A stretch of DNA of 64,000 bases from a virus. A program made the position numbers and the translations under genes. The DNA is taken from the IMG/VR virus record IMGVR_UViG_3300043548_000722, positions 1 to 64,000 of that record. The stretch is one strand, 5' to 3'. Positions 1 through 64,000 of this stretch are shown piece by piece. How positions within the stretch are numbered: the stretch's first letter is position 1; each line of letters begins with the position of its first letter. The notes under the pieces are model-generated. The model did no database searches. It had not been told where the DNA came from and was given only the letters and a program-made list of their open reading frames with translations.

Positions 1-272
1 CGTGCGCCGACCTGCGACTCGTCGATGTTGATCTCATCGATGTTGTCGCGCGGATCGGGGAACTCGGCCTGCGTGATCGCAAGAGAGGTCTGCGTGTACC
101 GCTGTGTGGTGTACTCGGCATCGCCGTTGACCGCGCCAGAGCTGTCAATCGCGTTCACGATCTGGTAGCAGGGGCCGACAACCACCGGGTTGAGGGTAGG
201 AGTTGCGACCGCAGCAGGAGTCTCACGGAGCTCCTGAACCACGATGACGCCGGGGCGGTTTTCACTTGCCAT
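1..272 (-). CDS. tail sheath protein, N-terminal part (runs off the left edge)
   Basis: Not in the ORF track. Manual translation from ATG at 272 (SD AGGAG) gives MASENRPGVIVVQELRETPAAVATPTLNPVVVGPCYQIV..., open to the edge. RPGV-x-V-x-E start and VVG are typical of sheath N-termini, and it follows the neck genes. Confidence 0.65.
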   Translation of the reverse strand, partial: MASENRPGVIVVQELRETPAAVATPTLNPVVVGPCYQIVNAIDSSGAVNGDAEYTTQRYTQTSLAITQAEFPDPRDNIDEINIDESQVGA

Positions 273-284
273 TGGAGGTCACTC

Positions 285-1124
285 CTATTCGTCCTGGAAG
301 TCTTCAAGACCGGAGATTTGGAAATCTTCGATCCCTTCGTGGATGGTCTCAGTCACCGGCTGATGGTAGGTCGGAATCCCGTTACTTCTGTCGACGATTC
401 TACCACCACCAAGGCGCCGCACGCGGACATCATCGGTGTTCATCGCCAATCGTATAGAAGCAATGGTCTCGTCCGGTGTGAATTCGTACTCTGATGCGCG
501 TCTCGATCCTGTGATTAGGTCGAGAGACCTGAACTGGGCAGACTGTTTTGGACTGGTTTCCCAGGTCCATTGAAGTTGGAAGGGGATGTTAACCTGGCAC
601 ATGATCAGCTGCCCGGGGTCGCCGACAACAAGCTGACCTGGAGGACTGGGAGAGTTTACCGTAGGAGAGGGCCGTGCGATAGAGTAAAACCCACCTGGAC
701 TCTCCAACAGCCGCTGATTGACGCGAGTGTGGTGTGAGACGAGGTGCGCAAGCCGCATGGCGACGATGTCAGAATCTGCGAGCGTGTAGACGACAAGGTA
801 CCCAGAAAGAAGATCTGTCCTCTTTCGGGCTCCATTGTTCATGTTGTAGGACAGCAAGTTGTCGATGCCGATACCTGCATACTGGTAGGGTCCCATCACA
901 ACGGTGAGAGCGGGTCTCTTGCCCACTACTTCCGTATTTAGGGGAGCCTGTCCTCGAATGAGAATCTCTGAAACCTCATCGTCTGGTTCCCAGTGGAATG
1001 TTCCGGCTGGCATCCAGTTAAAGAGGCCCTGAAGATATTGCACATACAGACGCATCGCGTAGACAGCGGGATCATCTCCCCTGCCTACTTCAAGTGCGGC
1101 GCGTCGTGTATGCGCGAAGCTCAC
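285..1124 (-). CDS. putative tail terminator / neck protein
   Basis: 279 aa between head-completion genes and the sheath; RPALTVVMG-type strand. Function is from synteny only. Confidence 0.45.
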   Translation of the reverse strand: MSFAHTRRAALEVGRGDDPAVYAMRLYVQYLQGLFNWMPAGTFHWEPDDEVSEILIRGQAPLNTEVVGKRPALTVVMGPYQYAGIGIDNLLSYNMNNGARKRTDLLSGYLVVYTLADSDIVAMRLAHLVSHHTRVNQRLLESPGGFYSIARPSPTVNSPSPPGQLVVGDPGQLIMCQVNIPFQLQWTWETSPKQSAQFRSLDLITGSRRASEYEFTPDETIASIRLAMNTDDVRVRRLGGGRIVDRSNGIPTYHQPVTETIHEGIEDFQISGLEDFQDE

Positions 1125-1417
1125 TAGGAATTCTCGTATTTGTCTTGAAGGTGCTTAGCTAGCGTGAATGACCCAACACCAGCAGCCGTGCCTGCCGCGC
1201 TGCCCAGCAGCCCAGAGACTGCCGCCAACACACGATCTCTCTTTGTGGGACTCATTCTAGCCAGGCGAGAGACAACACCCGGAGTCTGCAGGGCCTCGCG
1301 AGCAAGTAGTCCACCTCCAATACCTCCAAGCAAGGTACCGGCACCTGTCGCCAGTGCCGGCAGCGCCACGATCTCTGCAATATCCGCAGATCTTTTATTC
1401 TTTGGCTCGTCACTCAT
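1124..1417 (-). CDS. small glycine-zipper hydrophobic protein
   Basis: 97 aa with two Gly-rich hydrophobic segments (LATGAGTLLGGIGGGLLA; VSGLLGSAAGTAAGVGSF); translationally coupled to both neighbours. Confidence 0.6.
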   Translation of the reverse strand: MSDEPKNKRSADIAEIVALPALATGAGTLLGGIGGGLLAREALQTPGVVSRLARMSPTKRDRVLAAVSGLLGSAAGTAAGVGSFTLAKHLQDKYENS

Positions 1418-2292
1418 GATCGTACTCCATACAGAGAGAATGCGTCGAACTCAGAGGCTTTGGATGCTTCCTGGGACTGGGCATTTTGAAAATTACGTCT
1501 TGGAGATAATACTACCGTCGATGTGTCCACTTTTAAAGGAATCTTGTCCTCAATAGAGCCTTTCTGGATAAGGACCATCTTAACCTCTGCTCGAACACGA
1601 ACCCCGGACATGGAGGTGCCTCCCGACTCCACCACCCGAAATCGTCTATTCTGATGATCTATAACCAGATCTAACGGCTTGATTGCCGGACTTGGTCCGC
1701 ATCGAAGCTGCGCCATCTGCACTCTACGGTGATCCTCGCTTGATACCTGCTCCGCCTCCGGAACGGGATCAATCTGAGCCCAGAAGGCTGTTGGGTAGTG
1801 GTATCCCCCGCTAAAGCCAGTGCCCCAACAAGTGGGGCAGCGAGTATCTACCGTCTTTCCGAGTACGGAATCATAGCAGTTTGGGCACCGTTGGCCAAAC
1901 GATCGTCTGGGAAAGAGCCAGCAGCGAACCCCCACGAACTCTTCAAAGAGCACCCGCTCCAGTCGGATCATCTCCGTCGCTAGAATGTTTGGGCTTCCTT
2001 CCCGGTCAAATGTCGCCGAGTAGACGACACGATCTGTAGGAACGTGTCGACACCGGACCCGATAAAAAAGAGTGCGCGCGTTTGTGGTGATTGCATGAAC
2101 CGCGTTGTCTCGGATCATATACTGATCGATCAGTGGGCCGGCAATCGTGTCCCACGGACCTGCCTCCGCCTCAGAGCGTTCCACATAAAACTCGTACTGC
2201 TGTACGTCCTCAGTGGTCGGCTCGATCTCCCAGAACACGTCATTGTAATTTATGGAGAAAGAAACAACGCGTTCGTTACGGAGCAGCAGCAC
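1414..2292 (-). CDS. putative head-closure/neck protein with Zn ribbon
   Basis: GTG start with SD AGGAG; CPNC...CPTCWGTGFSGGY zinc-finger; lies downstream of the capsid and adaptor genes. Confidence 0.5.
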   Translation of the reverse strand: MLLLRNERVVSFSINYNDVFWEIEPTTEDVQQYEFYVERSEAEAGPWDTIAGPLIDQYMIRDNAVHAITTNARTLFYRVRCRHVPTDRVVYSATFDREGSPNILATEMIRLERVLFEEFVGVRCWLFPRRSFGQRCPNCYDSVLGKTVDTRCPTCWGTGFSGGYHYPTAFWAQIDPVPEAEQVSSEDHRRVQMAQLRCGPSPAIKPLDLVIDHQNRRFRVVESGGTSMSGVRVRAEVKMVLIQKGSIEDKIPLKVDTSTVVLSPRRNFQNAQSQEASKASEFDAFSLYGVRS

Positions 2293-2294
2293 GT

Positions 2295-2774
2295 TTAGCT
2301 CCTCAAGGAGGATCGCATGAGGCCCGCAGTCCCCAGCCCGACACCAGTTCCAAAGAGGGCCGCAAATGCTTTCGGGTTCTCCTTCTCAAGCTCTGCGATC
2401 TTCCGGTTGATTTCCAGAAACTTTTTCTTATATTCTGGCGTAATATCACCCACACTGTCCGCCTGGTTGTACTGTGCCTCTGTAACTAAGTTCTTACGCT
2501 CTCGTTTTGTCAGTCCAGACTCGTTGGGAGCAGTCCCCTTGTAGGTGAGGACTCCAGCAGGCACGCCCGTCAGCAACGCAGCAGCTCCGGTAATCGTACG
2601 GTTGTCTCTGATGAAGTCCTTCAATTTATGGAGACGGCGCGCGCTGGCCGTCTTCTCAGCACCACGAAGCTCTGCCCAGTACTCGACAGCAGCAAGCTGG
2701 CGCTCCATAGGAGATGCCGACTTCCACAGAGCGTCCGGAATATCCGAATGGGGATTGGTAAATAGATCTTCCAC
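2295..2774 (-). CDS. KxAS-motif glycine-zipper protein
   Basis: Track ORF 2295..2807; likelier start is GTG 2774 (SD GAGG). Has KSAS and EKTAS followed by two Gly-rich hydrophobic segments. Confidence 0.6.
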   Translation of the reverse strand: MEDLFTNPHSDIPDALWKSASPMERQLAAVEYWAELRGAEKTASARRLHKLKDFIRDNRTITGAAALLTGVPAGVLTYKGTAPNESGLTKRERKNLVTEAQYNQADSVGDITPEYKKKFLEINRKIAELEKENPKAFAALFGTGVGLGTAGLMRSSLRS

Positions 2775-2781
2775 GGAAGCC

Positions 2782-3282
2782 TCAGAAGTTCGAGAAGTAG
2801 ACGCCATTGATGACGAAGTACTCAGACTCTACACCACCGCCTTCGAAGGCGTACTCTACGTTCAGCGAAGACTTCACCCGCATCTTCTTTTGTTCGTAGG
2901 AATTGCGGAGCATCTGAATCCAGCCCATCAAGAACTGAGACTTGTCAGACACCGAGACGGAGATTCCTCCGTCCGAGTAGTTCATCTGGTTCCGCAGCTG
3001 AAGGAGTCCGACTGATTCCAGAATGCGAATGACTGCCGCCTCCCTCAGCATGCTGAGGGAGGGGAAGTTCTTGAGCCCTACATTCCCAATGAACGGTGGA
3101 GTCGAGTTGTAGTCGTCGATGGCGTCCACAACTGCCCACGCGATCATGCGATCGCTGGTCTCCTCGCCAGAGATCAGACGATTGAGTTCGGGGAAGTCGC
3201 GCAGGTAGAGGCGAATCATCGCCACGACCTCGTTCATCCTCTTGCTCGCCGAGGGAATGACTGTAGTGCTCTCAAAGGACAT
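2782..3282 (-). CDS. putative head-tail adaptor protein
   Basis: 166 aa helical protein (IRLYLRD...YSDGGISVS) with the size and position of an adaptor after the MCP. Confidence 0.55.
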   Translation of the reverse strand: MSFESTTVIPSASKRMNEVVAMIRLYLRDFPELNRLISGEETSDRMIAWAVVDAIDDYNSTPPFIGNVGLKNFPSLSMLREAAVIRILESVGLLQLRNQMNYSDGGISVSVSDKSQFLMGWIQMLRNSYEQKKMRVKSSLNVEYAFEGGGVESEYFVINGVYFSNF

Positions 3283-3749
3283 CAGTCTCTCTCCTCAAAG
3301 TCCGTTCCGCGCTTGGCCCACCGGCGAAGCCAGAAGAAGGACTCCGGGTTTACCTGCACGCCGTCCTTGAAGATCGCACGAGACAGCAGGATGGCCAGCA
3401 TCTGCGGTCCAGGCGACTTGTTGAACACAAGAGGAGGGGAGATCTGCTGACACAGCCCGAGAAGATCCTCCTTCTCCAGTGTGCGCAGATACGCCAGCGC
3501 CTCATCCTGCGTCATCGGCGTCGTGGTCACCTGTAGATTGCGAAGCGCACTCTTGCTCGTCGAAGTGAACTTCGGAGGAAGCGTGCGTCCGATCCACAGG
3601 TGCGACCCGTGCAGCTTACGGACCTTTTCGCTGATGTCCCCTTCGGGGATCTCAGAAAACTTGCCGGGGCGGATGAGAGTGTTGCCCACGCAGATTGCGG
3701 TCGGGAGGGACGCGGTGTTCGGCCGGTCACTGATGTTGTGGACGATCAT
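3282..3749 (-). CDS. hypothetical protein (morphogenesis region)
   Basis: 155 aa ORF coupled to both neighbours. Confidence 0.55.
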   Translation of the reverse strand: MIVHNISDRPNTASLPTAICVGNTLIRPGKFSEIPEGDISEKVRKLHGSHLWIGRTLPPKFTSTSKSALRNLQVTTTPMTQDEALAYLRTLEKEDLLGLCQQISPPLVFNKSPGPQMLAILLSRAIFKDGVQVNPESFFWLRRWAKRGTDFEERD

Positions 3750-4318
3750 GCGATCCTCTCAAGGATGGCGTCGACAAGCTGGGACTTGGAGAGACCTGTA
3801 CCATTGCCACCGCCGACCTCAGCCAACTTGGCGCGCAGCTTGGCATTGGTCAGCTCGAGCAAAGACTCGCGGAGTCCAGGTGCGCCCTCGTCCTCCGCCC
3901 ACGTAAGGCTCTCGGGAGCGGCCTCGGGATCCTCTACGGTAGGCTCCTCTACGGGAGGTGCCTCCACAGTAGGAGATACCGCAATCGGTTCCGGCGGTGC
4001 GGGAGGAGTTTCTACGACAGGAGGCGGCGCAGCCACCTCGGGTGCCGCTACTTCGGCAGACAACAGCCCGCGAAGATGAGACTCGGACAACTCCGCAAAC
4101 GGGGATGCCGAAAACACGCGGACTACGCCGCAAGAGATCAGCTCAATGATGTAGCGCACATCAGCAGGCTGGAGCACCGAAGTGTCCACGTTCCGACTGC
4201 GGCGCGGTGGAAGATGGGCACCCGCAATCACCGGAGACGGCGTCACGGAGCCGGGATTGCGACGTCGAATCTCATGCGTGCTCGGATCACGTACGACGTT
4301 CTGGATGACGATCTTCAT
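3746..4318 (-). CDS. hypothetical protein with Pro/Glu-rich linker and C-terminal Rho-N/HeH-like motif
   Basis: Start reassigned to ATG 4318 (SD AGAGG) because the track start lies inside the post-MCP hairpins. C-terminus LTNAKLRAKLAEVG...LSKSQLVDAIL. Confidence 0.6.
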   Translation of the reverse strand: MKIVIQNVVRDPSTHEIRRRNPGSVTPSPVIAGAHLPPRRSRNVDTSVLQPADVRYIIELISCGVVRVFSASPFAELSESHLRGLLSAEVAAPEVAAPPPVVETPPAPPEPIAVSPTVEAPPVEEPTVEDPEAAPESLTWAEDEGAPGLRESLLELTNAKLRAKLAEVGGGNGTGLSKSQLVDAILERIA

Positions 4319-4334
4319 GTGTTGTCCTCTAAGT

Positions 4335-4389
4335 AAAAAGCCCCGGCCCGACAGGCGGACCGGGGCCAATGAGACCGTCCCCGGTCTCA
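4335..4389 (-). terminator. tandem hairpins and intrinsic terminator after the major capsid gene
   Basis: Minus strand reads TGAGACCG-GGGA-CGGTCTCA (GNRA loop), then GCCCCGGTCCG-CCTGT-CGGGCCGGGGC followed by TTTTT. Confidence 0.8.
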
Positions 4390-4392
4390 ACG

Positions 4393-5523
4393 TCAGAAGA
4401 CGTTGATGTTCGGGAAGGTCAGGCCCTCAGCGACCTTGTTGTTGAGCGCGCCGATGGCGCTCTCCTCAACAGGGATGACCGACGTGGCGCTGGCGTCTGT
4501 CGCATCGCCCGGGTAGAGCTCGAGCTTGACGACGGCGGCGATGTTGCCAAAGCCCATGCCGACGTCCATCCAGGCCTGCCAGAAGATGCGGTTCGCGACC
4601 TTGTCGATGTAGAACTTCACGTCGTTCAGCGTGTAGTTCCGGCCGAAGAACTCCGGGGCCGTGAAGACGTAGACGTTCCCCTCGCGGAGGATGTCGTTCT
4701 TGATGGTCCGGATGATCCGAAGGCCCAACACCTTGTTGTAGGTGTAGCCATCGAGCGCCGTCTCGCTCTGGAGACGATCGCCGTAGTCCTCGTGGGTCCA
4801 CTGGTCGAAATCGTCCGCATCGCTCTCGGTCATGAGCATCAGAGCGGGCCGCAGGCGGCCAGCGCGGATGGTCTCACTGCCGACGACGATCTGGCGCTTC
4901 AGGAGCTTCTTGATGTTCACGATGTCAGCGCGCTGAATCGCGTACACGTCGAAGTCCGTGGCCGAGCCGCCCGACTGGGTCGCGAGAACGCCCTTGATCT
5001 TCGAGACGGTGAGCTGGCCACCGGCGACAGAGAAGGCAGCAGAGCCAGAGTTGCCCTCGGCCTGCATGGCGTTGACGCAGGACTCGACGTGGTTCAGGAA
5101 CTCGCGATCCTTCACCTCGACCATGTCCTTGAGGCTGTTCTCCTCGATGATGCGCGTGATGGGCATCTCGTAGGCCATCAGCTCCTGCTCAACGATCTCG
5201 AACTTGAGGGACGAGATGGTGAAGAAGGAGATGGCGTACCGCTTGCCATTCACGTACTCAGCCGTCGGCTGACCGCGGAAGTTCACGGCCATCGCCCGGG
5301 AGCCCGGCTCAATGTCCACGATCTTCACGAGCGTGTCATGCTCGGTGGAACGCTGAAGGTCGCCACGCACAACACGCTCGTTCGGAACGATCATGTCGGC
5401 GAAGCTGGACTCGCGGAGGCGGTCCTTGATGTAGTTGAGAGAGGCGGCTGCGGTCTTCGTTGGACCCTCGGTCTCGAGGCGCTCAATGAAGCCCGAGTTC
5501 ACCATATCTGCGGAGTAGTCCAT
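4393..5523 (-). CDS. major capsid protein (HK97 fold)
   Basis: 376 aa with strongly biased codons, SD AGGAG, followed by a terminator. Gene order is protease-scaffold-decoration-MCP. Confidence 0.8.
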   Translation of the reverse strand: MDYSADMVNSGFIERLETEGPTKTAAASLNYIKDRLRESSFADMIVPNERVVRGDLQRSTEHDTLVKIVDIEPGSRAMAVNFRGQPTAEYVNGKRYAISFFTISSLKFEIVEQELMAYEMPITRIIEENSLKDMVEVKDREFLNHVESCVNAMQAEGNSGSAAFSVAGGQLTVSKIKGVLATQSGGSATDFDVYAIQRADIVNIKKLLKRQIVVGSETIRAGRLRPALMLMTESDADDFDQWTHEDYGDRLQSETALDGYTYNKVLGLRIIRTIKNDILREGNVYVFTAPEFFGRNYTLNDVKFYIDKVANRIFWQAWMDVGMGFGNIAAVVKLELYPGDATDASATSVIPVEESAIGALNNKVAEGLTFPNINVF

Positions 5524-5551
5524 GGTGTTCTCCTACGGGACGTTGGGTCGA

Positions 5552-6142
5552 TTAGAGGTAGCCGGGCTGGAACAGCACGGTTGCGTCGTTGGTGCCGTGA
5601 ACCTGCATGATGACGCCAGCGTACCAATCTCCTGAAGCGGGAGTTACGCCGTCACCCACCGCACTCTCAGAGACGAGGGCAGCAACCTGACGGCCGCTGG
5701 AGTCATTGCAGAGCTGGACGAAGCATCGCTCGCCAGCGTGGCCGGAAGCACAGACAATCATCTTAGTCCGGAATTCGAAACCGACTGGACCAGTGATGCA
5801 GTGTGCCTTCCGGGTAAGCTGCGCGTCGTAGCGCCCGCGCTCCTGGAAGTACAGGAAGCAGGGAGTCGTCGCTAGGTCGTTGCCGCTACCCGCGGTAGAC
5901 ACCGCGACGGAGAGAGCTGCGGGGGAAGCAGCGTCGTAAGCGACGTTAGCAGCTGCGCGCTTCAGTTTGCCGGTACCGTCGAAAGTCAGCCACTCGCCCT
6001 CTTGCAGCGGGTGCGTGGAATCAGGATTGAAGGGATTCGCAGAAGCGCCCCCATCAACGTTCGCGACAACGGTGTACCCGAGGTCGCGCGTGTAGAGGGT
6101 AGAGTACCCAGGATTCAGAATGGTGACGAACTGTCCAGCCAT
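5552..6142 (-). CDS. putative capsid decoration/cement protein
   Basis: 196 aa beta-rich protein directly upstream of the MCP; SD AGGAG. Confidence 0.5.
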   Translation of the reverse strand: MAGQFVTILNPGYSTLYTRDLGYTVVANVDGGASANPFNPDSTHPLQEGEWLTFDGTGKLKRAAANVAYDAASPAALSVAVSTAGSGNDLATTPCFLYFQERGRYDAQLTRKAHCITGPVGFEFRTKMIVCASGHAGERCFVQLCNDSSGRQVAALVSESAVGDGVTPASGDWYAGVIMQVHGTNDATVLFQPGYL

Positions 6143-6154
6143 GGTTGGCTCCTA

Positions 6155-6520
6155 TTACTCGCCAGTGAGGCAGAAGGAAGTGAGGGGGTCAAGAGCCGAC
6201 CTGCCAGGACGGTCCGATAGATCAGCGATGCGAACATTGCCCGCGCTCGCCATCTTCACAGCCTCCCTGACGTTCTCAAGCTGCGCATGACCCCGGAGAT
6301 GCGCAATCTTCTCATCGAACGTCATGTGGGCGTTGAGGCCCTTGTCTTCCATCTCACGCGCGAGCTCAGCAACCTGAGAGTCGCGTGCAATAGAAGCAAG
6401 CTTTGTGCGGAGCTGGATGTTCTCCTGCTCCAGGCTCGCGACCTTTTCGGTCAGCGAGCGAATGGCAGCAGCACCTTTTGCGGAGACTACAGCCAGTTCT
6501 GCATGTCCGATCTTGAGCAT
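6155..6520 (-). CDS. putative scaffold protein (coiled coil, three KxAS)
   Basis: Start reassigned to ATG 6520 (SD GAGG). Coiled coil LTEKVASLEQENIQLRTKLAS, plus KMAS; sits just before decoration and MCP. Confidence 0.5.
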   Translation of the reverse strand: MLKIGHAELAVVSAKGAAAIRSLTEKVASLEQENIQLRTKLASIARDSQVAELAREMEDKGLNAHMTFDEKIAHLRGHAQLENVREAVKMASAGNVRIADLSDRPGRSALDPLTSFCLTGE

Positions 6521-6534
6521 TGCAGTCCTCGCGG

Positions 6535-7131
6535 TTAAAACTTTCTGAGTAGTTGGTCCAGTCGAGCCTGCCTCGCCTGGGATTCTGTCATCTGCATTGG
6601 CGAAGATGCAACCTTCGCGTGGGGAGATTGTAGCGGAGAAGTAATCGCTTCGCAAACGCCAATTAGAGCTTGTTTCACATGGGAGCCTAAATCTCCGGAG
6701 TCGATGTGATCGAACAGAACTGAGTACTCCGCGAGAGATGCTGACTTGTTTAGAGAGTGTGTAGTCCTGTTCATTTCATCGCTCACGTTCTCTGCCTGAA
6801 TAGGTAGCACTTCAGATCCGAGACGATAGTTAGGGTCAGGGCGCCTAAAGATTAAGTCTTTAAGAGACCTGTACCGCGCTCTTCCTGGATTTAGAGAGTC
6901 CAGCGTTCTCGACAGCGCCTTACCCGCGCGAAGTCCGTAGTGGCCTTCCGGAGAAGATGGTGCAGTCGACCCTACAAACCCGTGCTCACCTTCAACTTGC
7001 GCTTTGTAGGCGTCAGCACGATCGCCCTTTCCCATCGAGAAAAGAACGCCATCTCCGATATCGTGATAAAGGCGATCCTTATCCTCGTAGAAGACTGGGG
7101 CGGCGGCATGTTTTTTACGAGACGGGCTCAT
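6535..7131 (-). CDS. KxAS-motif head-region protein
   Basis: 198 aa; NKSAS, VKQA, AKVAS. Confidence 0.55.
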   Translation of the reverse strand: MSPSRKKHAAAPVFYEDKDRLYHDIGDGVLFSMGKGDRADAYKAQVEGEHGFVGSTAPSSPEGHYGLRAGKALSRTLDSLNPGRARYRSLKDLIFRRPDPNYRLGSEVLPIQAENVSDEMNRTTHSLNKSASLAEYSVLFDHIDSGDLGSHVKQALIGVCEAITSPLQSPHAKVASSPMQMTESQARQARLDQLLRKF

Positions 7132-7171
7132 CTTACGCTATCTCCGAGAAGGCCTGCTGTGAGGCGACACA

Positions 7172-8410
7172 CTACTCTCCTCCCTGGACGCCCTCTGCCT
7201 GCATCTGCCTAAGACGATCTGCCGCCGAACGCTTTCTATAGAGGTGGGCTCCCACTCCCGCCGCTGTAGCGAGCCCGGCGGCGCCTGCGGCCAGCCCAAG
7301 GTTTCTGCGGGTAAGGAATCTCCCCATTCCCTGGTTCGGAGCAGCGTCCATTGATCGCCCGAGTGTTTCCGCAGCCTCCACCGGCGCAGAGCTCATATCC
7401 ACAGCAGCTGCTGGCACCGACGCCGGCGCAGAGCTCATATCCACAGCAGCTGCTGGCACCTCCGGCCATCCAGGCCTGCCAACCCTGCCTGGAATGTACC
7501 TTTCCGATGGATGAGGAGGTATCTCAGCAGGAAACCCCTCCATTTGGGCGAACAGGTCGGGATCATTTTTAGCTATCTCATCCATTGCCTCGTCGAAGGC
7601 CAGTCTACCACTATCGGGGCTGCTCATGAGCCAATCTACAATTTTCTCTCTCTTGTCCGCTGGCAGCCGATTTATGTTGTCCGGAGTCATCCTCTTCTTC
7701 ACTCTAGCTGCCGCATCTTTCAGGTGCCCCATCCGAGCCGCGAGAGGGAAGATCTGCGCTGCGCTCGCATCGCCGAGGGTATCTCCCACATGTGCGAACG
7801 CCTCTGCAAGCCGAGCTCTCGTAGACTTCTTCAAGTTACGCTTGTTTGCAAGGACAGGCCCTTCGTTTGAATGCAAAGTAGCCCGGTAGGTTGAGTTTTC
7901 GTTAGCGGACGTAACTCCGGACAGGGTTTCCGCGTCGGATTCCGCAGGGCCGCCAACACCAGCGGTCTTATTGTTCATCAGGATGTCGTAGAGAGACTGG
8001 CCACCCGCTTGCTTAAACGATTCCCGTAGCGGCTTCTCGCCGTCACGAGTGTTTGCCGTCACGGAGCCGCTGACAGGGCTATTACCCGTGACCAGGCCCT
8101 TCGGTGCAATCCGAGTCTTCCCTTCTGTCGGCGCTACGCCTTGGACTCCGCTGGTAGAGGTGGCGCCCTGTGCGGGACTTGCCATGGCGCTCTTGTAGAA
8201 GTCCCTAATCATTTCCTGACGAAATCCGTCTGCCCGGTTTCCACCCGTTGCACTCAGAGAAACGAACTCGAGCGCACTTGCGACCTCCTGTGCCTCCTTG
8301 ACCAAGGAGGAGCCGGGGCGGGATGCAGTCTTCTCGGCTTCAATCGCCGTGTGGGAACGCGCACGAGCAGCTTCTAGGGCTTGGTCAATCATGCTTCTGT
8401 AGTTGCTCAT
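7172..8410 (-). CDS. KxA-motif head-region protein with C-terminal glycine-zipper segment
   Basis: 412 aa; EKTAS, KEA, KSA, KQA, KTA, KDA; C-terminal LGLAAGAAGLATAAGVGAHLYRKR. Confidence 0.65.
   Translation of the reverse strand: MSNYRSMIDQALEAARARSHTAIEAEKTASRPGSSLVKEAQEVASALEFVSLSATGGNRADGFRQEMIRDFYKSAMASPAQGATSTSGVQGVAPTEGKTRIAPKGLVTGNSPVSGSVTANTRDGEKPLRESFKQAGGQSLYDILMNNKTAGVGGPAESDAETLSGVTSANENSTYRATLHSNEGPVLANKRNLKKSTRARLAEAFAHVGDTLGDASAAQIFPLAARMGHLKDAAARVKKRMTPDNINRLPADKREKIVDWLMSSPDSGRLAFDEAMDEIAKNDPDLFAQMEGFPAEIPPHPSERYIPGRVGRPGWPEVPAAAVDMSSAPASVPAAAVDMSSAPVEAAETLGRSMDAAPNQGMGRFLTRRNLGLAAGAAGLATAAGVGAHLYRKRSAADRLRQMQAEGVQGGE
7381..7460. repeat. tandem duplication, 42-nt period (38 nt identical)
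   Basis: ccggcgcagagctcatatccacagcagctgctggcacc at 7381 and 7423; encodes VPAAAVDMSSAP twice. Confidence 0.95.
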
Positions 8411-8419
8411 GAGGAACCT

Positions 8420-8707
8420 CTACTCGGAGGAAGTTGGAGTCGGGAGAGAAGTGAAGCCGGTTGTGCCGACAGGAGTATTGGATGCGAGGTTGGTAGCTGT
8501 TCTACCAGTGCCGGTCATCGTCGGCTTACCCGGTCCGGCGAGTTGAAATTTGCCGAAGTTTTTACCGGAGGCCGGTTTGGGATTCGGGGGCCCATTTGGC
8601 AAGATTCTATTAGAATTTCCGGGGGTGCGGAGTCCGTCAGTGATTCTGTTCGCCGCTATCTTGGTCAGTTCTGCAAACATGTGCCGAACAACTAAAGAGT
8701 TAAGCAT
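8420..8707 (-). CDS. small ELTKIA-motif protein, low-complexity tail
   Basis: 95 aa; MFAELTKIAA followed by a Pro/Gly/Thr-rich tail; SD AGGA. Confidence 0.55.
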   Translation of the reverse strand: MLNSLVVRHMFAELTKIAANRITDGLRTPGNSNRILPNGPPNPKPASGKNFGKFQLAGPGKPTMTGTGRTATNLASNTPVGTTGFTSLPTPTSSE

Positions 8708-8746
8708 GGCGCCGTCCTAGAATGTGTCGAAGAACGGCGCCATGCT
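8703..8746 (-). promoter_or_regulatory. 16-bp hairpin sequestering the SD and AUG of 8420..8707
   Basis: mRNA AGCAUGGCGCCGUUCU-loop(12)-AGGACGGCGCCAUGCU, one G:U pair, no U-tract. Confidence 0.7.
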
Positions 8747-8752
8747 GATCAC

Positions 8753-9733
8753 TCAGATGTTGTAGCCGGCCATGCGGAGAAGCTGGACTGCGCGGGCGTC
8801 GACAAACGCCGACGACTGCTTCTCAGCCTCAGAAGGAGCCTCTTCCGCAGGCGCCTGCATGGCCTGCAAACGAGCCTTGCGGCGATCGTACAGCTTCTTG
8901 CCGCCGTAGACGCCCGCAGCCGTCAAGCCGGTGGCGCCTAAGCCGAGACCGATCTTCTTGCCGAGGCCCATCGACGAGGGGGCAGCCTTGGCGGCATCCG
9001 CCACTGCATCCGCCGCATCGGCTGCGGCGGCTGCCTCTTCGGCAACCTTCATGCCGACGTCAAAGCCGTAGACACTCGCGATCTTGACCAGTGCCGCAAG
9101 GTTTAGTGCAGACGACTGCTTCTCAGCTTCAGAGGATGTTTCCTCAGCATCAGCCTGCATAGCAGCTTTGCGCGCCTTGCGGCGATCGTACAGCTTCTTG
9201 CCGCCGTAGACGCCCGCGGCCGTCAAGCCGGTGGCGCCTAAGCCGAGACCGATCTTCTTGCCGAGGCCCATAGGAGGCTTTTCTGCGATCTTCTGGATCT
9301 CATCGGCATATGCACGAGCCATGTGACGACCAAGAATCTCTGCTTCAGCGAGCTTCTCGTGTGCATCCTGGACCATGGCCTCCTTGTCCTGACCCTCAGC
9401 CTCTGCAAGCTGTTCCGGGAGAACATTCTCGACGTAGTGATTGAAGAGCTGAGCCAGCTCTGCATCACTCATGTCGTCTAGATCGATGCCTTCGGCAGAA
9501 GCGGTCTTTTCGAAGAGGTCGATAACTTCGTTGTTCATGGCAGATGCCTCTTTGGTGGACGGGGCGGAACGGGAAACGAACTGGTTGAATAGAGATGTGA
9601 CCTGTGTTTCGCTCAGATCATCGAGGTTTACACCCTCGGCGGCGGCGGCTTTCTCAAAAAGGCGAACAGAAGCTGCTTTTTCGAGATCTTCTGCCGTGAT
9701 GCCCCGGGTTTGTAGTTCTGCGAGTAGAGACAC
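8753..9733 (-). CDS. KxAS-rich head-region protein with a duplicated glycine-zipper module
   Basis: 326 aa; KAAS, KEAS, KTAS, KIAS, two EKQSS; two copies of MGLGKKIGLGLGATGLTAAGVYGGKKLYDRRKAR. Confidence 0.75.
   Translation of the reverse strand: MSLLAELQTRGITAEDLEKAASVRLFEKAAAAEGVNLDDLSETQVTSLFNQFVSRSAPSTKEASAMNNEVIDLFEKTASAEGIDLDDMSDAELAQLFNHYVENVLPEQLAEAEGQDKEAMVQDAHEKLAEAEILGRHMARAYADEIQKIAEKPPMGLGKKIGLGLGATGLTAAGVYGGKKLYDRRKARKAAMQADAEETSSEAEKQSSALNLAALVKIASVYGFDVGMKVAEEAAAAADAADAVADAAKAAPSSMGLGKKIGLGLGATGLTAAGVYGGKKLYDRRKARLQAMQAPAEEAPSEAEKQSSAFVDARAVQLLRMAGYNI
8811..9271. repeat. internal direct repeat, 300-nt period
   Basis: 8874..8971 matches 9174..9271 (98 nt, one mismatch); 8811..8827 equals 9111..9127. 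Confidence 0.95.
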
Positions 9734-9743
9734 GGGATCCTCG

Positions 9744-11639
9744 CTAGGTGTGAATAGAGGGGGCGTCTTCGGGAGTGGATCCCTCAGCCTCGTGAGCCAA
9801 TCCTAATCTAAGACCGGGCCAGTAGGCAACATGCAGCATGATGTTTGATAGCGCAATCGCATCATCTGCAATTTTTACATCGTCTTCGATCCGGGGCGCG
9901 AAGGCTCCTGGGACCGATACGGCACTCAAGTCAGGCTTATTATCGATCAAGCCCAGTCTGTACGCGTTGTAGAGATCCGCGATCTCCTCTAATCCGTCTA
10001 CTTCTTCCGGTTCCTCTATCGGAGGCGGGGACACTCGGATCACCATGCGAGCGCGCATGGCTGATGGTGCAAAAGACCGGCCTTGAAGAAGCGGGCTGAG
10101 TAGATTGATCATCGCGCTCATCGCATCCTCCGGAACAAAGGAGGCTGCATTGAAGGGAGATGATGACATACGAATAGGACGCTGTGCGAAGACCTGATTG
10201 TTTTTGTATAGATCGTCCGCTAAATCTGGGTCCTTGCGAACGATCATCACCCGCATGAACTCGCGCGGGCGGAGAACGACCCCAAGCCTTGCTGCCGCGC
10301 GAAGATTGGGTCCAGGGTTCTCTGCAATCGCATCGAGCACATCGCGAGGAAGCTCAGGTAGGCACATCTCCTCTTTGCGCACCAAACTCATCTGAGATGC
10401 AGAGGGAGCAGGGATGCGCTTTAGCATCTCTGCAACTTTGGAAAACGAAGCAACCTTCACACCGAACAAATCGTCAACACGATTATTGAAAAGAATCTTC
10501 AGATGTGTGATCTGCGAAGGGAGGACTCCGTATCTCCTTTGGAAAACTCTATTAGAAACCTCTTTCCACAAGTTAAACTCTGCTGAAGTCAGCGTTCCCT
10601 GTACCAGGCGCTCCTCTGCCAGCCTCTCCTGCATGTAATAGCGGAGAGCCTCTCTCTCCAACGAGGATGACGTTGGAATGGTGGACAGCGCGTGCGACAG
10701 TCTTTCTTCAAGGACGTGGTCCGGGATCTGAGGAGCTTCCGGCGCAGGAGCACTCGCTGTCTTCACGACAATAGGCTGAAAGGGGTAAATCGTCTGCGAG
10801 TACGCGTTTTGCCCACGCACCAGCGGGGTTACGTTGGACATCAACTTTGCGGAACGCTCGGCTCCGACAAACACGAAAGAGTCATCAAAGAATCTTGGAT
10901 AGTCATTGTAGACGCCGCAGACCCGGCCATCGGGCAGCATCGCCTTCATGCCATACGGAGGAGGGGCACCCCGCTGGACGTGCTTGCAGTATTCCATCGG
11001 CGTACGCGCAATGTGCCCGCAAATCGAGCATCGATCGTAGGGGACCTTGCTGCCCATACTCGAGTCTGGAAACTCTCCGGCCTCGATTCGAGAGTAAAGA
11101 TCCATGGCGCCCTGCTGAGCACACATCTCTCGAATCAACTCGGACACTAGGATGACGCGCTTCATGCGGTCGTCCCAGAATGCACCTAAGATGAAGCCGT
11201 ATGCTCTATTGGGATCTTTGTTGATATGATGCCGGAAGCGGTGCGCGTTATAGAACGTCGGGTAGCCCCAGGTGAGAGATCCCCACTGTGGGAGGGCTTC
11301 TGTTTGGTTTGCAGCGCGCCTTCGGGCGTCGATGTCCCACACGGGAATCTGCTCAAAACCCGGAGGTGTCCGGCGCAGCCCCGCCTCGGTGAACCAGTCT
11401 CCGCGTAGGTTGAACCCTACGCACTCGCCTGCCCCTAACGCCGAGTTGACCAGATAGAGACGACCAGGCTGGGCCTGGATCGACTCAATCAGCTCAATCA
11501 CTTCGGGAAGGTGCTCTCCAGAGGCAGTCTTCGCAAGTCCATCTGTCTCGGATAGTCCATACGACGAGCCGGGCTCTACTCTGTGGATCAGAGGAGAGCC
11601 GGACTCAGACTTTCCAGAAAACAGCGAGTACTTTTCCAT
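9744..11639 (-). CDS. prohead maturation protease (HK97/assemblin-like) with Zn-finger insert and C-terminal extension
   Basis: HRFRHHINKD (candidate His), GFILGA, SSMGSKV (candidate Ser), CSICG...CKH insert, FFDDSFVFVGAE; upstream of scaffold and MCP. Confidence 0.7.
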   Translation of the reverse strand: MEKYSLFSGKSESGSPLIHRVEPGSSYGLSETDGLAKTASGEHLPEVIELIESIQAQPGRLYLVNSALGAGECVGFNLRGDWFTEAGLRRTPPGFEQIPVWDIDARRRAANQTEALPQWGSLTWGYPTFYNAHRFRHHINKDPNRAYGFILGAFWDDRMKRVILVSELIREMCAQQGAMDLYSRIEAGEFPDSSMGSKVPYDRCSICGHIARTPMEYCKHVQRGAPPPYGMKAMLPDGRVCGVYNDYPRFFDDSFVFVGAERSAKLMSNVTPLVRGQNAYSQTIYPFQPIVVKTASAPAPEAPQIPDHVLEERLSHALSTIPTSSSLEREALRYYMQERLAEERLVQGTLTSAEFNLWKEVSNRVFQRRYGVLPSQITHLKILFNNRVDDLFGVKVASFSKVAEMLKRIPAPSASQMSLVRKEEMCLPELPRDVLDAIAENPGPNLRAAARLGVVLRPREFMRVMIVRKDPDLADDLYKNNQVFAQRPIRMSSSPFNAASFVPEDAMSAMINLLSPLLQGRSFAPSAMRARMVIRVSPPPIEEPEEVDGLEEIADLYNAYRLGLIDNKPDLSAVSVPGAFAPRIEDDVKIADDAIALSNIMLHVAYWPGLRLGLAHEAEGSTPEDAPSIHT

Positions 11640-12184
11640 TACGGGGCGAGCATTGCAGAGAGTGGCATGGCAGTGCTCTTGGCGCCGGCCTGTCTTGCGG
11701 CATCGACAGCGGGATTTCCTCTCGATTGGATGCTCTGAAGAAGAGCAGGGTCGAACCGCGGCGGGCTTGTCGGGTCGTCTGGATCCATACGGTTTGTCAT
11801 AACCATATCTAGAATCGTACCGGCAATAAGCGGATCTTTAGAATATTCTGGGTTAACACTTCTCAGAGTCTTAAACGCCATGCGGAGATTCGGATCCTCA
11901 GGCGATCCCAGCTGCGGATTAACTGCGACAACCCTGCGTAGGTCTCGGTTAAACATTAGTGCAGATTCCGCACTCTGTAAAGCTTCCGGTATCTGAGCAC
12001 CAGCGTACGAGAGCGTCGGAGCTGCTACAAGTAGCCCGCCAAGACTGGCCAGAGACTGTGGACTAATATTGAGGGCGGTCTTGCTCATGTCAGACGCCAT
12101 CTTCTCCAGTCCCAGAAGTTCCGAATGACTCAGCTCTCCGCGCGCATAGGCAGCGTACGCTTCTGTAGGAACTCGAACTGTCAT
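11639..12184 (-). CDS. KxA-motif protein with a hydrophobic segment
   Basis: 181 aa; LEKMASDMSKTA followed by LASLGGLLVAAPTLSYAG. Confidence 0.65.
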   Translation of the reverse strand: MTVRVPTEAYAAYARGELSHSELLGLEKMASDMSKTALNISPQSLASLGGLLVAAPTLSYAGAQIPEALQSAESALMFNRDLRRVVAVNPQLGSPEDPNLRMAFKTLRSVNPEYSKDPLIAGTILDMVMTNRMDPDDPTSPPRFDPALLQSIQSRGNPAVDAARQAGAKSTAMPLSAMLAP

Positions 12185-13299
12185 TCTCCACCCCCGTCGT
12201 CAATTAGGGTTGACTTTTTGGACTTCTGCCGGACCTTATAAACACCATATGCCGCAGCTACTGGTAAACCTGCCCCGACAACGTATTTTAAGGCAGTAGA
12301 GGGAGACTTTGCAACCATCTTCCCTATCATCATTGCACCGCGAACAGCAGCAGCTGGAGCCTTACTCACAATCTTGCCTAGCCCAGCCGTCTTTTCACCA
12401 AACAGAGACTCTGTCAGTGCCTTGTTTGCATACTCAAGATCGGCCTGAATATCGCGCAACGCGATCTCAAGGTGAATGTGCCGCTCCTCCACCGCCGCCA
12501 CCTTTGAGAATGAGGCAGGAAGTGGGTGCGCCGGATTAATCTCTCCGAAGGACGCGGTCTTCGTCAGCCGAAGCCCAGCAGTCGTCCGCTCCTTTCCAAG
12601 CAGGTACGCCGAGAGATCTGATGCGACCTTGGTCGCGGTCTCCTGGGATGTGGAGCTCCAGTCTGTGCCCTCGAAGCAGGCATGAAGAACGTCCTCTACG
12701 GACACGCCGTCCTTCACTGCGGCGTAGGCCTCTTTGGATAGCTCGCGCCTCGCGGACATGATCTCCGTATCGAGCGATCTGAGTTCCGCAGTCACCGCGG
12801 CTGATGCCTCTTTCAAAGAGTCATGGATCTTCTTGAGATCATGAAGGCCCTGTGCCTGCGCAAACGGAGCACTGTAGTCGGTGTCCGACGCAGACTTCAT
12901 CAGCTCGTCAAAGGCATTAGCTGCTTTGAACTTCGGGAGTCTCGGCGCGGATGCAGATGCAGTTTTTTCTGTCATAACACCACCGGACAAAGAAGTTGCG
13001 CGCTTAGGCGCCGATGCGACCTTCTCCGCGCGAAGAACCTCGGCTGCGACTTCTGCATCCGGAGGGTCGAAGACGATGTACCGATCGGCGCTGGAAGCCT
13101 GCTTGTGCATCCGCTCGTAAGTGTCGTGGTACGTCATCTCGCAGATACGCCGAACATGCTCAGCTGTCAAGTTTGCGCCACAGGCACTTGCCTGCTTGAT
13201 TACGGCCTCTGTCAGCGGAGTACCTCTGGACAGGAAGTCCGAGGTCGCCGCATGAGCGAGACCTTGGAGATACTCTTTGGTGATCGGACTGCCGTACAT
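12181..13299 (-). CDS. KxAS-rich head-region protein (eight KxAS)
   Basis: Start reassigned to ATG 13299 to avoid overlapping the divergent HTH gene. KQAS x2, KVAS x2, KTAS x2, KSAS, KEAS; hydrophobic tail after GEKTA. Confidence 0.75.
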   Translation of the reverse strand: MYGSPITKEYLQGLAHAATSDFLSRGTPLTEAVIKQASACGANLTAEHVRRICEMTYHDTYERMHKQASSADRYIVFDPPDAEVAAEVLRAEKVASAPKRATSLSGGVMTEKTASASAPRLPKFKAANAFDELMKSASDTDYSAPFAQAQGLHDLKKIHDSLKEASAAVTAELRSLDTEIMSARRELSKEAYAAVKDGVSVEDVLHACFEGTDWSSTSQETATKVASDLSAYLLGKERTTAGLRLTKTASFGEINPAHPLPASFSKVAAVEERHIHLEIALRDIQADLEYANKALTESLFGEKTAGLGKIVSKAPAAAVRGAMMIGKMVAKSPSTALKYVVGAGLPVAAAYGVYKVRQKSKKSTLIDDGGGE

Positions 13300-13317
13300 C
13301 AGAAACCTGGAGTGGGA

Positions 13318-13989
13318 ATGAAGTACTCGATGAGTATAGCCGACGCGGGACGCGTCCTCGGCAAGACAGAGAGAACTATCCGAAACTACATCAAGACGGG
13401 ACAACTTACAAGTACTGGTAGCGGAAGATCTCGACTACTGGATCCAGAAGAAGTCCACGAGCTTCTTGCCGCCCCAAAAGGAGAGAGGATTACTGTAGCC
13501 GAGATCCGCACCCTTCGCGCAACAGTGCGGCGTCTTGAGTCCGAGGTTGCAGTCATCCAGCACATGCTGGACCTGCGGAACGAAAGTCTTGGAATGACGA
13601 GTCAGTACGCGAAGGAGCTTCACGCTGCCATGATCGAGCAGTATGGGCGCCCTGCTGGCAGTTACTCCACGACCGAGATGCGGGCATGGGCCGACATCTT
13701 TACACGGATGGATGAGGCCGATCTTCTGACATTCAGCGGTGCGGGGGCTGCATGGAAGATTCTACTTCGCCTGTGCGGACGGATGCTCTCTGAGGTGACC
13801 GCGCATCCAGACTACTCCACGTCTCTTGAGCTTCAGCAGATTCATCGTCTACTGGCAGATGGGCGGCGGAGGTTGAAGATCTCTATCTTCATCTACTTGG
13901 AAAGCTTGAGTGACTCGGCCACGGCATTAGAGCGTACCCTAAAAGAGGACGTGTTTGAGCGTCTAAAAAATGACCTAAAACAGTCATAA
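13318..13989 (+). CDS. HTH DNA-binding protein (excisionase/MerR-like HTH plus coiled coil)
   Basis: Track ORF 12823..13989; likely start 13318 (SD GGAG). MSIADAGRVLGKTERTIRNYIKTGQL is an HTH_17-like pattern. Confidence 0.75.
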   Translation: MKYSMSIADAGRVLGKTERTIRNYIKTGQLTSTGSGRSRLLDPEEVHELLAAPKGERITVAEIRTLRATVRRLESEVAVIQHMLDLRNESLGMTSQYAKELHAAMIEQYGRPAGSYSTTEMRAWADIFTRMDEADLLTFSGAGAAWKILLRLCGRMLSEVTAHPDYSTSLELQQIHRLLADGRRRLKISIFIYLESLSDSATALERTLKEDVFERLKNDLKQS

Positions 13990-13990
13990 C
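13983..13990 (+). promoter_or_regulatory. GTCATAA candidate promoter element
   Basis: GTCATAAC upstream of ORF 14012, with an A-tract about 14 nt upstream. Confidence 0.4.
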
Positions 13991-14011
13991 TCTACTGCAA
14001 GGAACGCTTAG

Positions 14012-14455
14012 ATGACAAAAGGACCCCCTATAAAAATTCAGGAACCGTTCTTCCTTGCCGTTCCAGATGATTCCACAATTGAAGAGCAGAAAACTCACAG
14101 CACTGTCGAGGTATACAGAATGTCTTCTGACATGAAGAACTACACTCAGTACTCGTTCATGATTGAGGAAAGCCTACAGCTTGGGCGCACCGGGAAGCGA
14201 CTGCTGCACGGCGCGGGAGCTGCCGGGGCGACGATCGGAATCGCCAAGTTTGGGGAGGTTTCTCAGATCCTTGAGAATCCGATCAAGTCGGCGCTGATCG
14301 CGGGTGCAACTGGCGTCGTGCTGACCGTCGTCGCAGATCACCTCATCCTGGACGCGACAGAGATGCGGAAGTTCTACGCAAAGAAGATCTCGGGCATGGA
14401 CCAGCAGCTGGTGAGCGAAATCGCCGTCATGCTGAGTCAGCGCAAGGCGATGTGA
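14012..14455 (+). CDS. hypothetical membrane protein
   Basis: Two hydrophobic segments; start is either 14012 (SD AAGGA) or 14120 (SD GAGG). Confidence 0.6.
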   Translation: MTKGPPIKIQEPFFLAVPDDSTIEEQKTHSTVEVYRMSSDMKNYTQYSFMIEESLQLGRTGKRLLHGAGAAGATIGIAKFGEVSQILENPIKSALIAGATGVVLTVVADHLILDATEMRKFYAKKISGMDQQLVSEIAVMLSQRKAM

Positions 14456-14463
14456 TGCGATTT

Positions 14464-14495
14464 ACTGACGCCCCGGCATCTGCCGGGGCGTCAGT
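14464..14495. terminator. perfect 15-bp inverted repeat between convergent genes
   Basis: ACTGACGCCCCGGCA-TC-TGCCGGGGCGTCAGT, overlapping the terminase stop codon. Confidence 0.7.
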
Positions 14496-16215
14496 CCTTA
14501 TCCAGTTCTCGATCAATTTTAGCACTTGGAACGAGAATATCGGGACGGGGGTTGTCGATCATCGAAGCCATGAAGCACAGCAACAGCGCATGAAAACTAT
14601 CATCGGTAGTATTTGGCGACTTCTTATACTCAGTCATGCGCGTTCTCTCGTTGTATTCCGAGAAGATGGCCAGCATGTCCGCTCCGTAAGGACTGCCGAA
14701 CTCGGACCACTTGGGGAACCGGAATACTGACCGTCGCTTGATGGCGTTGAAGATCGCGCTCATTACCTCCGAGCGATGGATGAGAAAGCGGCCCTTTGCA
14801 GAGTCGTAGTTCACGATCGTCTTGGGGGTTGAGTACTGATACCGCACCACGCGCTGTGATCCGTAGAGACGAAGAAGCTCGTCGTTCGGCCAGTAGCCTC
14901 CTCCATAGTCCACCCCGACTCGCGACACTTCGAAGGCGGCAAGCAGCTTCTTGATCTTGGAGATTTGCTCTTTCGGCTCCGCCTCCGCGCCAGTGAAGCG
15001 GTGAGCAAAGACGATACGAAAGAAGCCGTCGATGTAGGCCCCGATCATGATGATCGTGTATGAGTTGTTCGAGTCCTGTCCCCAGTCAATCCCGGCGTAG
15101 ACCTGCTTTCCTCTCAGCTTGGTCATGAATTCTTTTAGCTTGTCCGGTTTAAAAGAGAACTCTCCATCGCAACAAGCCTGAACATCTCCCTGCATCAGGG
15201 GTCGTTGGCCTGAGTCGAAGCTGGCCCCAAGCACCTCGTTGTAGAACTTGGCGCGCGGGTACTGGTTGTACTTGGTGAGAATGTTGCTCCACTCCAACCA
15301 CGGGACCATCAACTGTGGGATGCGGAAGCCCTCGAAGATGTCGAACTTCGGGTTGGGATTTCCTGTCTTGACCCACTGGGCAAGTGGGTGGTCCGGACGG
15401 ATGACCTCCCCGCATCGATCGCACGACAATCCTTTGATGCCAATGTTCCGTTCCCCAAGAATGTTCCAGTGCCAGGAGCCGGGATTGTTTGGAAGGCCGT
15501 GTCGGTCACAAGGAACCGCCCATTCGTTCTGAGTGGAGTACGCGTCCCAGTAGACCTGGATCGAGTTGTCCAAGCTCTTGGGGGTTCCGCTGTAAATGAA
15601 CCACTTGAATGGACTGTGGGACGCTGCCTCCTCGATGACTGGGATGTTGTCCAACAGGAGGTCCTGAAACTCGTCCATGCAAATGAGATCGGCGGACAGA
15701 CCGCGACAGCGGTCTGCGTTCAGAAACGCATACCTGAGCTTGATCTCGCTGCGATTGATCGCCTTCTTCTCAAAGACGTTGTCAGTGAGATGCATCGGGA
15801 ACCAGGTCTTCAGATCAGGACAAGTCTCCAGCGGCTCCTTGAGTCTCGTCTTGGAAAACTCCTTCGTCTGCTGGCTCGAAGGGGAGACGTAGAGAATGCG
15901 AAAGTGCGGAATGAGACACGCATAAGACAGCGTCTTGTTCCCGAGGGTCGTGCTCTTTTCCACCTGACGCCCGCACATCAAAAGGACGCGTGGAGCCTGG
16001 ATGTCGTAGATTTCCCGTAAGTATCTACGCTCGGCGAAAGAGAAGTTCTCCAATTGCCGCGTGTGCGGGTTGGGCATCATCATCGTCGTCTCGATGAACT
16101 GAGACGGCCGGACAGGGATCTGCGCGTCACGGATGTCCTGCTCACTCAGGCGGACCTGGTCCACAGTCGGCGGCGTGTAGTCCCAGGGACCGGACAGTGA
16201 GTTCAGAAAACTCAT
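14491..16215 (-). CDS. terL: terminase large subunit
   Basis: Walker A variant GRQVEKST, Walker B ICMDEFQD, SGTP coupling motif, nuclease GIDWG and DDSFHA, Zn ribbon. Start reassigned to 16215 (SD GGAG); track start is 16272. Confidence 0.92.
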   Translation of the reverse strand: MSFLNSLSGPWDYTPPTVDQVRLSEQDIRDAQIPVRPSQFIETTMMMPNPHTRQLENFSFAERRYLREIYDIQAPRVLLMCGRQVEKSTTLGNKTLSYACLIPHFRILYVSPSSQQTKEFSKTRLKEPLETCPDLKTWFPMHLTDNVFEKKAINRSEIKLRYAFLNADRCRGLSADLICMDEFQDLLLDNIPVIEEAASHSPFKWFIYSGTPKSLDNSIQVYWDAYSTQNEWAVPCDRHGLPNNPGSWHWNILGERNIGIKGLSCDRCGEVIRPDHPLAQWVKTGNPNPKFDIFEGFRIPQLMVPWLEWSNILTKYNQYPRAKFYNEVLGASFDSGQRPLMQGDVQACCDGEFSFKPDKLKEFMTKLRGKQVYAGIDWGQDSNNSYTIIMIGAYIDGFFRIVFAHRFTGAEAEPKEQISKIKKLLAAFEVSRVGVDYGGGYWPNDELLRLYGSQRVVRYQYSTPKTIVNYDSAKGRFLIHRSEVMSAIFNAIKRRSVFRFPKWSEFGSPYGADMLAIFSEYNERTRMTEYKKSPNTTDDSFHALLLCFMASMIDNPRPDILVPSAKIDRELDKD

Positions 16216-16224
16216 GATTTCTCC

Positions 16225-16232
16225 GTCATAAG
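16225..16232 (+). promoter_or_regulatory. GTCATAAG candidate promoter element
   Basis: AAAA-N14-GTCATAAG followed by hairpin TGCTCA-CGA-TGAGCA, upstream of ORF 16271. Confidence 0.5.
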
Positions 16233-16270
16233 AATTTTGCTCACGATGAGCATAAGGGGGTTTCGACATC

Positions 16271-16840
16271 ATGGCTATCGTCTCTGGTTATGAAGTTCGG
16301 CAGATTCGTGGAGAGGCCAGCTTCGCGCTGGTTCTCCACCTCCTCGATCTGAAGGCGCTGACGAGCGCGACCAGCATCCGCATGGTTTCCGAGGATGTCT
16401 CGGAGATCTTGCGTTTCCTCAAGAGCCGCGAGGATCGGTTCGGGGAAGAGATCAACGTCAAGTCCGCCCGGCCCCTGAAGCTGACGCTTCGGGGGAAAGA
16501 GCGGGTCGGAAAGGTGGCGGGTCACTCCGTCACCATCGATGAGTGGTTCGGGCTTCGGGCTTGGACGTGGCTCGACATGGAGGGGGAAGGCGGGCAGATC
16601 AACGTCCCCGTCCTCGTGGCGGAAGTCGGACTCCACGAGCTCAAGCCCGAGGAGGGAGAGTCCCTCCAGAAGATGTTCCGCGAGTACGTCGCGGGCACCC
16701 TCGCGGAACTCCGGACCACCCACCCGCTGCGCTCCGTCTGGCAGGTTACGCTGGACGGGCATGGACGATACATCTTCGACAGCGCACCCGCCGCTCAGTC
16801 TGCGGTGGGTGCCAATGGCGGTAAGGAGCTTCGAGCGTAG
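16271..16840 (+). CDS. hypothetical protein
   Basis: 189 aa, SD AAGGGGG, coding-like codon bias. Confidence 0.65.
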   Translation: MAIVSGYEVRQIRGEASFALVLHLLDLKALTSATSIRMVSEDVSEILRFLKSREDRFGEEINVKSARPLKLTLRGKERVGKVAGHSVTIDEWFGLRAWTWLDMEGEGGQINVPVLVAEVGLHELKPEEGESLQKMFREYVAGTLAELRTTHPLRSVWQVTLDGHGRYIFDSAPAAQSAVGANGGKELRA

Positions 16841-17093
16841 TCTGCTCGGAGACCTCTACGCCTGGGATCTGGTGCCGCAGGTGGACCCCCTCAAGTGGGT
16901 GTTCCACCTGCGGCTGTGTCGCCACATTACAAAAGAGGAGGTTCCTTTTTTTAGGTCCCTCCTCAAAGAGTGGTGTGAGGCAAACGACGCCATATACAAG
17001 AAGTCCCACTGGGATAAGTGGGACTTCAAGGCGGTGATCTTGATTAAGGGCTTAGGACCGATTCGCGAGAACGATCCGTTTCAAGCCTCTTGA
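16815..17093 (+). CDS. hypothetical protein
   Basis: C-terminal part of track ORF 16539..17093; probable start MAVRSFER at 16815. Confidence 0.5.
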   Translation: MAVRSFERSLLGDLYAWDLVPQVDPLKWVFHLRLCRHITKEEVPFFRSLLKEWCEANDAIYKKSHWDKWDFKAVILIKGLGPIRENDPFQAS

Positions 17094-17437
17094 AGACAGC
17101 GATCCACCAGATCGAGAAAATTCTCGGTGTAGTGACTGTAGTTGAAGAACGGCGACTCGCAGACTTTTTTAGCCCGCACTGCTAAGGACTCGAACTCTGG
17201 AACATAGGATGCGCTGAAGTCATCCGTCTTCCCAAAGTGCGCTTCGATGATTTCGGCCAGAAGGGCCTGGAAGTCCTTGTGCCGAACATTGAAGAACTGG
17301 TAGATCAAGTCGTCGTTCTTGACGACGATCACTGCTTTGAACTTCTTCCCTCGGTACTCCGCACGGGGAGGGAGGGAGACCTTGACTTCATGCCCCGGCT
17401 TTGAACGCTCGGGGTCTTCCATGAATGTGGGGATCAT
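17081..17437 (-). CDS. hypothetical protein
   Basis: Start coupled (TAATG) to the upstream stop at 17437. Confidence 0.6.
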   Translation of the reverse strand: MIPTFMEDPERSKPGHEVKVSLPPRAEYRGKKFKAVIVVKNDDLIYQFFNVRHKDFQALLAEIIEAHFGKTDDFSASYVPEFESLAVRAKKVCESPFFNYSHYTENFLDLVDRCLQEA

Positions 17438-17994
17438 TACCCAATGTCCGCGTAGAGTTTGAAGGTTCCGCCGGTGGCATTGTGCAGCACCAAGTTCGCC
17501 CAATTGGCAGCCACTGGGAACTCCATGGTGAACTTCTCACCGAGAGTGAGGAGCTGGTGTTTGATCACGTACTCCGCTACGTCAGCTTCGTACTTAGAGG
17601 ACGTGTAGTTCGGCGACACCAGCTGTCTGAACCAGTGACTAGCGGTCGTCAGATTGGGTGCGCCGAGATTTGAAAGCCGAAGGTTGAGGTGCAGATCCTG
17701 GGTCGGTGCTGCAACCACCTCAATGCCAAGAATGATTCTCTCAGCATTTGCGACATTGATGGCCGACGAGACATGACCAGCCGCTAGCGCAGCGGCGTAG
17801 TTTGCGGAGTTCCCCGACCCATTGTAGATCGGAGTGGTTCCGCGATCGCGCGTCGCATCATTGAAGAAGATCGAGATCCAACCGCTGCTGTTTCCATAGT
17901 AATCAGGACCGGCCCATCCTGGAATACTGTTGGCTTCCATGAATTCAATGAGTTGGTTCTCGTCACGAACTGTCTTAGAGCGAAGAACAGGCAT
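17437..17994 (-). CDS. hypothetical protein (possibly structural, beta-rich)
   Basis: 185 aa ORF coupled on both sides. Confidence 0.6.
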   Translation of the reverse strand: MPVLRSKTVRDENQLIEFMEANSIPGWAGPDYYGNSSGWISIFFNDATRDRGTTPIYNGSGNSANYAAALAAGHVSSAINVANAERIILGIEVVAAPTQDLHLNLRLSNLGAPNLTTASHWFRQLVSPNYTSSKYEADVAEYVIKHQLLTLGEKFTMEFPVAANWANLVLHNATGGTFKLYADIG

Positions 17995-18857
17995 TATCGC
18001 TTCTCCGAGTGAAGGATCTCGTCGCGAGATCGATTCGAGATGGAACCCGTGGGCGACAAGTCTAACAGGCTCGGGATCTTCTTGTTGCCATGAAGGACCT
18101 TGAACTTCTCAAACTTCTTGAGCGTCTCTTGCAGGGCCGTGTCTCCGGCCTGCACACGCTCGTCGATCCGCGCAAGTCCGCGCGCAAGGTTACCAAGCAT
18201 CTCCACCTTCTTGTCTGAGAGCGGAAGTGTCCGCGTCTCCAAAAAGGTGTGGTACAGCTCGGATCGAACCTCCATCATGATCTTCTTGCCGTCCAGCTCT
18301 TTGCGGATCCCGGCCCGATATGCCGCAGCTTCGGGGCCTGCGCGCACAGCCAGATGATACGACTGGAGTAGTGGACTGACCCTCCCGCTCGTGTCTCCGT
18401 TGAGGTACTTGGCCCAGCCGCCAACTCCCATCAGATCCGAGTTCCAGAAGTAATGACGGAACGCAGCCACCGCCAACTCTGATACCGGATGGCCGAGCTC
18501 GGCAAGATTGCGGGATGCCTCGCTGTACGGCACCCCGCTCATCAGCAGTGTCTCGAGCTTTTCTCTCACAATCGGAGCAGAGAGAATCTTGTCTCTCATC
18601 TCTTCTGTGTTTTTGTCCGGATGTACCAGCGAATAGAGGCCGTTCTTCCGGAGCCAGGACGTTGTGGCGCGATGCTTAGAATCCCAAGGACGGAAGTCCT
18701 TGGGAACCTTGGCAAGAATCTCTTGGCACTTCTTGAAGTCCTCATCAGAGACCTCTGAGAGCCCGTGAATCTCCAAATTCAGGTTTACGTCGTCATGGGA
18801 CAGTGCTGCCCCGATCACGAGTAGATACTTGATGAAGAATTCCGCGGGATGTGCCAA
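17994..18857 (-). CDS. hypothetical protein (possible terminase small subunit)
   Basis: 287 aa helical protein with an HTH-like centre, a few genes upstream of terL. Function is a guess. Confidence 0.45.
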   Translation of the reverse strand: MAHPAEFFIKYLLVIGAALSHDDVNLNLEIHGLSEVSDEDFKKCQEILAKVPKDFRPWDSKHRATTSWLRKNGLYSLVHPDKNTEEMRDKILSAPIVREKLETLLMSGVPYSEASRNLAELGHPVSELAVAAFRHYFWNSDLMGVGGWAKYLNGDTSGRVSPLLQSYHLAVRAGPEAAAYRAGIRKELDGKKIMMEVRSELYHTFLETRTLPLSDKKVEMLGNLARGLARIDERVQAGDTALQETLKKFEKFKVLHGNKKIPSLLDLSPTGSISNRSRDEILHSEKR

Positions 18858-18864
18858 GAGCCCC

Positions 18865-19416
18865 TCAGTAGCGGTAGGGACTCCCGGATCTATTTCCGTA
18901 CGTACCGCCGCTCAGCCGACCTTCAAGTCTATCTAGCCTGTCCATCGTCTCGTAATGCATCCTATGGCGCTCGGCCTCCTCCATGTCTCGCCTTTCCTGA
19001 AGCTGCCGCTTTCCAAGATCAACTGCGGCCTGCCCGAAGTTCCCAGACTCTTGCAGTCCCTTCATTCTCTCAATTTCTTCTGAATCAGAGATGGCCATCG
19101 AACCTCCGACGAGGGCTCCGAATCCACCTCCGACTGCCGCACCTAGCGCGGCACTCCGCGCGTTAGCTCCTGCAAGAAGACCAAGTGCCCCACCAAATGC
19201 ACCTCCGGTCAATCCTCCGACCCCCACTGCTTTGCCGAAATGAGTTTTGGGCTCCGCAGCTTTGGCGTTGGCGTACTCCTCCATACGAGCCATACGAGTC
19301 TCGTACGGCTCCAACGCCTCCGAGACGTCAGGCTGGCTAAGACCAAAGACACGAGCTTCCTTGGTCCACAGAGGGTGATCCGCAAGAATAACTTGATAGG
19401 CTGCAAGTTTGTCCAC
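18865..19416 (-). CDS. MDK(L/I)AAYQ-leader glycine-zipper protein
   Basis: GTG start; MDKLAAYQVILADHPLWTKEA followed by a long GxxxG zipper hairpin. Confidence 0.75.
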   Translation of the reverse strand: MDKLAAYQVILADHPLWTKEARVFGLSQPDVSEALEPYETRMARMEEYANAKAAEPKTHFGKAVGVGGLTGGAFGGALGLLAGANARSAALGAAVGGGFGALVGGSMAISDSEEIERMKGLQESGNFGQAAVDLGKRQLQERRDMEEAERHRMHYETMDRLDRLEGRLSGGTYGNRSGSPYRY

Positions 19417-19424
19417 GACTACTC

Positions 19425-19985
19425 CTACTCGTCGGCATACTCGCCAGGATAGTCATACTCTTCGGGTATGGGCATGTCACGGTCTTCCAGTTTCTTACGG
19501 ATAAGGGCGACTCGGGGGTCCTGACGTAGCGCCAAGCGGGCAAGTTCGGGCTCCACAGAGCGAGCGCCGTAGACATTGTCCAGCCCGCCGAGTACGCCAA
19601 TCCCCGTACCAATGCCGACTATTCCCTTTGCAAGACCCGGATCCACACGATAGCCGAGCATACGAGGAATGCCAAGCGCGAGTCCTCCCTTCAGTGCTCC
19701 ACCAATCGCGCCTCCTACGGCAGCTCCACCGAGATAATGGCCGACACCTGCCGGAGAAGTAGCAGCTACATCCTGAAGGTACTTTTGATACCGAGGCACT
19801 TGCAAATCCTCCGGCTCATACTGGCTGCTCACAAACTCCGGGCGGAAGTACAAACCAGGGATTCCCGATAGGTTACCGGCGGGACGTGACACTCCCTCGG
19901 CTGCCATTGCTGGCTCGTCCTGGGCAGTCTTTTCCCACAGGGGGTGCTCAGATAGAAGCATTTGGTAAGCGGCGATCTTGTCCAT
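19425..19985 (-). CDS. MDKIAAYQ-leader glycine-zipper protein
   Basis: MDKIAAYQMLLSEHPLWEKTA followed by a GxxxG zipper hairpin; SD GAGG. Confidence 0.75.
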   Translation of the reverse strand: MDKIAAYQMLLSEHPLWEKTAQDEPAMAAEGVSRPAGNLSGIPGLYFRPEFVSSQYEPEDLQVPRYQKYLQDVAATSPAGVGHYLGGAAVGGAIGGALKGGLALGIPRMLGYRVDPGLAKGIVGIGTGIGVLGGLDNVYGARSVEPELARLALRQDPRVALIRKKLEDRDMPIPEEYDYPGEYADE

Positions 19986-20051
19986 GGTGACATCCTCTGG
20001 AGGTTTCTGACGGGAATCGTAGCTGGAACAGCTGCACTACGCAAGGACTGC

Positions 20052-21554
20052 TCAAACTTGATACGTTTTAAGGCTCTTCAGTCCTGAGATGACATCTTCG
20101 AGCGCGAACATAGCACGAACAGCTGCGGTCTTGGGGATGCTTTGCAGGCCGATCTGAGCCGCAAGCACCACGCTCGCCAACTTGGTCGATGCCTCCTCTA
20201 ACTGAGGAAGGAAGTCGATGAAGGTCTCGACGTTCTCCGGGTTGAGGAAGTTTAGCGCAAGAACTGCGTCTACAGAAGCAGTGTCTACAAGTGCCGACGC
20301 CTTCTTATCAAAAGTAATCGCAGAAATCTCCCTCAGCAAGTTAACACGCTGAGGAATCTCTGTATCAAGCATGTCGATTGCTGCTTCCTTGAGAGCCTCA
20401 TGGTAGGTCTCGTCGCGCGTAGAGAGCGGCTGAAGACCAAACATGCGGATCGGCTTACCGGAAGACGCGGCCTTCTCTAGACACGCAGCACTTAGGTTCT
20501 GTGGCATGCCTGCGGCAGCGAGCCAGAACACGCCGTCCACCCAGTCGTGCTCACCCGAGCCAACCTTCTCAAAGACCGGTCCGCTGAGGCGGCAGCCACC
20601 TTCCCATGCGCGAATCTCGGCCATTGTCTCGTATGCGTTGGCCTGTGCTGCCTTCATCAGCTCATTTCCGGCAGCAAGCTGCACTGGGTTCTCCAGCGGC
20701 ATGAACTTGAAGTCTGCGGGAATAGCGATGTCAGTGGTCGAGGATGCGACTGGGCGCACTATGCCCTGTGACGGAATGATGCGAATATCATTTCCATTTA
20801 GATCCTGCGCAGCAAAATACCCGTTGCCTTCGACGTGGACCTTCGTGACGATATTGTATGGCATCGTACACATAATAGCCTTGCCGTTGGTCTTAAGGAA
20901 GACGCCAAGGCCACGTACGTCCGGATTTTCTGGAATTGGTAAGTTGTGGTTTACACCAATGAGAGATCCAGAAATCATAGGCTGAACAGAGTATGCTGTT
21001 CCATTAGTGAACAGCGCGGCACTGGTAGGTGCTCCCTGAACAGGATCAAAAAGGTTGGGAATTACGTATCCCACCAACTGTTTTCCAGTGGTCGCGTCTG
21101 TCACCTTGTAGATGCCAAATGCCGTTACCGGAGCCATCTGCTCTGTCAAAGGATCCGGCTCTGCCTGAACCCCAGTGATTGTTGCAGCTCCGGTCTGATC
21201 TGCCGTCTGTAGCATCTGAGGGGGCAGTACTTGCTGAGCTTGCTGAGCAGACATCTGCGTCTCTTGCGGAGCCATGCCCGCAGGAGCTGCAGAAACCTTC
21301 ACGGAGTAGCCATACCCAGACGGGCGAACCTGAACTACGTCGACCCCCGGCATGAAGCGCAAAGAAGCACTCTTCGCCAGCTCTGACGCGGGAACGATTG
21401 GCTCGGCAGTCAACCTATGAAGAACGCTCATTACGGACGCGTTCTTCTCAATCATACGCCGCACCTCCGGGTCTGCGAACTCGCCCTCAAATCGCGCGAA
21501 GTCAGACTGGTTGATGGTTCCAGAAATGGCAGAACAGAGCGTGCGAGGTTTCAT
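20052..21554 (-). CDS. KxAS-rich virion-region protein
   Basis: 500 aa; KNAS, KSAS, KAAS, KKAS, KLAS. Confidence 0.7.
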   Translation of the reverse strand: MKPRTLCSAISGTINQSDFARFEGEFADPEVRRMIEKNASVMSVLHRLTAEPIVPASELAKSASLRFMPGVDVVQVRPSGYGYSVKVSAAPAGMAPQETQMSAQQAQQVLPPQMLQTADQTGAATITGVQAEPDPLTEQMAPVTAFGIYKVTDATTGKQLVGYVIPNLFDPVQGAPTSAALFTNGTAYSVQPMISGSLIGVNHNLPIPENPDVRGLGVFLKTNGKAIMCTMPYNIVTKVHVEGNGYFAAQDLNGNDIRIIPSQGIVRPVASSTTDIAIPADFKFMPLENPVQLAAGNELMKAAQANAYETMAEIRAWEGGCRLSGPVFEKVGSGEHDWVDGVFWLAAAGMPQNLSAACLEKAASSGKPIRMFGLQPLSTRDETYHEALKEAAIDMLDTEIPQRVNLLREISAITFDKKASALVDTASVDAVLALNFLNPENVETFIDFLPQLEEASTKLASVVLAAQIGLQSIPKTAAVRAMFALEDVISGLKSLKTYQV

Positions 21555-21641
21555 TTTGGGCTCACTTCATCTGAGGTAGGCGATAGAAGACGACAATACC
21601 CTTCAGCCGTCCGGGGTGCTACGGCAAGGCTCCTTGTTGCC

Positions 21642-23255
21642 TTACTCACTACGGAACAGTCCGCTTAGACGATCGAAGACAGAGCGCGGCTTTTCGGCAG
21701 AATCCTTCTTCTTGACTGCCCCCAGTGTTCGAAGAAGTGGGATGTCATCGCCAAGCTCGTCTGCTCTCCGGTGGACGGTGTCTGCGGTTTCGTTGACTAC
21801 TTTCTGAGCTGCGCGGGAGGCTGTGTCGGCCACAAAGCTGGCTCCAGATGTAAGGGCACTCTTGGCCGCAGGAACGATCACATGCTTCATGGCTGCGGTG
21901 CCTCCGGCTCCCGCCGCCGCACCGACTCCGGTGTTGACCGCCAAGGACGTCAAGTGATGCTTTACTCTTTTTTTGTACTCTTCGGGAGTAATTTCACCAC
22001 GATCCAACGCGGCTTTATCGTTTAAATACGCATCTTTTCTGTTATAGACTGCCTTTCCAGCTCCAAGCGCGCCCCCTACAGCGCCAAACCTAGTATACGG
22101 ACTCATTGCCTGCTTTAGGCTGCCAGCCTGGGAAAACTCGTCGCATACGCTCTGCGGCTCTGCCTGGAAAGAAAATCTCTCGCAGTACCCAGATCCATCA
22201 CTCAGGGAGCGAAAGAACGAGCAAGTCTCGCAGCGAAAGTCTCCTGCGGTAGGCCTGTAGTTTGGAGCATCTTCCGCCCCAGCCACTTTTGAGTTCTCTT
22301 TAAATTTTCGAAAAATTTCCCGTGCAGAGCTGACTTTATCCATCTTTTCAGGCTCTAAAGATTCGAGATAACCAGGCTCAAGTTCCTCTCTCCGCCTGTC
22401 AAGTTCAGCGTCAATCTTTCTTCTCTTAGAAGCAATATACTCGTTAGCTAAGTTTTTTGCGAGGGCGACACCAGTTATCGCGCCTCCGACTGCCCCCATG
22501 CGCGCAAATGGACCTGGAAGATCATCCATGTTCCTCGCGATGAATGGAATGGAATGATCGATCATCGTACCTGCGGTGGCTCCGACGATGGATCCGCCCG
22601 CAAAGGCTGGCACCCCAAGGGCGTAATAGGGTACCGTAGACGTCATCAAGTCTCTGCGCTTCTTTTCAAGGTCGGCAGTCGACATCGAATCAAAGCCCGA
22701 GGCAAACTTCCGCTGTCCCGTTCGTGCTGAGCTGATCTTGTTGATGCCCGCGGACGATGCGCCATCGCCAACAACACGACCAAAACCTTGGCGCTGTTGG
22801 TATGGCGGGTACATCTGGTCGATGAGCGATTTCTGCCGCTCAGGTTGATCCGCGGGTCCCTGGAACATTGCGGGGTTGAGCAGCGCAGACTCAATCCGCT
22901 CCGCGGTCAACGGATAGACGTTCCCTCCAAGCTCAAAAGTGTGGAACGGCTGTAGGAGTCGATCCGCAACGATGATCGGGATTCGAACCATATTTTGTGG
23001 ATTTTTTGATGCAGTAGCAGCGGCCGGATCGTTGCGGGCCATCAGAAGCGCATGGCCAAAAGCAAACCCCGCTTCCGGCTCTACTCTCTGCATATTGAGG
23101 TCGATCTCATACTGAGAAAGAAACGGAAGCTGCTGATGCAGGTTACTCAGCACATGCGCGGGCCACTTCGTATCGTCGTCCGGCATCTTGGCGATCGACG
23201 CCATCTTCTCGAAGAAGCTATGCGGATCCACCGGCTTGAGGAAGAGAGATGTCAT
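21642..23255 (-). CDS. modular KxA protein: globular N-domain, glycine-zipper modules, HiPIP-like Cys module
   Basis: Likely ATG 23255 (SD GAGG). EKMAS, NKISS, RKFAS, DKVSS, SKVA and LKQA separate distinct segments. Confidence 0.7.
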   Translation of the reverse strand: MTSLFLKPVDPHSFFEKMASIAKMPDDDTKWPAHVLSNLHQQLPFLSQYEIDLNMQRVEPEAGFAFGHALLMARNDPAAATASKNPQNMVRIPIIVADRLLQPFHTFELGGNVYPLTAERIESALLNPAMFQGPADQPERQKSLIDQMYPPYQQRQGFGRVVGDGASSAGINKISSARTGQRKFASGFDSMSTADLEKKRRDLMTSTVPYYALGVPAFAGGSIVGATAGTMIDHSIPFIARNMDDLPGPFARMGAVGGAITGVALAKNLANEYIASKRRKIDAELDRRREELEPGYLESLEPEKMDKVSSAREIFRKFKENSKVAGAEDAPNYRPTAGDFRCETCSFFRSLSDGSGYCERFSFQAEPQSVCDEFSQAGSLKQAMSPYTRFGAVGGALGAGKAVYNRKDAYLNDKAALDRGEITPEEYKKRVKHHLTSLAVNTGVGAAAGAGGTAAMKHVIVPAAKSALTSGASFVADTASRAAQKVVNETADTVHRRADELGDDIPLLRTLGAVKKKDSAEKPRSVFDRLSGLFRSE

Positions 23256-23266
23256 TCGTACCTCTG

Positions 23267-24352
23267 TCAATCCGCTTCGAGGACTGACGACAGAAAGGAG
23301 CCTTGTCCGGCGAGCGAGTCTACAATATCACTAAGAAGGTCATCCGTCGCAGCTGTCGTAAATCCGAGTGTGTTAAGGGCGACCTTGATCTCAGTAAGCG
23401 ACGCTTGAAGCTTCGTCAGGAACTCTGTCCCAAGCATGACGGGCTGAGCCGTTCCCGCATCTGTTTCCTGCGCGATCCGAAGTTTACCATCCAAGGTTAG
23501 GAGGGCGCTGCCGGATCTCGCGACTTTCAGAGAAAGAGATTGATCCGGGACATCTGCTTCCTCATCGGAGTTGACCTCGAATAAATATACACAAGCGGCA
23601 GGATCGAGAGAAGACGGACGGAGGGCAATAACATCTTCAGGAATTAAGCCCAACAGAGGGTCTTCTATATAAAGCGTCGTTTGCTGTGAAGAAAGTGCGG
23701 GGATTGGGACACTGCCGTCTAGCTCTACTCGATCGGCCTCGGTAAACCCAACTTTACTGCGCACAGACCACGACGGGGACTGGGCAAATTCTCGAACGGT
23801 CGTTTCGTAGTAGAACGCCGGAAAGAAGGTTCCGGCGTCTTCGCTATCAATACAAACTTTTTCCTCGGTGGAGCCGATTGTCTCGACGATCATGTGGCGC
23901 GCGACCACCGTGAGGGTGTCCGTTCGACCCTCTGCCACTATCCGGGAAAGGCCGCTTCCTCGCAGTTCAGTAGTACCGTTTCTGGTAATAAATACTCCAT
24001 TCTGTCCCTCTGCTACGCAGGCCATATCTCCGGGACTAAGGTATGGACGATTTGAGTGGTATGATCCAGGCTTACCGTCCGTTGTGACGGACGAAACCAG
24101 AGGCGCCCCAGCGATTAAGTACGCCCCAGAGTGGTCAGAAGATACCGCCACGAGACAGTGGGATCCTACCTCCGGCATGTAGTGCAGACCGGCGCCGGTC
24201 GCGCTCTGGTACACAGAAGATATGATCCCTGTTACAAATTCTCTCTGAACCTGATCACACCTGACGACACAGGTCCACCGAGAAGGATCGACAGATATAA
24301 TCCTCCCAGAGAAAATTTGTGCGTCAATGGGCTTACGCGGAAAGCTGCTCAT
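23267..24352 (-). CDS. putative baseplate spike (gpV/gp5-type OB fold)
   Basis: GRIISVDP...GLHYMPEVGSHCLVA OB-fold pattern, beta-repeat middle, VMLG-x2-FL-x2-L C-terminal helix. Confidence 0.6.
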   Translation of the reverse strand: MSSFPRKPIDAQIFSGRIISVDPSRWTCVVRCDQVQREFVTGIISSVYQSATGAGLHYMPEVGSHCLVAVSSDHSGAYLIAGAPLVSSVTTDGKPGSYHSNRPYLSPGDMACVAEGQNGVFITRNGTTELRGSGLSRIVAEGRTDTLTVVARHMIVETIGSTEEKVCIDSEDAGTFFPAFYYETTVREFAQSPSWSVRSKVGFTEADRVELDGSVPIPALSSQQTTLYIEDPLLGLIPEDVIALRPSSLDPAACVYLFEVNSDEEADVPDQSLSLKVARSGSALLTLDGKLRIAQETDAGTAQPVMLGTEFLTKLQASLTEIKVALNTLGFTTAATDDLLSDIVDSLAGQGSFLSSVLEAD

Positions 24353-24858
24353 TGATTCGGACGTCTATTCTTTAGGGCGTTGTACCCTAAATAACCTGTC
24401 CCCAGGGCACCCGCACCCGCTGTAGTAAGGGCCGCCCCACCCAGCAGTTGCTGTCCCTGCGTTCTCGCCACGTCGAGCTGTCTCAGCGAAACGGGACCAA
24501 GACCCCGTTCTGCCGCACGCTGGTTAACATTAGCAAGTAGTCTGTCTGTAGCTCCGCTCGTCAGTTTGCCTCCCCTACTGGAAGCCCAGTCCATCATGCG
24601 GCCACCAAGACCAGTCCGAGAACCTGAGACACCCGCACCTCCCGCACCTGCAATTGCTTTACCAGCACGGTAAACACCTCCAGTTACGGCCTTGCCGACA
24701 TCTGCAAGAAGGGCCTCCTTTTCCATTTCCATGAATGCTTGCGCGTATGGAGCAGGGAGCTGTCCATCGCATGTTCCGTACCTCTCGACGAGAACAGATG
24801 CCCTCTTTTCGAGTTCATTGCGGAGTAGAGCTTCTTGGTAGGCGGCGATCTTGTCCAT
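24349..24858 (-). CDS. MDKIAAYQ-leader glycine-zipper protein
   Basis: MDKIAAYQ...ELEKRAS...MEKEA followed by a Gly-rich amphipathic/hydrophobic region; directly downstream of the RNAP. Confidence 0.7.
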   Translation of the reverse strand: MDKIAAYQEALLRNELEKRASVLVERYGTCDGQLPAPYAQAFMEMEKEALLADVGKAVTGGVYRAGKAIAGAGGAGVSGSRTGLGGRMMDWASSRGGKLTSGATDRLLANVNQRAAERGLGPVSLRQLDVARTQGQQLLGGAALTTAGAGALGTGYLGYNALKNRRPNQ

Positions 24859-24865
24859 GGTGACC

Positions 24866-27800
24866 TCAAAGGAAGGAGAAGAAGCCGGGTGACTTTTGCG
24901 GAGCTTGCGGGGCCGGCGTGGGCACTTGACCAGGCTTCGGTATGTTCGTCATTCTATCAGGCACGCCTGGGGCATTGGGGAGCTTTGTTGAGCCCGGAGG
25001 CTCAAGTCCGAACTCTGCCCCGTGCGCGATGCCCGGAATCGGGTGTCCGTGAATGTCAGACTTCCAGTTCTGTGCTGCACCTTCGGTGTACGTCTCCTGG
25101 AGACGCTGGAAGTTTAGCCTCGCCATCCAGTCTTCTTGCCCTGCGAGAGGCATCTTGTCCAGAGGCTTGAGCTGTGGCGAGTGCTTGATCTCGCGCTTGT
25201 TCATTGCGCGCAGTTCCTTGTTCTTCCGCTCGATCTCGGAGAGGGGGACAAGCTGCCCACGCAGGTAGGCGTGATCGTCCCCAGGATCATCCACACGAGT
25301 GAGGTCCGTCATCGCGCGAATCACTGTCTCGATGTTGCGTCTCCTCTCGTTCCCCGTCGTCTCCACGTAAAGCTCGTTGAGAGAGTCCGCGAGGTGCATG
25401 CGAACTGCGCTCATGCTCTTTGTGATGTCGAGGACGTGATGCGGATTCTTTCTCCCCTCAGAGAGTGCCTCTGCCTTGTCGACTTCGACACCAACCCGAA
25501 TGTTTGGCAGCAGCGGGTTGGTGAACGGGACAGTGTGGACTTTACCGGCAATTGTGACTGTCTTACCTCCGAGCGCGTCTGACTCGATCTTCTCGACCTT
25601 TCCGGAGACCGTAGACAGAGTGGCCTCTCCTTTTAGCTTGGCCGGAACCTTGAAGAGGTTTTCTGCCGCCGTGAAGTAGTCTCCCACGCCACTTGTTCCG
25701 CCGACGCCTCCCGTGTGGAAGGTACGCATTTGCATCTGGGTGATCGGCTCTCCAAGCGCATGACCGGCGATGATGCCGACATTGGTGCCGACTGGGTACA
25801 GCGAACCGCGTTCGCTGAGACCGTAACAGGTTGCGCAGATACCCTTGACCTCGTTGCAGTAGAGTGGGGAGCGTACGAGAATCTTCTTGGGGCCGTCGTT
25901 CTTGATCTTACTCCGCAGTTGAGGAGTGATCAGAGTTCCCTTGGGGATGGTTTCCCCGCCCTTCAGAGGAACCTCTCCGGCGAGGAAGCGTCCTTCGATG
26001 TCTGCTTCCATGGACGAAAGCAGGGCACCACGAACTGTTCCGCAGTCCTTTGACTTAATCGTATTGTCGATGACCGTGTTGATTAGCTCCTTCGTCAGGG
26101 CGCCAGGCTTCGCCGTTGCCGATGCGCGGTCAATGGTTCCTTTCCGTGCGCCATGAAGCGACGCATAGTACTGCGAGACCGGAAGGCCCTCTCCGAAGGA
26201 CTTGGTGATCGCGAATGGAACTGTGCGGTTGAGTGGATCCTGCACGAGCAGCGGGCCCATGACCATCTGGCCAAACTGATTCCAATCGCCCTTGGCGCCG
26301 GAGCGTGCCCAGTCCCACATTCCGTTGTCCAGACGGGAGTTGTAGCGGGCCTCTCCAGCTTCCTTGAGTTCCTTGCGGGCCTTCTCGTAGATCGAGATGA
26401 TCTTCTCGTCCTTGGCTGCCTTCGATCCTGCGCCCTTGAGGACGGCCTCTTCCTCTTTCTTGTATTTGGCCAGGATCTCGTCGCGGAGTTTGTATCCGTC
26501 GTGGAAGTCATTGAGCTTCACACTCGACCCATTTTTGAACGCCAAATTAAAGCCGAGGGCTTTCCACTCATCGATCATCTTGGCGAACTCTTCTGGGGTC
26601 GCCCGTGCAATCTTTGTTGCAAACTTCTTCATCTTTCCCTTGGCCATACGGAAAGATGAGTCGTAGAGAAGCTCCTCGTCCCCACGGAACTGCGCCGGCA
26701 GTGTTCGGTTGATCATGAGTCGGCCTGCCGTAGTGGGCTTGCTGTGACCCGTAACCTTGATGACGTTGTAAACCTTCAGCTTGCCGGCCCTCACTGCCTG
26801 AATTGCTTGGTCCTCCGTGAACTGACCCGGAACCGGCTTGCCCCACTCCGTCGCCTGGAAGATTCCAAGAACAGAATCCTGAGACGGCGTCACCATCAGC
26901 CCTCCACTGGTCGGAGAGAAGAGGTTCTTCGAGGGCATCATGTTCTTGGCTTCTTGTACGGCTCCTTCGGTGATGGGCACATAGAGCGCCATCGTGTCTC
27001 CGTCGAAGTCCGCGTTGAAGCCTCCCGTGACGAGGGGATGGATCTTGATCGACTTCCCCTCAATCAGGCGCGGGCGGAACGCCATCAGCGAGAACATGTG
27101 GAGGGAGGGATCGCGTTTCATGAGCGCGGGCCGGTCTCGAACCACCCTCTCAAGGGCCTCGTTGGCGGCCGGATGGTTTTTCTTGATCATCATGCGTGCC
27201 TCTCCCGGAGAGGTCGCACGGCCCATGTTGCGCCACAGTTCCTTGATGACGAAGGGCTTGTACATTTCCATCGCCATCTCTCGAGGCACGCCAACCTCAT
27301 CAAGTGGCATCTCTGGATCTGGCGTGATGACGGAACGGCCGGAAAGATCCTGTCGCTTCCCGAGCACTCCCGTCTGGAAGAAGGACTGCTTCGGCTGATT
27401 GCCAGTAAGCTTGTCCATCAGAGAAGGAACCTGCTTTCCTTCCATCTGCATGCCAGTGACGCGCAGAGCCTTCGTTGTGTTGTAAATCTCGGCCTGAATG
27501 CGCTGGATCTCTCCGACAGGCATTTTCTCTTTTTCGGCCTGCTCAAGTTGCCGCGTCATTTGGCCAATGATTGCGTACATCTTGTTGGCGGGATCGATGA
27601 TCTGCGTGCCGTCAAAGCCAATGCTTACCCTACGGAGTGTCGGAGGCAGAACTGGGAGGACACGGTTGGTGTACGCATCCACAGGCTTGATATCGAGCTC
27701 TTTTAGAGCGCGAAGATACCGAACCCGTTTATAGGCTACATTCAGCTCGTTCTCGGTTGCAGTCTGAAGCTTCTTTTCGGCGGCCTTAAGTTCCGTGTCT

Positions 27801-30800
27801 ACGTCCAGGTCGCGAAGCTTTTCTTCGAGAACTGCGAAGCCTGACTTTTGGCCGACGGAGCCGGACTCTGTCAGCAACTTTTGAAACTCCCCGTCTGGCA
27901 TTTTCAGGAGTAGACGGATGGGCTCTTCAAACACAGGGTTGGGGATCCGAACCCCAAGATCCATATGTGTCCACTTCGTACCTTCCAGGCCTCCCGTCTT
28001 AACCTTGTCAAATAGGCCACCCTTTTCTTCTTTGGTGAGAGAGCCTTTGGCAGCAAGCGTTTTCTCAGGGAATGCCAGCGCACCCGAACTTTGAGCAAGC
28101 GTCTGCTTATCCGTCATGGGCATGAGAGAGTACTCTCTACCCTTGCGCTCAGTGTAGACGCCCATCGCGCGCAAGTAGTGAGTAAACTGCTCCATCGAAC
28201 GAGGAACCTTCGGAGGGGGCGGACGCTCTCCGCGCATGATGCGGGTCCAGACATCCTCTGCCTGCTCCCGGTCAGACTTGTAGGTCTGCATTTCTCGAAG
28301 GTTGTTTTTTGCACCATAGGCAAGGAGGGTGTACGAATCGAGGCCTCCGATTCTCTGGCCTCCCTCTCCAATGCCCGAACCCTGTGACGCCTCTCCCGTG
28401 GTCTTGTACGCGTAGCCGAAACCACCGGCACGGGCCGAGATCTTTTTCTCCGCCTGGTGATCCAGCTTCAAGATGTACTGGTTGCCTACGAGAACGTTTC
28501 CGAGGTTCTCGCCCGTCTCAGGATCGAATAGCTCCTCCGTATCCGAGACACTGTGTTTCTGCATCAAGTCCTTGACCATCGCAGAGTAGTCTGTAGAGGC
28601 ATCAAAGTTGTTGACGACGAAGGGCTTACCCGTCTTTAGGGCCACCTTACCCGCCACGCTCTCGAGAACCTGTCCAGGATTCATACGCGAGGGAATGCCT
28701 GCGGGAGACAACAAGACCTGGACGTGGTTGCCGTCCTTATCTTTCGGCATCTGGTCGTCGGGCAGGATCTTGGTCACGATCCCTTTGTTTCCATGACGGC
28801 CGGAGAGCTTGTCTCCGACCTCCATTGTCTGTTCAGTACGGATGTAGACCATGATCCGCCGACCGTTGTTGACCACCCGCGCAACTGTCCCATTGTACTC
28901 GTGATCCCACTTCACAGACGCGTCGGAGTAGTCCTGAATCGCGCCCTTCAAGCGACGACGGATGTCCTCCGTGTCTTTGGATATTGCCATCTTCTGAAGT
29001 TTTGCAATCAAAACATCCCCAGGCTCGACCTTCTGGCCGACCTGGATAAGTCCATTGTCATCGAGCTTCTGAAGAATCTCAGGCGTCGCCTTTACGGGTC
29101 CAGCATACTGGCGCCAGAGTTTCTTGTTGACGACGATGTTCGGGTGCATCTCCGCTTCAGCAACGTGAAGATGGCTCGACACAAGCTTCTCGGCGGCGGA
29201 CTCCGAGATGACAATGCCGTCCTCGAAGTTGTACCCACGATACGGAATGTATGCGACTCGCAGGTTTGTTCCGAGAGACAGCTTTCCCTGCTTCGTAAAG
29301 TTTGAGTCGGCGAGAAGCTGGCCTTGGCGAACTTTATCGCCCACAGCAACCACCGGATCGGAGTGAAGCATGTGCTTCGCGCCATTGAGCGGGAAGTTGT
29401 TGTAGATGGCGTGGGTGTACTTCTTACCGTCTGTACCCAAAACAATAATACGGTCTTTTTTAACCTCAGTGACATTACCATCCGCATCAGACAGGACGGC
29501 TGCGGTGGCTCCAACAATGTCCTCGTACGTTGATCCCGCAGATGCCTGTGTCTGGACCAGCGGGGCCTCACGGTTTCTCAAGCCAACAGCCTGCTCTTGG
29601 TGCTTAGCGGCCATCATGGCGCGGTTGCCATTGTCGTTTTGTACAAACGGAATCAGGTTTGCACTGGCTGCGAAGAGGAGCTTTGCGGATGGAAGGATGT
29701 AGTCAACATCCTTCCATGCCCGCTTCGTTGTGTTCCTGTCCTTGTCATATACAACGACAAACTCAGAGAGTGGCGTGACCTTAGCCGTTCCATCTGGCTT
29801 CTTCTCGACCTTGGCCTGGTCAGGATACGCGACAACCGCCCGCTCCAGATCGGCGGCACTCTTTCGTTCAATCTTTCCAGTGCGGACATTTACGACCTGC
29901 GCCATCAGGTCGTGCCCAAATTTCTGAGCACCCAGCGGAACGTGGAGGATGATTCCAGTGTGCGAACTTTCCGGGGTCTGAAGTGGGTCAAGCATCCCGA
30001 GATGGCTGGGATTGATCAGCTTATCCTGCATCAGGTTGACGTTGTCTCCCTTGATGCCTCCAAACTCTGCGCCCAAGATGGTTGTGCGCGTATGATTGGA
30101 AAGGAACTGGAGAGGATTTGTCTGCGTTGGAAGCTGACCGGCTTTAAAGGGTTTAATGATCGCGGCGCCATACCCAGACACAGATGCGGGAATAATGTCC
30201 TGGATTCTATCCTTGCGATCGACATTGTTACGGATCTTGCGCGTGAGCGCATAGATCGTCTTGCCCTTTGTCAGTTCTTCATAGACGAAGTCCTCTGCCC
30301 CAAAAAGTCTTTTGTTTGTGAGAGACTGACGGTCATCCTCGGGAACATCTCCACGGCTGATGTCCACCAGTTTCTTTGCCGAAAGTAGCAGGGCTTCGCC
30401 CGTGATCGACGAGAACTCCTTGCCGAAGGCAGACTTCATTGTCTGTGGGCTGACCTCAGCAGACTCAAATGTCTCCTTTACATAGGCTGCCGCAGCTGAC
30501 ACTTCCGGAGGCTTGTAGTCCGGTCCCGCGCGCCGACCCTCAACCGCCTTGTGGAAGGAAAGCAACGCCTTCGAGCTACCCTTGGCCTCGTTGACGGCAA
30601 AAATCTTTTCCCCGAGCGCGCTCTTCATCTGCCCGTCGCTAACGCCCATCGCTACCAGGATTGGGTAGATCGGCACCTCCACCGACGATGTCGCGCTGCT
30701 CTTGATCGTCATCGTGATCAAGCCGAGCTTCTTAGGATCTTTACGTTCAATGTAAAGATCGAAGGAACCAACCTTGCTGCCTGCGGCGACGTTCCATTTT

Positions 30801-31216
30801 GCGAGCAGATCACCGTTCTGCGCTTCCGCGTGGTACGCGCCGGGATTGAGCCGGAACACGCTGTCCAGCTGCATCTCGTTCCCTCCGACGATGTAGCTGT
30901 AGCGCGTGGTGATTTTAGGAATCTTTGCGAGCGTACGAGATCTCTGATCCAGCACCTTCCCAGTTGCCTTATCAATCAGACGAAAGTTTCCGACAAGCTC
31001 TGGGCCCCAGGTCTGATCGTTCATCTTGGCTTCGAGCTGACTGTTGTAGTTGCTGGGATTGAATTGGGCCGACCCGGTCGCGTCGTCATCCTCAACTTCC
31101 AGCTTTACCAGCTCGAGACGATGCTTACTTCCCTCGATAGGAAAGTGAGAAGAAATCGCCTCTTTTGTCTTCTGAACCAGAAGATTGTAGCTTTCGGTCG
31201 GGTTCAGATTGGACAT
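24866..31216 (-). CDS. rpoBC: DNA-directed RNA polymerase, fused beta-beta' single polypeptide
   Basis: Beta motifs QTPES, LIPF..NDNGNRAMM, GYNFEDGI, GDKLSGRHGNKG, PSRMNPGQ. Beta' motifs LGKRQDLSGRSVI, catalytic NADFDGD (26996..27016), bridge helix HGARKG, ICATCYG, trigger loop GEPITQMQMRTFHTGG. Confidence 0.97.
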   Translation of the reverse strand: MSNLNPTESYNLLVQKTKEAISSHFPIEGSKHRLELVKLEVEDDDATGSAQFNPSNYNSQLEAKMNDQTWGPELVGNFRLIDKATGKVLDQRSRTLAKIPKITTRYSYIVGGNEMQLDSVFRLNPGAYHAEAQNGDLLAKWNVAAGSKVGSFDLYIERKDPKKLGLITMTIKSSATSSVEVPIYPILVAMGVSDGQMKSALGEKIFAVNEAKGSSKALLSFHKAVEGRRAGPDYKPPEVSAAAAYVKETFESAEVSPQTMKSAFGKEFSSITGEALLLSAKKLVDISRGDVPEDDRQSLTNKRLFGAEDFVYEELTKGKTIYALTRKIRNNVDRKDRIQDIIPASVSGYGAAIIKPFKAGQLPTQTNPLQFLSNHTRTTILGAEFGGIKGDNVNLMQDKLINPSHLGMLDPLQTPESSHTGIILHVPLGAQKFGHDLMAQVVNVRTGKIERKSAADLERAVVAYPDQAKVEKKPDGTAKVTPLSEFVVVYDKDRNTTKRAWKDVDYILPSAKLLFAASANLIPFVQNDNGNRAMMAAKHQEQAVGLRNREAPLVQTQASAGSTYEDIVGATAAVLSDADGNVTEVKKDRIIVLGTDGKKYTHAIYNNFPLNGAKHMLHSDPVVAVGDKVRQGQLLADSNFTKQGKLSLGTNLRVAYIPYRGYNFEDGIVISESAAEKLVSSHLHVAEAEMHPNIVVNKKLWRQYAGPVKATPEILQKLDDNGLIQVGQKVEPGDVLIAKLQKMAISKDTEDIRRRLKGAIQDYSDASVKWDHEYNGTVARVVNNGRRIMVYIRTEQTMEVGDKLSGRHGNKGIVTKILPDDQMPKDKDGNHVQVLLSPAGIPSRMNPGQVLESVAGKVALKTGKPFVVNNFDASTDYSAMVKDLMQKHSVSDTEELFDPETGENLGNVLVGNQYILKLDHQAEKKISARAGGFGYAYKTTGEASQGSGIGEGGQRIGGLDSYTLLAYGAKNNLREMQTYKSDREQAEDVWTRIMRGERPPPPKVPRSMEQFTHYLRAMGVYTERKGREYSLMPMTDKQTLAQSSGALAFPEKTLAAKGSLTKEEKGGLFDKVKTGGLEGTKWTHMDLGVRIPNPVFEEPIRLLLKMPDGEFQKLLTESGSVGQKSGFAVLEEKLRDLDVDTELKAAEKKLQTATENELNVAYKRVRYLRALKELDIKPVDAYTNRVLPVLPPTLRRVSIGFDGTQIIDPANKMYAIIGQMTRQLEQAEKEKMPVGEIQRIQAEIYNTTKALRVTGMQMEGKQVPSLMDKLTGNQPKQSFFQTGVLGKRQDLSGRSVITPDPEMPLDEVGVPREMAMEMYKPFVIKELWRNMGRATSPGEARMMIKKNHPAANEALERVVRDRPALMKRDPSLHMFSLMAFRPRLIEGKSIKIHPLVTGGFNADFDGDTMALYVPITEGAVQEAKNMMPSKNLFSPTSGGLMVTPSQDSVLGIFQATEWGKPVPGQFTEDQAIQAVRAGKLKVYNVIKVTGHSKPTTAGRLMINRTLPAQFRGDEELLYDSSFRMAKGKMKKFATKIARATPEEFAKMIDEWKALGFNLAFKNGSSVKLNDFHDGYKLRDEILAKYKKEEEAVLKGAGSKAAKDEKIISIYEKARKELKEAGEARYNSRLDNGMWDWARSGAKGDWNQFGQMVMGPLLVQDPLNRTVPFAITKSFGEGLPVSQYYASLHGARKGTIDRASATAKPGALTKELINTVIDNTIKSKDCGTVRGALLSSMEADIEGRFLAGEVPLKGGETIPKGTLITPQLRSKIKNDGPKKILVRSPLYCNEVKGICATCYGLSERGSLYPVGTNVGIIAGHALGEPITQMQMRTFHTGGVGGTSGVGDYFTAAENLFKVPAKLKGEATLSTVSGKVEKIESDALGGKTVTIAGKVHTVPFTNPLLPNIRVGVEVDKAEALSEGRKNPHHVLDITKSMSAVRMHLADSLNELYVETTGNERRRNIETVIRAMTDLTRVDDPGDDHAYLRGQLVPLSEIERKNKELRAMNKREIKHSPQLKPLDKMPLAGQEDWMARLNFQRLQETYTEGAAQNWKSDIHGHPIPGIAHGAEFGLEPPGSTKLPNAPGVPDRMTNIPKPGQVPTPAPQAPQKSPGFFSFL

Positions 31217-31236
31217 TAAAAATATCTCCAGTGCAG

Positions 31237-31244
31237 GTCATAAG
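31237..31244 (+). promoter_or_regulatory. GTCATAAG candidate promoter element
   Basis: AAAA-N14-GTCATAAG followed by hairpin GCCGGAG-TATAG-CCCCGGC and SD AAGGAG; divergent from the RNAP gene. Confidence 0.5.
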
Positions 31245-31282
31245 TATAACAGCCGGAGTATAGCCCCGGCAAAGGAGAGTAG

Positions 31283-31357
31283 ATGAGCGAGCCCGACGAT
31301 ACTGAGGAAGGGAAGGCCAACCCCTGGAAGAAAACGGACGAGTTCGGAGACTGGTAA
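31283..31357 (+). CDS. small ORF, 24 aa (MSEPDDTEEGKANPWKKTDEFGDW)
   Basis: Strong SD AAGGAG; TAATG-coupled to the next small ORF; below the track cutoff. Confidence 0.45.
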   Translation: MSEPDDTEEGKANPWKKTDEFGDW

Positions 31358-31446
31358 TGCTTTCAATACTGTTTGTTGCCGCCGCAATCGCGGCGGCTTT
31401 GAAGACGGCGGGGCAGGTGATTGCCTCTGAGATTGGTGACAAGTAA
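31357..31446 (+). CDS. small hydrophobic ORF, 29 aa (MLSILFVAAAIAAALKTAGQVIASEIGDK)
   Basis: TAATG coupling; single hydrophobic helix. Confidence 0.4.
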   Translation: MLSILFVAAAIAAALKTAGQVIASEIGDK

Positions 31447-31457
31447 GACCGCGGGGC

Positions 31458-31492
31458 GCCTCCGATCTCGGCTCAACGCCGAGATCGGGGGC
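31458..31492 (+). promoter_or_regulatory. 15-bp hairpin occluding the RBS of ORF 31493
   Basis: GCCTCCGATCTCGGC-TCAAC-GCCGAGATCGGGGGC immediately followed by ATG. Confidence 0.65.
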
Positions 31493-31741
31493 ATGCCCTC
31501 GCGTCCACACAGAAGCGACCTTCTTTTTAAGACCGAGGAGGAAGACACCATTCAGGTCTACTGCCCCCTCATCGAAGAGAAGTGTGGACTTCTGGAGTGT
31601 GGCGGATGCCCCGCGATTGGGCCAAGAGTCTGGCTCTGTTCTGCCTGCGTTCGAGTATACCCAGCAGAACCGTTCTGGACGTCGGGCCACTGTGCCGACT
31701 GTGGAGATTACTCTAGCTTCCTCGCGCCGGTGAAGAGATGA
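31493..31741 (+). CDS. small Cys-rich (Zn-finger) protein
   Basis: CPL...C...CGGC...CSAC...CADC; start reassigned from 31421. Confidence 0.55.
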   Translation: MPSRPHRSDLLFKTEEEDTIQVYCPLIEEKCGLLECGGCPAIGPRVWLCSACVRVYPAEPFWTSGHCADCGDYSSFLAPVKR

Positions 31742-31992
31742 TTCCGTTTCGATGCGACTGGTGCGACGCGACTGCCACGACAGATGACCGCATGGTCAGC
31801 CTGGCGCGGCATCGTGTTGTACGTCGTCCCCGCAAGTGGGACATTGAGGACGAAACCTTCTCAACCTTCGGAAGCGAGGCGATGTTCCACGAAAAGTGCT
31901 TCGTGGACAACGCGCGAGAAATTCTTGACGGTCTATACAGTGGTATCCAGATCGACCAGCCCAGGAAGAGACCGGCCGATCTCACTCGCTGA
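31738..31992 (+). CDS. small Zn-finger protein
   Basis: CDWC...HEKC; overlaps the upstream stop (ATGA). Confidence 0.55.
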   Translation: MIPFRCDWCDATATTDDRMVSLARHRVVRRPRKWDIEDETFSTFGSEAMFHEKCFVDNAREILDGLYSGIQIDQPRKRPADLTR

Positions 31993-31994
31993 GG

Positions 31995-34031
31995 TCAGCC
32001 GATTGCTCTTCCTGGGTCAGCCTGTGGCGTTCCGTTAGGTGCCGGATTTTGCTGCGCGTTGAGAGGATCGATCTGCGAGCCGCGGTCATTCATTAGTTGG
32101 ATAACCAGCTGATACAACGGAGGATTCTCCATCTGCATTTGCTGAAGAGCTTGATACATGGCTTCTTCGCCCTGTTCTTTTTTTAGCATGCGTAAGAACG
32201 ATGCTGCGCGCTGCGCGATGTACCGCAGGTCCACACCCCCTGACCCAGGCTGGATTGGTGACTGGGCAGACGCCATAGCGGCGGGCATTCCATCCTGATT
32301 CGGAGTGGCCGCATTCTCATCGTAGGCGGTAGCTCCTTCTGGAAGCCCAGGAGTTTGCTGAGCCTGATCTCCAGCGGGTCCCTGCTGAGCGGCCGGGTCT
32401 TGCGGCATTGCGCCCTGCGCTTGCTGCTGTGCGGCAGCCTGCTGCGCTGCCTGCTGCATCTCCATTTGTACCTGGCCCTGTGCGCGCATGGTCAGGGCCT
32501 GCGCCTTGGCTTGGTAGCGTGAGGTCCGAAGCTGGGCTTCTCCCTGAATATCTGCCGAAGCGACCTGCATGCGGCGATTGGACTGAAGCTGCTTCTTGAT
32601 CTCTTCGCGCATGCGCTCCGACTCGAGATCGAAATCCTCCCCAAGTTCTTCCATGAGGCGATGATCGCTGATCTTCTGAGCCTGGTTGAGTTGGAGGTAG
32701 AACATGCTTCTTTGCAAGTCATCAGCCATACGGAACTTGTCGAATCTCGACGAGACCTTGGGCCACTCCATGAAGGAGGCAATCTTACCCATGATGAAGA
32801 CGTTGATCAGCTCGTGGCGCTGCTTGTTGTACCCCAGGAACATGTTTTCCAGTGCCCGGAGCGAGGTACTCGATCCAGACCACTGGAGTCCTCCGAAGAT
32901 GAACTCCACAGGAATGCCGGCGCCAGCAAGCATCTGCTCAGCCAGAAGACGCATCTCTTGGTACATCAACAGGGCGCGACCTTGTCCACCGATCTGCTGG
33001 AATCCGATGTTGACAGGAAGGACCGGGATGTAGTTGTGATCCCGCTTCCACATGTTGATTTCTTCATCTACCCGACGTTTCCAGTTCGTCAGGTTGTAGG
33101 CCCCGTAGGGCCCCTCGTTGCCTCCAGTGTTCTGGCCCGGGAAGATCATCCGCATGGGAACGATGTTCTCCATGAGGATTGCCTCGTTGGCCTTCTTCAT
33201 GACCTGGAGGTAGAACGCATCCTTCAGAAGCGGGAAGATCAGGGGCGTGCCCCAGCCTTGATCCTTCTGGGCGATCGTCGGTCGCTTCAGATGGTAGAGG
33301 TTGTCCTCCGAAAAGAGGAGTGACTTGTTCGCGCGGGCGGCTTCAAGGAACTCGAGGGGAAGCGACTCAATCTCGTCGCAGTCTCCAAGTTTGATGTCGT
33401 TGATCACGCTCTTGGGTAGGCGGAAGTAGTACTTGGTCTTTCCAGTAATCTCGTTGTGCTTGATGTCGATGTTCTCTGGATTCCACCGAACCAGGCGAAT
33501 CTGGCGGAAGCTCCGAACGTAGACATCGTGCTGCTTCGCGTAGCCCTCGTGGCCACAGTCGCACTTGTGAAGGTAGAAACGAGAGTCACGCCACTTGTAG
33601 CGGAATCTGTTGGTCTTGGCACGGTAGCGTGCGCCGCAGGAAGCACAGATGAGGTACTTCTCGAACGGCAGGAACACCGAGACAAAGGCGTTTCCGTATA
33701 CGAAGTAGTCGAGCCCGACCTCGACCTGAAATGAGCGCAGCTTGAGGTGATCCTCTACCTTCTTATAAAGCTTCATCACCTCCGGGTCGTCTGTCTCAAA
33801 AATAAGAGGGGTGACCGGGTACTCTGCCATTTTGGAGCACGCGGCGTTGATCACCGGATTTGTCAAGAAGTAATACCGGCACCACTTGTGTAGTTCGTGC
33901 TGATTAGATGGAAGGAACTGCTGAGAGATGTCAAAGAACGGCGACGGATAGCGAATGCCGAATCCTCGGCCACCCTCAGTGGTGACTGGCCTCGGATTAA
34001 AACGGTTTACTTCGCTGGTAATGACGTTCAT
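31995..34031 (-). CDS. portal protein with Zn-ribbon insert and Gln/Ala-rich C-terminal extension
   Basis: YFLTNPVINAACSKMAEYP, DYFVYGNAFV, RWNPENI, LYHLKR...GWGTPL and AGIPVEFI are portal-like motifs. Confidence 0.85.
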   Translation of the reverse strand: MNVITSEVNRFNPRPVTTEGGRGFGIRYPSPFFDISQQFLPSNQHELHKWCRYYFLTNPVINAACSKMAEYPVTPLIFETDDPEVMKLYKKVEDHLKLRSFQVEVGLDYFVYGNAFVSVFLPFEKYLICASCGARYRAKTNRFRYKWRDSRFYLHKCDCGHEGYAKQHDVYVRSFRQIRLVRWNPENIDIKHNEITGKTKYYFRLPKSVINDIKLGDCDEIESLPLEFLEAARANKSLLFSEDNLYHLKRPTIAQKDQGWGTPLIFPLLKDAFYLQVMKKANEAILMENIVPMRMIFPGQNTGGNEGPYGAYNLTNWKRRVDEEINMWKRDHNYIPVLPVNIGFQQIGGQGRALLMYQEMRLLAEQMLAGAGIPVEFIFGGLQWSGSSTSLRALENMFLGYNKQRHELINVFIMGKIASFMEWPKVSSRFDKFRMADDLQRSMFYLQLNQAQKISDHRLMEELGEDFDLESERMREEIKKQLQSNRRMQVASADIQGEAQLRTSRYQAKAQALTMRAQGQVQMEMQQAAQQAAAQQQAQGAMPQDPAAQQGPAGDQAQQTPGLPEGATAYDENAATPNQDGMPAAMASAQSPIQPGSGGVDLRYIAQRAASFLRMLKKEQGEEAMYQALQQMQMENPPLYQLVIQLMNDRGSQIDPLNAQQNPAPNGTPQADPGRAIG

Positions 34032-35050
34032 GACTGCTCATCCTTTCCCTGACCGAATGCTCTGTCTAAGACAGAGCCAGCAGATCCTGTAACGTCAGAA
34101 GCCAGTCCTTCAAATGGAACTGCTGCCATCCCTACCGCTGACGGAACGATCAGTTTCTGGCTTAGGAAAGACCTCTTTCCGCCTGTGATCAAGTTAGATT
34201 TACCTAATCCTAAGTTTCTACCGGTAAATAGATGAGCCGTTCCAGCGGTGATACCCGCAGCAGTTAGGCCACGAGCGAGCCTCTCCGCAACACCACGCTC
34301 ATTGCCCTCATCGTCGGTGGAGGGGAGCGCGTTGGCGACACCAGTGACTCCCACCTGGCCGACCTCAATCGCCCGCTCGCCTGGCATATACGTGGAGATG
34401 CCCCCGCGTAATTTTACGTTCTGTGCGCCAGCTTCTTGGCCGATCTGCCGATACGCGTCAAGCAACTCTTCCTCTGGAATCATTTCTCCCGCGCGCTGGC
34501 GATCCATGATGCTTGTAATTTTAGATCTTAAGTTGTCGCTAGCGTTAAACTTCGGATCTTTGTTAAAAAATCCAGTCAGCCCACCAGAGGACCTTTCGCC
34601 TGCGCTTGCCCATCCTCCCTTGCGGGCTGCTCCAGCCGTATCTGATAACGCGTCAAACTGTGTTGCAGTGCCATCAAGCGCGTTTTCAAAGGCCTCATTC
34701 ATAAGCTCCACGCGTTTAGACCTAGCAGCCCCCTGAGTAAACTCGTCGGCATTATTTCCTGCGAAGCTGGCTCCGCTTGACAGCCCGCGCTTAATACTTT
34801 GAACGGGCTTAGTCGCTACTTCCTTAGCTGCCGTAAAGAGCTTACCGGCCCCGCTAGGATTACGAAGTAGGGCCGCACCAGCTACCAAACCTCCGATTGC
34901 GGGGAGAACCACGCCCGGACCCGTGAAGTTTCTTTGTATGATATTTTTTTTCTTTGGCTCCTGTGCCTCTGGCGCAGAGGGGGTAGCCGAAGAAATCCCA
35001 GCTTGTTTTTGCAACTCAAGTGAGAACGAGTAAAGAACGCTTTTATTCAT
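34028..35050 (-). CDS. ELQKQA-leader glycine-zipper membrane-type protein
   Basis: YSFSLELQKQA leader, several Gly-rich hydrophobic segments, lower-GC codons. Confidence 0.65.
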   Translation of the reverse strand: MNKSVLYSFSLELQKQAGISSATPSAPEAQEPKKKNIIQRNFTGPGVVLPAIGGLVAGAALLRNPSGAGKLFTAAKEVATKPVQSIKRGLSSGASFAGNNADEFTQGAARSKRVELMNEAFENALDGTATQFDALSDTAGAARKGGWASAGERSSGGLTGFFNKDPKFNASDNLRSKITSIMDRQRAGEMIPEEELLDAYRQIGQEAGAQNVKLRGGISTYMPGERAIEVGQVGVTGVANALPSTDDEGNERGVAERLARGLTAAGITAGTAHLFTGRNLGLGKSNLITGGKRSFLSQKLIVPSAVGMAAVPFEGLASDVTGSAGSVLDRAFGQGKDEQS

Positions 35051-35053
35051 AGT

Positions 35054-35842
35054 TCACCTCAGCTCGGCAGTGTAGCGGAAGAGGGCATCGACGGCCTCAT
35101 ATAGTTTTACCGCGCATATATCATCAGCAGTTTCTAGAAGGGTCGGGTTCTTTTTACTTAGAAGAGCGACCAGGGTCCTCTGCACGCCCGCAGTTGGAAG
35201 CTTAGTGACAATCTTTACCTTAGACCCATTAAACTTCTTTCGAAGCCCCTCGTCTGGCTCCATCTTCAATAGACTGTCCGTGTTGTATCGGTCTGTGCAG
35301 TAGCTACAGAGGCCATCCTCTTTTGGCTCCTCTTCATTTCCGCACTCTCCGCAGACCTGTGTGGTCTTCGAGATCAGAGGATTTAAAAACTCCAGTGGCT
35401 CCGGTACGTACCAGATTCCCGACTCATGGAGCTGCGCGGCCATATACCGCCGGACCTCCTCCGCAAATAATGGAATGTCTCCGAGGGTCCCTAAGTCCAA
35501 TCGGATTCTGTTAGCCGCATCTACGGCCAACATAAGGTCAGAGACTGACTGGTTATCAATATGTGAAACAGATGGGATCTTACCCACAAGGGCCTGAGAG
35601 ACTGTGTGGAACGTTTCCCAGCTCTTCCAAAACATGTCGTGGTTGGCAACCGAAATGGCCGCCAGTAGCTTCATGAGCACGACACGGGGGATGTTGAGTT
35701 TCAGGCGATCCTCAACAGACCTTTTAACGACAAAAGGTTCCCACTCCAACGCTCTTGGGCCGAAGAGAGAAAGGTAGCCACGAAGCAAGGAGAGAGGATG
35801 ACTCTTCTCGTCCTTGAATACCTGGATATCAGTACCCACCAT
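35054..35842 (-). CDS. hypothetical protein with Zn ribbon
   Basis: 262 aa; CGECG...CSYC. Confidence 0.65.
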   Translation of the reverse strand: MVGTDIQVFKDEKSHPLSLLRGYLSLFGPRALEWEPFVVKRSVEDRLKLNIPRVVLMKLLAAISVANHDMFWKSWETFHTVSQALVGKIPSVSHIDNQSVSDLMLAVDAANRIRLDLGTLGDIPLFAEEVRRYMAAQLHESGIWYVPEPLEFLNPLISKTTQVCGECGNEEEPKEDGLCSYCTDRYNTDSLLKMEPDEGLRKKFNGSKVKIVTKLPTAGVQRTLVALLSKKNPTLLETADDICAVKLYEAVDALFRYTAELR

Positions 35843-36923
35843 TGTTTGTATCTCTGGACTGCGAGGCCATACGGGACAGGAGGATCTGCTGCTCTAGCGG
35901 CATCTTCTTGAATGTGCCAATCGGATCGCTCTTGAACCGCGACACTACGTCCTCCTCAAAAACATCTTGCAGCGCAGTGTGTGCGGCGGTGCTACCGGCA
36001 TATCGCATCAGCATGGAAGCCGTGACGTAGTCGCCTCCGTGAACCCAGGAATACTCAGCCTGCTTTTCCGTGCCAAAAACTGTGAGTACGGGGTCAGGGA
36101 TGTTCTGGCCATAACGATTTAGGAGTCCAGCACGCTCGTCCATCAGGAAGAGCGCCTCGACGACATCGTCTGGATCGAGCGCCGCCGCCATCTTGGCCAG
36201 TCGAAGGTAGTCTTCCTGGTACGCGGGGTTGGCTGTGTACTCTGCGCGACGAGAAGCAACCTTCTCAAAGCGCGGGTTGAGTGTGGTCCCGCTGTAACGG
36301 AAGATGTGATCCGGGATCTGCGCACCGATGTCGCTTGCGACCTTCACAATGTCGACTGCGGCCTCGTGCCGATCGTACGGATCGAGGTCATCCCATGCCT
36401 CAACGAGGGCCGAGATCGCATCAAAGGCAGACGCAGTCTTCTCATGCCTACCCAGCGGCACAGACATGCCCTTTCCAAGAGGACGCATGATCTGCGACGG
36501 CTCGTATGAGGCGGTTTTCGCGTACTGCGTAGCGGCAGACGCCGCCTTGATCAGTACGCGGCGTCCGTCCCCGGGAAGATCGTCTCCCTCATTGGCAAGG
36601 ATGGTCAGTGCCGGGTGAGAGGCGAGTCCGAGTGCGTCGGCCGCATCGAGAAGATTGGCCGCGGCCACCTTGACCGCCCCGCTGGGCAGGCCGTGCTCTG
36701 CGTTGAGCAAGTACCACTGCGAGAGAAAGGTGTTGCCCGCGTCATGGCACGCAAACTTGCGATGCTCCTTGCCTTGGCTGTCCATGATGATGAGCGCGAA
36801 GTCACGGTCATACAGATCGTCACGCTCCTTCCAGGATGCCGTCTTGAGGAACTCGACGCCGCTCTTGGGTCCAGTCGTGCGAAACAGCTCTCCGAGGTCG
36901 TCATGATGGTCGACTACAGCCAT
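35829..36923 (-). CDS. KxAS-rich head-region protein (six KxAS), first gene of the structural unit
   Basis: SD AGGAG; KTAS x3, KVAS x2, KAAS. Confidence 0.75.
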   Translation of the reverse strand: MAVVDHHDDLGELFRTTGPKSGVEFLKTASWKERDDLYDRDFALIIMDSQGKEHRKFACHDAGNTFLSQWYLLNAEHGLPSGAVKVAAANLLDAADALGLASHPALTILANEGDDLPGDGRRVLIKAASAATQYAKTASYEPSQIMRPLGKGMSVPLGRHEKTASAFDAISALVEAWDDLDPYDRHEAAVDIVKVASDIGAQIPDHIFRYSGTTLNPRFEKVASRRAEYTANPAYQEDYLRLAKMAAALDPDDVVEALFLMDERAGLLNRYGQNIPDPVLTVFGTEKQAEYSWVHGGDYVTASMLMRYAGSTAAHTALQDVFEEDVVSRFKSDPIGTFKKMPLEQQILLSRMASQSRDTNNGGY

Positions 36924-37003
36924 GTTTTAGCTCCTGAAGGAGAAAATGTAGATCCCAGTATACGCAGTCATAAGCCTTGTAGCACCCAACCAGAGGTTAG
37001 TGC
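36924..37003. promoter_or_regulatory. divergent control region between the structural and replication blocks
   Basis: Strand switch; GTCATAAG at 36967 (plus) and TATACT on the minus strand near 36957-36962. Confidence 0.6.
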
Positions 37004-37411
37004 ATGGGAACTTTCTCAAGTCGATTCGCAGATGACGAGGATGCCTCATCAGGAAGGCCAGAGTGCTACGGAGATCCCGACTATTACGATATCACGAACG
37101 ACGTGTGTAGGCAGTGTCGGTTCAAAGGCACCTGCCGACTCAAAGTCGGTGCGCTCGATCGAGAACAACGGAGAGTTCATTCACCAGCACCGCACACAGC
37201 GACTGCCGTCCCTACAACCGCAGCGACTGCATATAGGAATCGTCGCCCTGAGCCAGTGTACGCCCCTCCAACCGAGGAGTCCACGTTCTTCTCGGCCCTG
37301 GCCTGGAATGTAAGTCTGGATGCGGCAACTGCCAGCTTCGAGACTATCGCATCTGCTTTTGCGCGGATTCCGCGCGAAGGTTATCCTTCCTTACGGAAAT
37401 CTAGAAAATGA
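37004..37411 (+). CDS. small Cys4 metal-binding protein
   Basis: ECYG...VCRQCRFKGTC; first gene of the replication unit. Confidence 0.6.
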   Translation: MGTFSSRFADDEDASSGRPECYGDPDYYDITNDVCRQCRFKGTCRLKVGALDREQRRVHSPAPHTATAVPTTAATAYRNRRPEPVYAPPTEESTFFSALAWNVSLDAATASFETIASAFARIPREGYPSLRKSRK

Positions 37412-38781
37412 TCAAGCTGCCGATCTTGAAAGAGGCCACGGCTTACCGAGGTCGGCATCTTTTCTTGCCAAAGAGCCATGTCAAGCGTTCCATGGTTGAA
37501 GGGCTCCTGACCTTCGGGGATGACCCTTCCCGTGGAACGCGCGACCTGGTCGTGGATCATCCTCTTCACGTTCAGGTTCCGCGCTACACGCTGACAGATG
37601 CCCAGATTGAGAAGCTCGGGTGTGAGTTCATAGACTATCGCCCAGAGTTCCCAAAGATTGAGTTGACGCCAAAGCCTTCCTTTCAGCTTCGAGACAACCA
37701 AGAGGAGGCTTGGGAGGCACTCAAGGTGGCAGATCGCGGAGTCCTGAATCTTGCATGTGGCAAAGGAAAGACCGTGCTTGGATGGGCCAAGGCCGCGCAT
37801 GAGGGAGTGCCGACACTCATTGTTAGTCCACAGACGGCGCACCTCGACAACTGGATTGCAGAGCTACACCAGTTCTTCGACTATAAGAAAAAGATTGGAT
37901 GGATCCAAGGTAAGAAGTTCGAGTACGAGGAAGACATCTGCGTCTCGACCGTCCAGACATTGGCCGCGCGCGCAGAGGAAGGATTGCTGCCGCCTGACTT
38001 CTACCGTCGATTCGGGCTCGTCATCTATGACGAGTGCCACATCATGGCCGCAGATTTCTTCTCAAAGGCCAGCAGTGTTGGCTCTGGCACAAGGATCGGA
38101 CTGACCGCAACTCCGACGAGGACGGACCGCTGCGAGGGAGTGTTCTTCTCGCACCTCGGCCCGGTGTTCTACTCGGACATCACTCAAGACCTAACTCCTA
38201 CGATTTTTGTCGTAGATGCCGGAGCCTTCTTCAGTGAAGCCGAGCGGTCTCGGATGCTGGACCGAAATGGGCAGCTAAACATTGGGCGGCTTCACAAGAC
38301 CCTCGCAGAGAATGCCGATCGGAATCGGGTCATCCAGCAAGTTATCGACGAGTGCCTCAAAAGAGGAAGGACCGTGTACGCGCTCTCACACGGGCCAGAG
38401 CACATCGAGACGTTCCAGCAGAGCAATCCCGGAAGCACCGTCATTCACGGAGGGACGAAGTCAACCGAGAGGCTGGATCTGTTGAACGGTAGCAATCTGG
38501 TCTTTGCCTCGATTGGCGTCGGGGCGGCGGCCTACAACCGGAAGGACCTGGACACGTTGATTCTGATGACGCCCTTTGCCGCGCGCTCGCATTCGGCGAT
38601 TACGTTCCAGCAGAGCGTGGGGCGGATCCTCCGAGCCCTTCCGGGTAAGAAGGAACCGTGGGTATTTCTGATCATGGACAAGTCGGTGGACGCGTGTAAG
38701 GGAATGATCCACTCTTTGATCCGTGAAAGTCAACGTAAGAAATACCGTGTCATAACGAAATGGAACTGGACCTCGATATAG
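37408..38781 (+). CDS. superfamily 2 (UvsW/Rad25-like) DNA helicase
   Basis: LRDNQ Q-motif, ACGKGKT, DECH, TATP, QSVGRILR. Confidence 0.9.
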   Translation: MIKLPILKEATAYRGRHLFLPKSHVKRSMVEGLLTFGDDPSRGTRDLVVDHPLHVQVPRYTLTDAQIEKLGCEFIDYRPEFPKIELTPKPSFQLRDNQEEAWEALKVADRGVLNLACGKGKTVLGWAKAAHEGVPTLIVSPQTAHLDNWIAELHQFFDYKKKIGWIQGKKFEYEEDICVSTVQTLAARAEEGLLPPDFYRRFGLVIYDECHIMAADFFSKASSVGSGTRIGLTATPTRTDRCEGVFFSHLGPVFYSDITQDLTPTIFVVDAGAFFSEAERSRMLDRNGQLNIGRLHKTLAENADRNRVIQQVIDECLKRGRTVYALSHGPEHIETFQQSNPGSTVIHGGTKSTERLDLLNGSNLVFASIGVGAAAYNRKDLDTLILMTPFAARSHSAITFQQSVGRILRALPGKKEPWVFLIMDKSVDACKGMIHSLIRESQRKKYRVITKWNWTSI

Positions 38782-38792
38782 GTGAGGTAAGC

Positions 38793-39506
38793 ATGATTGG
38801 ATTGAGCCGGATTCGGGCTCTGCATCACGAGTACAGTCGGTGCTCCCGATGCCCCCGACTGTGTGAGAGCCGGACTCAGCCGGTCTTCGGGGCAGGAAGT
38901 GTGCATGCCGACATTGTCTACGTCGGCGGCGCTCCGGGTGAAGAGGAGGATGCCGAAGGTACGCCCTTTGTAGGGGCGGCTGGTCGGCTGTTACTACAGC
39001 TGTTCGAGAAGGTCTGGCCGTCAGATGACGAGCTGGAGGAGATTCGCGGCATCGATGATAACAATGCCTACTTTGATCGACTGTCAGAGTACATGCTTCG
39101 GCATGTGTTCCTTACAAACTCGGTCCTGTGCCGCCCTGAAGATGATAGGACGCCTTCTGCCACAGAGCTGAAAGAGTGCAAGGAGCGGCTGCACCAGACC
39201 ATCTACGCGATCGATCCCATCTTGATCATCGCGGGCGGTAAGACGGCGGCATCGCAGCTCGTAGGAAAGAACGTCAACATCCTTGAGAGGCGAGGGGACT
39301 TGATGGACATCACCATCGTGTCTCCTTCGACGCAACGTGAAGTTCGCTACACGATGCTCCCGGTTCTGGATTGCGGATTCCTCCTCAAGAAGGGGGACAG
39401 TGCCCTCGTCAAAGAGAAGAAAGGGCACACATTTGACACGCTCGGCGACTTTCGCTTTGCGGTCGATATTGTCAACAACCATAGAAAGCTTGTGAGAGGT
39501 GTCTAA
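38793..39506 (+). CDS. family 4 uracil-DNA glycosylase-like protein (atypical motifs)
   Basis: CSRCPRLC, VFGAG, GGAPGEEED, PFVGAAG, TNSVLCRP, ELKEC; start 38793 (SD GAGG). Confidence 0.85.
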   Translation: MIGLSRIRALHHEYSRCSRCPRLCESRTQPVFGAGSVHADIVYVGGAPGEEEDAEGTPFVGAAGRLLLQLFEKVWPSDDELEEIRGIDDNNAYFDRLSEYMLRHVFLTNSVLCRPEDDRTPSATELKECKERLHQTIYAIDPILIIAGGKTAASQLVGKNVNILERRGDLMDITIVSPSTQREVRYTMLPVLDCGFLLKKGDSALVKEKKGHTFDTLGDFRFAVDIVNNHRKLVRGV

Positions 39507-39928
39507 TGCAGAACACCACGCGACTGGTCGAGATCAGCGTTCGGCTCCGTGAACTCAAGGACATCCTGCGTGCCTCGGAGCCGGAGGTCTTTGAGGAGAT
39601 GCAGGAGCTGGAAGGGGAACGTGCGGACTTGGCGGAGAAGGCCAAGACGGAACTTCGTGAGGCCGGTGTCGGCACGCATGATGTCGGTGGGTTCAAGTTC
39701 CGGGTACAGCCTGGGACGAAGAAGCGCGTGTACCAGACGGAGGACATCCTCGAGTTGGCAGAGGAGCTGGGGCACCTCGAGTTGCTTCAGCAGTACAAGG
39801 TTTTGCGCTCCGAAGTCGACCCCGCCCAGATTGAGCGCCTTCCGGGAGACATCAAGGTTCACTACCAGGATCTCTACACGGAGACTGTTCAGAGCGCCAA
39901 GGTCACACTTCCGAAGGAAGTGCAGTGA
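39506..39928 (+). CDS. hypothetical protein (coiled coil)
   Basis: 140 aa, TAATG-coupled, coding-like codon bias. Confidence 0.65.
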   Translation: MQNTTRLVEISVRLRELKDILRASEPEVFEEMQELEGERADLAEKAKTELREAGVGTHDVGGFKFRVQPGTKKRVYQTEDILELAEELGHLELLQQYKVLRSEVDPAQIERLPGDIKVHYQDLYTETVQSAKVTLPKEVQ

Positions 39929-40248
39929 TTGAAGTGTCCATCGCAGCCGGCAAGGAGCGCCGGCTGTACTCCGCCGCAGTCACGCACAAGGAGATGTCGA
40001 TGGAGAAGGATCAGTTCGCCGCCCTGGTAGGGGATGGCAAGGCATCTGTGAGTCTTGCGATGTCCTACGCGGACAAGGATTACGGCAACGGCTATGAGGT
40101 AAGGGTCAGCGTCCACCTGTCCTGCAATCAAGACGCGGCTACGATTGACGAGGCCAGGACTCTCGTACTGGAAGCAGTGCGGGACCACCTCGAAGTCGCT
40201 AAGCGAGAGGCAGAGGAACTCTATGAGGAACTCAGCGGAAGAGGCTAA
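39925..40248 (+). CDS. hypothetical protein
   Basis: 107 aa ORF within the operon. Confidence 0.6.
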   Translation: MIEVSIAAGKERRLYSAAVTHKEMSMEKDQFAALVGDGKASVSLAMSYADKDYGNGYEVRVSVHLSCNQDAATIDEARTLVLEAVRDHLEVAKREAEELYEELSGRG

Positions 40249-40504
40249 AGTCTCCCTTCGCATTCTACGGGTGGAGATTACGCCCAATTCCGGAGAAATC
40301 CGGGTCTCCTACGTGGTCGGCCTGGAGAACAAGACGTTCACCGGAGAGATCGGCGGTGGAGAGACCTCCTTCGCCCATGAGGTCCTCGGCCCCCAGCTCT
40401 TTGAGCTTGTCAGCAAAGTCGAGGCCCAGATCTGTCAGGATCTGGGCCTCGGCCCGCCGCAAGAAGAACAAGTACTTGCATATGACGATGAGGATCCCCT
40501 GTAA
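40223..40504 (+). CDS. hypothetical protein
   Basis: Probable start 40223 (SD GAGG); acidic C-terminus; coupled to the helicase. Confidence 0.55.
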   Translation: MRNSAEEAKVSLRILRVEITPNSGEIRVSYVVGLENKTFTGEIGGGETSFAHEVLGPQLFELVSKVEAQICQDLGLGPPQEEQVLAYDDEDPL

Positions 40505-41913
40505 TGGCACATCCGGAATTGGAGCTTATTAGCAACATCCTGTCCACAGGAGACTTCAATACACCAAAGAAGAAAGGATTGACTCCAGAGTGGTTCACGC
40601 TGGATGTCGCTCGTGATGCGTACCACTGGCTGTGGAACGAGTACCACGACCCGCAGCAGCGCGGAGAAGTACCGACCGTTGAGAGGTTCCTGCGGAAGTT
40701 TCCGGGCTTCGATTACAGCCCGAGTCGGAACTCGCTAAATGCGCTAATCACAGACGTACGGACCCAGAAGGTACAGTCTGACCTGCAAAGCATTCTCAAT
40801 GAGATGCAGGACGAGATCACGGACGGATCTGATCCGTCTCTGATCTTAGACACCTTCCTCCCGAAGATTCGGAGGATGAATGTGGAGGCCCATGAAGAAG
40901 ATGGCATCCTGCTGTCCGGTTCATTGGCCCTGCTACGTCAACAGTACAACACCCACGCCGAGTCGGGAGGGGTTGTCGGCATTCCGTACCCGTGGGAGGT
41001 TCTGAACCAAAAGACGGGTGGTATGCGAGACGAGGAGTTCATCGTCATTTACGGCCGCCCTGGCAACATGAAAACGTGGGTAGCATGCGCCATCGCGGCG
41101 AAGGCGTATCTGGAGAATCATCGCGTGATGATCTTCTCCAAGGAGATCTCACGAGAGGCGATGCTGACGCGCGTCTGTTCTGTGCTGGGTAACGTGGACT
41201 ATGATCGTCTCCGTCGAGGCATCCTGTCGGAAGAAGATGCCGACGAGTTCTTCGAGCTCATGGATGAGCTTGCGGAGTCTGAGGAAGAAGACAGCACTGG
41301 CTCTCATCACCGAGCCCTGATGTTCATGTCCGACAAGGGCAAGAAGGCAGGCTCAACAGTAGAAGACTTGATTGCCGCCGCAGAGAGGTTCCAGCCGGAC
41401 CTCATTGTGGTGGACGGCTTCTACTTGATGAAGGATGGAAGATCTGGGCAGAGAACGGCAGACTGGAAACAGATCAGCCACATCAGCCAAGACCTAAAAG
41501 CGATGGCTCAATTTGTCGGCTGCCCTGTGATTGGAACAACGCAGGCCAACCGCGCGAACGCAAAGGAACCCTCGGGAGACCTGGACGACCTGTCCTTCGC
41601 AGATGGCATTGGCCAAGACGCAGACATCGCCTTCCGCGTGTTTCGCGGTCCCAATCCATCTGGAAGAGGAGCTTCGCTTCTCTTCATCTTCTCGAAAAGC
41701 AGAGAGACAGTCATCCCTCCGTTCATCATCAATGCAAACCCTGGCTCAGACTTCAGCGTGCAGCAGTCTCATGCGAACGTAAAAGCGTTCCTTGACATGA
41801 AGAAGCAGATGGAGATGAGTGAGGGGGCGGACGACGACGACGGAAGCGGTGGCGCCCCCAAACAAGAGGCAAAGAAGAAACCAAAGAAGAGAGATGACCC
41901 ATTCCGAGCTTAG
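40504..41913 (+). CDS. dnaB: replicative DNA helicase (DnaB/SF4)
   Basis: GIPYPW..LN..TGG, YGRPGNMKT, IFSKE, IVVDG, TTQANR, IGQDAD. Confidence 0.9.
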   Translation: MAHPELELISNILSTGDFNTPKKKGLTPEWFTLDVARDAYHWLWNEYHDPQQRGEVPTVERFLRKFPGFDYSPSRNSLNALITDVRTQKVQSDLQSILNEMQDEITDGSDPSLILDTFLPKIRRMNVEAHEEDGILLSGSLALLRQQYNTHAESGGVVGIPYPWEVLNQKTGGMRDEEFIVIYGRPGNMKTWVACAIAAKAYLENHRVMIFSKEISREAMLTRVCSVLGNVDYDRLRRGILSEEDADEFFELMDELAESEEEDSTGSHHRALMFMSDKGKKAGSTVEDLIAAAERFQPDLIVVDGFYLMKDGRSGQRTADWKQISHISQDLKAMAQFVGCPVIGTTQANRANAKEPSGDLDDLSFADGIGQDADIAFRVFRGPNPSGRGASLLFIFSKSRETVIPPFIINANPGSDFSVQQSHANVKAFLDMKKQMEMSEGADDDDGSGGAPKQEAKKKPKKRDDPFRA

Positions 41914-42856
41914 GTTCCTGCCGGAGTTTGAAAAGTATGTCCCCGGACTCCGCGTGGGGTCCGGGGACAACTACATGGGGTTCTGCCCCATTCACGGAGA
42001 GGTGCCAGGGCAGAGTAAGCCCAGTCTTTCGGTCAATGCTGCGACGGGGCTGTGGCACTGCTTTGCGGGATGTGGCGGTGGCAACATCCGCACGTTTCTC
42101 AGGCTGCTGGGCGAGTCAAGCGCGACGATTGACCGAGTAGCGAAAAAATCATCGACAAAGAAAGCAAGACCGGCTAAGAGGGAAGCACCTCCGGATAGCC
42201 TGCCAGAGAGGCTTTTGGGGGTCTTCGACTGGTGCCCGACGAAGCTGGTGTCGGAGGGCTTCAGTGAAAAAGTGCTCTTTGAAAATGATGTAGGGTACGA
42301 CAAGAAGTTGTCGAGAGTCACGTTTCCCGTGCGAGACAAAGACGGGAAGCTGGTGGGCATCGTTGGAAAGCAGCCCACCAGTGAATTCGGAAAATACAAA
42401 GTCTATACTACCGAGCTTCTGGAGTATGGACTTCAGGTTCCCACATTCTCAAAAGGGGACCATGTTTGGCGGCTCAACAAGGTCGCGACGCAGCTCAAGA
42501 CGGAACGGAAACCCGTTTACATCGTCGAAGGCTTCAAGGCGGCGCTGTGGTTCTGCCAGGCAGGCATCAACAATGTGGTCGCGCTGATGGGCAGCCACAT
42601 GACAGATGCACAGAAGAAGCTCATTGAGAGTCTAACTTCCCAAGTGATTTTGTGTCTGGATAACGACGACGCAGGTCATGCAGGAAGTCTCAAAATCAGT
42701 CAAAAACTTCAAGCGGCACGAATTAGTGTGGTTGTGCTGCCAGAAGGCATCCACCAACCGGATGACCTGACGGCAGCAGAGCTGCGTGAACTGTGCCGCA
42801 CTCCCGTCAGTATCAGTGAGGCAAGAAGACAATGGCTCCTAAGACCATCCCCATGA
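41894..42856 (+). CDS. dnaG: DNA primase (DnaG-like, CHC2 Zn finger plus TOPRIM)
   Basis: CPIH...CFAGC, RVTFPVRD, IVEG, LCLDNDDAG; start reassigned from 41819. Confidence 0.9.
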   Translation: MTHSELRFLPEFEKYVPGLRVGSGDNYMGFCPIHGEVPGQSKPSLSVNAATGLWHCFAGCGGGNIRTFLRLLGESSATIDRVAKKSSTKKARPAKREAPPDSLPERLLGVFDWCPTKLVSEGFSEKVLFENDVGYDKKLSRVTFPVRDKDGKLVGIVGKQPTSEFGKYKVYTTELLEYGLQVPTFSKGDHVWRLNKVATQLKTERKPVYIVEGFKAALWFCQAGINNVVALMGSHMTDAQKKLIESLTSQVILCLDNDDAGHAGSLKISQKLQAARISVVVLPEGIHQPDDLTAAELRELCRTPVSISEARRQWLLRPSP

Positions 42857-43950
42857 GCGCCGGGCGCACTCGGCGCGACAGCAAAGGCAATCCCCGTGGC
42901 AAGCGTGCCGGCTGGTCGGCCAAGTGGTCCGACGAATTGAAGATCGGGAAGGACGAGTCCGCGTGGATTCAGCTGACTCCCGGTAAGTACAGCAGTGAGG
43001 AGGGCGTGCAGCCCTACTTCTCCGCCCCCATGTTCAAGCTCCAGTTCAACAACAAGTTCGGCACGACTTCCTGGGGCTACTTCCGGGGCAACGGCGGGCC
43101 GGACTGCACGCTTCAGAAGCTTGCGGACTCGAACAACCCGAATGTGCAGGAGCCCAAGTACGGCGAGCCCAACCGCTTCTACGTGGGCATCATTCACTAC
43201 GCCCTCTACCACAAGACCCCGATTGAGAAGAATGGGCAGGTCATTACCTACTCGGAAGGCAAGCTGAAGGGTCAGCCCGTCTACCAGTGGAATGAGGTCA
43301 AGTCGGTGCGTGAGAAGAAGCAGCTTCTCACCGCTGGAGACGTGGACTCCCTGGGGTTCTATCGCAAGAAGTTCCTGGAGCTTCCGGCCACCCAGTTCAA
43401 GGTGGTGCAGGAGATTGCCCGCAAGGCGCGTTCGATCTGCAAGTGCGGCGGCACACTGTTCCCCTCGGTGTTCGTCTGCCCGGCTTGCGAGAACGTCCTG
43501 CTCGACACGAATGAGTCGGACATGACGGACTCGGAGATCATGAACTACGCCGACCAGGACATTCGCTGCCGCCACTGTGGCGCGGTGGAGTTCCCGCGCG
43601 CGGAGTACGACTGTGACTCCTGCGCGGATCCTCGGCCCCACGAGTACCATGAGGTCGTGGCCAAGCTCAAGAAGGTCACCGGACCCACGGGCTACCCGAC
43701 GATTGCGCTGGACTCCGTGGTTCCGGTCACCGAGTTCACCATGGAGAACAAGCAGTGCCCCGTGACGGTCAATGGAGAGGGAGCCCTCACCTACGACGAG
43801 TCCTTGGATAATCTGATGAAGAATCAGTTTGACTTCGAGGAGTACACCAAGCCTCGGACAAACGCAGAGTACGCGGAGATGCTGGGCTTGCGTGAGGGCG
43901 ACATCGGGTTCGCCTCTTCCGCCAAGCGGTACAACAACTTCCGCGGCTAA
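42832..43950 (+). CDS. putative ssDNA-binding protein with Zn-ribbon insert
   Basis: Lies between primase and polymerase, highly biased codons, followed by a strong hairpin, aromatic-rich; CKC...CPAC...CRHC...CDSC. Confidence 0.5.
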   Translation: MAPKTIPMSAGRTRRDSKGNPRGKRAGWSAKWSDELKIGKDESAWIQLTPGKYSSEEGVQPYFSAPMFKLQFNNKFGTTSWGYFRGNGGPDCTLQKLADSNNPNVQEPKYGEPNRFYVGIIHYALYHKTPIEKNGQVITYSEGKLKGQPVYQWNEVKSVREKKQLLTAGDVDSLGFYRKKFLELPATQFKVVQEIARKARSICKCGGTLFPSVFVCPACENVLLDTNESDMTDSEIMNYADQDIRCRHCGAVEFPRAEYDCDSCADPRPHEYHEVVAKLKKVTGPTGYPTIALDSVVPVTEFTMENKQCPVTVNGEGALTYDESLDNLMKNQFDFEEYTKPRTNAEYAEMLGLREGDIGFASSAKRYNNFRG

Positions 43951-43956
43951 TCACTG

Positions 43957-43990
43957 CCGAGGGGCCCCTTCTGGGGCCCCTCGGTCTTTG
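43957..43990 (+). terminator. hairpin terminator/attenuator after the SSB-like gene
   Basis: CCGAGGGGCCCC-TTCT-GGGGCCCCTCGG followed by TCTTTG. Confidence 0.7.
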
Positions 43991-44000
43991 CGGAGGAACC

Positions 44001-46406
44001 ATGCGCTATCAGTTCATTGACACGCCGCTGCCGATGTACGTCTTCTCCGAGGAGGAGGCCAAGAAGCTTGCAGCCCATATGATGACGCTTCCCAGGGTCG
44101 GGTTTGACACCGAGACCACGGGGCTCGATAAGCTCGGTGCGCGGATCAAGTTCTTTTCCTTCGGCTACGAAGGAATGCGGTTTTGCGCCCCAGTACGCCT
44201 GCTTCCGGTGTTCCAGCCTGTTCTGGAGAACCCAGAGATCCGGAAGTGCATGACAAACGCAAAGTTCGACATGCACATGGCCGCCAATCACGGCATTCAC
44301 ATCGCGGGGCACATCTACGACACCGTGTCGATGGACTGGCTTCACGATGAGAACCGACAGGGCCGGCACGGTCTAAAGCAGTGCGCGGCGGACTATCTCG
44401 GCCTCAAGATGGCTCCGTTCTCGGAAGTGTTTGGAGGAGTGGGGACCACAGACAGAGAAGTCGAAACTTTGTGCCGAATGCACGATGCCCTTGAGACTGC
44501 CGATACGTCTCTGGCACTGGAGATCCTGGCGCTGATTGGCCAGATTGACATGGATCCTGATGACCTCGAGGACATGCAGACCGTCTCCAAGAAGCTCGGA
44601 TTGGGGCGAAAGGATCACTCCAAACTTCTGCCGGCTACCAAAGTTCTAAAGATCGCCAGAAAACACGGGCTCTGCCCAACCACTCGCGGAAAGTCTGGCT
44701 ACGTCAGCGATTTTTACGAACTTCTTGGGATGGGCCCCGTCGCGGACAAAGAGCGCGATTCGCACAAGGACGCACTCGTTGATCCGGACGCGCTCATTGA
44801 GGCGCACGAGTTCATTCTCGGGCACTTGGCGAAGGCTTCGGAGAATGAGCTGTCTCCGCTCGACATGATCACGCTGCTTGTCGGTGACTACGCGTCTCTC
44901 GACGCCTGGGCGACATTCAAGCTCACAGAAGAGCTTGAGTCGCTACTCTCGAAAGAGAACATCAACCCCGACATGACATTGCTCGATTACTACAACGACG
45001 TCTCTGCGACGTTCATCCGGATTCTGTGGATGATGGAGCGTCGCGGGTTTCAGCTGGACGTCGATGCGATTCAGGCACTCGCCGCTCCGATGGTCATGGA
45101 CATCGACCGCCTTGAGCGCGAGTTTGTCGCACAAGTCGGCTGGGAGATCAATCCAAACAGCCCGACTCAGCTTGTCGATCTCTTCTTCACAACGAAGGGC
45201 GGACAGTGGCTAGATCCGTTTGGCAATCCCGCACGCAAGCTCAGCAGCGGCGGAACAACGGGCGTGAAGAAGCCCTCAGTCAGCAAGGAGGTCATTGAAG
45301 AATGGGCAGAGAAGGGAAACCCGCTAGCACAACTTCTTCAGGAACACAGAGTCTTGAAGAAATTGCACAGCACCTATATCGACGCATTGCCGAGAACCGT
45401 CGATGCGCGAAGGCGGATCCACACGGACCTCAAGAGCGCGGGAACGGTCACTGGCCGTCTGTCATCCGGAGAGCCAAACCTTCAGAACATTCCGGCTCGT
45501 GGTAACTGGGGCCGCAGAATCCGAGAGTTCTTCATCGCCGGGCAGTGGGGATCTTGCGATGACTGGTATCTGCCGGATGTAGCGCACATTCAGTCCCCGA
45601 AGTATCCGCGCGACCAAGAAATGCTACTGATCGTGGCTGACTACGAGCAGCTCGAAATGCGGATCATGGCTCACATGAGCGAAGATCCCCGGATGATCGA
45701 CACGATTCGCAGCGGCAAGGACCTGCACTCCATGACGGGGGCACTTGCGGTTGGCGCGAACTATGACGACATCGCGGCTGCAAAGAAAGCTGAGCATCCG
45801 ACCAAGGAACAGCTCGAGCTTCTTGAGCTTCGGAGTCAGATGAAGGCAGTCGGCTTCGGACTTCTGTACGGGATCGGCCCCAAGAAGCTTGGCCAACAAC
45901 TTGGCCTGAAGATGGTCAAGAAGTACGGACGAAACGGGATAAACTACGAAACCTGTCCCGAAGCAGAGGAGCTTATCGAGAAGTACTTCTCCATCTACCC
46001 GAAGGTACAAGAGTTCATCGACGACACTCATTACCAGTGCGAAAATGATCTCTTTGTACAGACGATCATTGGGAGGTATCGCCGCCTTCCCGATATCTTG
46101 TCAAAGGAACGTGGCCTGGCGATGCAGGCTCAGCGGCAATCGGTTAACTCAAGAATTCAAGGTTCCGCCGCCGATATTGCCATTCAGGCGATGATCAACT
46201 GTGAGAGTAACGAGGCCCTTCGCGAACTCGGGGTTCGGATGCTGTTGCAGATCCACGACGAGCTCGTGTTCGAGGTTCCGAACATTCCAGACGTTGTCGA
46301 CCAGGCAAAGATCCACATCCGCAGCTGCATGGAGAACCCGTATCCCATGCGCGTTCCCATCCTGATTTCGATGGACTCTGCTCGGTCCTGGGGAGAGGCG
46401 AAGTGA
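44001..46406 (+). CDS. polA: family A DNA polymerase with 3'-5' exonuclease
   Basis: FDTETTGL, NAKFD, YASLDA; TGRLSSGEPNLQNIP, ADYEQLEMR, KAVGFGLLYG, QGSAADI, LLQIHDEL. No 5'-3' exonuclease domain. Confidence 0.97.
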   Translation: MRYQFIDTPLPMYVFSEEEAKKLAAHMMTLPRVGFDTETTGLDKLGARIKFFSFGYEGMRFCAPVRLLPVFQPVLENPEIRKCMTNAKFDMHMAANHGIHIAGHIYDTVSMDWLHDENRQGRHGLKQCAADYLGLKMAPFSEVFGGVGTTDREVETLCRMHDALETADTSLALEILALIGQIDMDPDDLEDMQTVSKKLGLGRKDHSKLLPATKVLKIARKHGLCPTTRGKSGYVSDFYELLGMGPVADKERDSHKDALVDPDALIEAHEFILGHLAKASENELSPLDMITLLVGDYASLDAWATFKLTEELESLLSKENINPDMTLLDYYNDVSATFIRILWMMERRGFQLDVDAIQALAAPMVMDIDRLEREFVAQVGWEINPNSPTQLVDLFFTTKGGQWLDPFGNPARKLSSGGTTGVKKPSVSKEVIEEWAEKGNPLAQLLQEHRVLKKLHSTYIDALPRTVDARRRIHTDLKSAGTVTGRLSSGEPNLQNIPARGNWGRRIREFFIAGQWGSCDDWYLPDVAHIQSPKYPRDQEMLLIVADYEQLEMRIMAHMSEDPRMIDTIRSGKDLHSMTGALAVGANYDDIAAAKKAEHPTKEQLELLELRSQMKAVGFGLLYGIGPKKLGQQLGLKMVKKYGRNGINYETCPEAEELIEKYFSIYPKVQEFIDDTHYQCENDLFVQTIIGRYRRLPDILSKERGLAMQAQRQSVNSRIQGSAADIAIQAMINCESNEALRELGVRMLLQIHDELVFEVPNIPDVVDQAKIHIRSCMENPYPMRVPILISMDSARSWGEAK

Positions 46407-46720
46407 CACAGGCCGAGCTGGAGAGGGCGATCTGCAAGAGGACCGGGCTACCAGACTCGGTCGTTGCGCTCGTGCTCACAACTCTCAAAGACCTGATCTC
46501 GGAGAGCCTCGAAAGACAGCAGGATGTTGTCTTTCGAGGGCTCTTTCGCATCTCATCTCGAGTACGGGAGATCAACTCATTTCAGACTGCTGTCGGTTCG
46601 AACGAGCCCAAGAGGGCCACAGCGTATAAACTTGTCCTGGGGATCCACCCCGTTCCTGCTTTCCGAAAGGAGCTAAACAAATGGACAAGTACGCTGTCGT
46701 CCTCGATGACCAACACGTAA
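46403..46720 (+). CDS. HU/IHF-like DNA-binding protein
   Basis: MTQAELERAICKRTGL...LISESL...VVFRGLFRI pattern. Confidence 0.7.
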   Translation: MTQAELERAICKRTGLPDSVVALVLTTLKDLISESLERQQDVVFRGLFRISSRVREINSFQTAVGSNEPKRATAYKLVLGIHPVPAFRKELNKWTSTLSSSMTNT

Positions 46721-46860
46721 AGACCGCGATGGAGGGCAAGGGCTCGTGCCCTTCCTGCGGCTCAAGAAAAGTCGACAACCGGGGTCTCACTCCGGTCTGT
46801 CCCAACTGCGGCACCCGCCCGTGGGAGAAGCATGGCTCGCGCCAAGAAGGAAGAAAGTAA
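46681..46860 (+). CDS. small Zn-ribbon protein, 59 aa
   Basis: Manual translation MDKYAVVLDDQHVKTAMEGKGSCPSCG...CPNCGTRPWEK...; SD AAGGAG; below the track cutoff. Confidence 0.7.
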   Translation: MDKYAVVLDDQHVKTAMEGKGSCPSCGSRKVDNRGLTPVCPNCGTRPWEKHGSRQEGRK

Positions 46861-47974
46861 CGCTCAGGCGGCCATCAACAAAATCAAGAGCAAGTACCCC
46901 GGCAAGGTCTTCACTGCCGGAGAGTACACGATGCCCTGGAAGGTCAAGAGACTACCGACGGGAGTTCTTGACCTCGACATCGCGCTGGGCGGAGGTCTTC
47001 CTGCCGGCGGGATGACCTTCCTCACCGGCAAGCAGGGAGTTGGAAAGAACTGGCTGGTCAACCAAGTCATTCGCCAGCACCAAGAACGACATGGGGACAA
47101 GACAACGGTCGCCGTCGTCTCGACTGAGATGGTCTACGACAAGGAGTACGCGCAGCTTTGCGGAGTTCGCGTTGCGATGTCGGACATGGAGATCTCCCTC
47201 TTGCGGGATCAGTACGAAGCAAACGATGAGGCCTTCCCCGCAGACTATGAGGAGAAACTCCGCAGGCAGGTCGGTGAGTTCATCACGGTTCCTCCTGCGC
47301 TTGCAGAGGAGTCTCTCCAGATTGCGATCGAGCTAATTGAGACCAGAGAGTTTGACATCGTCGTCATTGACTCCTTCGGATCGTTGCTGACGGAGCACGA
47401 CGAGGAGAGCAATCTCAGCGAGCCGAACCGAGTGGGCGGTGCTGCGCTTCTCAACACGCGCTTTGCGCGCAAACTGAACGCGGCACTCGGTCCTGACAAG
47501 GACGGCAATCCGAACCTCACTTGTGTCATCGGGATCAACCAGGTCCGCGACAACACCGACCGCGCCAACAAGTACTCCCCAAAGACAGTTGAGGCGGGAG
47601 GATGGGCACTCAAGCACGCGCGCTGGGTCACGATTGAGATGTCGCCGCAGGCGAAGGTCCGCGATGGTGACCTCACCACTGGAAAGACAGTGCGGTGGGA
47701 GATCACCAAGCAGAAGGCTGGAGGTCACGAAGGAGCCTCTGGCACCTACGACTACCTGTTCAAGCACACGGGCATCAATCGCGCAGCGCACTCGATTGCT
47801 GTTGCGGCCGATTACGAAGTCATGTCGAGAAAGGGGGCCTGGTACTTCTACCAAGGTCAGCAGATTGGGCAGGGACTCGATTCAGCGGTGAAGTTCGTCC
47901 TCGACAATGGGCTTCTCCAGAAGATTGAAGACGACACGATGCGAGCGGCGGGCATCCGCTGCTCGTACGGGTGA
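46832..47974 (+). CDS. recA: RecA-like recombinase
   Basis: PTGVLDLDIALGGGLP, GKQGVGKN, VVIDSFGSL, INQVRD, GGWALKH, KGAWYFY. Confidence 0.92.
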   Translation: MARAKKEESNAQAAINKIKSKYPGKVFTAGEYTMPWKVKRLPTGVLDLDIALGGGLPAGGMTFLTGKQGVGKNWLVNQVIRQHQERHGDKTTVAVVSTEMVYDKEYAQLCGVRVAMSDMEISLLRDQYEANDEAFPADYEEKLRRQVGEFITVPPALAEESLQIAIELIETREFDIVVIDSFGSLLTEHDEESNLSEPNRVGGAALLNTRFARKLNAALGPDKDGNPNLTCVIGINQVRDNTDRANKYSPKTVEAGGWALKHARWVTIEMSPQAKVRDGDLTTGKTVRWEITKQKAGGHEGASGTYDYLFKHTGINRAAHSIAVAADYEVMSRKGAWYFYQGQQIGQGLDSAVKFVLDNGLLQKIEDDTMRAAGIRCSYG

Positions 47975-48441
47975 GCCGGAGGCCAACGTGCCCCGTCTGT
48001 AGCGGAGTCAATCTGGTTCCGTGGTCGTTGGGAAAGGTCCGCTGTCGCACATGCGACCGGGCCTTTCCCCGCCACGAGATCCAGTCCGAGGAGTACGTTC
48101 CTCGGGCTCCGCGAAGCCAAAGCACTCGCGCTCAGGCTGACAAGCAGGAGCGTCGAGTTGCTAAGGACCTCGGGGCACGCCAAACGATTGCATCCGGGCA
48201 GACGCCCGTGGACAAAGGAGACATCAAGTCGGACCTGGTTCGTGTGGAATGTAAATACACCGATAGTAAGTCATACTCTCTAAAGGCAGCGGATTTAGTC
48301 AAGATTGCCGGGCAGGCAACCAAGGACCAAATTCCACTGTTCTATGTTGAGTTCAGGACTGAGGGGGAAGGCTACTACGTCATCCCTGAGCACTGGTTCC
48401 TTCAACTTCTCGAGAAGTACAAAGATGATCAGGACGATTAA
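47971..48441 (+). CDS. Hjc-like PD-(D/E)XK Holliday junction resolvase with N-terminal Zn ribbon
   Basis: QERRVAK, ASG, KGD, VECK. Confidence 0.75.
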   Translation: MSRRPTCPVCSGVNLVPWSLGKVRCRTCDRAFPRHEIQSEEYVPRAPRSQSTRAQADKQERRVAKDLGARQTIASGQTPVDKGDIKSDLVRVECKYTDSKSYSLKAADLVKIAGQATKDQIPLFYVEFRTEGEGYYVIPEHWFLQLLEKYKDDQDD

Positions 48442-49234
48442 GGACCTTGAGGGTCTCTCTGCCGAAGAGATTGAGGCCGTGCGCAAAAGCATCAACATGC
48501 GCTGCTACTACTACATGGGCGTGAAGAAGTTGGGCCAGCAGGAGGGCATGACGCTCACCGAATACACGGCATGGAAGGCAATTCCGGCGGATGAACCTTG
48601 CCGTGCCTGCCACGGGACCGGAACCTGGAAGAAGCCCGAGCGCAGCGTGGGCACGATTCACGCAAGCTCGGCGGCCTCCTGTGTTCGCCGCCTCTACTAC
48701 GATGTCGATGCAAGCATTCGTCCCAAGTCAGTGATCTCCCCAGAGTTGCAGATCACCTTCGCGATGGGCCACGCGATTCACGATGTTGTGCAGAAGGCGC
48801 TGCATGCCGCGCTGCCTGGTAAGTTCGCGGATGAGATGACGGTCGATCTGGACGAGGCGATGGTACTCGGCAGTCACACGGACGGCGTCGCCGAGATTGA
48901 GCAGGCTCGGGTCCTCGTCGAGATCAAAAGTATTGGCAAAGAATTCGACACGCTCGTGAAGCCGAAGGACGATCACATTACGCAGGCTGTGGCCATCTAC
49001 GCCAAGGCCCTCGAAGTCCCGTTCATCAGCTTCTTGTATGTCAGCAAGTCGTGGCCCCACAACGTCAAAGAATTTGTGATGGTCTACGACGAGAAGTACT
49101 ACCGCAGATGGTGGAAGAACAAGGGCCAGGTCGTAGACCTTGCGCTTGAGAAGGGGGAACCTCCGATCGCCGATGCGTCAAAGGACGATTGCGGGTTCTG
49201 CCCGTATTCCTATCACTGCCCTCAAAAGCTGTGA
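48425..49234 (+). CDS. Cas4-like / RecB-type PD-(D/E)XK exonuclease
   Basis: SCVRRLYY, GHAIH, TDG, EIKS, Q-x3-Y, CGFCPY..HC Fe-S staple; start reassigned from 48305. Confidence 0.85.
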   Translation: MIRTIKDLEGLSAEEIEAVRKSINMRCYYYMGVKKLGQQEGMTLTEYTAWKAIPADEPCRACHGTGTWKKPERSVGTIHASSAASCVRRLYYDVDASIRPKSVISPELQITFAMGHAIHDVVQKALHAALPGKFADEMTVDLDEAMVLGSHTDGVAEIEQARVLVEIKSIGKEFDTLVKPKDDHITQAVAIYAKALEVPFISFLYVSKSWPHNVKEFVMVYDEKYYRRWWKNKGQVVDLALEKGEPPIADASKDDCGFCPYSYHCPQKL

Positions 49235-49242
49235 GGTGAAGG

Positions 49243-49788
49243 ATGACGAAGCGCGCAGCCACGGACTTTACCGTAACCCTGGAAGACGGGGAAGAGATGT
49301 ACTCGGGGGCCGCAGATCGGGCTCTCCAAAGAATTGAGAAGCTTGGCCTGGAGATCCCTGCGCGCCCCGTCGATTCCAGCGGACAGCCGTTCGATGGAAG
49401 GCTCCCGTCAAACGTGGCGGACTTCACCACGAGGGAACTGGCGGAAGTCTACACCTTGATGTGTAACTACGCGGATTATCTTGAGAACCTCCACACGGTC
49501 GCACGCGCAGAGGTTCTCAACTCCGACCGCCGTCTCAAACTGACCAAGGCGCTGGTCCGCAAGACCAAGCCGGGCACAGCACAGGAAAAAGACGACCAGT
49601 GCCTCACGGATGTTCGGTACATCGAGGCGGACGTGGCCTACGTGGAGGCTGCGACCTACCAGGAACTCCTGGAAGGGTTGGCCAAGGCGGCGTCGCGGGA
49701 TCGGTCGGTCCTCAGCCGGCTGATTGAGACAAAGAAGATGGAGCTGGACAATAAGCGGAGGGACAACAATGCTCGAGTATACCGATAG
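49243..49788 (+). CDS. putative UvsY-like recombination mediator
   Basis: All-helical; D-x2-Y...LSR C-terminal pattern; located in the recombination cluster. Confidence 0.4.
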   Translation: MTKRAATDFTVTLEDGEEMYSGAADRALQRIEKLGLEIPARPVDSSGQPFDGRLPSNVADFTTRELAEVYTLMCNYADYLENLHTVARAEVLNSDRRLKLTKALVRKTKPGTAQEKDDQCLTDVRYIEADVAYVEAATYQELLEGLAKAASRDRSVLSRLIETKKMELDNKRRDNNARVYR

Positions 49789-50251
49789 TCTGAGGTTGTG
49801 GGTCCCCTTCCTCCCTCCGTCCGAAAACCGGATCCGCGTTCATCGGAGACAGGGCGGCCAGGTCTATTCGAAGGAAGCACGCGACTTTCAGACGCTTTTC
49901 GCAGATCATCTGCGGACTTCCTTCTTCACTGACTTGGCCGCGTTCGTCCAAGGTCATACAGAGAAGAGCCTGTATGTGCTCCGGATGGTGTTCCACTTCG
50001 ACACTGTCATCAACAGTGGATGGGCTAAAAACCAAGCAAAAACACTCTATAAGAAGTTTGACGTGGGCAATCGACGTAAGTTGATTGAAGACTGCCTCTC
50101 CACTGCGCTCGACATTGACGACTCAGTGTTCTTCGAGGTGCAGCTTGTGAAGCGCATGAGCCAGACTGGGGAGGGTGTTGAGATCCTTCTTACCCGTGCT
50201 CCTCCGTCTTCCTTCGGAGTCCCAGATGTCAGACGAATTCAACAAAAGTGA
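49769..50251 (+). CDS. RusA-like endonuclease
   Basis: PPSENR, DVGNRRKLIEDCL, IDDS; SD GGAGG. Confidence 0.75.
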   Translation: MLEYTDSLRLWVPFLPPSENRIRVHRRQGGQVYSKEARDFQTLFADHLRTSFFTDLAAFVQGHTEKSLYVLRMVFHFDTVINSGWAKNQAKTLYKKFDVGNRRKLIEDCLSTALDIDDSVFFEVQLVKRMSQTGEGVEILLTRAPPSSFGVPDVRRIQQK

Positions 50252-50519
50252 GCTGATTGAGCTCTTGCGCGAAGAAGGTCATGGGAATATCAGCAGAGGA
50301 AATGGGATCCCAAGACTGATTGCTGCGCTCGAAGATGAGGAAGATCCGGAGCCCTGCCCGCTGGAGGGAAGACGCTCTACGATGGAGAAGCACATCCGGC
50401 GGAACTGGACCCGAATACGGACCCAGCTTCCGCGCTGCAACGGGAAGTGCACAGTATTCGGCTGTCCAGACGCTATTGTCATTGGCTGCTGGCTGAGATT
50501 CAAGGACGAAATAATATGA
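50226..50519 (+). CDS. small Cys-containing hypothetical protein
   Basis: MSDEFNKSELIELL...CNGKC..FGC...CW. Confidence 0.55.
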   Translation: MSDEFNKSELIELLREEGHGNISRGNGIPRLIAALEDEEDPEPCPLEGRRSTMEKHIRRNWTRIRTQLPRCNGKCTVFGCPDAIVIGCWLRFKDEII

Positions 50520-51424
50520 CTTGGGAACCGTGCGTTACCTGCGCTCGGGTCTCAAAGTGTGGAGACGTTGATCACAACCTCCTCCTCGAAGGGGGAGGTT
50601 GTTCTCTCCACGAGCCTGCACACGAAGGCATCGTACGCGCCCGCCTTCGCATCATGGACGAGTTTGGCGCACTCGCAATACCGACAAAGAAGAACCTAAA
50701 AGACGGAGTCATCACAATGGCTGGTACTGTTTCATCTACGGCCGCATCGAAGCGTAACCTCCGTGCCCTGGGCAAAGTCCTGGGGGTTGTTCCCAAGGGC
50801 GGCGCCAGCTTCAAGCTGTCGGCCGAAGAGATCTGCACGATGATCAAGGAGAGCGGCGACCCGCGCTTCATCAATCTTGAGAAGATGAGCGATGAGGAGG
50901 TCGCGGCCATCACGGAAGAACTCGGTGGTGAAGAGGGTGGTGAGGAGACTGCCGCCGCCGCTCCCGCACCGACGCCCGCTCCCGCTGCCCCGGCCGCGAA
51001 GAAGCCGACGGCACCGGCCCCTGCTGCGCGTGCTTCTGCTCGCTCCAAGCCGGAACCCGAGGCTGAGGCTGAGGAAGAGACCGAAGCTCCGGCGCCGCGT
51101 GCTCCGCAGCGTCCTGCTCCGGCTCCCGTTGCGCCGCTCCGTCCCGATGCGAAGCGTCCGGCGGCCCCTGTCCGGCCGGCGGCCCCTGCTGCCTCGGCAC
51201 CCACCAGCGGCCTGTCGGCCGACCTCAGCAAGCTTGAGGAGATGGTGATGGTCATCGGGAAGGCGGGCGATGCTCGTGATCTCGCGCTCAAGAACATCAT
51301 CACCACGCTCAACCAGCTGGCCGAGAAGGTGGAGGCGATCGACGCTCATCTCGCCTACCAGTACAACGCGAGCGTCGAGCCGGGAAACGAGATCAAGTCT
51401 CTGACCGAGGTAAGCTGGATCTGA
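50516..51424 (+). CDS. hypothetical protein with N-terminal Cys cluster, Pro/Ala linker and coiled coil
   Basis: CVTC...C...C; long PAAP-rich region; biased codons. Confidence 0.65.
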   Translation: MTWEPCVTCARVSKCGDVDHNLLLEGGGCSLHEPAHEGIVRARLRIMDEFGALAIPTKKNLKDGVITMAGTVSSTAASKRNLRALGKVLGVVPKGGASFKLSAEEICTMIKESGDPRFINLEKMSDEEVAAITEELGGEEGGEETAAAAPAPTPAPAAPAAKKPTAPAPAARASARSKPEPEAEAEEETEAPAPRAPQRPAPAPVAPLRPDAKRPAAPVRPAAPAASAPTSGLSADLSKLEEMVMVIGKAGDARDLALKNIITTLNQLAEKVEAIDAHLAYQYNASVEPGNEIKSLTEVSWI

Positions 51425-51564
51425 TTGAGATCCTGTCTGACCGGCTGGAGACGATGGGTCTCGACGAGATCTTCGAGATCATCACCGCCGCAGGGTACGG
51501 AGTGCGGCGAAAAGGGCTGACCCACGAGCAAGTCAAACGGCTCTTGATCAGTCTGACCGCATAG
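51415..51564 (+). CDS. possible small helical protein (49 aa, CTG start)
   Basis: SD GAGG, then an open frame (M)DLIEILSDRLETMGLDEIFEIITAAGYGVRRKGLTHEQVKRLLISLTA that fills the gap to the terminator. Confidence 0.35.
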   Translation: MDLIEILSDRLETMGLDEIFEIITAAGYGVRRKGLTHEQVKRLLISLTA

Positions 51565-51568
51565 GTCA

Positions 51569-51601
51569 AGGGGGACTCCTCACGGAGTCCCCCTCTTTTT
51601 T
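51569..51601 (+). terminator. intrinsic terminator ending the replication unit
   Basis: AGGGGGACTCC-TCAC-GGAGTCCCCCT followed by CTTTTTT, at the convergent junction. Confidence 0.85.
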
Positions 51602-54600
51602 AGCCCCAACCCTTGTCGCCTGCTCGATCCGTGAGCCAGCCGATACGCGCCCCACGAAACTTTACATTCGGCGGGTACATTGTAGAGATTGCTCGATGCG
51701 CCCAGTTTGTGTCTCCGTCAACGAAGGGACCTGGGTCAGATGTCCCAACTGCAATCGCCTTTCCAAACTTCCCGAACGAGAACGCGACTGCCTCCGCCAG
51801 GGTGCTGACCGTTGTGGTGGTAGGCTGATACTGCGGCTGCACTATTACCGGAAAGTCAAACGACGAATCCGGAGACACTGAAGTAAGGCCAACGGCATCC
51901 GACAAGTTGAAAGGAAGCACCTCTCCTGTGCCGAGCGCGTTTGGCGTTCTCCTGGGGCCGCCAATGAACCGGATGACAAGTGCGTATGCAAAATGCCTGC
52001 GGTCTACACGAAGCGCCGCGGCTGAGATCGCCTCGTCAGGTAGGTGCAGTCTCTTCTTAACGAAGTATTCCTTTCGCGCGAACACACTAAGAGGAGAGGA
52101 CCCGATGAAGGGGGCGGAGTATTCCCACGCTTCTTCGACCTCGTTGGTCGCGTCTGCATTGTCGCCAACTGCGGGCAAATCCACTTCGCCAGACCAGATA
52201 ATCTCCCCAAACCCGAACTCGGGCTCGTGTTCGTTCCATCTCGCAAAATCATCCTGATCGAACGCCGTATCCAGGGTATTGAACCTCCAGAGCTCTACGA
52301 GCACTCCGGCATTAGGCTCCCACTGTGAGACATCAGACACCTCCTCGAAGGTAGCGCCACTACCAATCTTCCAGAAGATCTCAGGAGCTCTCTTGTAGAT
52401 TCCCCAACAAGTACTTGAGCTCGGGCGCATGCTTAGAGAAATTGAAACCTCTGAGAGTACGGAGCCGTGAGGGGCATCGACCGGCATCGTAAAGCCGACA
52501 AACCCAGGGGGAATGAACGAGTCCCTAGGAATATCTACATCATTAACGCTCCAGGACGAGTTCACTGTCAGGTGTCCGTGGAGCGCGTACCAAAGAGGAT
52601 CAAACGCTGCCGTATACAACGTGATTGTGGCAGAGTTGACCCCGATATCGAACAGCCTGTACATGTCTACTGATGGCCTGATCCATCGATCCTCGGGGAT
52701 AGAGTTGATCAGGCTTTCAATGAGATCCCCCTGTCCAGCTGACAGGGTCTCCCGTATAGAGGCACATTCACCTCGGAGGGCATACGCCGCGTTGACTAGA
52801 GCAACATAGAATTCTTCATTTCTACTTACGACCCTGGGCTCAGTGTCTTCGTACTGCCTAATAGCTGCCGAAGCCAGTTTTTCGCAGGTAGCAAGAAACT
52901 CCATAAAGGCCTCCGATACCGCGGTATCCAACGGATCTGCGGTATGGGCGCTGTCCAAAACAACCCAGGCGGCGTCTGCGTCCTCGTATGCCGTACCCCA
53001 GGAAAACTTCAGGATTTCCGAGGAAGCATCTGGCATCGGCTCTAACATCAATGTACGTAGATTATTTCCATATGTCCATGCATTTGCCGGGCTCGGTTGT
53101 CCGGAGGTATCAGACAAAATCTGTTGCGTTGTCTTAACTCCTAAGATTGTTTGAGAGTTCACAGTACGTAGCAGACCAGGACCTCCCCGCAGCTCTTGCA
53201 TACCCATCGAGTACGTTGAAGTTGGAGGGGTGAACGATGTGGAAGTGCTCAAGTCGTAGTCACGCTGCCAGCCCATGTTCACGCCGTAATCCTGCCCACC
53301 AAGCAACTTGGTATCGGCAGGACCAAGCGTCTGGTAGCCCTTTACGGCATTGGCAAACCGGAACCCATGCGCGGCAACGTGGCCCGAAGTAAGTACCGGA
53401 CCGCTAACCTTCAGTGGGTCCGTGTCGTGCTGGACGGAGATCTCCTGGAACGCCATGTACGTCGAGGTAGTCGGATCAGCCGGGACCGTAATCTGGAGAA
53501 ATAACTCCTCGTCAAGCCTGCTCTCCTGAAGCGCGCTTGAGGCACGATCCACAACCCCATTGACCGCGAGCGTGGCTTCGTAGGATCGAATCTCCACCGC
53601 GCCAGAAGACACAAAGCTCACTACGGATACCGAGTCCGAGGCGACTGTCGTTCCTGACGCGGTCACCATGGCGAGTCCGACAGTCACAGGAGCCGCAGTG
53701 CCTCCCGATGCCGCACGCAGACGAATCTTGAGACGAAGGTGGTCCTTCCAGATGTATCGACGCCCGCGCTGGCGAAGGACTGTTGCCGTAGCTGCTCTAG
53801 TCACGATTAGTGTGCCGCCGTGTGTGGGCTGGTAGCTGAGGGCTCCGCCCAGACCCACCTTGCGGATGTCGGTCAACGCAAAGTCGGAGGCCGTGGTATC
53901 CACAGTCTCGTCGGCATAAAATGGAGGGCGAGGCTCATTTGAGTACGTCGCCCACGGAGTCGTGTGGTGAGGCGACTCGGCGCTTCCGGACCATGCGGAC
54001 GACTCAAAAAGAAGCGGTGCTGAGATAGGGTCGTAGTCTTCGGCAGCCCCAATCCCTGCACCATCTGTGGTCAGCGCCCATTGTACGAATGAGAGCGTCT
54101 TTGAGTTTCCGGAGCGGTCAACCGTGCTGTCCGCGCGTTCATCCAGAGAGTTTGAGTCAGAGGACAGCAGTGGAAGCTGGTCAAGAGTCTTGAGCGCCTG
54201 ATAGGTGCCGACCTGCATCCAGTCCGCAATGTCTATGTAGGAGCGGTGCCATCGCAGGCCGTGCAGCCGGAAGTCAGCTCCGGCCGCAGGCGTGATCGCA
54301 ACATCTCCGCCCAGTGCAAAGAAGATATCGGTTCCGTCGCTCTCCACTGCCAAAATCGCATATCTTTCGCCAGTGGAAATAACCTCAACGATGCAGCCAA
54401 CCCACGAGGACGCCGGCCCCGGCAGGGCTCCGACTCCGAGAGACGAGACCGCGAGCACTCCTGCATGGGCAAGATTGAAGCGAGTGTAGTCGGAGGCAGT
54501 GAAGTCTCCTATCGGGTCGCTGTCCGTCTCATTGGCAGGGCGGATAATCCCCGGCCTTCCCAAAGTAGTCGGAGCTGCCCAGTAGGAAGAGCTCGAGGGG

Positions 54601-57600
54601 TCCCAGTGATACCCGATGTGCAGATCCGAGTTTGACCCCCACATTGGGTAGATCATTCGGCCCGCAGCAATGACATCCTCTGAATACACCCCTCCCAGAG
54701 CGTGCCCAAAGTCACTGTCGGGAGGATTGCCGTGTACCCAAATCGAACCGACGGTTTCGATGGCTGAGCCCAAGCCCGTGATTGCGGGCTCCGTCCCATC
54801 CGACTTGCGAATGAAGACGGCCGCAGCCGAGGGCGTGTGTGACCCGCCCGCAGTGTCTTCACCTTTTGCGACCACCAACGCAGGGTCTGTGCCGCGCTGA
54901 ATGACTCCAGCAGCAAACGACCTACGAACCCCGGTCGTGTAGTCGGCCCCATCAGTGTCCGGAAGTCTGAAGGCCGAGCTGTTGCCGAACCCCGATGCCT
55001 CTACAAAGAGGCCAACGGCGGTAGAGTCGACTGTCTCGGAAGAAGCGACGGCGACATGGATGCCGTCCGCAGGTGAGAACGCGTTTACGTCCACGGCGTA
55101 GCCACGGCTGACATCGTCGGCCCCGCCGTCCAAGGCAGAAAACTCCGAGTCATTGGCCGTGACAAGGATGCCTGCGCCGGTGCCTGCCCACCCCACGCGA
55201 ATGCCGATGACGGTGTCGTTTGCGCTTGCAGCCGCCGGATCCTGCTCCTGGAACACGCTCAGGGCTGCGCGGCCTGCCGCCGCGCCTCCGAACATGGGCA
55301 CTCCGACGCCCATGCGCAGATTCAGAAGCATGAACTGATGTGAGCCGGTGAAGGTCGGAGACGTACCGTCGAGATTGCGAATCGTAAGCTGGTTCGGACG
55401 GGTTTCGTAGGCTTCGTAAAGACCCGCGTACAGACCCGTGAGCACACGCACGTAGGTCTTTGCGCCGTGCGAGTTGGCCGACCGGGCTGACGTGGAGTGG
55501 TGCGTGATTGGGTACAGAGTTCGCAGATTGTCTGGATTTACGGAGACTGATGCCGAGTTCACGACTGACGTGATCACGCCACCTGACGCAAACGACCCGG
55601 TCAGGATGTCAAGATTCGAAACCGTGGTCCCATCAAGGAGCGCGGATTTCGTCACATGCTCGAAATGAGCAAAGGCCAGGTCGCTACCGACGCTGCTGCC
55701 ATTGACCTTCGTATGATGGAAACCTCCTGCCCTTACGCTCTCGGTGACGCTGCTAATTGCTGCGCGATAGTCCGTGACCAGGTCGTCAAAGATCTCCCAT
55801 GACGACACGTTGTCCGCACCGCCGCCAAGCGGCAGCACGGTGCCAATCTGATGCAGCGGAGGGACAATCTGCACAGTCCGCCCATCAATCCAGCGCGTGA
55901 TGCGCCAATCGGCGTAGTTCGTGCCGCTGATGACGAAGTTGATCGCGCGACCAACGTCCTCAAGGGTGAATGCGTCGTAGGTGCCGGAGGCATCGTATCC
56001 AGAGGCACGGAGGAGGTTCCCCTCCAGAACTTCCGCTGCGTCCACGGATGTGCGATTGGAGGCGGCCGTCGTTGCGGCGGGCGTTGCGAAAAGAGTGACT
56101 GGGCGATCAGTAACTTCTGCAAAGAAGCCGCCACCCTTGTCCTGGCCCTGTCCCTGGTAGACACCGCCGAAGTTGAGATTGCGGTGCAGGTTTCGTAGGA
56201 CCCAGCCATCGACCTCTTCTGACGAGTTGATGGCCGGGACCAGCAAGAAGTCTCGAGGCACGCGACCAAATGCGTTCTGCATGCCGAGGATGATGCGGAT
56301 ACCGCCTGCGGGAACACGCGGGATGTGCGGCTCGAACCACAGGTACAGCGAGGTTTCGAACAGTCCATTCGAGTGGACAGTGAGCGTCTCTCCCGACTGG
56401 GCGTTGAGAAGATGCAGAGACTCATCTGTTTCGTGCCGAACGACGATCTCTGTCTCCGAAACGACAGTGTCTACAACGTATCTCCCCGCGTTCGAGATTG
56501 GGGTTACAACGACCGGACCCGTTAGCTCAACGATGTCCCCTTCACGCACTCCGTTCGTGACAAACGTCGCGCCGGAGCAAATGATCGTAGCGCCATCGAT
56601 AATCTCTGTGACGCCCACAGAGCTTTGCTTCAGAGACTCTCCGCCCAAAGCATTACGGTAGAACGGGTAGTCATCTGTGCTGAGCGGTAGGTTGGCCGAC
56701 CCGTCTTCGTTGAAGGTACTCGCGCCTCCAACAATCCCGCCAGAGGGCAGGTAAGCAACGGTGCCGATGCCCACTACCTTGTCAAGAGATAGCAACTCGT
56801 TCCACTCGGAGTCGAGGACCGCAAAGTACTGAGAGATCTGCTGAAGCGAGGCGTCGGCAGGAAGATCAACGAAAATTGCGGTCTCGAGCACTGCATCGAG
56901 ATCATCGAGGTATCCGGTGGCCAGGTCGATTGAGGTCACCGCCCCCGTGAGCGCGTCATACTTCAGACGAGGGCTGTCCTCTGGGATCTCCAGCACGACA
57001 GGTACGGCCACTTCGCGGACAAGCTGGACCTGGTGGCTGTCGAGGTTCTTGGCTAGGCTGTGCAGAGCGCGATTGACGCTCTCGCTCGTCCGGTCCTCTC
57101 CACGCGCGACGAAGCTAGACCGCGGACGGTTGCCCTGCGTCAGAGCTCGCGGACTGGAAGATGCAAGGTCCCCCGCAGTCACCCGTGCAGACGGATGCGG
57201 GTTTACGTGTAGGCCAACCAGCGGAGCAAGGTCTGTGAAGCCCGCGGCAGTCGGAAGAACCTCGATAAAGGCATTGGTCCCTTCCGCAGCAACGTAGCCG
57301 GTGTTCTTGGCAACAACCTTGAGCACACCTTCGTAGGCATAGGCAGTCAGCGGGGCCGGAATGGATACCGCAGCGGCTGCGGTGTTGATCCCATCTACGA
57401 TCTGCGCCAGGGTTAGCGCAGAGACAGAGGAGAACGAAACGACCAGGCTCGCCAAGGATTCTGTCGCAAAAGTGATCGCAAAGCTGCCCGGGCTACTCGC
57501 TGCCAAGATGGCATCGATGTCGTCGAAGCCTCCGGTGGCATTGATGGGCTTGGCGCCAAAGATAACGGGCTGCGCGAGGACAGCTTTGTCCGTCTTGCTT

Positions 57601-57629
57601 GCAAGAAAGGGACGGCGTACAAAACTCAT
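51600..57629 (-). CDS. large tail fibre / baseplate-associated protein
   Basis: 2009 aa, Ser/Thr/Gly/Ala-rich and beta-rich; RGEDRTSESVNRAL motif; downstream of a collar-like gene. Confidence 0.6.
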   Translation of the reverse strand: MSFVRRPFLASKTDKAVLAQPVIFGAKPINATGGFDDIDAILAASSPGSFAITFATESLASLVVSFSSVSALTLAQIVDGINTAAAAVSIPAPLTAYAYEGVLKVVAKNTGYVAAEGTNAFIEVLPTAAGFTDLAPLVGLHVNPHPSARVTAGDLASSSPRALTQGNRPRSSFVARGEDRTSESVNRALHSLAKNLDSHQVQLVREVAVPVVLEIPEDSPRLKYDALTGAVTSIDLATGYLDDLDAVLETAIFVDLPADASLQQISQYFAVLDSEWNELLSLDKVVGIGTVAYLPSGGIVGGASTFNEDGSANLPLSTDDYPFYRNALGGESLKQSSVGVTEIIDGATIICSGATFVTNGVREGDIVELTGPVVVTPISNAGRYVVDTVVSETEIVVRHETDESLHLLNAQSGETLTVHSNGLFETSLYLWFEPHIPRVPAGGIRIILGMQNAFGRVPRDFLLVPAINSSEEVDGWVLRNLHRNLNFGGVYQGQGQDKGGGFFAEVTDRPVTLFATPAATTAASNRTSVDAAEVLEGNLLRASGYDASGTYDAFTLEDVGRAINFVISGTNYADWRITRWIDGRTVQIVPPLHQIGTVLPLGGGADNVSSWEIFDDLVTDYRAAISSVTESVRAGGFHHTKVNGSSVGSDLAFAHFEHVTKSALLDGTTVSNLDILTGSFASGGVITSVVNSASVSVNPDNLRTLYPITHHSTSARSANSHGAKTYVRVLTGLYAGLYEAYETRPNQLTIRNLDGTSPTFTGSHQFMLLNLRMGVGVPMFGGAAAGRAALSVFQEQDPAAASANDTVIGIRVGWAGTGAGILVTANDSEFSALDGGADDVSRGYAVDVNAFSPADGIHVAVASSETVDSTAVGLFVEASGFGNSSAFRLPDTDGADYTTGVRRSFAAGVIQRGTDPALVVAKGEDTAGGSHTPSAAAVFIRKSDGTEPAITGLGSAIETVGSIWVHGNPPDSDFGHALGGVYSEDVIAAGRMIYPMWGSNSDLHIGYHWDPSSSSYWAAPTTLGRPGIIRPANETDSDPIGDFTASDYTRFNLAHAGVLAVSSLGVGALPGPASSWVGCIVEVISTGERYAILAVESDGTDIFFALGGDVAITPAAGADFRLHGLRWHRSYIDIADWMQVGTYQALKTLDQLPLLSSDSNSLDERADSTVDRSGNSKTLSFVQWALTTDGAGIGAAEDYDPISAPLLFESSAWSGSAESPHHTTPWATYSNEPRPPFYADETVDTTASDFALTDIRKVGLGGALSYQPTHGGTLIVTRAATATVLRQRGRRYIWKDHLRLKIRLRAASGGTAAPVTVGLAMVTASGTTVASDSVSVVSFVSSGAVEIRSYEATLAVNGVVDRASSALQESRLDEELFLQITVPADPTTSTYMAFQEISVQHDTDPLKVSGPVLTSGHVAAHGFRFANAVKGYQTLGPADTKLLGGQDYGVNMGWQRDYDLSTSTSFTPPTSTYSMGMQELRGGPGLLRTVNSQTILGVKTTQQILSDTSGQPSPANAWTYGNNLRTLMLEPMPDASSEILKFSWGTAYEDADAAWVVLDSAHTADPLDTAVSEAFMEFLATCEKLASAAIRQYEDTEPRVVSRNEEFYVALVNAAYALRGECASIRETLSAGQGDLIESLINSIPEDRWIRPSVDMYRLFDIGVNSATITLYTAAFDPLWYALHGHLTVNSSWSVNDVDIPRDSFIPPGFVGFTMPVDAPHGSVLSEVSISLSMRPSSSTCWGIYKRAPEIFWKIGSGATFEEVSDVSQWEPNAGVLVELWRFNTLDTAFDQDDFARWNEHEPEFGFGEIIWSGEVDLPAVGDNADATNEVEEAWEYSAPFIGSSPLSVFARKEYFVKKRLHLPDEAISAAALRVDRRHFAYALVIRFIGGPRRTPNALGTGEVLPFNLSDAVGLTSVSPDSSFDFPVIVQPQYQPTTTTVSTLAEAVAFSFGKFGKAIAVGTSDPGPFVDGDTNWAHRAISTMYPPNVKFRGARIGWLTDRAGDKGWG

Positions 57630-58243
57630 AGGAAGCGGACCTCCCAGATCACGCGCAGAGTAAACGAAGTGGTCTTGGTTACGGGCTCAAATGTCTTGTA
57701 GGCCATTGGTGCCCGATCCGCGACGGCCATACCAGTCGGAGTCGCAGTGCGACTCCAGTTGTTGTCCGGATCTCCGTCCGTGAACAGCCCGGCCTCCGTG
57801 AGAATCACGTTGTCCGGCAGGCTGATCTCTGTCTGCCCATATTCCCGGATGAACCGCACCGCCGTCCTGGAGGACGTGGAGGACAACACGGGGAAGGTAG
57901 CAGGGACTCTGACTCTCGCCAGGAACTCTCCTGGAACGTACGGGACGCCGCTGACAAGCTGCGAGATGTTTGCGACCTCGGGCTGGGATCCTACGCCGAG
58001 GCCGATGAACGCAATGCGGTCATTCCGAAAAAATTCGTCGCCTGAAAAGTTCTTAAGAGAGATTAGTTCGGCCAAGTACTCACGGCCCGTGAGCGTCCAG
58101 ATGTTCGAGCCTTCGACATGCTGACGGCACTTGCCGTTTTCGAAGCTGTCGATCGTGACGAACCCTTCGATGGCCGGAGCTGAGGCATGGTCCTTGACCA
58201 CTTTACGGCCAAAGAACGGCAGTAGGCGCGCGATGTTCAGCAT
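57626..58243 (-). CDS. tail-collar/baseplate-fibre attachment protein
   Basis: TLTGREYLA...IGLGVG...LTEAGLF...AYKTFEPVTKT..VIWEVRF pattern typical of myophage fibre N-domains. Confidence 0.6.
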   Translation of the reverse strand: MLNIARLLPFFGRKVVKDHASAPAIEGFVTIDSFENGKCRQHVEGSNIWTLTGREYLAELISLKNFSGDEFFRNDRIAFIGLGVGSQPEVANISQLVSGVPYVPGEFLARVRVPATFPVLSSTSSRTAVRFIREYGQTEISLPDNVILTEAGLFTDGDPDNNWSRTATPTGMAVADRAPMAYKTFEPVTKTTSFTLRVIWEVRFL

Positions 58244-58425
58244 ACTTCGAGTCTCCGGATGATCTCTTTGGCCTCGTCCACAGTAACACCGAAGTTGAAC
58301 GCAATCACTTCGGGGTTGAGAGGTTTGCCGTCCGCAGACTGAATACCTCCTCTACGCGCTCCCTTGGCGCCGCCCTCAATCTTAAGGGAGTCAACGACTC
58401 TTGGCTGTTCTTTGTTCCTGATCAT
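58237..58425 (-). CDS. small hypothetical protein
   Basis: 62 aa, overlaps both neighbours. Confidence 0.55.
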   Translation of the reverse strand: MIRNKEQPRVVDSLKIEGGAKGARRGGIQSADGKPLNPEVIAFNFGVTVDEAKEIIRRLEVC

Positions 58426-61400
58426 CGCTTACCCTGCGAAGGCGTTTCTTTACGGAAGATACGACCGATGACAGACGCGGGTTCTGGAGTCATTTCTGCG
58501 ATCGTGAACTGGGTAGCAGAGTTTACTTCGATGATTGGGAACAGAAAGTGATCTGTCCCGTAATCAAACTCAAAAAAGTCTCCTGGACGAACCCCAAGCT
58601 CTTCAATATCGTGGCTTGCATCCGAGATAGTAACGACCGCGGTCCCGTCAATGTCAAAGCCTACTGCGGGAGTATACGTCGAAACAATCGCGGCTTCGTC
58701 TGCGGGGAAGATACCGTCGATTGTGATGGTCCCTCCGTCGACCTCCGCAATGGTGTAGACGCCGTGCGAAAGGCTGCCAGCACTAGGAGCGACCACAAGC
58801 AGGTCTCCTGCTGAGGCGGCAAAGGACCCCGTGAGGGTGCTTCCTGAAAGAGTGACCGGACCGGCAGCGTCGACCACCGTCAGGGGACGATAGATATCGA
58901 TCTCTATGTCGTCATAGCCCATGAGCCGCTCAAGACGTGGATCTGTGTCTCCGTCGAATTCTTCGTATACCTGTTTGCGAATTTCTACATTTTCTATGAG
59001 ACGCTCGACAGGTCGGCTCAAGAAAACCTGATCTCCGTAGATCGCTACAATTTTATAGGCAGCCCCGGTGTCCGTATCATAGAGAGTGTCTTCGCGCTCG
59101 ACATTCTTTAGATCGATATCGGCAATCTCAATTACAGAGACTCCGAGTGTCGCGGTACTCGCGCTTCCGGAGTAAACCGGGTTCTTCGTCAGTGACCACC
59201 GTTCAATACGGTACTCGGCGCTCTCATCGGGGTCCGGAAGAGGAGTCGCGAGAGTAAGTGCCGTTTCCTGATCTGCAAAGAGATCTGGGGTTCCCGTGTT
59301 GGAGGTCGCGTAGAGAGCCCAGTCAAATACTCCGAGATCTTGGATTACATAGACGCCGCGGTTTGGCCCACTCAGAATGATGACGCGGTCATCCGCGGTC
59401 ACACCCGAGGACCGGAACGCAGCATTGTCGTCTCGCAGGACGTGGTGCTCAAAGAACTCCGCGTCATCTCCAAAGGTACTGTCTACCGCAAATGAAGTCC
59501 CTTCATAGATGATGTGAGAGTCATCGCGAAGAACTTGGAACTGGGCAGCAGAATCCGCCGCAAGAGAGGAGATCGGTTTGGTGTACGGAGTGCTGTCTGC
59601 GTCCTCATCAATGCGGAGTTCCGTGTCGCTAACGACCTCCGCAACAATGTACATTCCACGATTGGGGCCGGAGATGATGACCAGCCGATCTCCAGCTTGA
59701 ATGAGATTGCGCCCGAATACCGTGACTTCGCCCGGAAAGGCGGAGTTGATCCTGGGGAGCGAGGTAACATCCCCGCTGAACCCGCCTCTTGCGGAGGTCA
59801 CGGTATCCGAGCCTGCTTCGAACTCGAGGTCGTCTCCCTGAAACAGTGTGCGCGTACTGCGGCTTCCGAAATCGAAACGACGAAGGGCTTGTCCACTGCC
59901 GTTGAGGTCATCAAAGGCCCGTGTGGACTCCGTGCTAAACGCAGGGTCATCCATCAGGTGGAGATCCATCCCAAGGGTGGGGCGTGCGTCTACCGTCACG
60001 GAGTCAAGCAGCGACAAGACTGCAACGATCTGGGGCTTCGTGTAGATCGGCCGGATTCGGTTCAGGAACTCTGTGGCCAATGGAATGTCGCGCGAGTCTA
60101 CTGCGCGCACATCAATCTCAGCCTGCCAAGTATGATACTTGCGCAGCTCGACTTCTCCGGGAACGGCAGAGTACTCTCGCCACCAAGTCGGGGACACGAC
60201 GTTGTCTGTCAAGATCACTGCGTTGGTGAGCGGAGTGAAGGGCGGAAGGAAGTCACCGACCGCAAAAACGCTACCCGTAAGGGGATTGATCCCTAGACCC
60301 TTAAACTTTTCTATGCTGTAGAGATCTGAGCGAGGATAGCGGAAAACGCTGAAAATTCCCGTACCTAGCCCCTCAGCATCAAGCTCCTCAGTGATTACAC
60401 GACCGTAGAGGTCCGTGTATTCTGGATCAATCTGAACAATCTCACTTGGCTTCTCTGTGACGGGCAGATCCAACAGGATGTGCGCGCCAATTTCGGCTGA
60501 GCGAAGTGTTGGACCAGAGGCCCACGCGTACATCAGTCCGGCAACTGCCGCACGATACGAAATCTGAGTCGTTCCATATGCGTCAAGATCTGCTTTAGTA
60601 ATGTTGACGAGAACGCCAAAGTTATCTTCGATGTATTTGAAATTATCAATCAGCGTGAGTGGGGCCCAAAGGGTTTCTGGTGCAGGGCTACTGGGTGTGA
60701 ACCGGGACGAAAATTCGATGAACCGTCCCTGCCCACGGCGACGAATCACATACTCGATGGACTGTTGATCGGCGACTGGGAAGAGCCCGTCCGCAACACG
60801 CGGGCTGACTCTTAACTCACGTTCTGAAGTCACGGAGGTGATTGCGTAGGTCCCCTGGCTAAGCCCCGTCAAGATTTCCAGTTCGTCCCCGGGACGAATT
60901 CCATGAAACACCAGAGAGTAGTCAGCGATACCGACGACGGGCGACCGCGCTCGCGTCGTCAACGCAGTGCCCCGATGCTCCGTGCCCGTGATGCTAAAGT
61001 CATTGTTTTCGGACAACTTGATCGGAAGCCGTGACAGCGAGCTAGTAGTGTCATCCTCGTGGATAAGGATGGTGCTCGATCCCTGAGATTCCACGCGCTC
61101 TGGTGAGATGTACTCAAACAATGCTGGAATCGAGTAAACCGGCTCTTCTGCCTCACCACTCGGATCAAGCGGAATCCTCGTATTTCGAATAACTCGTGTT
61201 GGACTAATCTGGATGTCAAAGAAACCCGTCAAGGAAATATTAGTGGTCGGGTCCAGTGGGAGGTTCTGGTACGAATTGCGAAACTCCCTGCTGTGAAAAA
61301 TCTCGTAGATGTCCAGCGCGGACTCAGTGTAGAGCGCCTCCCCACTTTCCGACAGCGTCACGGTCGGAATTGCCAGCTCTCGCGACATCCTCTCCAGATC

Positions 61401-63194
61401 AGTCGCGTCAATCTGTCCCTTGTGGTAGTTGCCATTTCCATCGGCGCCGAATGATATTGCCGAAGTCCCCAGCTCGAAGGCAATTTTATTTCCGGCGACA
61501 CCGAGTACCTGAGCCTTAAAGACCGAGCCGATCTCAAGGTCTGTCCGGAAGACGGTGAACTGGAGTACGTCTCCGGCAGACACGCCCAGCTTCTCGAAGT
61601 CGTCGATGGTGTCTGAGCGCAGAGTGGGACACACTCTCCAGCGAATCCCCTCTCTGCCTGATGGCGCGGTCGCGGACTTAAGAGTGACTGCCCAGAGATT
61701 ACCGCGCCCACCCTCCTCAACTGGGGAGAACCCCTCGAGAAGCTCGTAGGTGGCGACTTCGTGACCTACGCCGTCCAGGACGATTATCCTGTCCTCGAAT
61801 CCTGCTTTTAGATCAATCGAGTAAAGGACCTCTTCTGGAAAGATGGTCCCCTCGATCTTTGCAGAAGTGACAACCCCCGTCAGGCTCTGGTTCAGAGATG
61901 CGATCTCTATAGCAGCTCCTGCCCGAGATCCCGACAAGATGCGTAGACGTGCCCCTTCGACTGAGTCGAGGACATGCCGGCTCTCTAGACGCACTTGAAA
62001 ATTGTCGATCACGTATCCCGTGCCGACCAGTGAAACCGTGTCTAAGGCTGGAAGACTTGCTTCGCCCTGCGGAATGTAGACGGTATTTGTGAACGCAGTT
62101 TGAGGGCTCTTAAAGCTGGCCCGGACAGACTTGAGAAGCCGGTACTTAATGTTTGAGGCGCGTACCGGCATCGGCGTGATCAGGCGAAGTCTCGTCGTCG
62201 ACAAGACCTCACCCACTGCGTAGTAGCCAGCATTCGCACCGATAAGAACCTGAAGGTAGTCTCCGGCCTTTGCTGCTGCGAAGGGCGCGGCGCTGTCGTA
62301 CACCTCGAAGTAAGATGAGGCGTCTACGACGAGTGTTGTGCCAGAAGCGATCTCCTCCCGCCCAGCAAACGGAACCTCATCTGAAACAATGTAGCCAGAC
62401 GCATCTGCATTGATGCGGTTGATCAAGTACTGCCCACGGCTTGTGCCGGAGAACAGTGTCATCGTCGTCCCAATGGCACGGACGGTGGTGGGTCCGGAGA
62501 CCAGCACCTCCTTTGCTGAGATAACGACTGCGCTTGCGACGAATGTCACAGAACCCGTGAAGGCTCCGGATCCACTCTGGGACCCTCCATACACAATGTC
62601 GAGAGTATCTGGATCAAGTTTAAGAGCTGGTGAATAATTCAGCCATTTCTTCTGGAATAGCGGCTGAATTGTAGCAATTGATTTTGCGCGATCGATCTGA
62701 ATCGCGCGCAAAAAGTCAGAAGCGACAGCCTGTGTCATTCCGGACCATACGATCGGAAAAATCTCTCGATCGTTAACCAGACTCCAGAAGTCGGAAAGCA
62801 CGTCAAACATGAACGTGCCGTCCACATCTACTCGCTTTACCGCAGGAACAACGGCAGGAGAGAAGAACACGGACGCTGTGACCGTGTCGCTCCTGACTCC
62901 GTCTGCCTCTACATAAAGAGAGACGGTATATGTTCCAGTGAGGTCTCCCTCAAGATCTACCGCCTTTTCCGAGTTCTCTGACAGGTCCAGGGCGGCTGCG
63001 CTATCGACCGGCCGTGCAGAAAGTGACCAAAATAGCGTAAGGTTGTCGTAGGAACCCTGGACAGTCGAGCCCGCACCGCTGAACTGCACACGAGACCCGA
63101 CAATCCCTGTCGCCTCACTGGGAGTGATTTGAGCAACCGGCTTTGCTCTGAAGGGCTCTACAGCAAAGCGATGAGTCTCGGTTGCTCTACTCAT
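58422..63194 (-). CDS. large baseplate wedge-like structural protein with N-terminal PKD/Ig-like domain
   Basis: 1590 aa; PKD-like N-terminus; repeated GD-x-L-x-I-x2-G-x-N-x-G-x-Y-x-(V/I) modules; FLNRIRPIYT wedge-like motif. Confidence 0.6.
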   Translation of the reverse strand: MSRATETHRFAVEPFRAKPVAQITPSEATGIVGSRVQFSGAGSTVQGSYDNLTLFWSLSARPVDSAAALDLSENSEKAVDLEGDLTGTYTVSLYVEADGVRSDTVTASVFFSPAVVPAVKRVDVDGTFMFDVLSDFWSLVNDREIFPIVWSGMTQAVASDFLRAIQIDRAKSIATIQPLFQKKWLNYSPALKLDPDTLDIVYGGSQSGSGAFTGSVTFVASAVVISAKEVLVSGPTTVRAIGTTMTLFSGTSRGQYLINRINADASGYIVSDEVPFAGREEIASGTTLVVDASSYFEVYDSAAPFAAAKAGDYLQVLIGANAGYYAVGEVLSTTRLRLITPMPVRASNIKYRLLKSVRASFKSPQTAFTNTVYIPQGEASLPALDTVSLVGTGYVIDNFQVRLESRHVLDSVEGARLRILSGSRAGAAIEIASLNQSLTGVVTSAKIEGTIFPEEVLYSIDLKAGFEDRIIVLDGVGHEVATYELLEGFSPVEEGGRGNLWAVTLKSATAPSGREGIRWRVCPTLRSDTIDDFEKLGVSAGDVLQFTVFRTDLEIGSVFKAQVLGVAGNKIAFELGTSAISFGADGNGNYHKGQIDATDLERMSRELAIPTVTLSESGEALYTESALDIYEIFHSREFRNSYQNLPLDPTTNISLTGFFDIQISPTRVIRNTRIPLDPSGEAEEPVYSIPALFEYISPERVESQGSSTILIHEDDTTSSLSRLPIKLSENNDFSITGTEHRGTALTTRARSPVVGIADYSLVFHGIRPGDELEILTGLSQGTYAITSVTSERELRVSPRVADGLFPVADQQSIEYVIRRRGQGRFIEFSSRFTPSSPAPETLWAPLTLIDNFKYIEDNFGVLVNITKADLDAYGTTQISYRAAVAGLMYAWASGPTLRSAEIGAHILLDLPVTEKPSEIVQIDPEYTDLYGRVITEELDAEGLGTGIFSVFRYPRSDLYSIEKFKGLGINPLTGSVFAVGDFLPPFTPLTNAVILTDNVVSPTWWREYSAVPGEVELRKYHTWQAEIDVRAVDSRDIPLATEFLNRIRPIYTKPQIVAVLSLLDSVTVDARPTLGMDLHLMDDPAFSTESTRAFDDLNGSGQALRRFDFGSRSTRTLFQGDDLEFEAGSDTVTSARGGFSGDVTSLPRINSAFPGEVTVFGRNLIQAGDRLVIISGPNRGMYIVAEVVSDTELRIDEDADSTPYTKPISSLAADSAAQFQVLRDDSHIIYEGTSFAVDSTFGDDAEFFEHHVLRDDNAAFRSSGVTADDRVIILSGPNRGVYVIQDLGVFDWALYATSNTGTPDLFADQETALTLATPLPDPDESAEYRIERWSLTKNPVYSGSASTATLGVSVIEIADIDLKNVEREDTLYDTDTGAAYKIVAIYGDQVFLSRPVERLIENVEIRKQVYEEFDGDTDPRLERLMGYDDIEIDIYRPLTVVDAAGPVTLSGSTLTGSFAASAGDLLVVAPSAGSLSHGVYTIAEVDGGTITIDGIFPADEAAIVSTYTPAVGFDIDGTAVVTISDASHDIEELGVRPGDFFEFDYGTDHFLFPIIEVNSATQFTIAEMTPEPASVIGRIFRKETPSQGKR

Positions 63195-64000
63195 TAGGCG
63201 GTGTCCGTGAGGTCGATGAACACGTTGGCTTTCGCGCCGTAGATTTTACTCTCTAGTACCGATCGTGGCGACTGGAGAGTGACGGCGTAATCGTATCCAG
63301 ATCCGAGGCCAACCGCCGCCGAACGAAGGTTGACTGACATACGATTGTACACTGAACCGAACTTTAGGGTGGGAATCGAGCCAATCGATACGGTCTTGCC
63401 GTCCAGAATGTTGTCCACCGTGGCGCGCTTCGCGGACCCGCTGTCTGCCCATGGGATGTCAATGCTGGGCTCCTCTTCAAAGTCAATGAAGAGTCTGACG
63501 CTCTTGCCAGGCAAAATCACAAGAAGGTATGTGTGCTCTACGGAGAGGTCAATCGGTGCTGAGATCAGTCTTCCGACTTCGGACTCTGGGTTGAGTACCT
63601 CCAGAACATCTTGTGTGTCCTGGCTCACGAATACGAAAGTCTCGGATCGATCTTCTGCCGTTACAAACTGGAGCTGAACGAAGGTGTCTGCCGCGCTGGC
63701 GCGCACTGCCATCAGCGCGGCACTCGCCATGCGAACTGGATCCACCTGCTCAAGCTGGTCTACGATCTCCACGATCTTGGCCTGGGCGAATACCGCGATG
63801 CCAGTGACATACTCTGTATATTCGTCCGCAGTAAAGGAGATGTGGTAAAACCCGACGAGATCACTTGCGTCCGGCTCGATTACAGCCACGTCGTCTACAA
63901 TTGAGACTGGCGCGGAGCCTTCGTAGGTCCAAGCAGAAAAGTCTCCTGCGTAGGCGACTTCCTTTACGGGCATGAAAATAAAGTTCTCAATCGCAAAGAT
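63194..64000 (-). CDS. C-terminal part of a structural protein (starts beyond the right edge)
   Basis: The frame of track ORF 63194..63973 stays open to 64000 (IFAIENFIF-M...) and has no SD before that ATG. Confidence 0.6.
   Translation of the reverse strand: MFAIENFIFMPVKEVAYAGDFSAWTYEGSAPVSIVDDVAVIEPDASDLVGFYHISFTADEYTEYVTGIAVFAQAKIVEIVDQLEQVDPVRMASAALMAVRASAADTFVQLQFVTAEDRSETFVFVSQDTQDVLEVLNPESEVGRLISAPIDLSVEHTYLLVILPGKSVRLFIDFEEEPSIDIPWADSGSAKRATVDNILDGKTVSIGSIPTLKFGSVYNRMSVNLRSAAVGLGSGYDYAVTLQSPRSVLESKIYGAKANVFIDLTDTA

Follow-up and report, generated by a model that had tools for sequence, protein, structure and literature searches.

On the evidence of sequence alignment, sites of the type K-x-A-S mark the points at which conserved protein parts end and fast-changing glycine-rich segments begin in the head proteins of an uncultured phage. 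The DNA analysed is a stretch of 64,000 nucleotides (IMG/VR record IMGVR_UViG_3300043548_000722, positions 1 to 64,000; hereafter the window), and all the genes described below lie on its minus strand. The motif is most likely the cutting site of the phage's own head protease; it may instead, or in addition, serve for docking. The explanation that we prefer, and to which we give about an even chance, is that the proteins concerned would be internal or ejection proteins, in which conserved N-terminal parts load the protein, the protease frees the cargo, and the composition of that cargo is like that of the C-termini of P22 gp7 and gp16.

The phage and its head block

The window is the head-morphogenesis block of a myovirus-type phage (108-kb genome, 110 proteins) that is kin to Salmonella phage Arash, an orphan, contractile-tailed myovirus of 180.8 kb (PMC10585845). 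By sequence, the nearest cultured relatives are Arash and the Vibrio phages D69, D181 and D148. The likeness to phiKZ-like phages that had been suggested does not extend to sequence: comparison of the capsid protein and of the protease detected no relatedness, the polymerase is a fused beta-beta' chain and the cleavage motif is different. Arash has homologs, at 25–34% identity, of the portal, polymerase, protease, capsid protein and the protein encoded at 12181, in the same gene order, and K-x-A-(S/A/G) is enriched there too, alongside glycine-zipper modules of the same kind.

The major capsid protein (4393..5523, phrog_2522 match) carries K23-T-A-A close to its N-terminus, a candidate propeptide cut, where the capsid protein of Arash has K27-E-A-G. 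A coiled-coil, scaffold-like protein with the sites EKVAS, TKLAS and VKMAS (6155..6655) is encoded between the protease and major capsid protein genes. The K-x-A-S-rich protein at 35829..36923, whose sites are kept in relatives, is probably a core or scaffold-type protein that would be cut into pieces; many core-type proteins rich in the motif are found within the head block. This block also contains a fused beta-beta' multisubunit-type RNA polymerase (24866..31216; Pfam Rpb2_6, 4e-67, and Rpb1_2, 1e-32), which is probably virion-borne.

The prohead protease and its probable motif

The product of 9744..11639 (631 aa, with an extension of ~330 aa behind the fold) is, by its modelled structure, a prohead serine protease of the assemblin/T4-gp21 fold. 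The AF2 model (pLDDT 88.5) was aligned by VIA-align with T4 gp21 (Z 9.1) and the proteases of VZV (Z 8.5), HCMV (6.6) and KSHV (5.7), the unrelated rows scoring Z 5.0 or less, and the top ~30 rows in Foldseek were assemblins and gp21; identity to the matched structures (T4 gp21 and the herpesvirus proteases) is 9–16%. The predicted catalytic residues H138 and S194 are invariant in 60 diverse homologs.

The folded core (residues 41–290, nt 10770-11519) is bracketed by two KTAS sites, K37 (nt 11520-11531) and K293 (nt 10752-10763), which sit in the only disordered stretches of the model (residues 27–37 and 293–300), and further KVAS, KVA and KIA sites follow in the extension. K37 and A39 reach at least 90% conservation in the same 60 homologs, down to 35% identity, and the bracketed arrangement is kept across a family of ~2,800 clusters, for which there is no Pfam model.

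The motif itself is strongly enriched. The 31 head-block proteins contain K-x-A-S 37 times, where 4.3 ± 2.1 would be expected (maximum 11 among 1000 shuffles), while permuted control motifs stay at background (2–8 occurrences) and the remaining 23,450 aa of the genome contain ten. Among 136 distant homologs of the protein that bears the protease, the enrichment is 7.2-fold. In ~12 head proteins, the major capsid protein included, the first site lies at residues 15–40, as in a propeptide. The proposal that KxA is a head protease site is supported in the form K-x-A(S/A/G), which behaves accordingly, and by the protease identified here. The enzyme would recognise K-x-A followed by S, A or G and probably cut between the alanine and the next residue, like herpesvirus assemblins at Ala|Ser.

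Breakpoints at the sites

The core DNA is 97–100% identical to that of the related phages of group A, and nine islands cannot be aligned. The glycine-zipper parts are likewise unalignable in relatives whose core genes are 97–100% identical. It had been predicted that variable insertions would start or stop at KxA, and this was found in six proteins, the break lying 0–5 residues from a K-x-[AS]-[SAGE] site. Of 18 identity change points, 12 are no more than 5 aa from a site, where chance would give 3.3 (P<2e-4); for distinct breakpoints the figure is 7 of 12.

One of the six is the carrier protein at 12181..13404, which has many K-x-A-S sites. Its junction is K338-T-A (nt 12385-12393), beyond which a variable C-terminal module (nt 12184-12384) consists of a basic stretch, a Gly/Ala helix and a basic tail. 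The N-terminal part is 96–99% identical to that of relatives in groups A, A3 and A4, and the tails are 18–24% identical; four tail types meet at this one point, and groups E–H have no tail. These independent types share one build, namely a stretch that is basic and amphipathic, then ~20 aa of uncharged Gly/Ala helix, and basic residues to finish. The protein has weak homology to Arash gp220; a relative of the tail was looked for anywhere and none was detectable.

The remaining five follow the same principle. In the acidic-repeat protein at 8753..9733 (junction K148-I-A, nt 9284-9292) the variable middle (nt 8819-9283) holds two copies of a Gly-zipper and basic-tail module, an internal duplication with 74% identity over 72 aa, and alignment and change points show that the last ~20 aa, after an EK-x-SS site, are conserved. 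The protein at 7172..8410 keeps its N-terminal 231 aa up to LK231-D-A-A (nt 7712-7720), with the identity break 2 aa from the site; its variable tail (nt 7175-7711) is a Gly/Ala helix with a basic tail, and in groups E, F2 and G the protein stops a little past the site. The order is reversed at 6535..7131, where the C-terminal ~70 aa after NK129-S-A-S (nt 6739-6747) are conserved and the break is 1–4 aa away: the variable N-part carries Gly-zipper modules in groups B, D and G, and group A has almost none. At 2295..2807 the conserved part is only 54 aa long and the break falls at AEK52-T-A itself (nt 2646-2654, distance 0 aa); the variable C-part (nt 2298-2645) has two Gly/Ala segments, and groups F2 and H have extra modules, each of those in H being preceded by K-E-A-[AS]. 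Finally, the N-domain of 21642..23270, which is 98% identical to that of group A, reaches to INK-I-S-S (nt 22731-22739), 1 aa from the break, and the C-part (nt 21645-22727), with several Gly/Ala segments and a Cys-rich stretch, is unrelated. At this break point two modules are inserted in groups B, D and G, and none in A and C.

The modules had been called swappable, which stands as far as replacement between lineages is concerned; none was found on two different carriers.

Composition of the glycine-zipper segments

The segments quoted in the original prediction were all found in the genes that it named, on the minus strand. With a strict detector (17-mers with no D, E, K or R, at least 4 Gly, at least 7 Gly+Ala and a mean Kyte-Doolittle value of at least 0.7), 24 segments were counted in 15 of the 110 genome proteins, 14 of them in the head block; the genome total is eightfold over 200 per-protein shuffles (mean 3.0, maximum 8). 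Nine of the roughly 11 proteins proposed to bear zippers pass this detector; 11639 passes only a relaxed version and 12181 neither, although a Gly/Ala-rich hydrophobic stretch is present in the sequence of the latter. The suggested AT-richness was not found: the variable islands have a GC content of 0.557 against 0.560 for the core, and the segments are GC-richer (0.60–0.74), bar one at 0.46.

The segments were also said to lie usually downstream of KxA. As a rule of close spacing this fails, since 10 of 16 window segments are within 40 aa of a site against 6.7 expected (P=0.065) and the 99 unique segments of the clade show no excess (P about 0.4). The basic ends attributed to them are not significantly enriched in the window, where at least 3 K/R occur in the 12 residues after 4 of 16 segments (P=0.21), but they are very strongly so across the clade, where at least 3 K/R follow 62 of the 99 unique segments against 16.7 expected. 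This shared build of helix plus basic end implies that the architecture is kept despite sequence turnover.

These figures bear on the idea that the variable tails are functionless, being clipped off past the last site, lost and left free to evolve, with Gly/Ala arising easily at 56% GC. In its favour, the tails are dispensable in groups E–H, have no detectable homologs and obey no rule of site-to-helix spacing. We nevertheless regard the idea as unlikely, because independent tail types are built alike, because segments and basic tails (the latter nearly fourfold) exceed expectation, and because drift by point mutation cannot yield unalignable DNA beside flanks of 97–100% identity.

Collinear modules, leaders and fusions

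Not all modules are variable: 11639, 1124, 24349 and 34028 are collinear in all relatives. The propeptide of 11639..12184 ends in EKMAS (K28) and is followed by a conserved hydrophobic segment (residues 45–65, nt 11990-12052) and a well-conserved C-terminal domain, a build shared by Arash gp221 in the same place. The 97-aa protein of 1124..1417 has two Gly-zipper helices and is 44% identical to its group A counterpart overall, between flanking genes that are 90–100% identical.

Three window proteins begin with the leader MDK(I/L)AAYQ, which another 12 distinct ORFs in the related loci also carry, with differing cargo. Two are encoded by neighbouring Gly-zipper genes, 18865-19416 and 19425-19985 (leaders at nt 19354-19416 and 19923-19985), which amount to a 1.1-kb insertion when compared with group A, where 7 nt separate the flanking orthologs; A4 has one such gene. 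In the third, 24349..24858 (MDKIAAYQ), the leader and the terminal zipper (residues 137–159, nt 24382-24450, then a basic end) are conserved and the middle is variable. The pair has Pfam matches to Gly-zipper_Omp (E=0.013, on 18865-19416) and P22_gp7 (E=0.07), both weak and sub-threshold. The former match, together with the virion-type RNA polymerase gene in the same block, would suit modules that build or coat a lipid compartment round the incoming genome and polymerase, such as an early-infection vesicle of the phiKZ-like kind or SlyB-like lipid nanodomains; this we consider very improbable, since we saw no kinship in sequence to phiKZ-like phages, and both the single-chain polymerase and the cleavage motif set this phage apart from them.

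The claim of a polyprotein-like logic fits, in that fusions and fissions of neighbouring genes are found beside the sites. The protein of 34028..35050, with a short propeptide ending in QK15-Q-A-G and a Gly-rich helix (nt 34865-34930), is 39% identical to that of A4 despite a portal that is 96% identical; in most relatives it is fused to the upstream gene (35054-35842), and the joint adjoins the K-x-A-G site. The conserved 500-aa protein of 20052..21554, whose K-x-A-S sites cluster at both ends, has in group G a leader-plus-Gly-zipper unit fused to its N-terminus.

A proposed route from prohead to host envelope

The helices are only marginally hydrophobic when set against the P22 holin, a genuine membrane protein. 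Their hydrophobicity sums, +3 to +7 kcal/mol, do not by themselves predict membrane insertion, and they resemble those of P22 gp7 and gp16, in which, as a positive control, the same detector finds two segments and one segment respectively, all C-terminal (gp20 and the holin have none). By eye, no signal peptide was seen in the named proteins, bar 1124-1417, which has a basic stretch and then its first hydrophobic helix. Membrane anchors are classically built as a hydrophobic helix with basic residues behind it, and the sites do lie between conserved parts and helices, as if head-assembly proteins were tethered to the inner membrane until the protease released the head and left the tethers behind. 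That the helices act as such anchors is quite unlikely in view of their marginal hydrophobicity, of the fact that they are optional in relatives, of the lack of an evident signal or insertion sequence and of the report of Arash Gly-zipper proteins in purified virions.

Those Arash proteins (gp213, gp220, gp221 and gp224) were detected in virions together with the polymerase, whose two parts, gp206 and gp216, were among the most abundant proteins in mass spectrometry, in a proteome of 116 proteins (PMC10585845) where contamination is possible. The same paper has zero occurrences of "protease" and "transmembrane" and does not mention the motif or the modules (PMC10585845). The idea of packaged cargo gains from the detection of the corresponding proteins along with RNA polymerase in Arash, within this 116-protein list; the polymerase is two genes in Arash and one fused chain here. 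Virion location would also suit helices that act inside the capsid only, packing against each other and touching DNA through their basic tails in an inner core or "inner body" that organises DNA, polymerase and other cargo, with no membrane role after ejection. The strong enrichment of basic tails after the helices, the marginal hydrophobicity and the many K-x-A-S-rich core-type proteins of the block speak for this. We still find it rather unlikely: in type the segments match those of P22 gp7 and gp16, which are described as building the conduit through host membranes and periplasm, and helices with a structural task inside the head should be conserved, not lost in some relatives and replaced in near-identical ones.

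Most head-block proteins have a propeptide at the N-terminus, or else a conserved "carrier" part of larger size, with a site at its end; in the ejection-protein explanation that we prefer, these parts would bring the protein into the prohead. The Gly/Ala-zipper helices beyond the sites, usually with a basic tail, would be cargo that the protease releases and the head retains, their marginal hydrophobicity, as at the C-terminal ends of gp7 and gp16, letting them stay soluble during assembly. On exit from the virion, in company with the DNA, the RNA polymerase and the remaining packaged proteins, they may insert into the host envelope as oligomers. Cargo is replaced or lost between close phages while carriers stay nearly identical, and this turnover would likely reflect selective pressure from the host envelope, from superinfection exclusion or from defence systems.

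Comparison with known systems

In giant phages of the phiKZ/SPN3US type, the cleavage motif ends in Glu and the polymerase is split into several subunits, unlike the single fused chain found here. In these phages, as is proposed for the present one, the prohead protease cleaves many head proteins, and ejection proteins pass into the host cell as a bolus (PMC5694885, PMC7411985, PMC10052503).

The ejection proteins of P22 (gp7, gp20 and gp16) and T7 (gp14, gp15 and gp16) are, like the proteins proposed here, head-internal, with marginally hydrophobic Gly-rich helices and important basic ends. Those of short-tailed phages are likewise mosaic, fast-diverging and soluble before ejection (PMC8954989), and superinfection exclusion selects changes in their C-terminal regions (PMC10883804). 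The segments of gp7 and gp16 scored alike with those of the phage, and gp7 loses an N-terminal peptide (record note), as the propeptide layout here would suggest. Significant homology to P22 ejection proteins was not found, the Pfam P22_gp7 match being below the cut-off. P22 and T7 are short-tailed, whereas the closest cultured relative here is contractile-tailed; they use three dedicated proteins instead of small modules spread over ~11 genes; and release here would, unlike theirs, be by the phage prohead protease.

With herpesvirus assemblin, made as a pUL26-type precursor with R- and M-sites, the protease shares its fold according to two structure aligners, as well as the order of an N-terminal protease, a site that would serve for self-release and, behind it, a long extension in which more sites lie. 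Alanine at P1 and serine at P1' would be common to both, the R- and M-sites of pUL26 having Ala at P1 and Ser/Thr at P1' (PMC4498786). Unlike in the herpesvirus enzyme, Lys at P3 appears obligatory and there is an extra site ahead of the protease domain.

The leader proteins find their closest parallel in the internal proteins of T4 (IPI-III and Alt), where a short N-terminal leader, the capsid targeting sequence, is common to otherwise unrelated proteins and is directly followed by a site for the prohead protease gp21. The T4 motif is L/I-x-E, from which K-x-A-(S/A/G) differs, and the leaders have no sequence similarity. In both systems, cargo varies between close relatives and is expected to be packaged and injected (the T4 system is reviewed in PMC9026906 and PMC9958956). 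The cargo of T4 consists of basic globular proteins and that of the present phage mostly of glycine-zipper helices. Moreover, unlike T4, this phage has whole conserved domains as carriers besides short leaders, and its sites also lie between domains, so that genes can fuse and split.

Organization of the head block

The window, in which no tRNAs and no Rfam matches were found, is the opening 64 kb of one contig of 107,650 bp. Its head and virion block extends from 285 to 36923 on the minus strand and contains the large terminase (14491–16272, minus strand; phrog_675, 1.8e-53), the major capsid protein (4393–5523, minus strand) and the portal (31995–34031, minus strand), the last two recognized by weak PHROG matches, as well as a fused beta-beta' RNA polymerase of 2116 aa (24866–31216, minus strand; Pfam Rpb2_6 4e-67, Rpb1_2 1e-32). 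A replication module with helicases, a family-A DNA polymerase and RecA lies on the plus strand at 37–51 kb. The order of the head genes (portal, and further on protease, scaffold-like protein and capsid protein) is identical in Salmonella phage Arash, which, together with the Vibrio phages D69, D181 and D148, is the closest cultured relative; judged by sequence, all of them are distant, with 25–34% identity in capsid protein, portal, polymerase and protease. The capsid protein has no relative among 185,579 bacterial and archaeal genomes, and therefore gives no clue to the host.

The polymerase is encoded as one chain at 24866–31216, and its homologous parts in Arash are two genes, gp206 and gp216, about 5 kb apart with reverse-strand genes included in between. 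A gap of 780 bp (31217–31994) separates the polymerase and portal genes and holds no convincing minus-strand gene; translated comparison with divergent relatives is best on the plus strand (ORFs 31421–31741 and 31738–31992), and small opposite-strand genes may be present there.

A motif concentrated in the head proteins and its putative protease

The head block contains 37 copies of the motif K-x-A-S, compared with 4.3 ± 2.1 in shuffled sequences (maximum 11 in 1000), while permuted control motifs occur there 2–8 times and K-x-A-S itself is at background in the remaining genome. Around the sites, position −2 is hydrophobic and −1 is Glu; then come the Lys, Thr or Val, Ala, and finally Ser, which is commoner there than Ala or Gly. 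In roughly twelve proteins of the head block the first site falls at residues 15–40, the major capsid protein among them (K23; K27 in the capsid protein of Arash), and sites are dense in the scaffold- or core-like proteins encoded at 12181–13404, 35829–36923, 20052–21554, 8753–9733 and 6155–6655. A short leader, MDK(I/L)AAYQ, is common to the proteins whose genes start at 18865, 19425 and 24349, and ends in K-x-A near residue 20. The corresponding pattern M-[DN]-K-[ILV]-A-[AS]-Y heads, besides these three proteins, 12 more distinct ORFs in related contigs; the cargo of those ORFs is varied, mostly of the glycine-zipper kind and in some cases without a zipper. As a query, the leader of 24349–24858 retrieved only seven close relatives, and its degenerate DNA pattern occurs at eight IMG/VR loci, several of them unrelated.

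The candidate enzyme is encoded at 9744–11639. It matches a head maturation protease family weakly (phrog_18299, E = 1.5e-4) and has no match in Pfam, where its family is without a model, or, in a profile search, among the sequences of solved structures. When all of 1.84 billion cluster representatives were scanned, its N-terminal protease domain turned up in 2,838 clusters, about 2,800 at the 50%-identity level. Modeling of this domain depended on the depth of the alignment, since a shallow one gave a pLDDT of 34 and 60 diverse homologs were required to reach 88.5. The best match of the predicted structure in VIA-align is T4 gp21 (Z 9.1, rmsd 2.9, 132 residues aligned), followed by the proteases of VZV (Z 8.5), HCMV (6.6) and KSHV (5.7), with unrelated entries at or below 5.0; the top Foldseek matches are all herpesvirus proteases (assemblins) and gp21, with a best E of 2.8e-3 and probabilities of 0.92–0.97. 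By these structural comparisons, the modeled domain has the fold of the assemblin-type prohead serine proteases, and its gene lies, as in that class, among those for portal, scaffold and major capsid protein. All 60 homologs have H138 and S194, and nearly all have H137; hhalign pairs S194 with serine 140 of gp21, at a probability of only 0.3% in a comparison that is insignificant as a whole.

Within the protease itself, disorder in the model is limited to residues 27–37 and 293–300, which are the positions of two KTAS sites. K37 and A39 persist in 90% or more of the homologs, even those as distant as 35% identity, and K-x-A-S is enriched 7.2-fold in 136 distant members of the family, with control motifs near 1. 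The protein is thus laid out as site, protease, site and a long extension with further sites, an arrangement close to that of the release and maturation sites of herpesvirus pUL26, which have Ala at P1 and Ser or Thr at P1' (PMC4498786). This layout, the fold, the bracketing of the domain by sites and the enrichment of the motif together are the reason for reading K-x-A|(S/A/G) as the probable cleavage site of the protease family. Motif enrichment and domain bracketing likewise point to a putative activity of the enzyme on the head proteins at this motif. Both the family and the motif are new.

Several homologs of the protease (P0066, P0076, P0091 and P0097, among others) reach a length of about 1000 aa and contain domains typical of inteins or homing endonucleases (PF14528, PF13403, PF14890). 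The terminase ortholog of one group of related loci (group B; L015/L019) has 1006 aa versus 593 in the window, which suggests an insertion of a similar type.

Glycine-zipper segments

A strict detector of uncharged, Gly/Ala-rich hydrophobic 17-mers identified 24 segments in 15 of the 110 proteins, 14 of them in the head block, compared with 3.0 (maximum 8) in shuffles. The zipper sequences quoted in the original prediction are where it placed them, and the observation from which it started is real in its core. GxxxG occurs seven times in 18865, four times in 19425, three times in 8753 and 0–2 times in the other proteins, and [GAS]xxx[GAS] 2 to 10 times, so that the repeated small-xxx-small pattern in an uncharged helix by which transmembrane glycine zippers are recognized is present.

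Some of the properties first attributed to these segments did not withstand measurement. Several modules had been described as more AT-rich than the core genes, and the variable parts have a GC content of 0.557 against 0.560 for the core, the segments themselves being GC-richer; the segments had also been placed, usually, downstream of a K-x-A site, and the distance to the upstream site is no shorter than expected by chance, either in the window or across the clade. The basic residues said often to end the segments are very clear across the clade (62 of 99 unique segments versus 16.7 expected) and not significant in the window (4 of 16).

Searches of Pfam and PHROGs with the modules returned nothing significant: the best match to Gly-zipper_Omp (E = 0.013) reaches 15.8 bits where 25 are required, P22_gp7 (PF25688), which requires 28 bits, is matched in its C-terminal part with 13.4 bits (E = 0.07) and a second time at E = 0.52, and the protein atlas gave no usable match for 18865–19416. 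The protein encoded at 8753–9733 contains an internal tandem duplication of glycine zipper, basic tail and amphipathic end (74% identical over 72 aa), and its acidic N-terminal repeats vary in number, with two here and three in the related group A.

Identity breaks near the sites

The head block was compared with 34 loci from related IMG/VR contigs. The core genes are 97–100% identical in DNA to those of the closest group, and among them lie nine islands that cannot be aligned: 1125–1440, 2290–2640, 6745–7740, 8570–9290, 11950–12370, 13990–14430, 18890–20000, 21555–22720 and 23490–24670. Eight of the nine overlap glycine-zipper genes. The exception, 13990–14430, is situated between 12181–13404 and the terminase; a plus-strand ORF of 147 aa there (14012–14455) has no Pfam match. 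The last island also spans most of a variable protein of 361 aa encoded at 23267–24352 on the minus strand, which lacks a zipper segment and is 52% identical to its closest relatives, with neighboring genes at 89–98%; its weak PHROG match is confined to residues 53–132, and its N-terminal region looks like a candidate baseplate-spike OB fold.

The expectation that variable parts would be bounded at K-x-A sites was borne out. An automatic change-point scan located 18 sharp identity breaks, of which 12 are no more than 5 residues away from a K-x-[AS]-[SAGE] site, where chance would give 3.3 (P < 2e-4); in terms of distinct breakpoints the figure is 7 of 12. One example is 12181–13404, whose first 340 residues are 96–99% identical in four genomes and are followed, after K338-x-A, by four unrelated types of tail, and which in more distant relatives ends at this very junction. 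The break in 2295–2807 falls directly after AEK52-T-A, and some relatives carry several extra modules at this point, each of them preceded in group H by K-E-A-[AS]. The break in 21642–23270 falls at a K-x-S-S variant of the site, where two modules are inserted in some relatives and none in others. Gene fusions and splits adjoin sites as well: 35054–35842 and 34028–35050 form one ORF in most relatives, and the ortholog of 20052–21554 in one group begins with a fused leader-plus-zipper unit. The modules of the genes starting at 11639, 1124, 24349 and 34028 are collinear in all relatives, though fast-diverging.

As for the idea that the modules are swappable, they are replaced or lost between lineages but, with composition correction, no module appears on two carriers. 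Matches between carriers that are seen without the correction vanish with it, and a search of 5.8 billion proteins with the 12181 tail gave 810 candidates, none significant and without a self hit. Since no module is shared and this tail has no relative, the comparison documents replacement and loss, not the shuffling of a common pool.

Three other sources of the variability were considered and rejected. A diversity-generating retroelement and drift by point mutation are both at odds with variants that differ in length and with DNA that cannot be aligned beside identical flanks. Microhomology crossover exactly at the site is contradicted by 12181, where synonymous differences start about 10–15 codons upstream; the boundary is therefore the end of protein constraint and not a crossover hot spot.

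Virion proteins of Arash and genes beyond the window

Arash, which is cultured on S. Typhimurium ATCC 14028, is a myovirus with a genome of 180.8 kb (PMC10585845). Its genes run in the order portal, polymerase and, further on, gp220 (similar to 12181), gp221, protease gp222, gp223, gp224, gp225 and capsid protein gp226, with K-x-A motif sites in gp220 (seven), gp223 (six), gp225 (five) and gp224 (four) and glycine-zipper segments in gp213, the gp220 tail, gp221 and gp224. Among its virion proteins, polymerase subunit gp206 ranks first in abundance, and the proteome also includes gp213 and every one of gp220–gp225 (PMC10585845). The published list of 116 virion proteins comes without peptide data, so that detection of the corresponding proteins supports packaging in the head only loosely; the article is silent on both protease and motif (PMC10585845).

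Beyond the window, at 92–100 kb, a protein of 839 aa with several domains (92115–94634, minus strand) belongs by its match (7.5e-32) with the PHROG family "minor head protein and DNA pilot" (phrog_220), and one of 1129 aa (96385–99774, minus strand) combines an SNF2-type helicase with a C92 papain-like peptidase domain, its C-terminal part weakly matching endonuclease VII. Both (92115–99774, or 7216–14875 of locus L036) have K-x-A sites, the first also a glycine-zipper segment, which fits the same loading logic as that of the head-block proteins. A further protein of 1050 aa (85162–88314, minus strand; L036:263–3415) has no family match; close to its N-terminus lies an uncharged, Gly-rich hydrophobic region of 52 residues, and it contains another three segments of this type. 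In Arash a similar region is present in gp4, the second most abundant virion protein, and the 1050-aa protein is possibly a tape-measure or ejection protein.

Interpretation and comparison with known systems

Taken together, these observations are best read as a protease-processed system of internal or ejection proteins, in which the modules would be cleaved off, packaged, oligomerise and act on membranes. A more far-reaching proposal, considered rather unlikely, is that the K-x-A-(S/A/G) sites act as general slots, so that a peptide or domain of any kind behind such a site of a carrier is packaged, cut free and delivered, that lineage-specific zippers build an inner-membrane entry pore, and that the sequence of this pore sets compatibility with host envelopes and superinfection-exclusion proteins. 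If it were true, exchange at cleavage sites would be a main route by which a large uncharacterised clade changes its entry machinery. Should the readings hold, they would also define a sizeable, so far unannotated phage head protease family that cuts at Ala|Ser as the herpesvirus enzymes do and needs Lys at P3, a "processing code" from which the mature proteins of the virion and the injected cargo could be predicted for hundreds of uncultured phages of 100–200 kb, and a concrete case in which recombination boundaries coincide with protease sites, the head cargo evolving in the manner of a polyprotein whose parts can be exchanged. Arash, a distant cultured relative, has both the motif and the modules, and the predictions are therefore testable by standard phage genetics and proteomics.

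The original prediction had looked to the phiKZ-like phages and to delivered modules that build an entry conduit or vesicle. The vesicle finds no support, and nothing in the sequence links the window phage to that group: its capsid protein and protease have no phiKZ-type matches. The phiKZ-like phages have a split, multi-subunit virion polymerase and a cleavage motif ending in Glu, which differ from the single, fused chain of 2116 aa and the K-x-A-S motif found here.

Applied to phage P22 as a control, the detector marks gp7 twice at its C-terminus and gp16 once, and does not mark gp20 or the holin. Simple sums on the Hessa scale are +5.8 for gp7, +7.5 for gp16, +3.2 to +7.4 for the window modules and +1.7 for the holin, so that the modules are as marginally hydrophobic as known ejection proteins. 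The uncharged, Gly-rich, marginally hydrophobic C-terminal helices of gp7 and gp16 recur in the window modules, although the window proteins score below the cut-off of the gp7 family model (PF25688). Known ejection proteins are soluble in the virion, insert into membranes afterwards and are mosaic, and in T7 infectivity depends on the basic residues at the C-terminus of gp16 (PMC8954989). Superinfection exclusion favors altered C-terminal regions in such proteins (PMC10883804), which is a plausible reason for the turnover of the modules.

The system also recalls the capsid-targeting system of T4, where a conserved leader ending at a site is attached to unrelated cargo, and where the cargo is hypervariable between close relatives; both features are found in the window. 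The T4 gp21 cleavage motif is L/I-x-E, and neither it nor the T4 leader is related in sequence to the leader and the K-x-A-(S/A/G) motif described here, so that, judged by sequence, the window system is similar in its working and is not a member. What distinguishes it from the systems of T4 and of the short-tailed phages is a new protease family with a new motif, the use of whole domains as carriers, and the fact that the putative cleavage sites are the seams of the mosaic.

Follow-up and report, generated by a model that had tools for sequence, protein, structure and literature searches.

The tetrapeptide K-x-A-S is about ninefold enriched in the head-block proteins of an uncultured phage, and in its extended form, [L/M/F]-E-K-[T/V]-A↓S (the arrow marking the bond cut), it is probably the cleavage code of the phage's own prohead protease. 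The genome (record IMGVR_UViG_3300043548_000722) spans 107,650 bp (~108 kb), and the window, i.e., the whole stretch of DNA analysed, covers its positions 1–64,000 (64,000 nucleotides).

Enrichment of K-x-A-S in the head block

We compared the head block, comprising 33 minus-strand ORFs at positions 2295–36923 (10,991 aa in total), with all other ORFs of the genome (23,685 aa), deriving expected motif numbers from the composition of each protein. The first-pass annotation had counted 38 K-x-A-S in 12 proteins of about 4,000 aa, and an exact recount per ORF returned the same number in the 4,066 aa of these 12 genes: eight in ORF 12181 (ORFs are named by their lower coordinate), six in 35829, five in 20052, four in 8753, three each in 6155 and 9744, two each in 2295, 6535, and 21642, and one each in 7172, 11639, and 24349. 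Single extra copies in ORFs 8420, 31238, and 31995 bring the head block to 41, against 4.4 expected (Poisson p ~1e-25), while 2,000 shuffles of the block yielded a mean of 4.5 (sd 2.1) and a maximum of 12. These three single sites, including KIAS416 of the portal protein, are probably chance occurrences, and orthologues do not retain the lysine of the 8420 site.

Outside the head block, where the motif had been described as rare, K-x-A-S occurs at chance level (10 observed vs. 7.0 expected), with half of these copies in two genes beyond the window (92115–95879). The virion RNA polymerase (RNAP; 2,116 aa) contains none, but with only 0.86 expected this absence has no power as a test of motif avoidance. 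In an unbiased scan of all 2–4-residue and gapped patterns, K-x-A-S ranked first in the head block, and no comparable pattern was found outside of it. The earlier remark that codons vary between copies was borne out, as the 41 sites are 41 distinct 12-mers and use both serine codon families, which indicates that the constraint acts on the peptide. A DNA repeat or duplication as the origin of the motif was also considered and ruled out, since no two sites share a 12-mer and the proteins involved are unrelated. The motif-bearing genes, apart from that of the protease described below, are as follows.

2295..2807, minus strand: small head-block protein, 2 KxAS, both sites partly conserved (weaker)
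4393..5523, minus strand: major capsid protein (PHROG 2522 major head protein, E 2e-4)
6155..6655, minus strand: coiled-coil scaffold-like protein, 3 KxAS (0.09 expected)
6535..7131, minus strand: head-block protein, 2 KxAS; K, A, and S of site 173 invariant in 9 sequences
7172..8410, minus strand: head protein, N-proximal KTAS27 and three KxA[AG]; K and A invariant in 10 orthologues
8753..9733, minus strand: modular acidic head protein, 4 KxAS, 4 KxA[AE], and 2 KQSS
11639..12184, minus strand: head protein, distantly related to Arash gp221 (blastp), with EKMAS near the N-terminus (residue 28)
12181..13404, minus strand: head protein, 8 KxAS (0.45 expected, p 3e-8) and 2 KxA[AG]
20052..21554, minus strand: head-block protein, 500 aa, 5 KxAS (0.17 expected) and 2 KxAA
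21642..23270, minus strand: head-block protein, 542 aa, 2 KxAS, one of them N-proximal (residue 22)
24349..24858, minus strand: small protein with the shared MDKIAAYQ start and KRAS18
31995..34031, minus strand: portal protein, single KIAS416 (0.14 expected)
35829..36923, minus strand: opening gene of the portal operon, with 6 KxAS (0.14 expected, p 9e-9) and 3 KxA[AE]

On the minus strand, the order runs TerL (14491), 12181, 11639, the protease gene (9744), 8753 and, further on, the scaffold-like gene (6155), 5552, and the capsid gene (4393), so that the protease gene lies inside the head morphogenesis module, upstream of the scaffold-like and capsid genes. The scaffold-like gene is two upstream of the capsid gene, with 5552–6142 in between. 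Its annotated start is probably too long, since most orthologues begin at its M46 (121–128 aa; a long 166-aa form, in orthologue L015, is the exception), and the protein is probably 121 aa. Similarly, the probable true start of ORF 12181 is a conserved M36. These later starts alter residue numbering and leave the motif counts unaffected.

Conservation and position of the motif

Across 30 sites aligned to orthologues of 61–88% identity, the mean identity was 0.85 for K and 0.89 for A, compared to 0.57 for x, 0.70 for S, and 0.52–0.66 for the flanks. Judged from these alignments, K and A are selectively conserved while the flanks drift, and the core motif is K-x-A, with the next residue following the order S > A > E > G; exact K-x-A-S therefore undercounts the sites. 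The extended consensus [L/M/F]-E-K-[T/V]-A-S-[A/V] arises independently in this genome and in 150 representatives of the protease family. The variable residue after alanine counts against a cleavage role.

Conservation of K and A is also apparent in individual proteins. In the modular 8753 product, whose module copy number differs among orthologues, both residues are invariant at sites 19, 61, and 76 (10 orthologues). In the scaffold-like protein, two of three sites likewise keep both residues without exception, and the third keeps A throughout and K in 8 of 9 sequences. In the EKMAS of the 11639 product, E, K, and A never vary, and the residue that follows is S, E, or D. Of the 17 lysines of the 35829 product, 10 lie within K-x-A. 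The 12181 product is likely scaffold- or core-like and largely disordered, with sites conserved in 10 orthologues and a pLDDT of 0.52 for its own ESM Atlas model. It is a distant homologue of gp220 of Salmonella phage Arash (blastp E 3e-4); a tblastn search against 50,697 phage records returned no match, and an ESM Atlas search gave no usable lead (best score 0.77).

For the 20052 product, 47 homologues down to 45% identity retain K and A in 30–47 sequences at six of seven sites, the weakest being site 61 (K in 13, A in 36). An AF2 model of this protein (pLDDT 79.7), for which a Foldseek search of the PDB yielded no fold match and only meaningless rows (TM 0.05–0.12), places the sites in helical parts (residues 1–66 and 338–493) and none in the beta-rich core (73–336). 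Several sites fall within predicted helices rather than loops, which counts against cleavage. These helical sites, together with the preference for E before K, would suit a structural or modification motif operating without proteolysis: E-K-x-A-S could cap a helix or form a hinge, or its lysine or serine could be modified or cross-linked. We consider this very improbable: the motif recurs across unrelated proteins and also lies in linkers of the protease that are disordered, helical proteins beyond the head block show no enrichment, the analysis turned up no kinase or transferase as a partner, and modification of serine is disfavoured by its lower conservation relative to alanine.

The position of the motif is in line with processing. 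K-x-A-[SAG] occurs at residues 15–37 in at least 10 head proteins, the capsid protein included (ORFs 2295, 4393, 7172, 8753, 9744, 11639, 20052, 21642, 24349, 34028, and 35829), i.e., several head proteins carry short N-terminal leaders ending in a candidate protease motif, a T4-type trait. The capsid protein is 27% identical to the Arash capsid protein gp226 (blastp E 2e-27). Its KTAAAS, previously noticed near the N-terminus, spans residues 23–28 and is invariant in 8 orthologues, and the sequence suggests a candidate 25-residue propeptide ending at K23-T-A25 (nt 5446–5457). In Arash gp226, a KEAG starts at K27.

A prohead protease bracketed by its candidate sites

The enzyme that would read this motif is encoded among the motif-bearing genes:

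9744..11639, minus strand: prohead protease, 631 aa (PHROG 18299 head maturation protease, E 1.5e-4)
10764..11519, minus strand: protease domain proper, residues 41–292, T4 gp21/herpes assemblin fold in the AF2 model

The protein consists of an N-terminal leader, KTAS37, the protease domain, KTAS293, and a ~330-aa C-terminal extension containing KVAS395. Among 10 orthologues, K37, T38, A39, and S40 are invariant, as are K395 and A397, and K293, A295, and S296 are nearly so. In the AF2 model (pLDDT 86.4, pTM 0.80), the only segments with a pLDDT below 50 are residues 31–41 and 291–300, which correspond to the two KTAS sites, one on each side of the domain. VIA-align comparisons of the domain model gave Z 9.2 for T4 gp21 (5jbl; rmsd 3.0, 133 aa) and Z 8.7–5.9 for the VZV, PRV, HSV, KSHV, HCMV, and EBV proteases, with unrelated folds at Z ≤ 5.0. 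The model thereby assigns the domain to the beta-barrel fold of assemblin/gp21 prohead serine proteases (MEROPS S21, S77, S78, S80 clan). H138 and S194, the candidate catalytic pair, are invariant in 40 homologues down to ~35% identity. Sequence searches found no Pfam match to the full product at E ≤ 0.1, Peptidase_S77, S78, S80, and S21 included, no protease-family Pfam match for the 40 homologues, and no PDB match by single-sequence or profile search; only PHROGs 18299, 2774, and 16951 match the family.

A phmmer search with the protease domain retrieved 2,530 representative clusters, of which the top 150 contain 345 K-x-A-S vs. 44 expected. Within 40 diverse family members, K-x-A is found just ahead of the domain in 38 and at most 70 aa past it in 39, hence the motif tracks the gp21/assemblin-fold protease across ~35%-identical members from very different phages. 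Some of these relatives carry fused cargo domains. Cutting could in principle take place at the motif yet at another bond (e.g., after lysine) or through another enzyme, whether a host or a different phage peptidase; the bond after alanine is placed by analogy, and the genome encodes another peptidase-like domain, a C92-like module in the 96385–99774 product. This alternative nevertheless appears unlikely, because the motif co-varies with the gp21/assemblin-fold family and flanks that very domain, and because conserved positions i and i+2 around a free i+1 reproduce the P3-x-P1 pattern of characterised enzymes of this fold.

Motif-rich proteins in cultured relatives

Three Arash proteins encoded next to its protease gene (gp220, gp223, and gp225) contain 5, 4, and 2 K-x-A-S, respectively. 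The sites are at positions 32, 90, 109, 192, and 219 of gp220 and 24, 151, 175, and 209 of gp223, and the Arash protease gp222 has K-x-A at 30, 386, and 470. The protease domain of Arash gp222, which the database record annotates only as "structural protein", is 33% identical to the one described here, and the Arash portal (gp204) is 31% identical to the 31995–34031 product (E 9e-93). The two phages share the order of portal, RNAP, head-protein, protease, and capsid genes, but Arash, a myovirus of 180 kb, has its RNAP split into beta and beta'. Genes 0268–0273 of Vibrio phage D69, next to the protease gene, encode 3, 2, 3, 7, 1, and 2 K-x-A-S, and gp19 of phage G has KTAA43, KVAS248, and KIAS274. 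K-x-A is entirely absent from the capsid protein of phage G, which counts against cleavage. The Arash study provides virion mass spectrometry and does not mention a protease or processing; gp220 and gp223 are covered to 96–100% of their sequence in virions, which is compatible with cuts or with none (PMC10585845).

The presence of these motif-rich proteins in virions at high coverage, along with the multiple copies per protein and the restriction of the motif to head-module proteins, would also be expected of an uncleaved tag, i.e., a short linear motif recruiting proteins to the prohead by binding scaffold, portal, capsid interior, or the protease as an adaptor, with many copies providing avidity. 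We regard such a tag as an improbable explanation, since it accounts neither for the bracketing of the protease domain in nearly all diverse homologues nor for sites at module boundaries and close to N-termini, that of the capsid protein included, and the adjoining enzyme has a protease fold. The two roles are not mutually exclusive, since cleavage sites in T4 and phiKZ coincide with the leaders used for targeting.

A proposed code for head maturation

The reading we favour, cleavage by the phage's own prohead protease, would proceed as follows. Within the assembled prohead, the N-terminal domain of the 9744–11639 product, a predicted Ser/His protease of the T4 gp21/herpesvirus assemblin fold, would recognize K-x-A followed by S or, less often, A, E, or G. 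It would shed its own leader and C-terminal extension by cutting at KTAS37, KTAS293, and KVAS395, trim the 15–37-residue N-terminal leaders off the capsid protein and about 10 further head proteins, chop the scaffold- or core-like proteins with several sites each (12181, 35829, 8753, and 6155) into small pieces, and separate the modules of modular proteins from one another. That cutting occurs, and what becomes of the fragments, we infer from these patterns, and the scissile Ala-Ser bond is suggested by analogy with the P3-x-P1 rule of the T4, phiKZ, and herpes enzymes.

The first-pass annotation had proposed K-x-A↓S as a maturation site, and possibly a packaging tag, defining the internal head proteome. 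The recognition and cleavage part of this proposal gains support from the preferential retention of K and A, the bracketing of the protease domain, the N-proximal sites, the assemblin/gp21 fold, and the motif load of cultured relatives, the bond after alanine being placed by analogy. The definition of an internal head proteome or packaging tag is probably too narrow, because the motif is also found on the capsid protein, on the protease, and on the coiled-coil scaffold-like protein. A broader and distinctly more speculative possibility, which we put forward tentatively, is that K-x-A serves as a joint address-and-cut code throughout a very large clade of prohead proteases that has yet to be named (~2,500 representative clusters). 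Any protein or enzyme module that follows a leader or is flanked by K-x-A junctions would then enter the head, be set free by the protease, and reach the host, and this cargo would include the polyvalent helicase/peptidase proteins at 92115–99774 and the domains fused to the proteases of relatives.

We found no literature report of a K-x-A, KxAS, or Lys-x-Ala specificity for a prohead protease, and to our knowledge all large-phage prohead proteases studied (T4, phiKZ, 201phi2-1, SPN3US) cut after Glu. If true, a Lys-x-Ala↓Ser rule would represent a new specificity in a known fold, resembling the Ala↓Ser rule of herpesvirus assemblin, and would make mature termini, scaffold fragments, and probably packaged or ejected proteins predictable from sequence in a very large, mostly uncultured phage group that includes RNAP-carrying Arash relatives, Vibrio phages, and phage G. 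An orthogonal sequence-specific protease would be a further gain, and, should the address-and-cut code hold, the proteins ejected by thousands of uncultured phages could be read directly from sequence. The proposed cleavage is directly testable, as cultured relatives and published virion mass spectrometry data exist.

Comparison with known systems

T4 gp21 (MEROPS S77, PDB 5jbl) is the best structural match to the domain model. As in T4, the protease gene belongs to the head module, the motif is found on many head proteins, including the capsid protein, scaffold-like proteins, and the protease, short N-terminal leaders end in the motif, and recognition is predicted to follow a P3-x-P1 rule. 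The two enzymes differ in that they lack sequence similarity, in the motif itself (K-x-A-(S) here vs. hydrophobic-x-Glu in T4), and in the C-terminal extension of the protease here and the fused cargo domains of its relatives. The established P3-x-P1 rules are L/I-x-E↓ for T4 and S/A/G-x-E↓ for phiKZ, and the N-proximal sites described here resemble the propeptides borne by T4 and phiKZ head proteins (PMC5694885).

The phiKZ gp175 and SPN3US gp245 proteases (MEROPS S80) also come from large phages with a virion RNA polymerase. They autocleave C-terminally, and many head and ejection proteins are processed (PMC5694885). Their sites, (S/A/G)-x-E↓ or A-x-E↓, are cut after Glu, whereas here the P1 candidate is Ala and the P3 candidate Lys, and the protease belongs to a separate sequence family.

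Herpesvirus assemblin (MEROPS S21) cuts (V/L/I)-x-A↓S at its M site and Y-(V/L/I)-(K/Q)-A↓S at its R site. It shares with the phage enzyme the fold, the central Ala-Ser of the motif, and an arrangement in which one site immediately follows the protease domain and a long C-terminal extension comes next, comparable to the R site of the protease-scaffold fusion. The herpes-type M-site consensus as such is absent here, A-S being present and P3 being Lys by definition of the counted motif; this Lys, which stands in place of the aliphatic P3 of assemblin, is kept in 85% of orthologue residues. The system described here further differs in belonging to a phage, in being known from sequence and model, and in having far more candidate substrates.

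A lysine-alanine motif concentrated in the virion gene module

The window, which is the first 64 kb of one 107,650-bp contig, carries from ~37 kb down to 0.3 kb a virion module in which almost every real gene lies on the minus strand, including the following.

Virion module genes assigned by function
31995-34031, minus strand, portal (31% identical to its counterpart in Salmonella phage Arash)
24866-31216, minus strand, fused beta-beta' RNA polymerase (Pfam)
14491-16272, minus strand, large terminase (PHROG 675, E 2e-53)
9744-11639, minus strand, protease
4393-5523, minus strand, capsid protein

The 2,116-aa ORF at 24866-31216 joins Rpb2 domains 6-7 to downstream Rpb1 domains 2, 3, and 5, and thus encodes a fused beta-beta' multisubunit-type RNA polymerase (RNAP) within the virion gene block.

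The first-pass annotation had counted about 38 K-x-A-S tetrapeptides by eye in 12 ORFs of this module, and an exact recount gave 38, with identical per-ORF numbers. Across the head block (minus-strand ORFs of 2295-36923; 10,991 aa), 41 K-x-A-S were found vs. 4.4 expected from composition, an enrichment that persisted against shuffled controls (maximum of 12 in 2,000 shuffles). The remaining genome (23,685 aa) held 10 vs. 7.0 expected. Within the head block, the RNAP ORF holds none. Similarly, K-x-A occurred 114 times in the head block (62 expected) and 93 times elsewhere (94 expected). A scan of every short or gapped pattern, run blind, ranked K-x-A-S first in the head block (p ~1e-25), followed only by its sub-patterns (EK..S, KTAS, KVAS, EK.A), and no comparable pattern was detected outside this block. 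No 12-mer recurs among the 41 sites, and their serines are encoded by codons of both families, indicating that constraint acts on the peptide, as initially proposed. As a signal, K-x-A-S is well supported.

Conservation points to a K-x-A core

Across 15 orthologous IMG/VR loci (61-88% protease identity), column identities relative to this genome at 30 alignable sites were 0.85 for K, 0.57 for x, 0.89 for A, and 0.70 for S, with every flank position at 0.52-0.66. The K and A columns stand out because motif carriers are the fast-evolving proteins of the module (mean identity 29-60%), and selection acts on these two residues. In the conserved 500-aa head-block protein encoded at 20052-21554 (minus strand; at least 153 homologues), K and A were retained in 30-47 of 47 homologues (down to 45% identity) at six of seven sites; at the seventh (site 61), K was retained in just 13 and A in 36. 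Since the residue following Ala varies (S > A > E > G), the core motif is K-x-A, within an extended consensus [L/M/F]-E-K-[T/V]-A-S-[A/V].

Sites are found near the N-termini of at least ten head proteins (15-37 residues in). One of these is the capsid protein, in which K23-T-A25 does not vary among orthologues. Four proteins are site-dense, namely the products of ORFs 12181 (8 sites), 35829 (6 sites, with 10 of 17 lysines in K-x-A), 8753 (4 sites), and the coiled-coil 6155 (3 sites), named by lower coordinate. Where orthologues carry inserted modules or Gly-rich hydrophobic modules at the C-terminus, these start next to sites. In the model of the 20052-21554 product, all seven sites fall within the helical regions towards the two termini and none in the predicted beta-rich core (73-336), for which Foldseek against PDB yielded no convincing match.

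Three small, otherwise different proteins (18865-19416, 19425-19985, and 24349-24858, minus strand) start with MDK(I/L)AAYQ, which may be a shared leader, and carry K-x-A ~18 residues in (KEAR, KTAQ, and KRAS, respectively). The 8753-9733 product (minus strand) includes an internally duplicated ~50-residue Gly-rich hydrophobic and basic segment, each copy ending with EKQSS, and an acidic module around FEKTA(S/A)AEGIDLD, in one or two copies depending on the orthologue. Based on orthologue sequences, the longest-ORF TTG starts of 6155-6655 and 12181-13404 (minus strand) are probably wrong: for the former, eight of nine distinct orthologue sequences start at the residue aligned with M46 (locus L015 retains the long form), and for the latter, M36 is an invariant start-aligned Met at which several orthologues start.

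A predicted assemblin/gp21-like protease travels with the motif

Residues 1-300 of the 9744-11639 product were confidently predicted to fold (pLDDT 86.4, pTM 0.80), with pLDDT <50 only at 31-41 and 291-300, i.e., exactly at KTAS37 and KTAS293. The top Foldseek rows for this model were exclusively herpesvirus proteases and T4 gp21, and VIA-align scored T4 gp21 at Z 9.2 and herpesvirus proteases at Z 8.7-5.9, clearly separated from the following fold at Z 5. The candidate catalytic residues H138 and S194 do not vary in the homologue alignment. The predicted fold places this enzyme with the assemblin/gp21 proteases; no sequence match was found in Pfam or PDB, and by sequence it lies outside every named family.

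A phmmer search with the protease domain against 1.84 billion representatives matched 2,530 clusters at E ≤ 1e-3 (1,427 at E ≤ 1e-10). The top 150 of these 2,530 (pairwise identity at most 50%) contained 345 K-x-A-S vs. 44 expected, concentrated near residue 30 and residues 250-290, and these distant sites independently show the same extended preferences. Among 40 diverse aligned members, K-x-A was present at the domain entrance in 38 and within 70 residues after the domain in 39, often as K-[VIL]-A-S ~10 residues beyond the last strand. Motif and protease travel together.

Some of the 150 representatives fuse the protease to PHROG endolysin, DarB-like antirestriction, DNA methyltransferase, or Pfam inorganic pyrophosphatase domains, and in some members the domains behind the protease are cargo-like. 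The protease domain is internal in some representatives, after a ~450-500-residue N-terminal part.

Comparison with cultured phages and known maturation proteases

Using tblastn, the protease domain was identified in Salmonella phage Arash (gp222, 33% identity), Vibrio phages D69, D148, and D181, Bacillus phage G (gp19), Gordonia phages Stormageddon and RedWattleHog, and Mycobacterium phages Phrappuccino, Settecandela, and Phabba. In Arash, the portal, RNAP, head-protein, protease, and capsid genes occur in the same order as here, and the 12181 and 11639 products have distant homologues there in gp220 and gp221, respectively. The Arash RNAP is instead split into gp206 and gp216, both among the most abundant virion proteins (PMC10585845). 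Near the protease gene, Arash gp220, gp223, and gp225 carry 5, 4, and 2 K-x-A-S along with many K.A[AE], and its major capsid protein (gp226) has KEAG at residue 27; these motif-bearing proteins were detected in virions, in a paper silent on protease and processing (PMC10585845). Vibrio phage D69 genes 0268-0273, near its protease gene, carry 3, 2, 3, 7, 1, and 2 K-x-A-S, and phage G gp19 has KTAA43, KVAS248, and KIAS274; the phage G capsid protein has no motif.

Beyond the window, positions 92115-99774 of the full contig (4116-11775 of locus L018) hold a second cluster with a modest K-x-A-S excess, one gene having 3 copies and another 2. This region encodes a 1,129-aa multidomain protein combining a SNF2-type helicase with a C92 papain-like module. 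The helicase part shows 41% identity to gp217 of Arash, a protein abundant in virion preparations of that phage, and the 1,129-aa protein may be packaged polyvalent cargo.

Taken together, the simplest reading of K-x-A(-S) is a prohead-protease cleavage code, which can be put to a direct test in Arash or Vibrio phage D69. The first-pass annotation had proposed K-x-A|S as a maturation cleavage site, and possibly a packaging tag, defining the internal head proteome, a scope that is too narrow since shell and scaffold-like proteins and the protease are among the carriers. The location of some sites in predicted helices argues against a cleavage code. To our knowledge, all characterised enzymes of the assemblin/gp21 fold recognise P3 and P1 and leave P2 free; K-x-A, with its free middle residue, matches this frame, from which the prohead protease would be predicted to cut directly after Ala. 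Herpesvirus proteases cleave at V/L/I-x-A|S. The recognition rule is L/I-x-E| in T4, and S/A/G-x-E| or A-x-E| in phiKZ-like phages (PMC5694885). No paper describing a K-x-A-S protease specificity was found in a literature search of limited coverage; for a kind of enzyme that is itself known, K-x-A-S would be a new specificity, and the sequence family is likewise new.

Follow-up and report, generated by a model that had tools for sequence, protein, structure and literature searches.

A GTCATAA element as the probable core of a two-part phage promoter, with a phage-encoded FliA-like sigma factor as its likely reader

We analysed a window of 64,000 nucleotides from an uncultured freshwater phage (positions 1 to 64,000 of the IMG/VR virus record IMGVR_UViG_3300043548_000722), in which the motif GTCATAA(G/C) had been predicted to head the plus-strand transcription units. 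That the motif belongs to a promoter is well supported: its orientation, its position and the class of genes behind it fit plus-strand non-structural units, and it is enriched ahead of genes in four related phages. We consider it probable that a phage-specific two-part promoter has GTCATAA as its core and is read by a FliA-like sigma factor of the phage on the phage's own RNA polymerase (RNAP), probably early. The original prediction had named the phage RNAP as the possible reader, which is plausible; our refinement is that a phage sigma-70-family protein, encoded outside the window, is the likely specificity factor.

The seven motif positions listed in the original prediction are all correct. 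Firstly, GTCATAA(G/C) has seven matches in the window where 1.65 are expected, and none of 100 shuffles reached this number; for the bare 7-mer GTCATAA, with seven matches vs 3.6 expected, 6 of 100 shuffles did. Secondly, all seven copies lie on the plus strand (two-sided P = 0.016). Thirdly, an automatically called start is found at most 45 nt downstream of two of the seven copies (P = 0.0085), and a Shine-Dalgarno (SD) site and start codon within 60 nt of five. The four copies said to lie just before plus-strand starts do so, the gap from the 8-mer to the next plus-strand ATG being 21–38 nt. Taken alone, these window statistics are only suggestive.

The positional enrichment was settled by the contigs of four relatives of 131–183 kb (G001, G002, G004 and G005), compared along with the genome holding the window (G000). 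GTCATAA occurs 26–27 times in G004, 12 times in G005, 7 times in G001 and 10 times in G002, nearly always between genes and 10–90 nt ahead of a same-strand start; for 18, 11, 5 and 6 of these copies, respectively, a start on the same strand follows at no more than 90 nt (binomial P = 3e-17, 7e-14, 9e-6 and 3e-6). The enrichment expected across the genome and its relatives is present upstream of same-strand starts in all four. In G000, GTCATAA is among the most enriched intergenic 7-mers, with 6 of 13 counts falling in 5% of the sequence; all nine matrix matches scoring at least 14 are on the plus strand, and eight of them precede plus-strand genes or tRNAs. Among the strong matrix matches near a start (n = 69), 41 follow a co-directional gene, so that the orientation of the signal is not ambiguous. 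In addition, variants of GTCATAA lie 12 nt before a tRNA-Arg gene in two genomes; since there is no ribosome-binding site there, the signal acts on transcription and not on translation. The motif persists at orthologous intergenic sites with diverged flanks and is specific to a clade whose members share at least about 63% terminase identity. It heads the small plus-strand islands scattered between the minus-strand virion genes, and also the replication module, a DNA ligase gene and a tRNA cluster; two plus-strand unit heads (13330 and 105824) lack it, and no strong copy was found ahead of structural genes. The promoter model is an aid to annotation in these genomes, since it shows where units begin and tells non-structural from virion genes.

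Within the window, the site of the second gene of plus-strand island A (13965–13997, plus strand, matrix score 19.8; ATG 14012) consists of an A-tract at 13965–13970 and a core, GTCATAAC, at 13983–13990 that overlaps the stop codon of an HTH gene (13330–13989). Counting from the first G of the core, it has T at +13 and G at +14, the latter (G 13997) being the predicted start; the ATG follows the 8-mer by 21 nt. The orthologous site in G004 (47642) has kept the core, 25 nt before its gene. The site of island B (16207–16253, plus strand, score 25.0; ATG 16271) lies in a 55-nt divergent gap beside the minus-strand large terminase gene (14491–16215), with its A-tract at 16207–16210, its core at 16225–16232, the predicted start at 16239, a 6-bp hairpin at 16238–16252 and 38 nt between 8-mer and ATG; G.CATAA is retained in 11 of 12 distinct relatives (63–90% terminase identity), in which the flanks have diverged. 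At island C, made of small ORFs from 31283 (site 31218–31270, plus strand, score 17.5), the A-tract (31218–31222), core (31237–31244) and predicted start (31251) are followed by a hairpin with a 5-bp stem (31252–31270) and, 38 nt after the 8-mer, by ATG 31283 of a 24-codon ORF with an SD site; a four-genome alignment reveals that TAAAAAT, G(T/C)CATAA and the stem, with compensatory changes, are all kept. The replication module (37004–51424), which comprises helicase, UDG, DnaB, DNA polymerase I and RecA, is preceded by a site at 36967–36981 (plus strand, score 20.9), with the core at 36967–36974, the predicted start at 36981, ATG 37004 at 29 nt from the 8-mer, an A-tract out of register (36943–36946) and orthologs at G004 71376, G001 96111 and G002 78711. 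AAAA had been reported 14 nt upstream in three copies; 16225 and 31237 have exactly this spacing, but 13983 has 12 nt and 36967 has 20 nt.

The remaining three copies are intragenic, as had been described. The 3′ end of the helicase gene contains the copy at 38749, which precedes the UDG gene; an in-frame ATG (38793) with a strong SD site (GGTGAGG) follows after 36 nt. This copy probably represents a fifth promoter site, internal to the module and serving UDG (38749–38763, plus strand, score 16.8); it has G at +13 against the T consensus, and its ortholog (G004 73160) is conserved, for which coding constraint could account. The copies at 11796–11803 (plus strand, score below 9) and 12971–12978 (plus strand, score 10.9) are inside minus-strand genes, the second within 12181–13299. 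The former has no A-tract and no plus-strand gene downstream, the score of the latter falls in the range of shuffled sequence, and both probably occur by chance.

The full signal reads (T)TAAAA, 14 nt, GTCATAA(G) and a T/purine step 7 nt downstream. In a logo of 68 copies, the A-tract spans −18 to −15 relative to the core's first G; A is found at −17 in 50 copies, T at +13 in 44 and a purine at +14 in 62. The A-tract and the +13/+14 signal stay in fixed register, while anything from 10 to 120 nt separates the core from the start codon. We predict from this pattern that the T/purine step is the start site, which agrees with the earlier expectation of a start a few nucleotides past the motif. 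Numbered from the predicted start, (T)TAAAA would lie at about −34 to −29 and, after the 14-nt gap, G−14 T−13 C−12 A−11 T−10 A−9 A−8 (G−7) would be followed by T−1 and a purine at +1, making GTCATAA(G/C/T) a core of the −10 type within a two-part promoter specific to the phage. Judged from sequence, this geometry is that of the sigma family and is closest to sigma-28 promoters, not sigma-70-like. The fliC promoter of P. aeruginosa combines TCTAAAG (−36 to −30) with GCCGATAA (−15 to −8; PMC12784957). Like sigma-28 (FliA/SigD/WhiG) promoters, the phage signal is two-part: a TAAA-type −35 element is followed, about 15 nt further on, by a long −10 element whose last four bases are ATAA (−11 to −8), and two upstream bases serve as an extended −10 in both. 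The phage −35 element keeps its register at 16225 and 31237, is displaced by 2 nt at 13983 and is out of register at 36967. In contrast to the sigma-28 element GCCGATAA, the phage core lacks CGA, is one base shorter and shares only ATAA and the length class. It differs too in serving replication genes, small genes and tRNAs, and in that its core enzyme is likely phage-encoded.

The two candidate components of the reading enzyme, a fused beta-beta′ RNAP and a sigma factor, are present in one copy each per genome in all five genomes. The single-chain beta-beta′ RNAP (2116 aa; 24866–31216, minus strand), assigned by the PHROG RNAP beta families, contains NADFDGD at residues 1401–1407, and its residues 1121–1457 align to residues 176–515 of E. 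coli beta′ (E = 4e-53), a region that includes the sigma-docking clamp helices. The FliA-like sigma factor (269 aa; G000 78351–79160, outside the window) matches Pfam Sigma70_r3 (45.4 bits, cut-off 25.3) and Sigma70_r4 (25.8 bits, cut-off 24.1). Its best family match is FliA/WhiG, the sigma-28 family, although this top NCBIfam match (TIGR02479 FliA_WhiG, E = 5e-10) scores 39.5 bits, far under the cut-off of 189.6. The protein also matches solved SigA structures (E = 6e-7). A search of the five genomes with Pfam Sigma70_r2 gave no match for region 2; residues 83–130 of the sigma factor align with B. subtilis SigA over its regions 2.x, with the SigA Trp pair and Tyr replaced. The putative DNA-reading helices are conserved across genomes. 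In the mechanism that we propose, the sigma factor would recognise the signal while bound to the phage single-chain RNAP, its domain 4 binding the A-tract and its domains 3 and 2 binding GT and CATAA and flipping out A−11. The genes of both proteins are located within the virion gene block, and mass spectrometry found both homologs in abundance in the virions of Salmonella phage Arash (PMC10585845); from this we infer that the enzyme probably enters the cell along with the DNA and acts on these promoters early. Packaging in the virion is suggested by gene position and by a homolog of 30% identity, which for the sigma factor is Arash gp10.

Arash and the Vibrio phages D69, D181 and D148 have homologous RNAPs (28–30% identity) and homologous sigma factors (30%). 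The Arash sigma gene likewise belongs to the virion block, where it follows a large hydrolase-like gene, but the beta and beta′ genes of Arash are separate. The Arash paper reported no promoter (PMC10585845). An unbiased search of this genome (OQ632216) found the motif GGTATAAG, with 18 of its 31 copies preceding genes (P = 3e-22). Of the 40 copies of GGTATAA, 39 are on the non-structural strand; GTCATAA is not enriched in Arash (14 matches vs 17 for the control). The Arash motif has T at +13 and a purine at +14, hence the same start-site spacing as GTCATAA, but its core has GT instead of TC at −13/−12 and its upstream element resembles tCAATAA. We tentatively propose that freshwater phages of a ∼180 kb clade, and more distantly Arash, have a full transcription kit of bacterial type in the virion, made of a single-chain beta-beta′ RNAP and a FliA-like sigma, reading a private sigma-28-like promoter, TAAAA-N14-GTCATAAG (GGTATAAG in Arash), and starting early, replication and tRNA genes without the host polymerase, and that core and sigma changed together between clades.

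The host housekeeping holoenzyme transcribes the early genes of many lytic phages, and it could read the motif as an extended −10-like element (G−14, A−11 T A A) while the phage RNAP and sigma serve another gene class. The sigma-70-family geometry, with a 16-nt spacer and a start 7 nt past the hexamer, is compatible with this reading. So is a subset of G004 copies of the form GTCATAAT, giving CATAAT, which matches the sigma-70 −10 element at 5 of 6 positions including T at −7 (about 11 of 27 copies end in T), and so is the Arash version TGGTATAAG, close to TGnTATAAT. We nevertheless regard it as unlikely: a TTGACA-like −35 element is absent, and a sigma-70 consensus scan (TTGACA, 16–18 nt, TATAAT with A2 and T6) called none of the four sites, with the counts of both regions at shuffle level. 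T−7 is a key sigma-70 contact (PMC7598289), whereas all sites of the window have G or C at −7 and all 12 copies of G005 have G. Moreover, nothing in the sigma-70 consensus corresponds to the invariant GTC, and the motif is clade-specific, switching to GGTATAAG in Arash along with the phage sigma.

A more doubtful possibility is that the phage sigma reads the promoter on the host core and the beta-beta′ enzyme transcribes something else. The textbook case is a phage sigma factor redirecting the host core, as with T4 gp55 and SPO1 gp28, and there also a promoter class specific to the phage is set by a sigma-family protein that the phage encodes; T4 and SPO1 are not known to encode an RNA polymerase. 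Reviews of 2020–2021 describe large phages as having either split sigma-less RNAPs or sigma factors without a polymerase, and place sigma factors only in the latter. Against reading on the host core stand the one-to-one co-occurrence of sigma and RNAP in the five genomes and in Arash, the presence of both proteins in Arash virions, and the beta′ region with clamp helices that the phage RNAP retains. The clade combines a fused bacterial-type polymerase, a sigma factor and a candidate cognate promoter, across the two groups of the reviews. Our search of the literature on GTCATAA or on a fused RNAP with a sigma factor in phages found nothing relevant; Moraphage belongs to a different lineage and is without an RNAP (PMC12619734). 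The early promoters of the phiKZ and AR9 virion RNAPs resemble the present signal in their conserved AT-rich motif near −10, computable upstream of early operons, and these phages too have their own multisubunit-type RNAP, thought to be delivered in the virion, but as sigma-less enzymes of 4–5 polypeptides and in two sets, the second of them non-virion (PMC7598289). Here, an AT-rich motif is likewise found near −10 of the predicted start, and the split sigma-less enzyme is replaced by one fused beta-beta′ chain (∼30% identity to the bacterial enzymes) with a sigma-70-family factor and a two-part promoter. Reading by the phage sigma on the phage RNAP would probably amount to a host-independent three-part system of one polymerase chain, one sigma and a ∼30 bp promoter, and a possible orthogonal expression system; the parallel motif in cultivable Arash makes the question experimentally accessible.

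That the motif is no promoter, acting instead as the operator of a phage regulator, as an RNA processing or translation signal or, in the form TTATGAC, for divergent minus-strand genes, is very improbable: three window sites do lie in divergent gaps, with the reverse complement 9–43 nt before minus-strand starts, and TTATGAC is enriched upstream of divergent genes, but those 41 of 69 copies in the relatives have no divergent gene, the A-tract and +13/+14 signal hold their register whatever the distance to the start codon, and variants precede tRNA genes. TTATGAC as a minus-strand late promoter, a reading suggested by analogy with the late TATG motif of phiKZ, was rejected, most copies in the relatives being co-directional with no divergent gene; at 11796 and 12971 the ATG within it shares the reading frame of minus-strand ORFs. 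AGTATA/TATACT was also discarded as a part of the GTCATAA motif: some instances are ATG-AGT-ATA gene starts, and others resemble a separate minus-strand −10 element. A single RNAP and a single sigma would not account for the promoter class of the virion genes, where sigma-70-like TATACT elements alone were seen.

A short hairpin had been described after each site, weakly at 13983; we find it at 16225 and 31237 and, in weak form, at 36967, but not at 13983. In the relatives, hairpins go with long leaders only: downstream of the core, leaders longer than 45 nt fold better than shuffles (mean z −1.75), whereas leaders of at most 25 nt fold no better (mean z +0.24), and the hairpin was therefore rejected as a universal part of the promoter. 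No shared loop motif was found among the hairpins (7 of 25), and an Rfam search of the window returned no family. Sense and antisense hairpins do not differ in stability, so that their role may be at the RNA or at the DNA level. Many of the longer leaders would start with a 5′ RNA stem-loop that probably stabilises the transcript.

We found that GTCATAA(G/C) occurs seven times in the window, always on the plus strand (cores at 13983, 16225, 31237, 36967 and 38749, with further copies at 11796 and 12971), against an expectation of 1.65 copies and a count that none of 100 shuffles reached. This confirms the original prediction, as does the finding that four of the seven copies are intergenic and lie 21-38 nt upstream of plus-strand ATGs. 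The copy at 38749 is located upstream of the UDG domain and is followed 36 nt downstream by an ATG with a Shine-Dalgarno site; altogether, five of the seven copies have a Shine-Dalgarno site and a start codon downstream. When automated gene calls are used, only 2/7 copies have a start within 45 nt downstream (P 0.0085), in keeping with the modest weight that the prediction had given to a single window. The evidence from the window alone is suggestive and no more.

The window makes up the initial 64 kb of its viral record (G000; 107,650 bp, CheckV completeness estimate 58%, G+C 56%), and the sequencing runs that contain this DNA are mostly freshwater metagenomes. The genes of the window are predominantly minus-strand virion genes, including those of the large terminase (14491-16215), a fused beta-beta' RNA polymerase (RNAP) of 2116 aa (24866-31216), a head protease-like gene and a tail-fibre-like protein of 1590 aa. 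The plus strand carries islands A (about 13330-14730), B (16271-17093) and C (31283-31992, small ORFs only), and a replication module comprising helicase, UDG, DnaB, DNA polymerase I and RecA (37004-51424). Island C encodes products of 24 aa, 29 aa (hydrophobic) and about 100 and 84 aa, the last two being Cys-rich with CxxC pairs. The product of the plus-strand gene that opens island A (13330-13989) is 219 aa long, carries a MerR/excisionase-type HTH domain at its N-terminus (Pfam HTH_17, 27.4 bits) and weakly matches a small-terminase PHROG. The gene lacks a GTCATAA promoter of its own, and its stop codon lies within the 13983 core.

Three of the window sites are located in short divergent gaps, and the reverse complement of the core, TTATGAC, contains TATG, which resembles the late-promoter motif of phiKZ (PMC7598289). 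Relatives found through their terminase retain (C/G)TTATG(A/C/G)C ahead of the terminase gene despite diverging flanks; since all of them have the same divergent gene pair, this comparison cannot decide which strand the motif serves. We therefore compared four related contigs: G004 (165 kb), G001 (131 kb), G002 (142 kb) and G005 (183 kb, 99% complete), whose RNAPs are 86%, 70%, 63% and 46% identical to that of the window, respectively. Nearly all copies of GTCATAA in these contigs are intergenic and lie 10-90 nt upstream of a same-strand start codon, also within co-directional gene runs that have no divergent partner (for instance G005 18740-26311). Set against an expected fraction of about 5%, a same-strand start follows within 90 nt for 18/26 copies in G004 (P 3e-17), 11/12 in G005 (P 7e-14), 5/7 in G001 (P 9e-6) and 6/10 in G002 (P 3e-6), so that the positional enrichment called for by the prediction is found in all four relatives. 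Among strong matrix matches near a start, 41 of 69 lie downstream of a co-directional gene, which led us to reject TTATGAC as a minus-strand signal and shows that the plus-strand orientation originally assigned to the motif was right.

A matrix scan of G000 returned nine matches scoring at least 14, every one on the plus strand: the five window sites and matches at 88335 (ahead of a 103-aa gene), 88900 (GCCATAAG, ahead of a DNA ligase gene), 106206 and 106981 (ahead of tRNAs). No strong match was detected upstream of any virion gene of G000. In G004 and G005, the signal is found upstream of the replication module and of genes that encode AAA ATPases, an SLT transglycosylase, an L7/L12-like protein and small unknowns. 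The L7/L12-like gene of G005 (22606-23076, minus strand; L082:2606-3076) has a strong predicted promoter copy upstream of it, and its product of 156 aa contains the C-terminal domain of ribosomal L7/L12 (Pfam E 1e-11). The signal is restricted to relatives with a terminase identity of about 63% or higher. One-mismatch variants, GTTATAAG in G000 and GACATAAG in G004, lie 12 nt upstream of the first tRNA of a tRNA cluster, which encodes tRNA-Arg, tRNA-Asn and tRNA-Ala in G000 (107000-107235; L117) and 14 tRNAs in the syntenic region of G004. A position 12 nt ahead of tRNA clusters indicates that the signal acts on transcription, and the reading of the motif as a promoter is well supported and very probably correct.

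We aligned 68 copies on the core and numbered positions from its first G. The core is invariant in this alignment and preferentially followed by G; upstream of it are an A-tract at -18 to -15 (A at -17 in 50/68 copies) and A/T-rich bases at -7 to -4. Downstream, +13 is T in 44/68 copies and +14 a purine in 62/68. Start sites are usually marked by a pyrimidine-purine step 7 nt past a -10-type hexamer, and we take +14 as the predicted transcription start. Numbered from this start, the core spans -14 to -8 and the A-tract runs from about -32 to -29, with a spacer of 16 nt between TTAAAA and CATAA; judged by these spacings, the geometry is that of the sigma-70 family. The signal would not be a housekeeping promoter, since TTGACA is absent, base -7 is G or C at the window sites (G in 12/12 G005 copies), and a scan with the sigma-70 consensus called none of the sites. 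Among known promoter classes, the signal most resembles sigma-28, as exemplified by P. aeruginosa fliC, whose promoter has TCTAAAG (-36 to -30) and GCCGATAA (-15 to -8) (PMC12784957). This promoter shares with the phage signal ATAA at -11 to -8 and a TAAA-type upstream element, whereas bases -14 to -12 differ.

GTCATAA is not enriched in the Salmonella phage Arash, a cultured distant relative (OQ632216; L118-L127). An unbiased k-mer search of the upstream regions of Arash found GGTATAAG, with 18/31 copies upstream of genes (P 3e-22). The minus strand, which is the strand of the non-structural genes, carries 39 of the 40 GGTATAA copies in this phage, and the majority of the copies lie 17-60 nt upstream of a start. 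The consensus is GGTATAAG-TAAAG-TGTAA with tCAATAA upstream; +13 is T in 22/26 copies and +14 is G or A in 25/26. In this cultivable phage, the motif seems to define a promoter class that has not been described before. Arash and the clade of the window have G-14 N N A T A A G-7 ... T-1 R+1 in common; the differences, at -13/-12 and in the upstream element, run parallel to the divergence of the two sigmas, which are 30% identical. Such a joint change would be easier to reconcile with a specificity factor encoded by the phage than with a housekeeping sigma of the host, without amounting to proof.

The candidate for such a factor is a FliA-like, sigma-70-family protein of 269 aa, encoded outside the window on the minus strand of the virion block (G000 78351-79160; L115:14351-15160). 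It scores above the cut-offs for Pfam Sigma70_r3 and Sigma70_r4, its best NCBIfam match, FliA/WhiG, falls far below cut-off, and it can be aligned to regions 2-4 of solved SigA structures. The protein is 30% identical to Arash gp10, and its gene is preceded by a 1213-aa gene and two small genes, in the order of Arash gp8-gp9-gp10. Each of five genomes has exactly one ortholog of it and exactly one fused RNAP. The helices aligned to the DNA-reading parts of sigma are kept across the five orthologs, which fits a shared promoter; G-K-A-A near residue 30 is kept in 4/5. The RNAP of the window has an intact NADFDGD motif and retains the beta' segment with the clamp helices, where sigma mainly docks. 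The best explanation, which we favour by a little, is that the phage sigma and the phage RNAP would together read the promoter. Both genes lie within the virion gene block of G000, and RNAP subunits and sigma are among the most abundant proteins of Arash virions by mass spectrometry (PMC10585845). It is plausible that the enzyme is delivered with the virion and acts early, which we put forward tentatively. According to reviews, jumbo phages that have an RNAP have no sigma factors, and those that have sigma factors have no RNAP. Our literature searches found no published description of this promoter.

A short hairpin had also been noted after each of the four intergenic cores, weak at 13983. 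The stems downstream of 16225 (16238-16252) and 31237 (31252-31270) are real, and the latter is kept in G004, G001 and G002 through compensatory changes (GCCGG/CCGGC to GTCGGC/GCCGAC and GGTCGGG/CCCGACC). In the relatives, stems occur only with long leaders and begin 1-3 nt past the predicted start, and hence do not belong to the promoter. The simplest reading is that they are RNA-stabilising 5'-terminal stem-loops. The 16238-16252 stem is a perfect palindrome (TGCTCA-CGA-TGAGCA, at about +1 to +14 from the predicted start) whose sequence close relatives (L012, L028) share; an operator role is conceivable, instead of or besides that of an RNA hairpin. Another hairpin, GGGGCCCC-TTCT-GGGGCCCC at 43961-43980, separates gene 42832-43950 from the DNA polymerase gene; GGGGCCCC has three copies in the whole genome, all intergenic, which are likely terminators or attenuators within the replication unit.

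On the minus strand, positions 31243-31272 carry TTGCCG-18-TATACT with a TG (TGTTATACT), 26 nt upstream of the RNAP gene start and back to back with the plus-strand core, which this element overlaps by 2 nt; the block TGTTATACTTATGRCC is kept in G004 and G001. A minus-strand TATACT at 36957-36962 is separated by 4 nt from the 36967 core, and its place is taken in relatives by TATAAT, TATGAT or TATGGT; an element of the same candidate class is found at 13333-13338 (minus strand). These elements are candidates for a second, sigma-70-like promoter class serving the minus-strand virion operons, and the TATACT element is the only lead on which promoters serve the virion genes.
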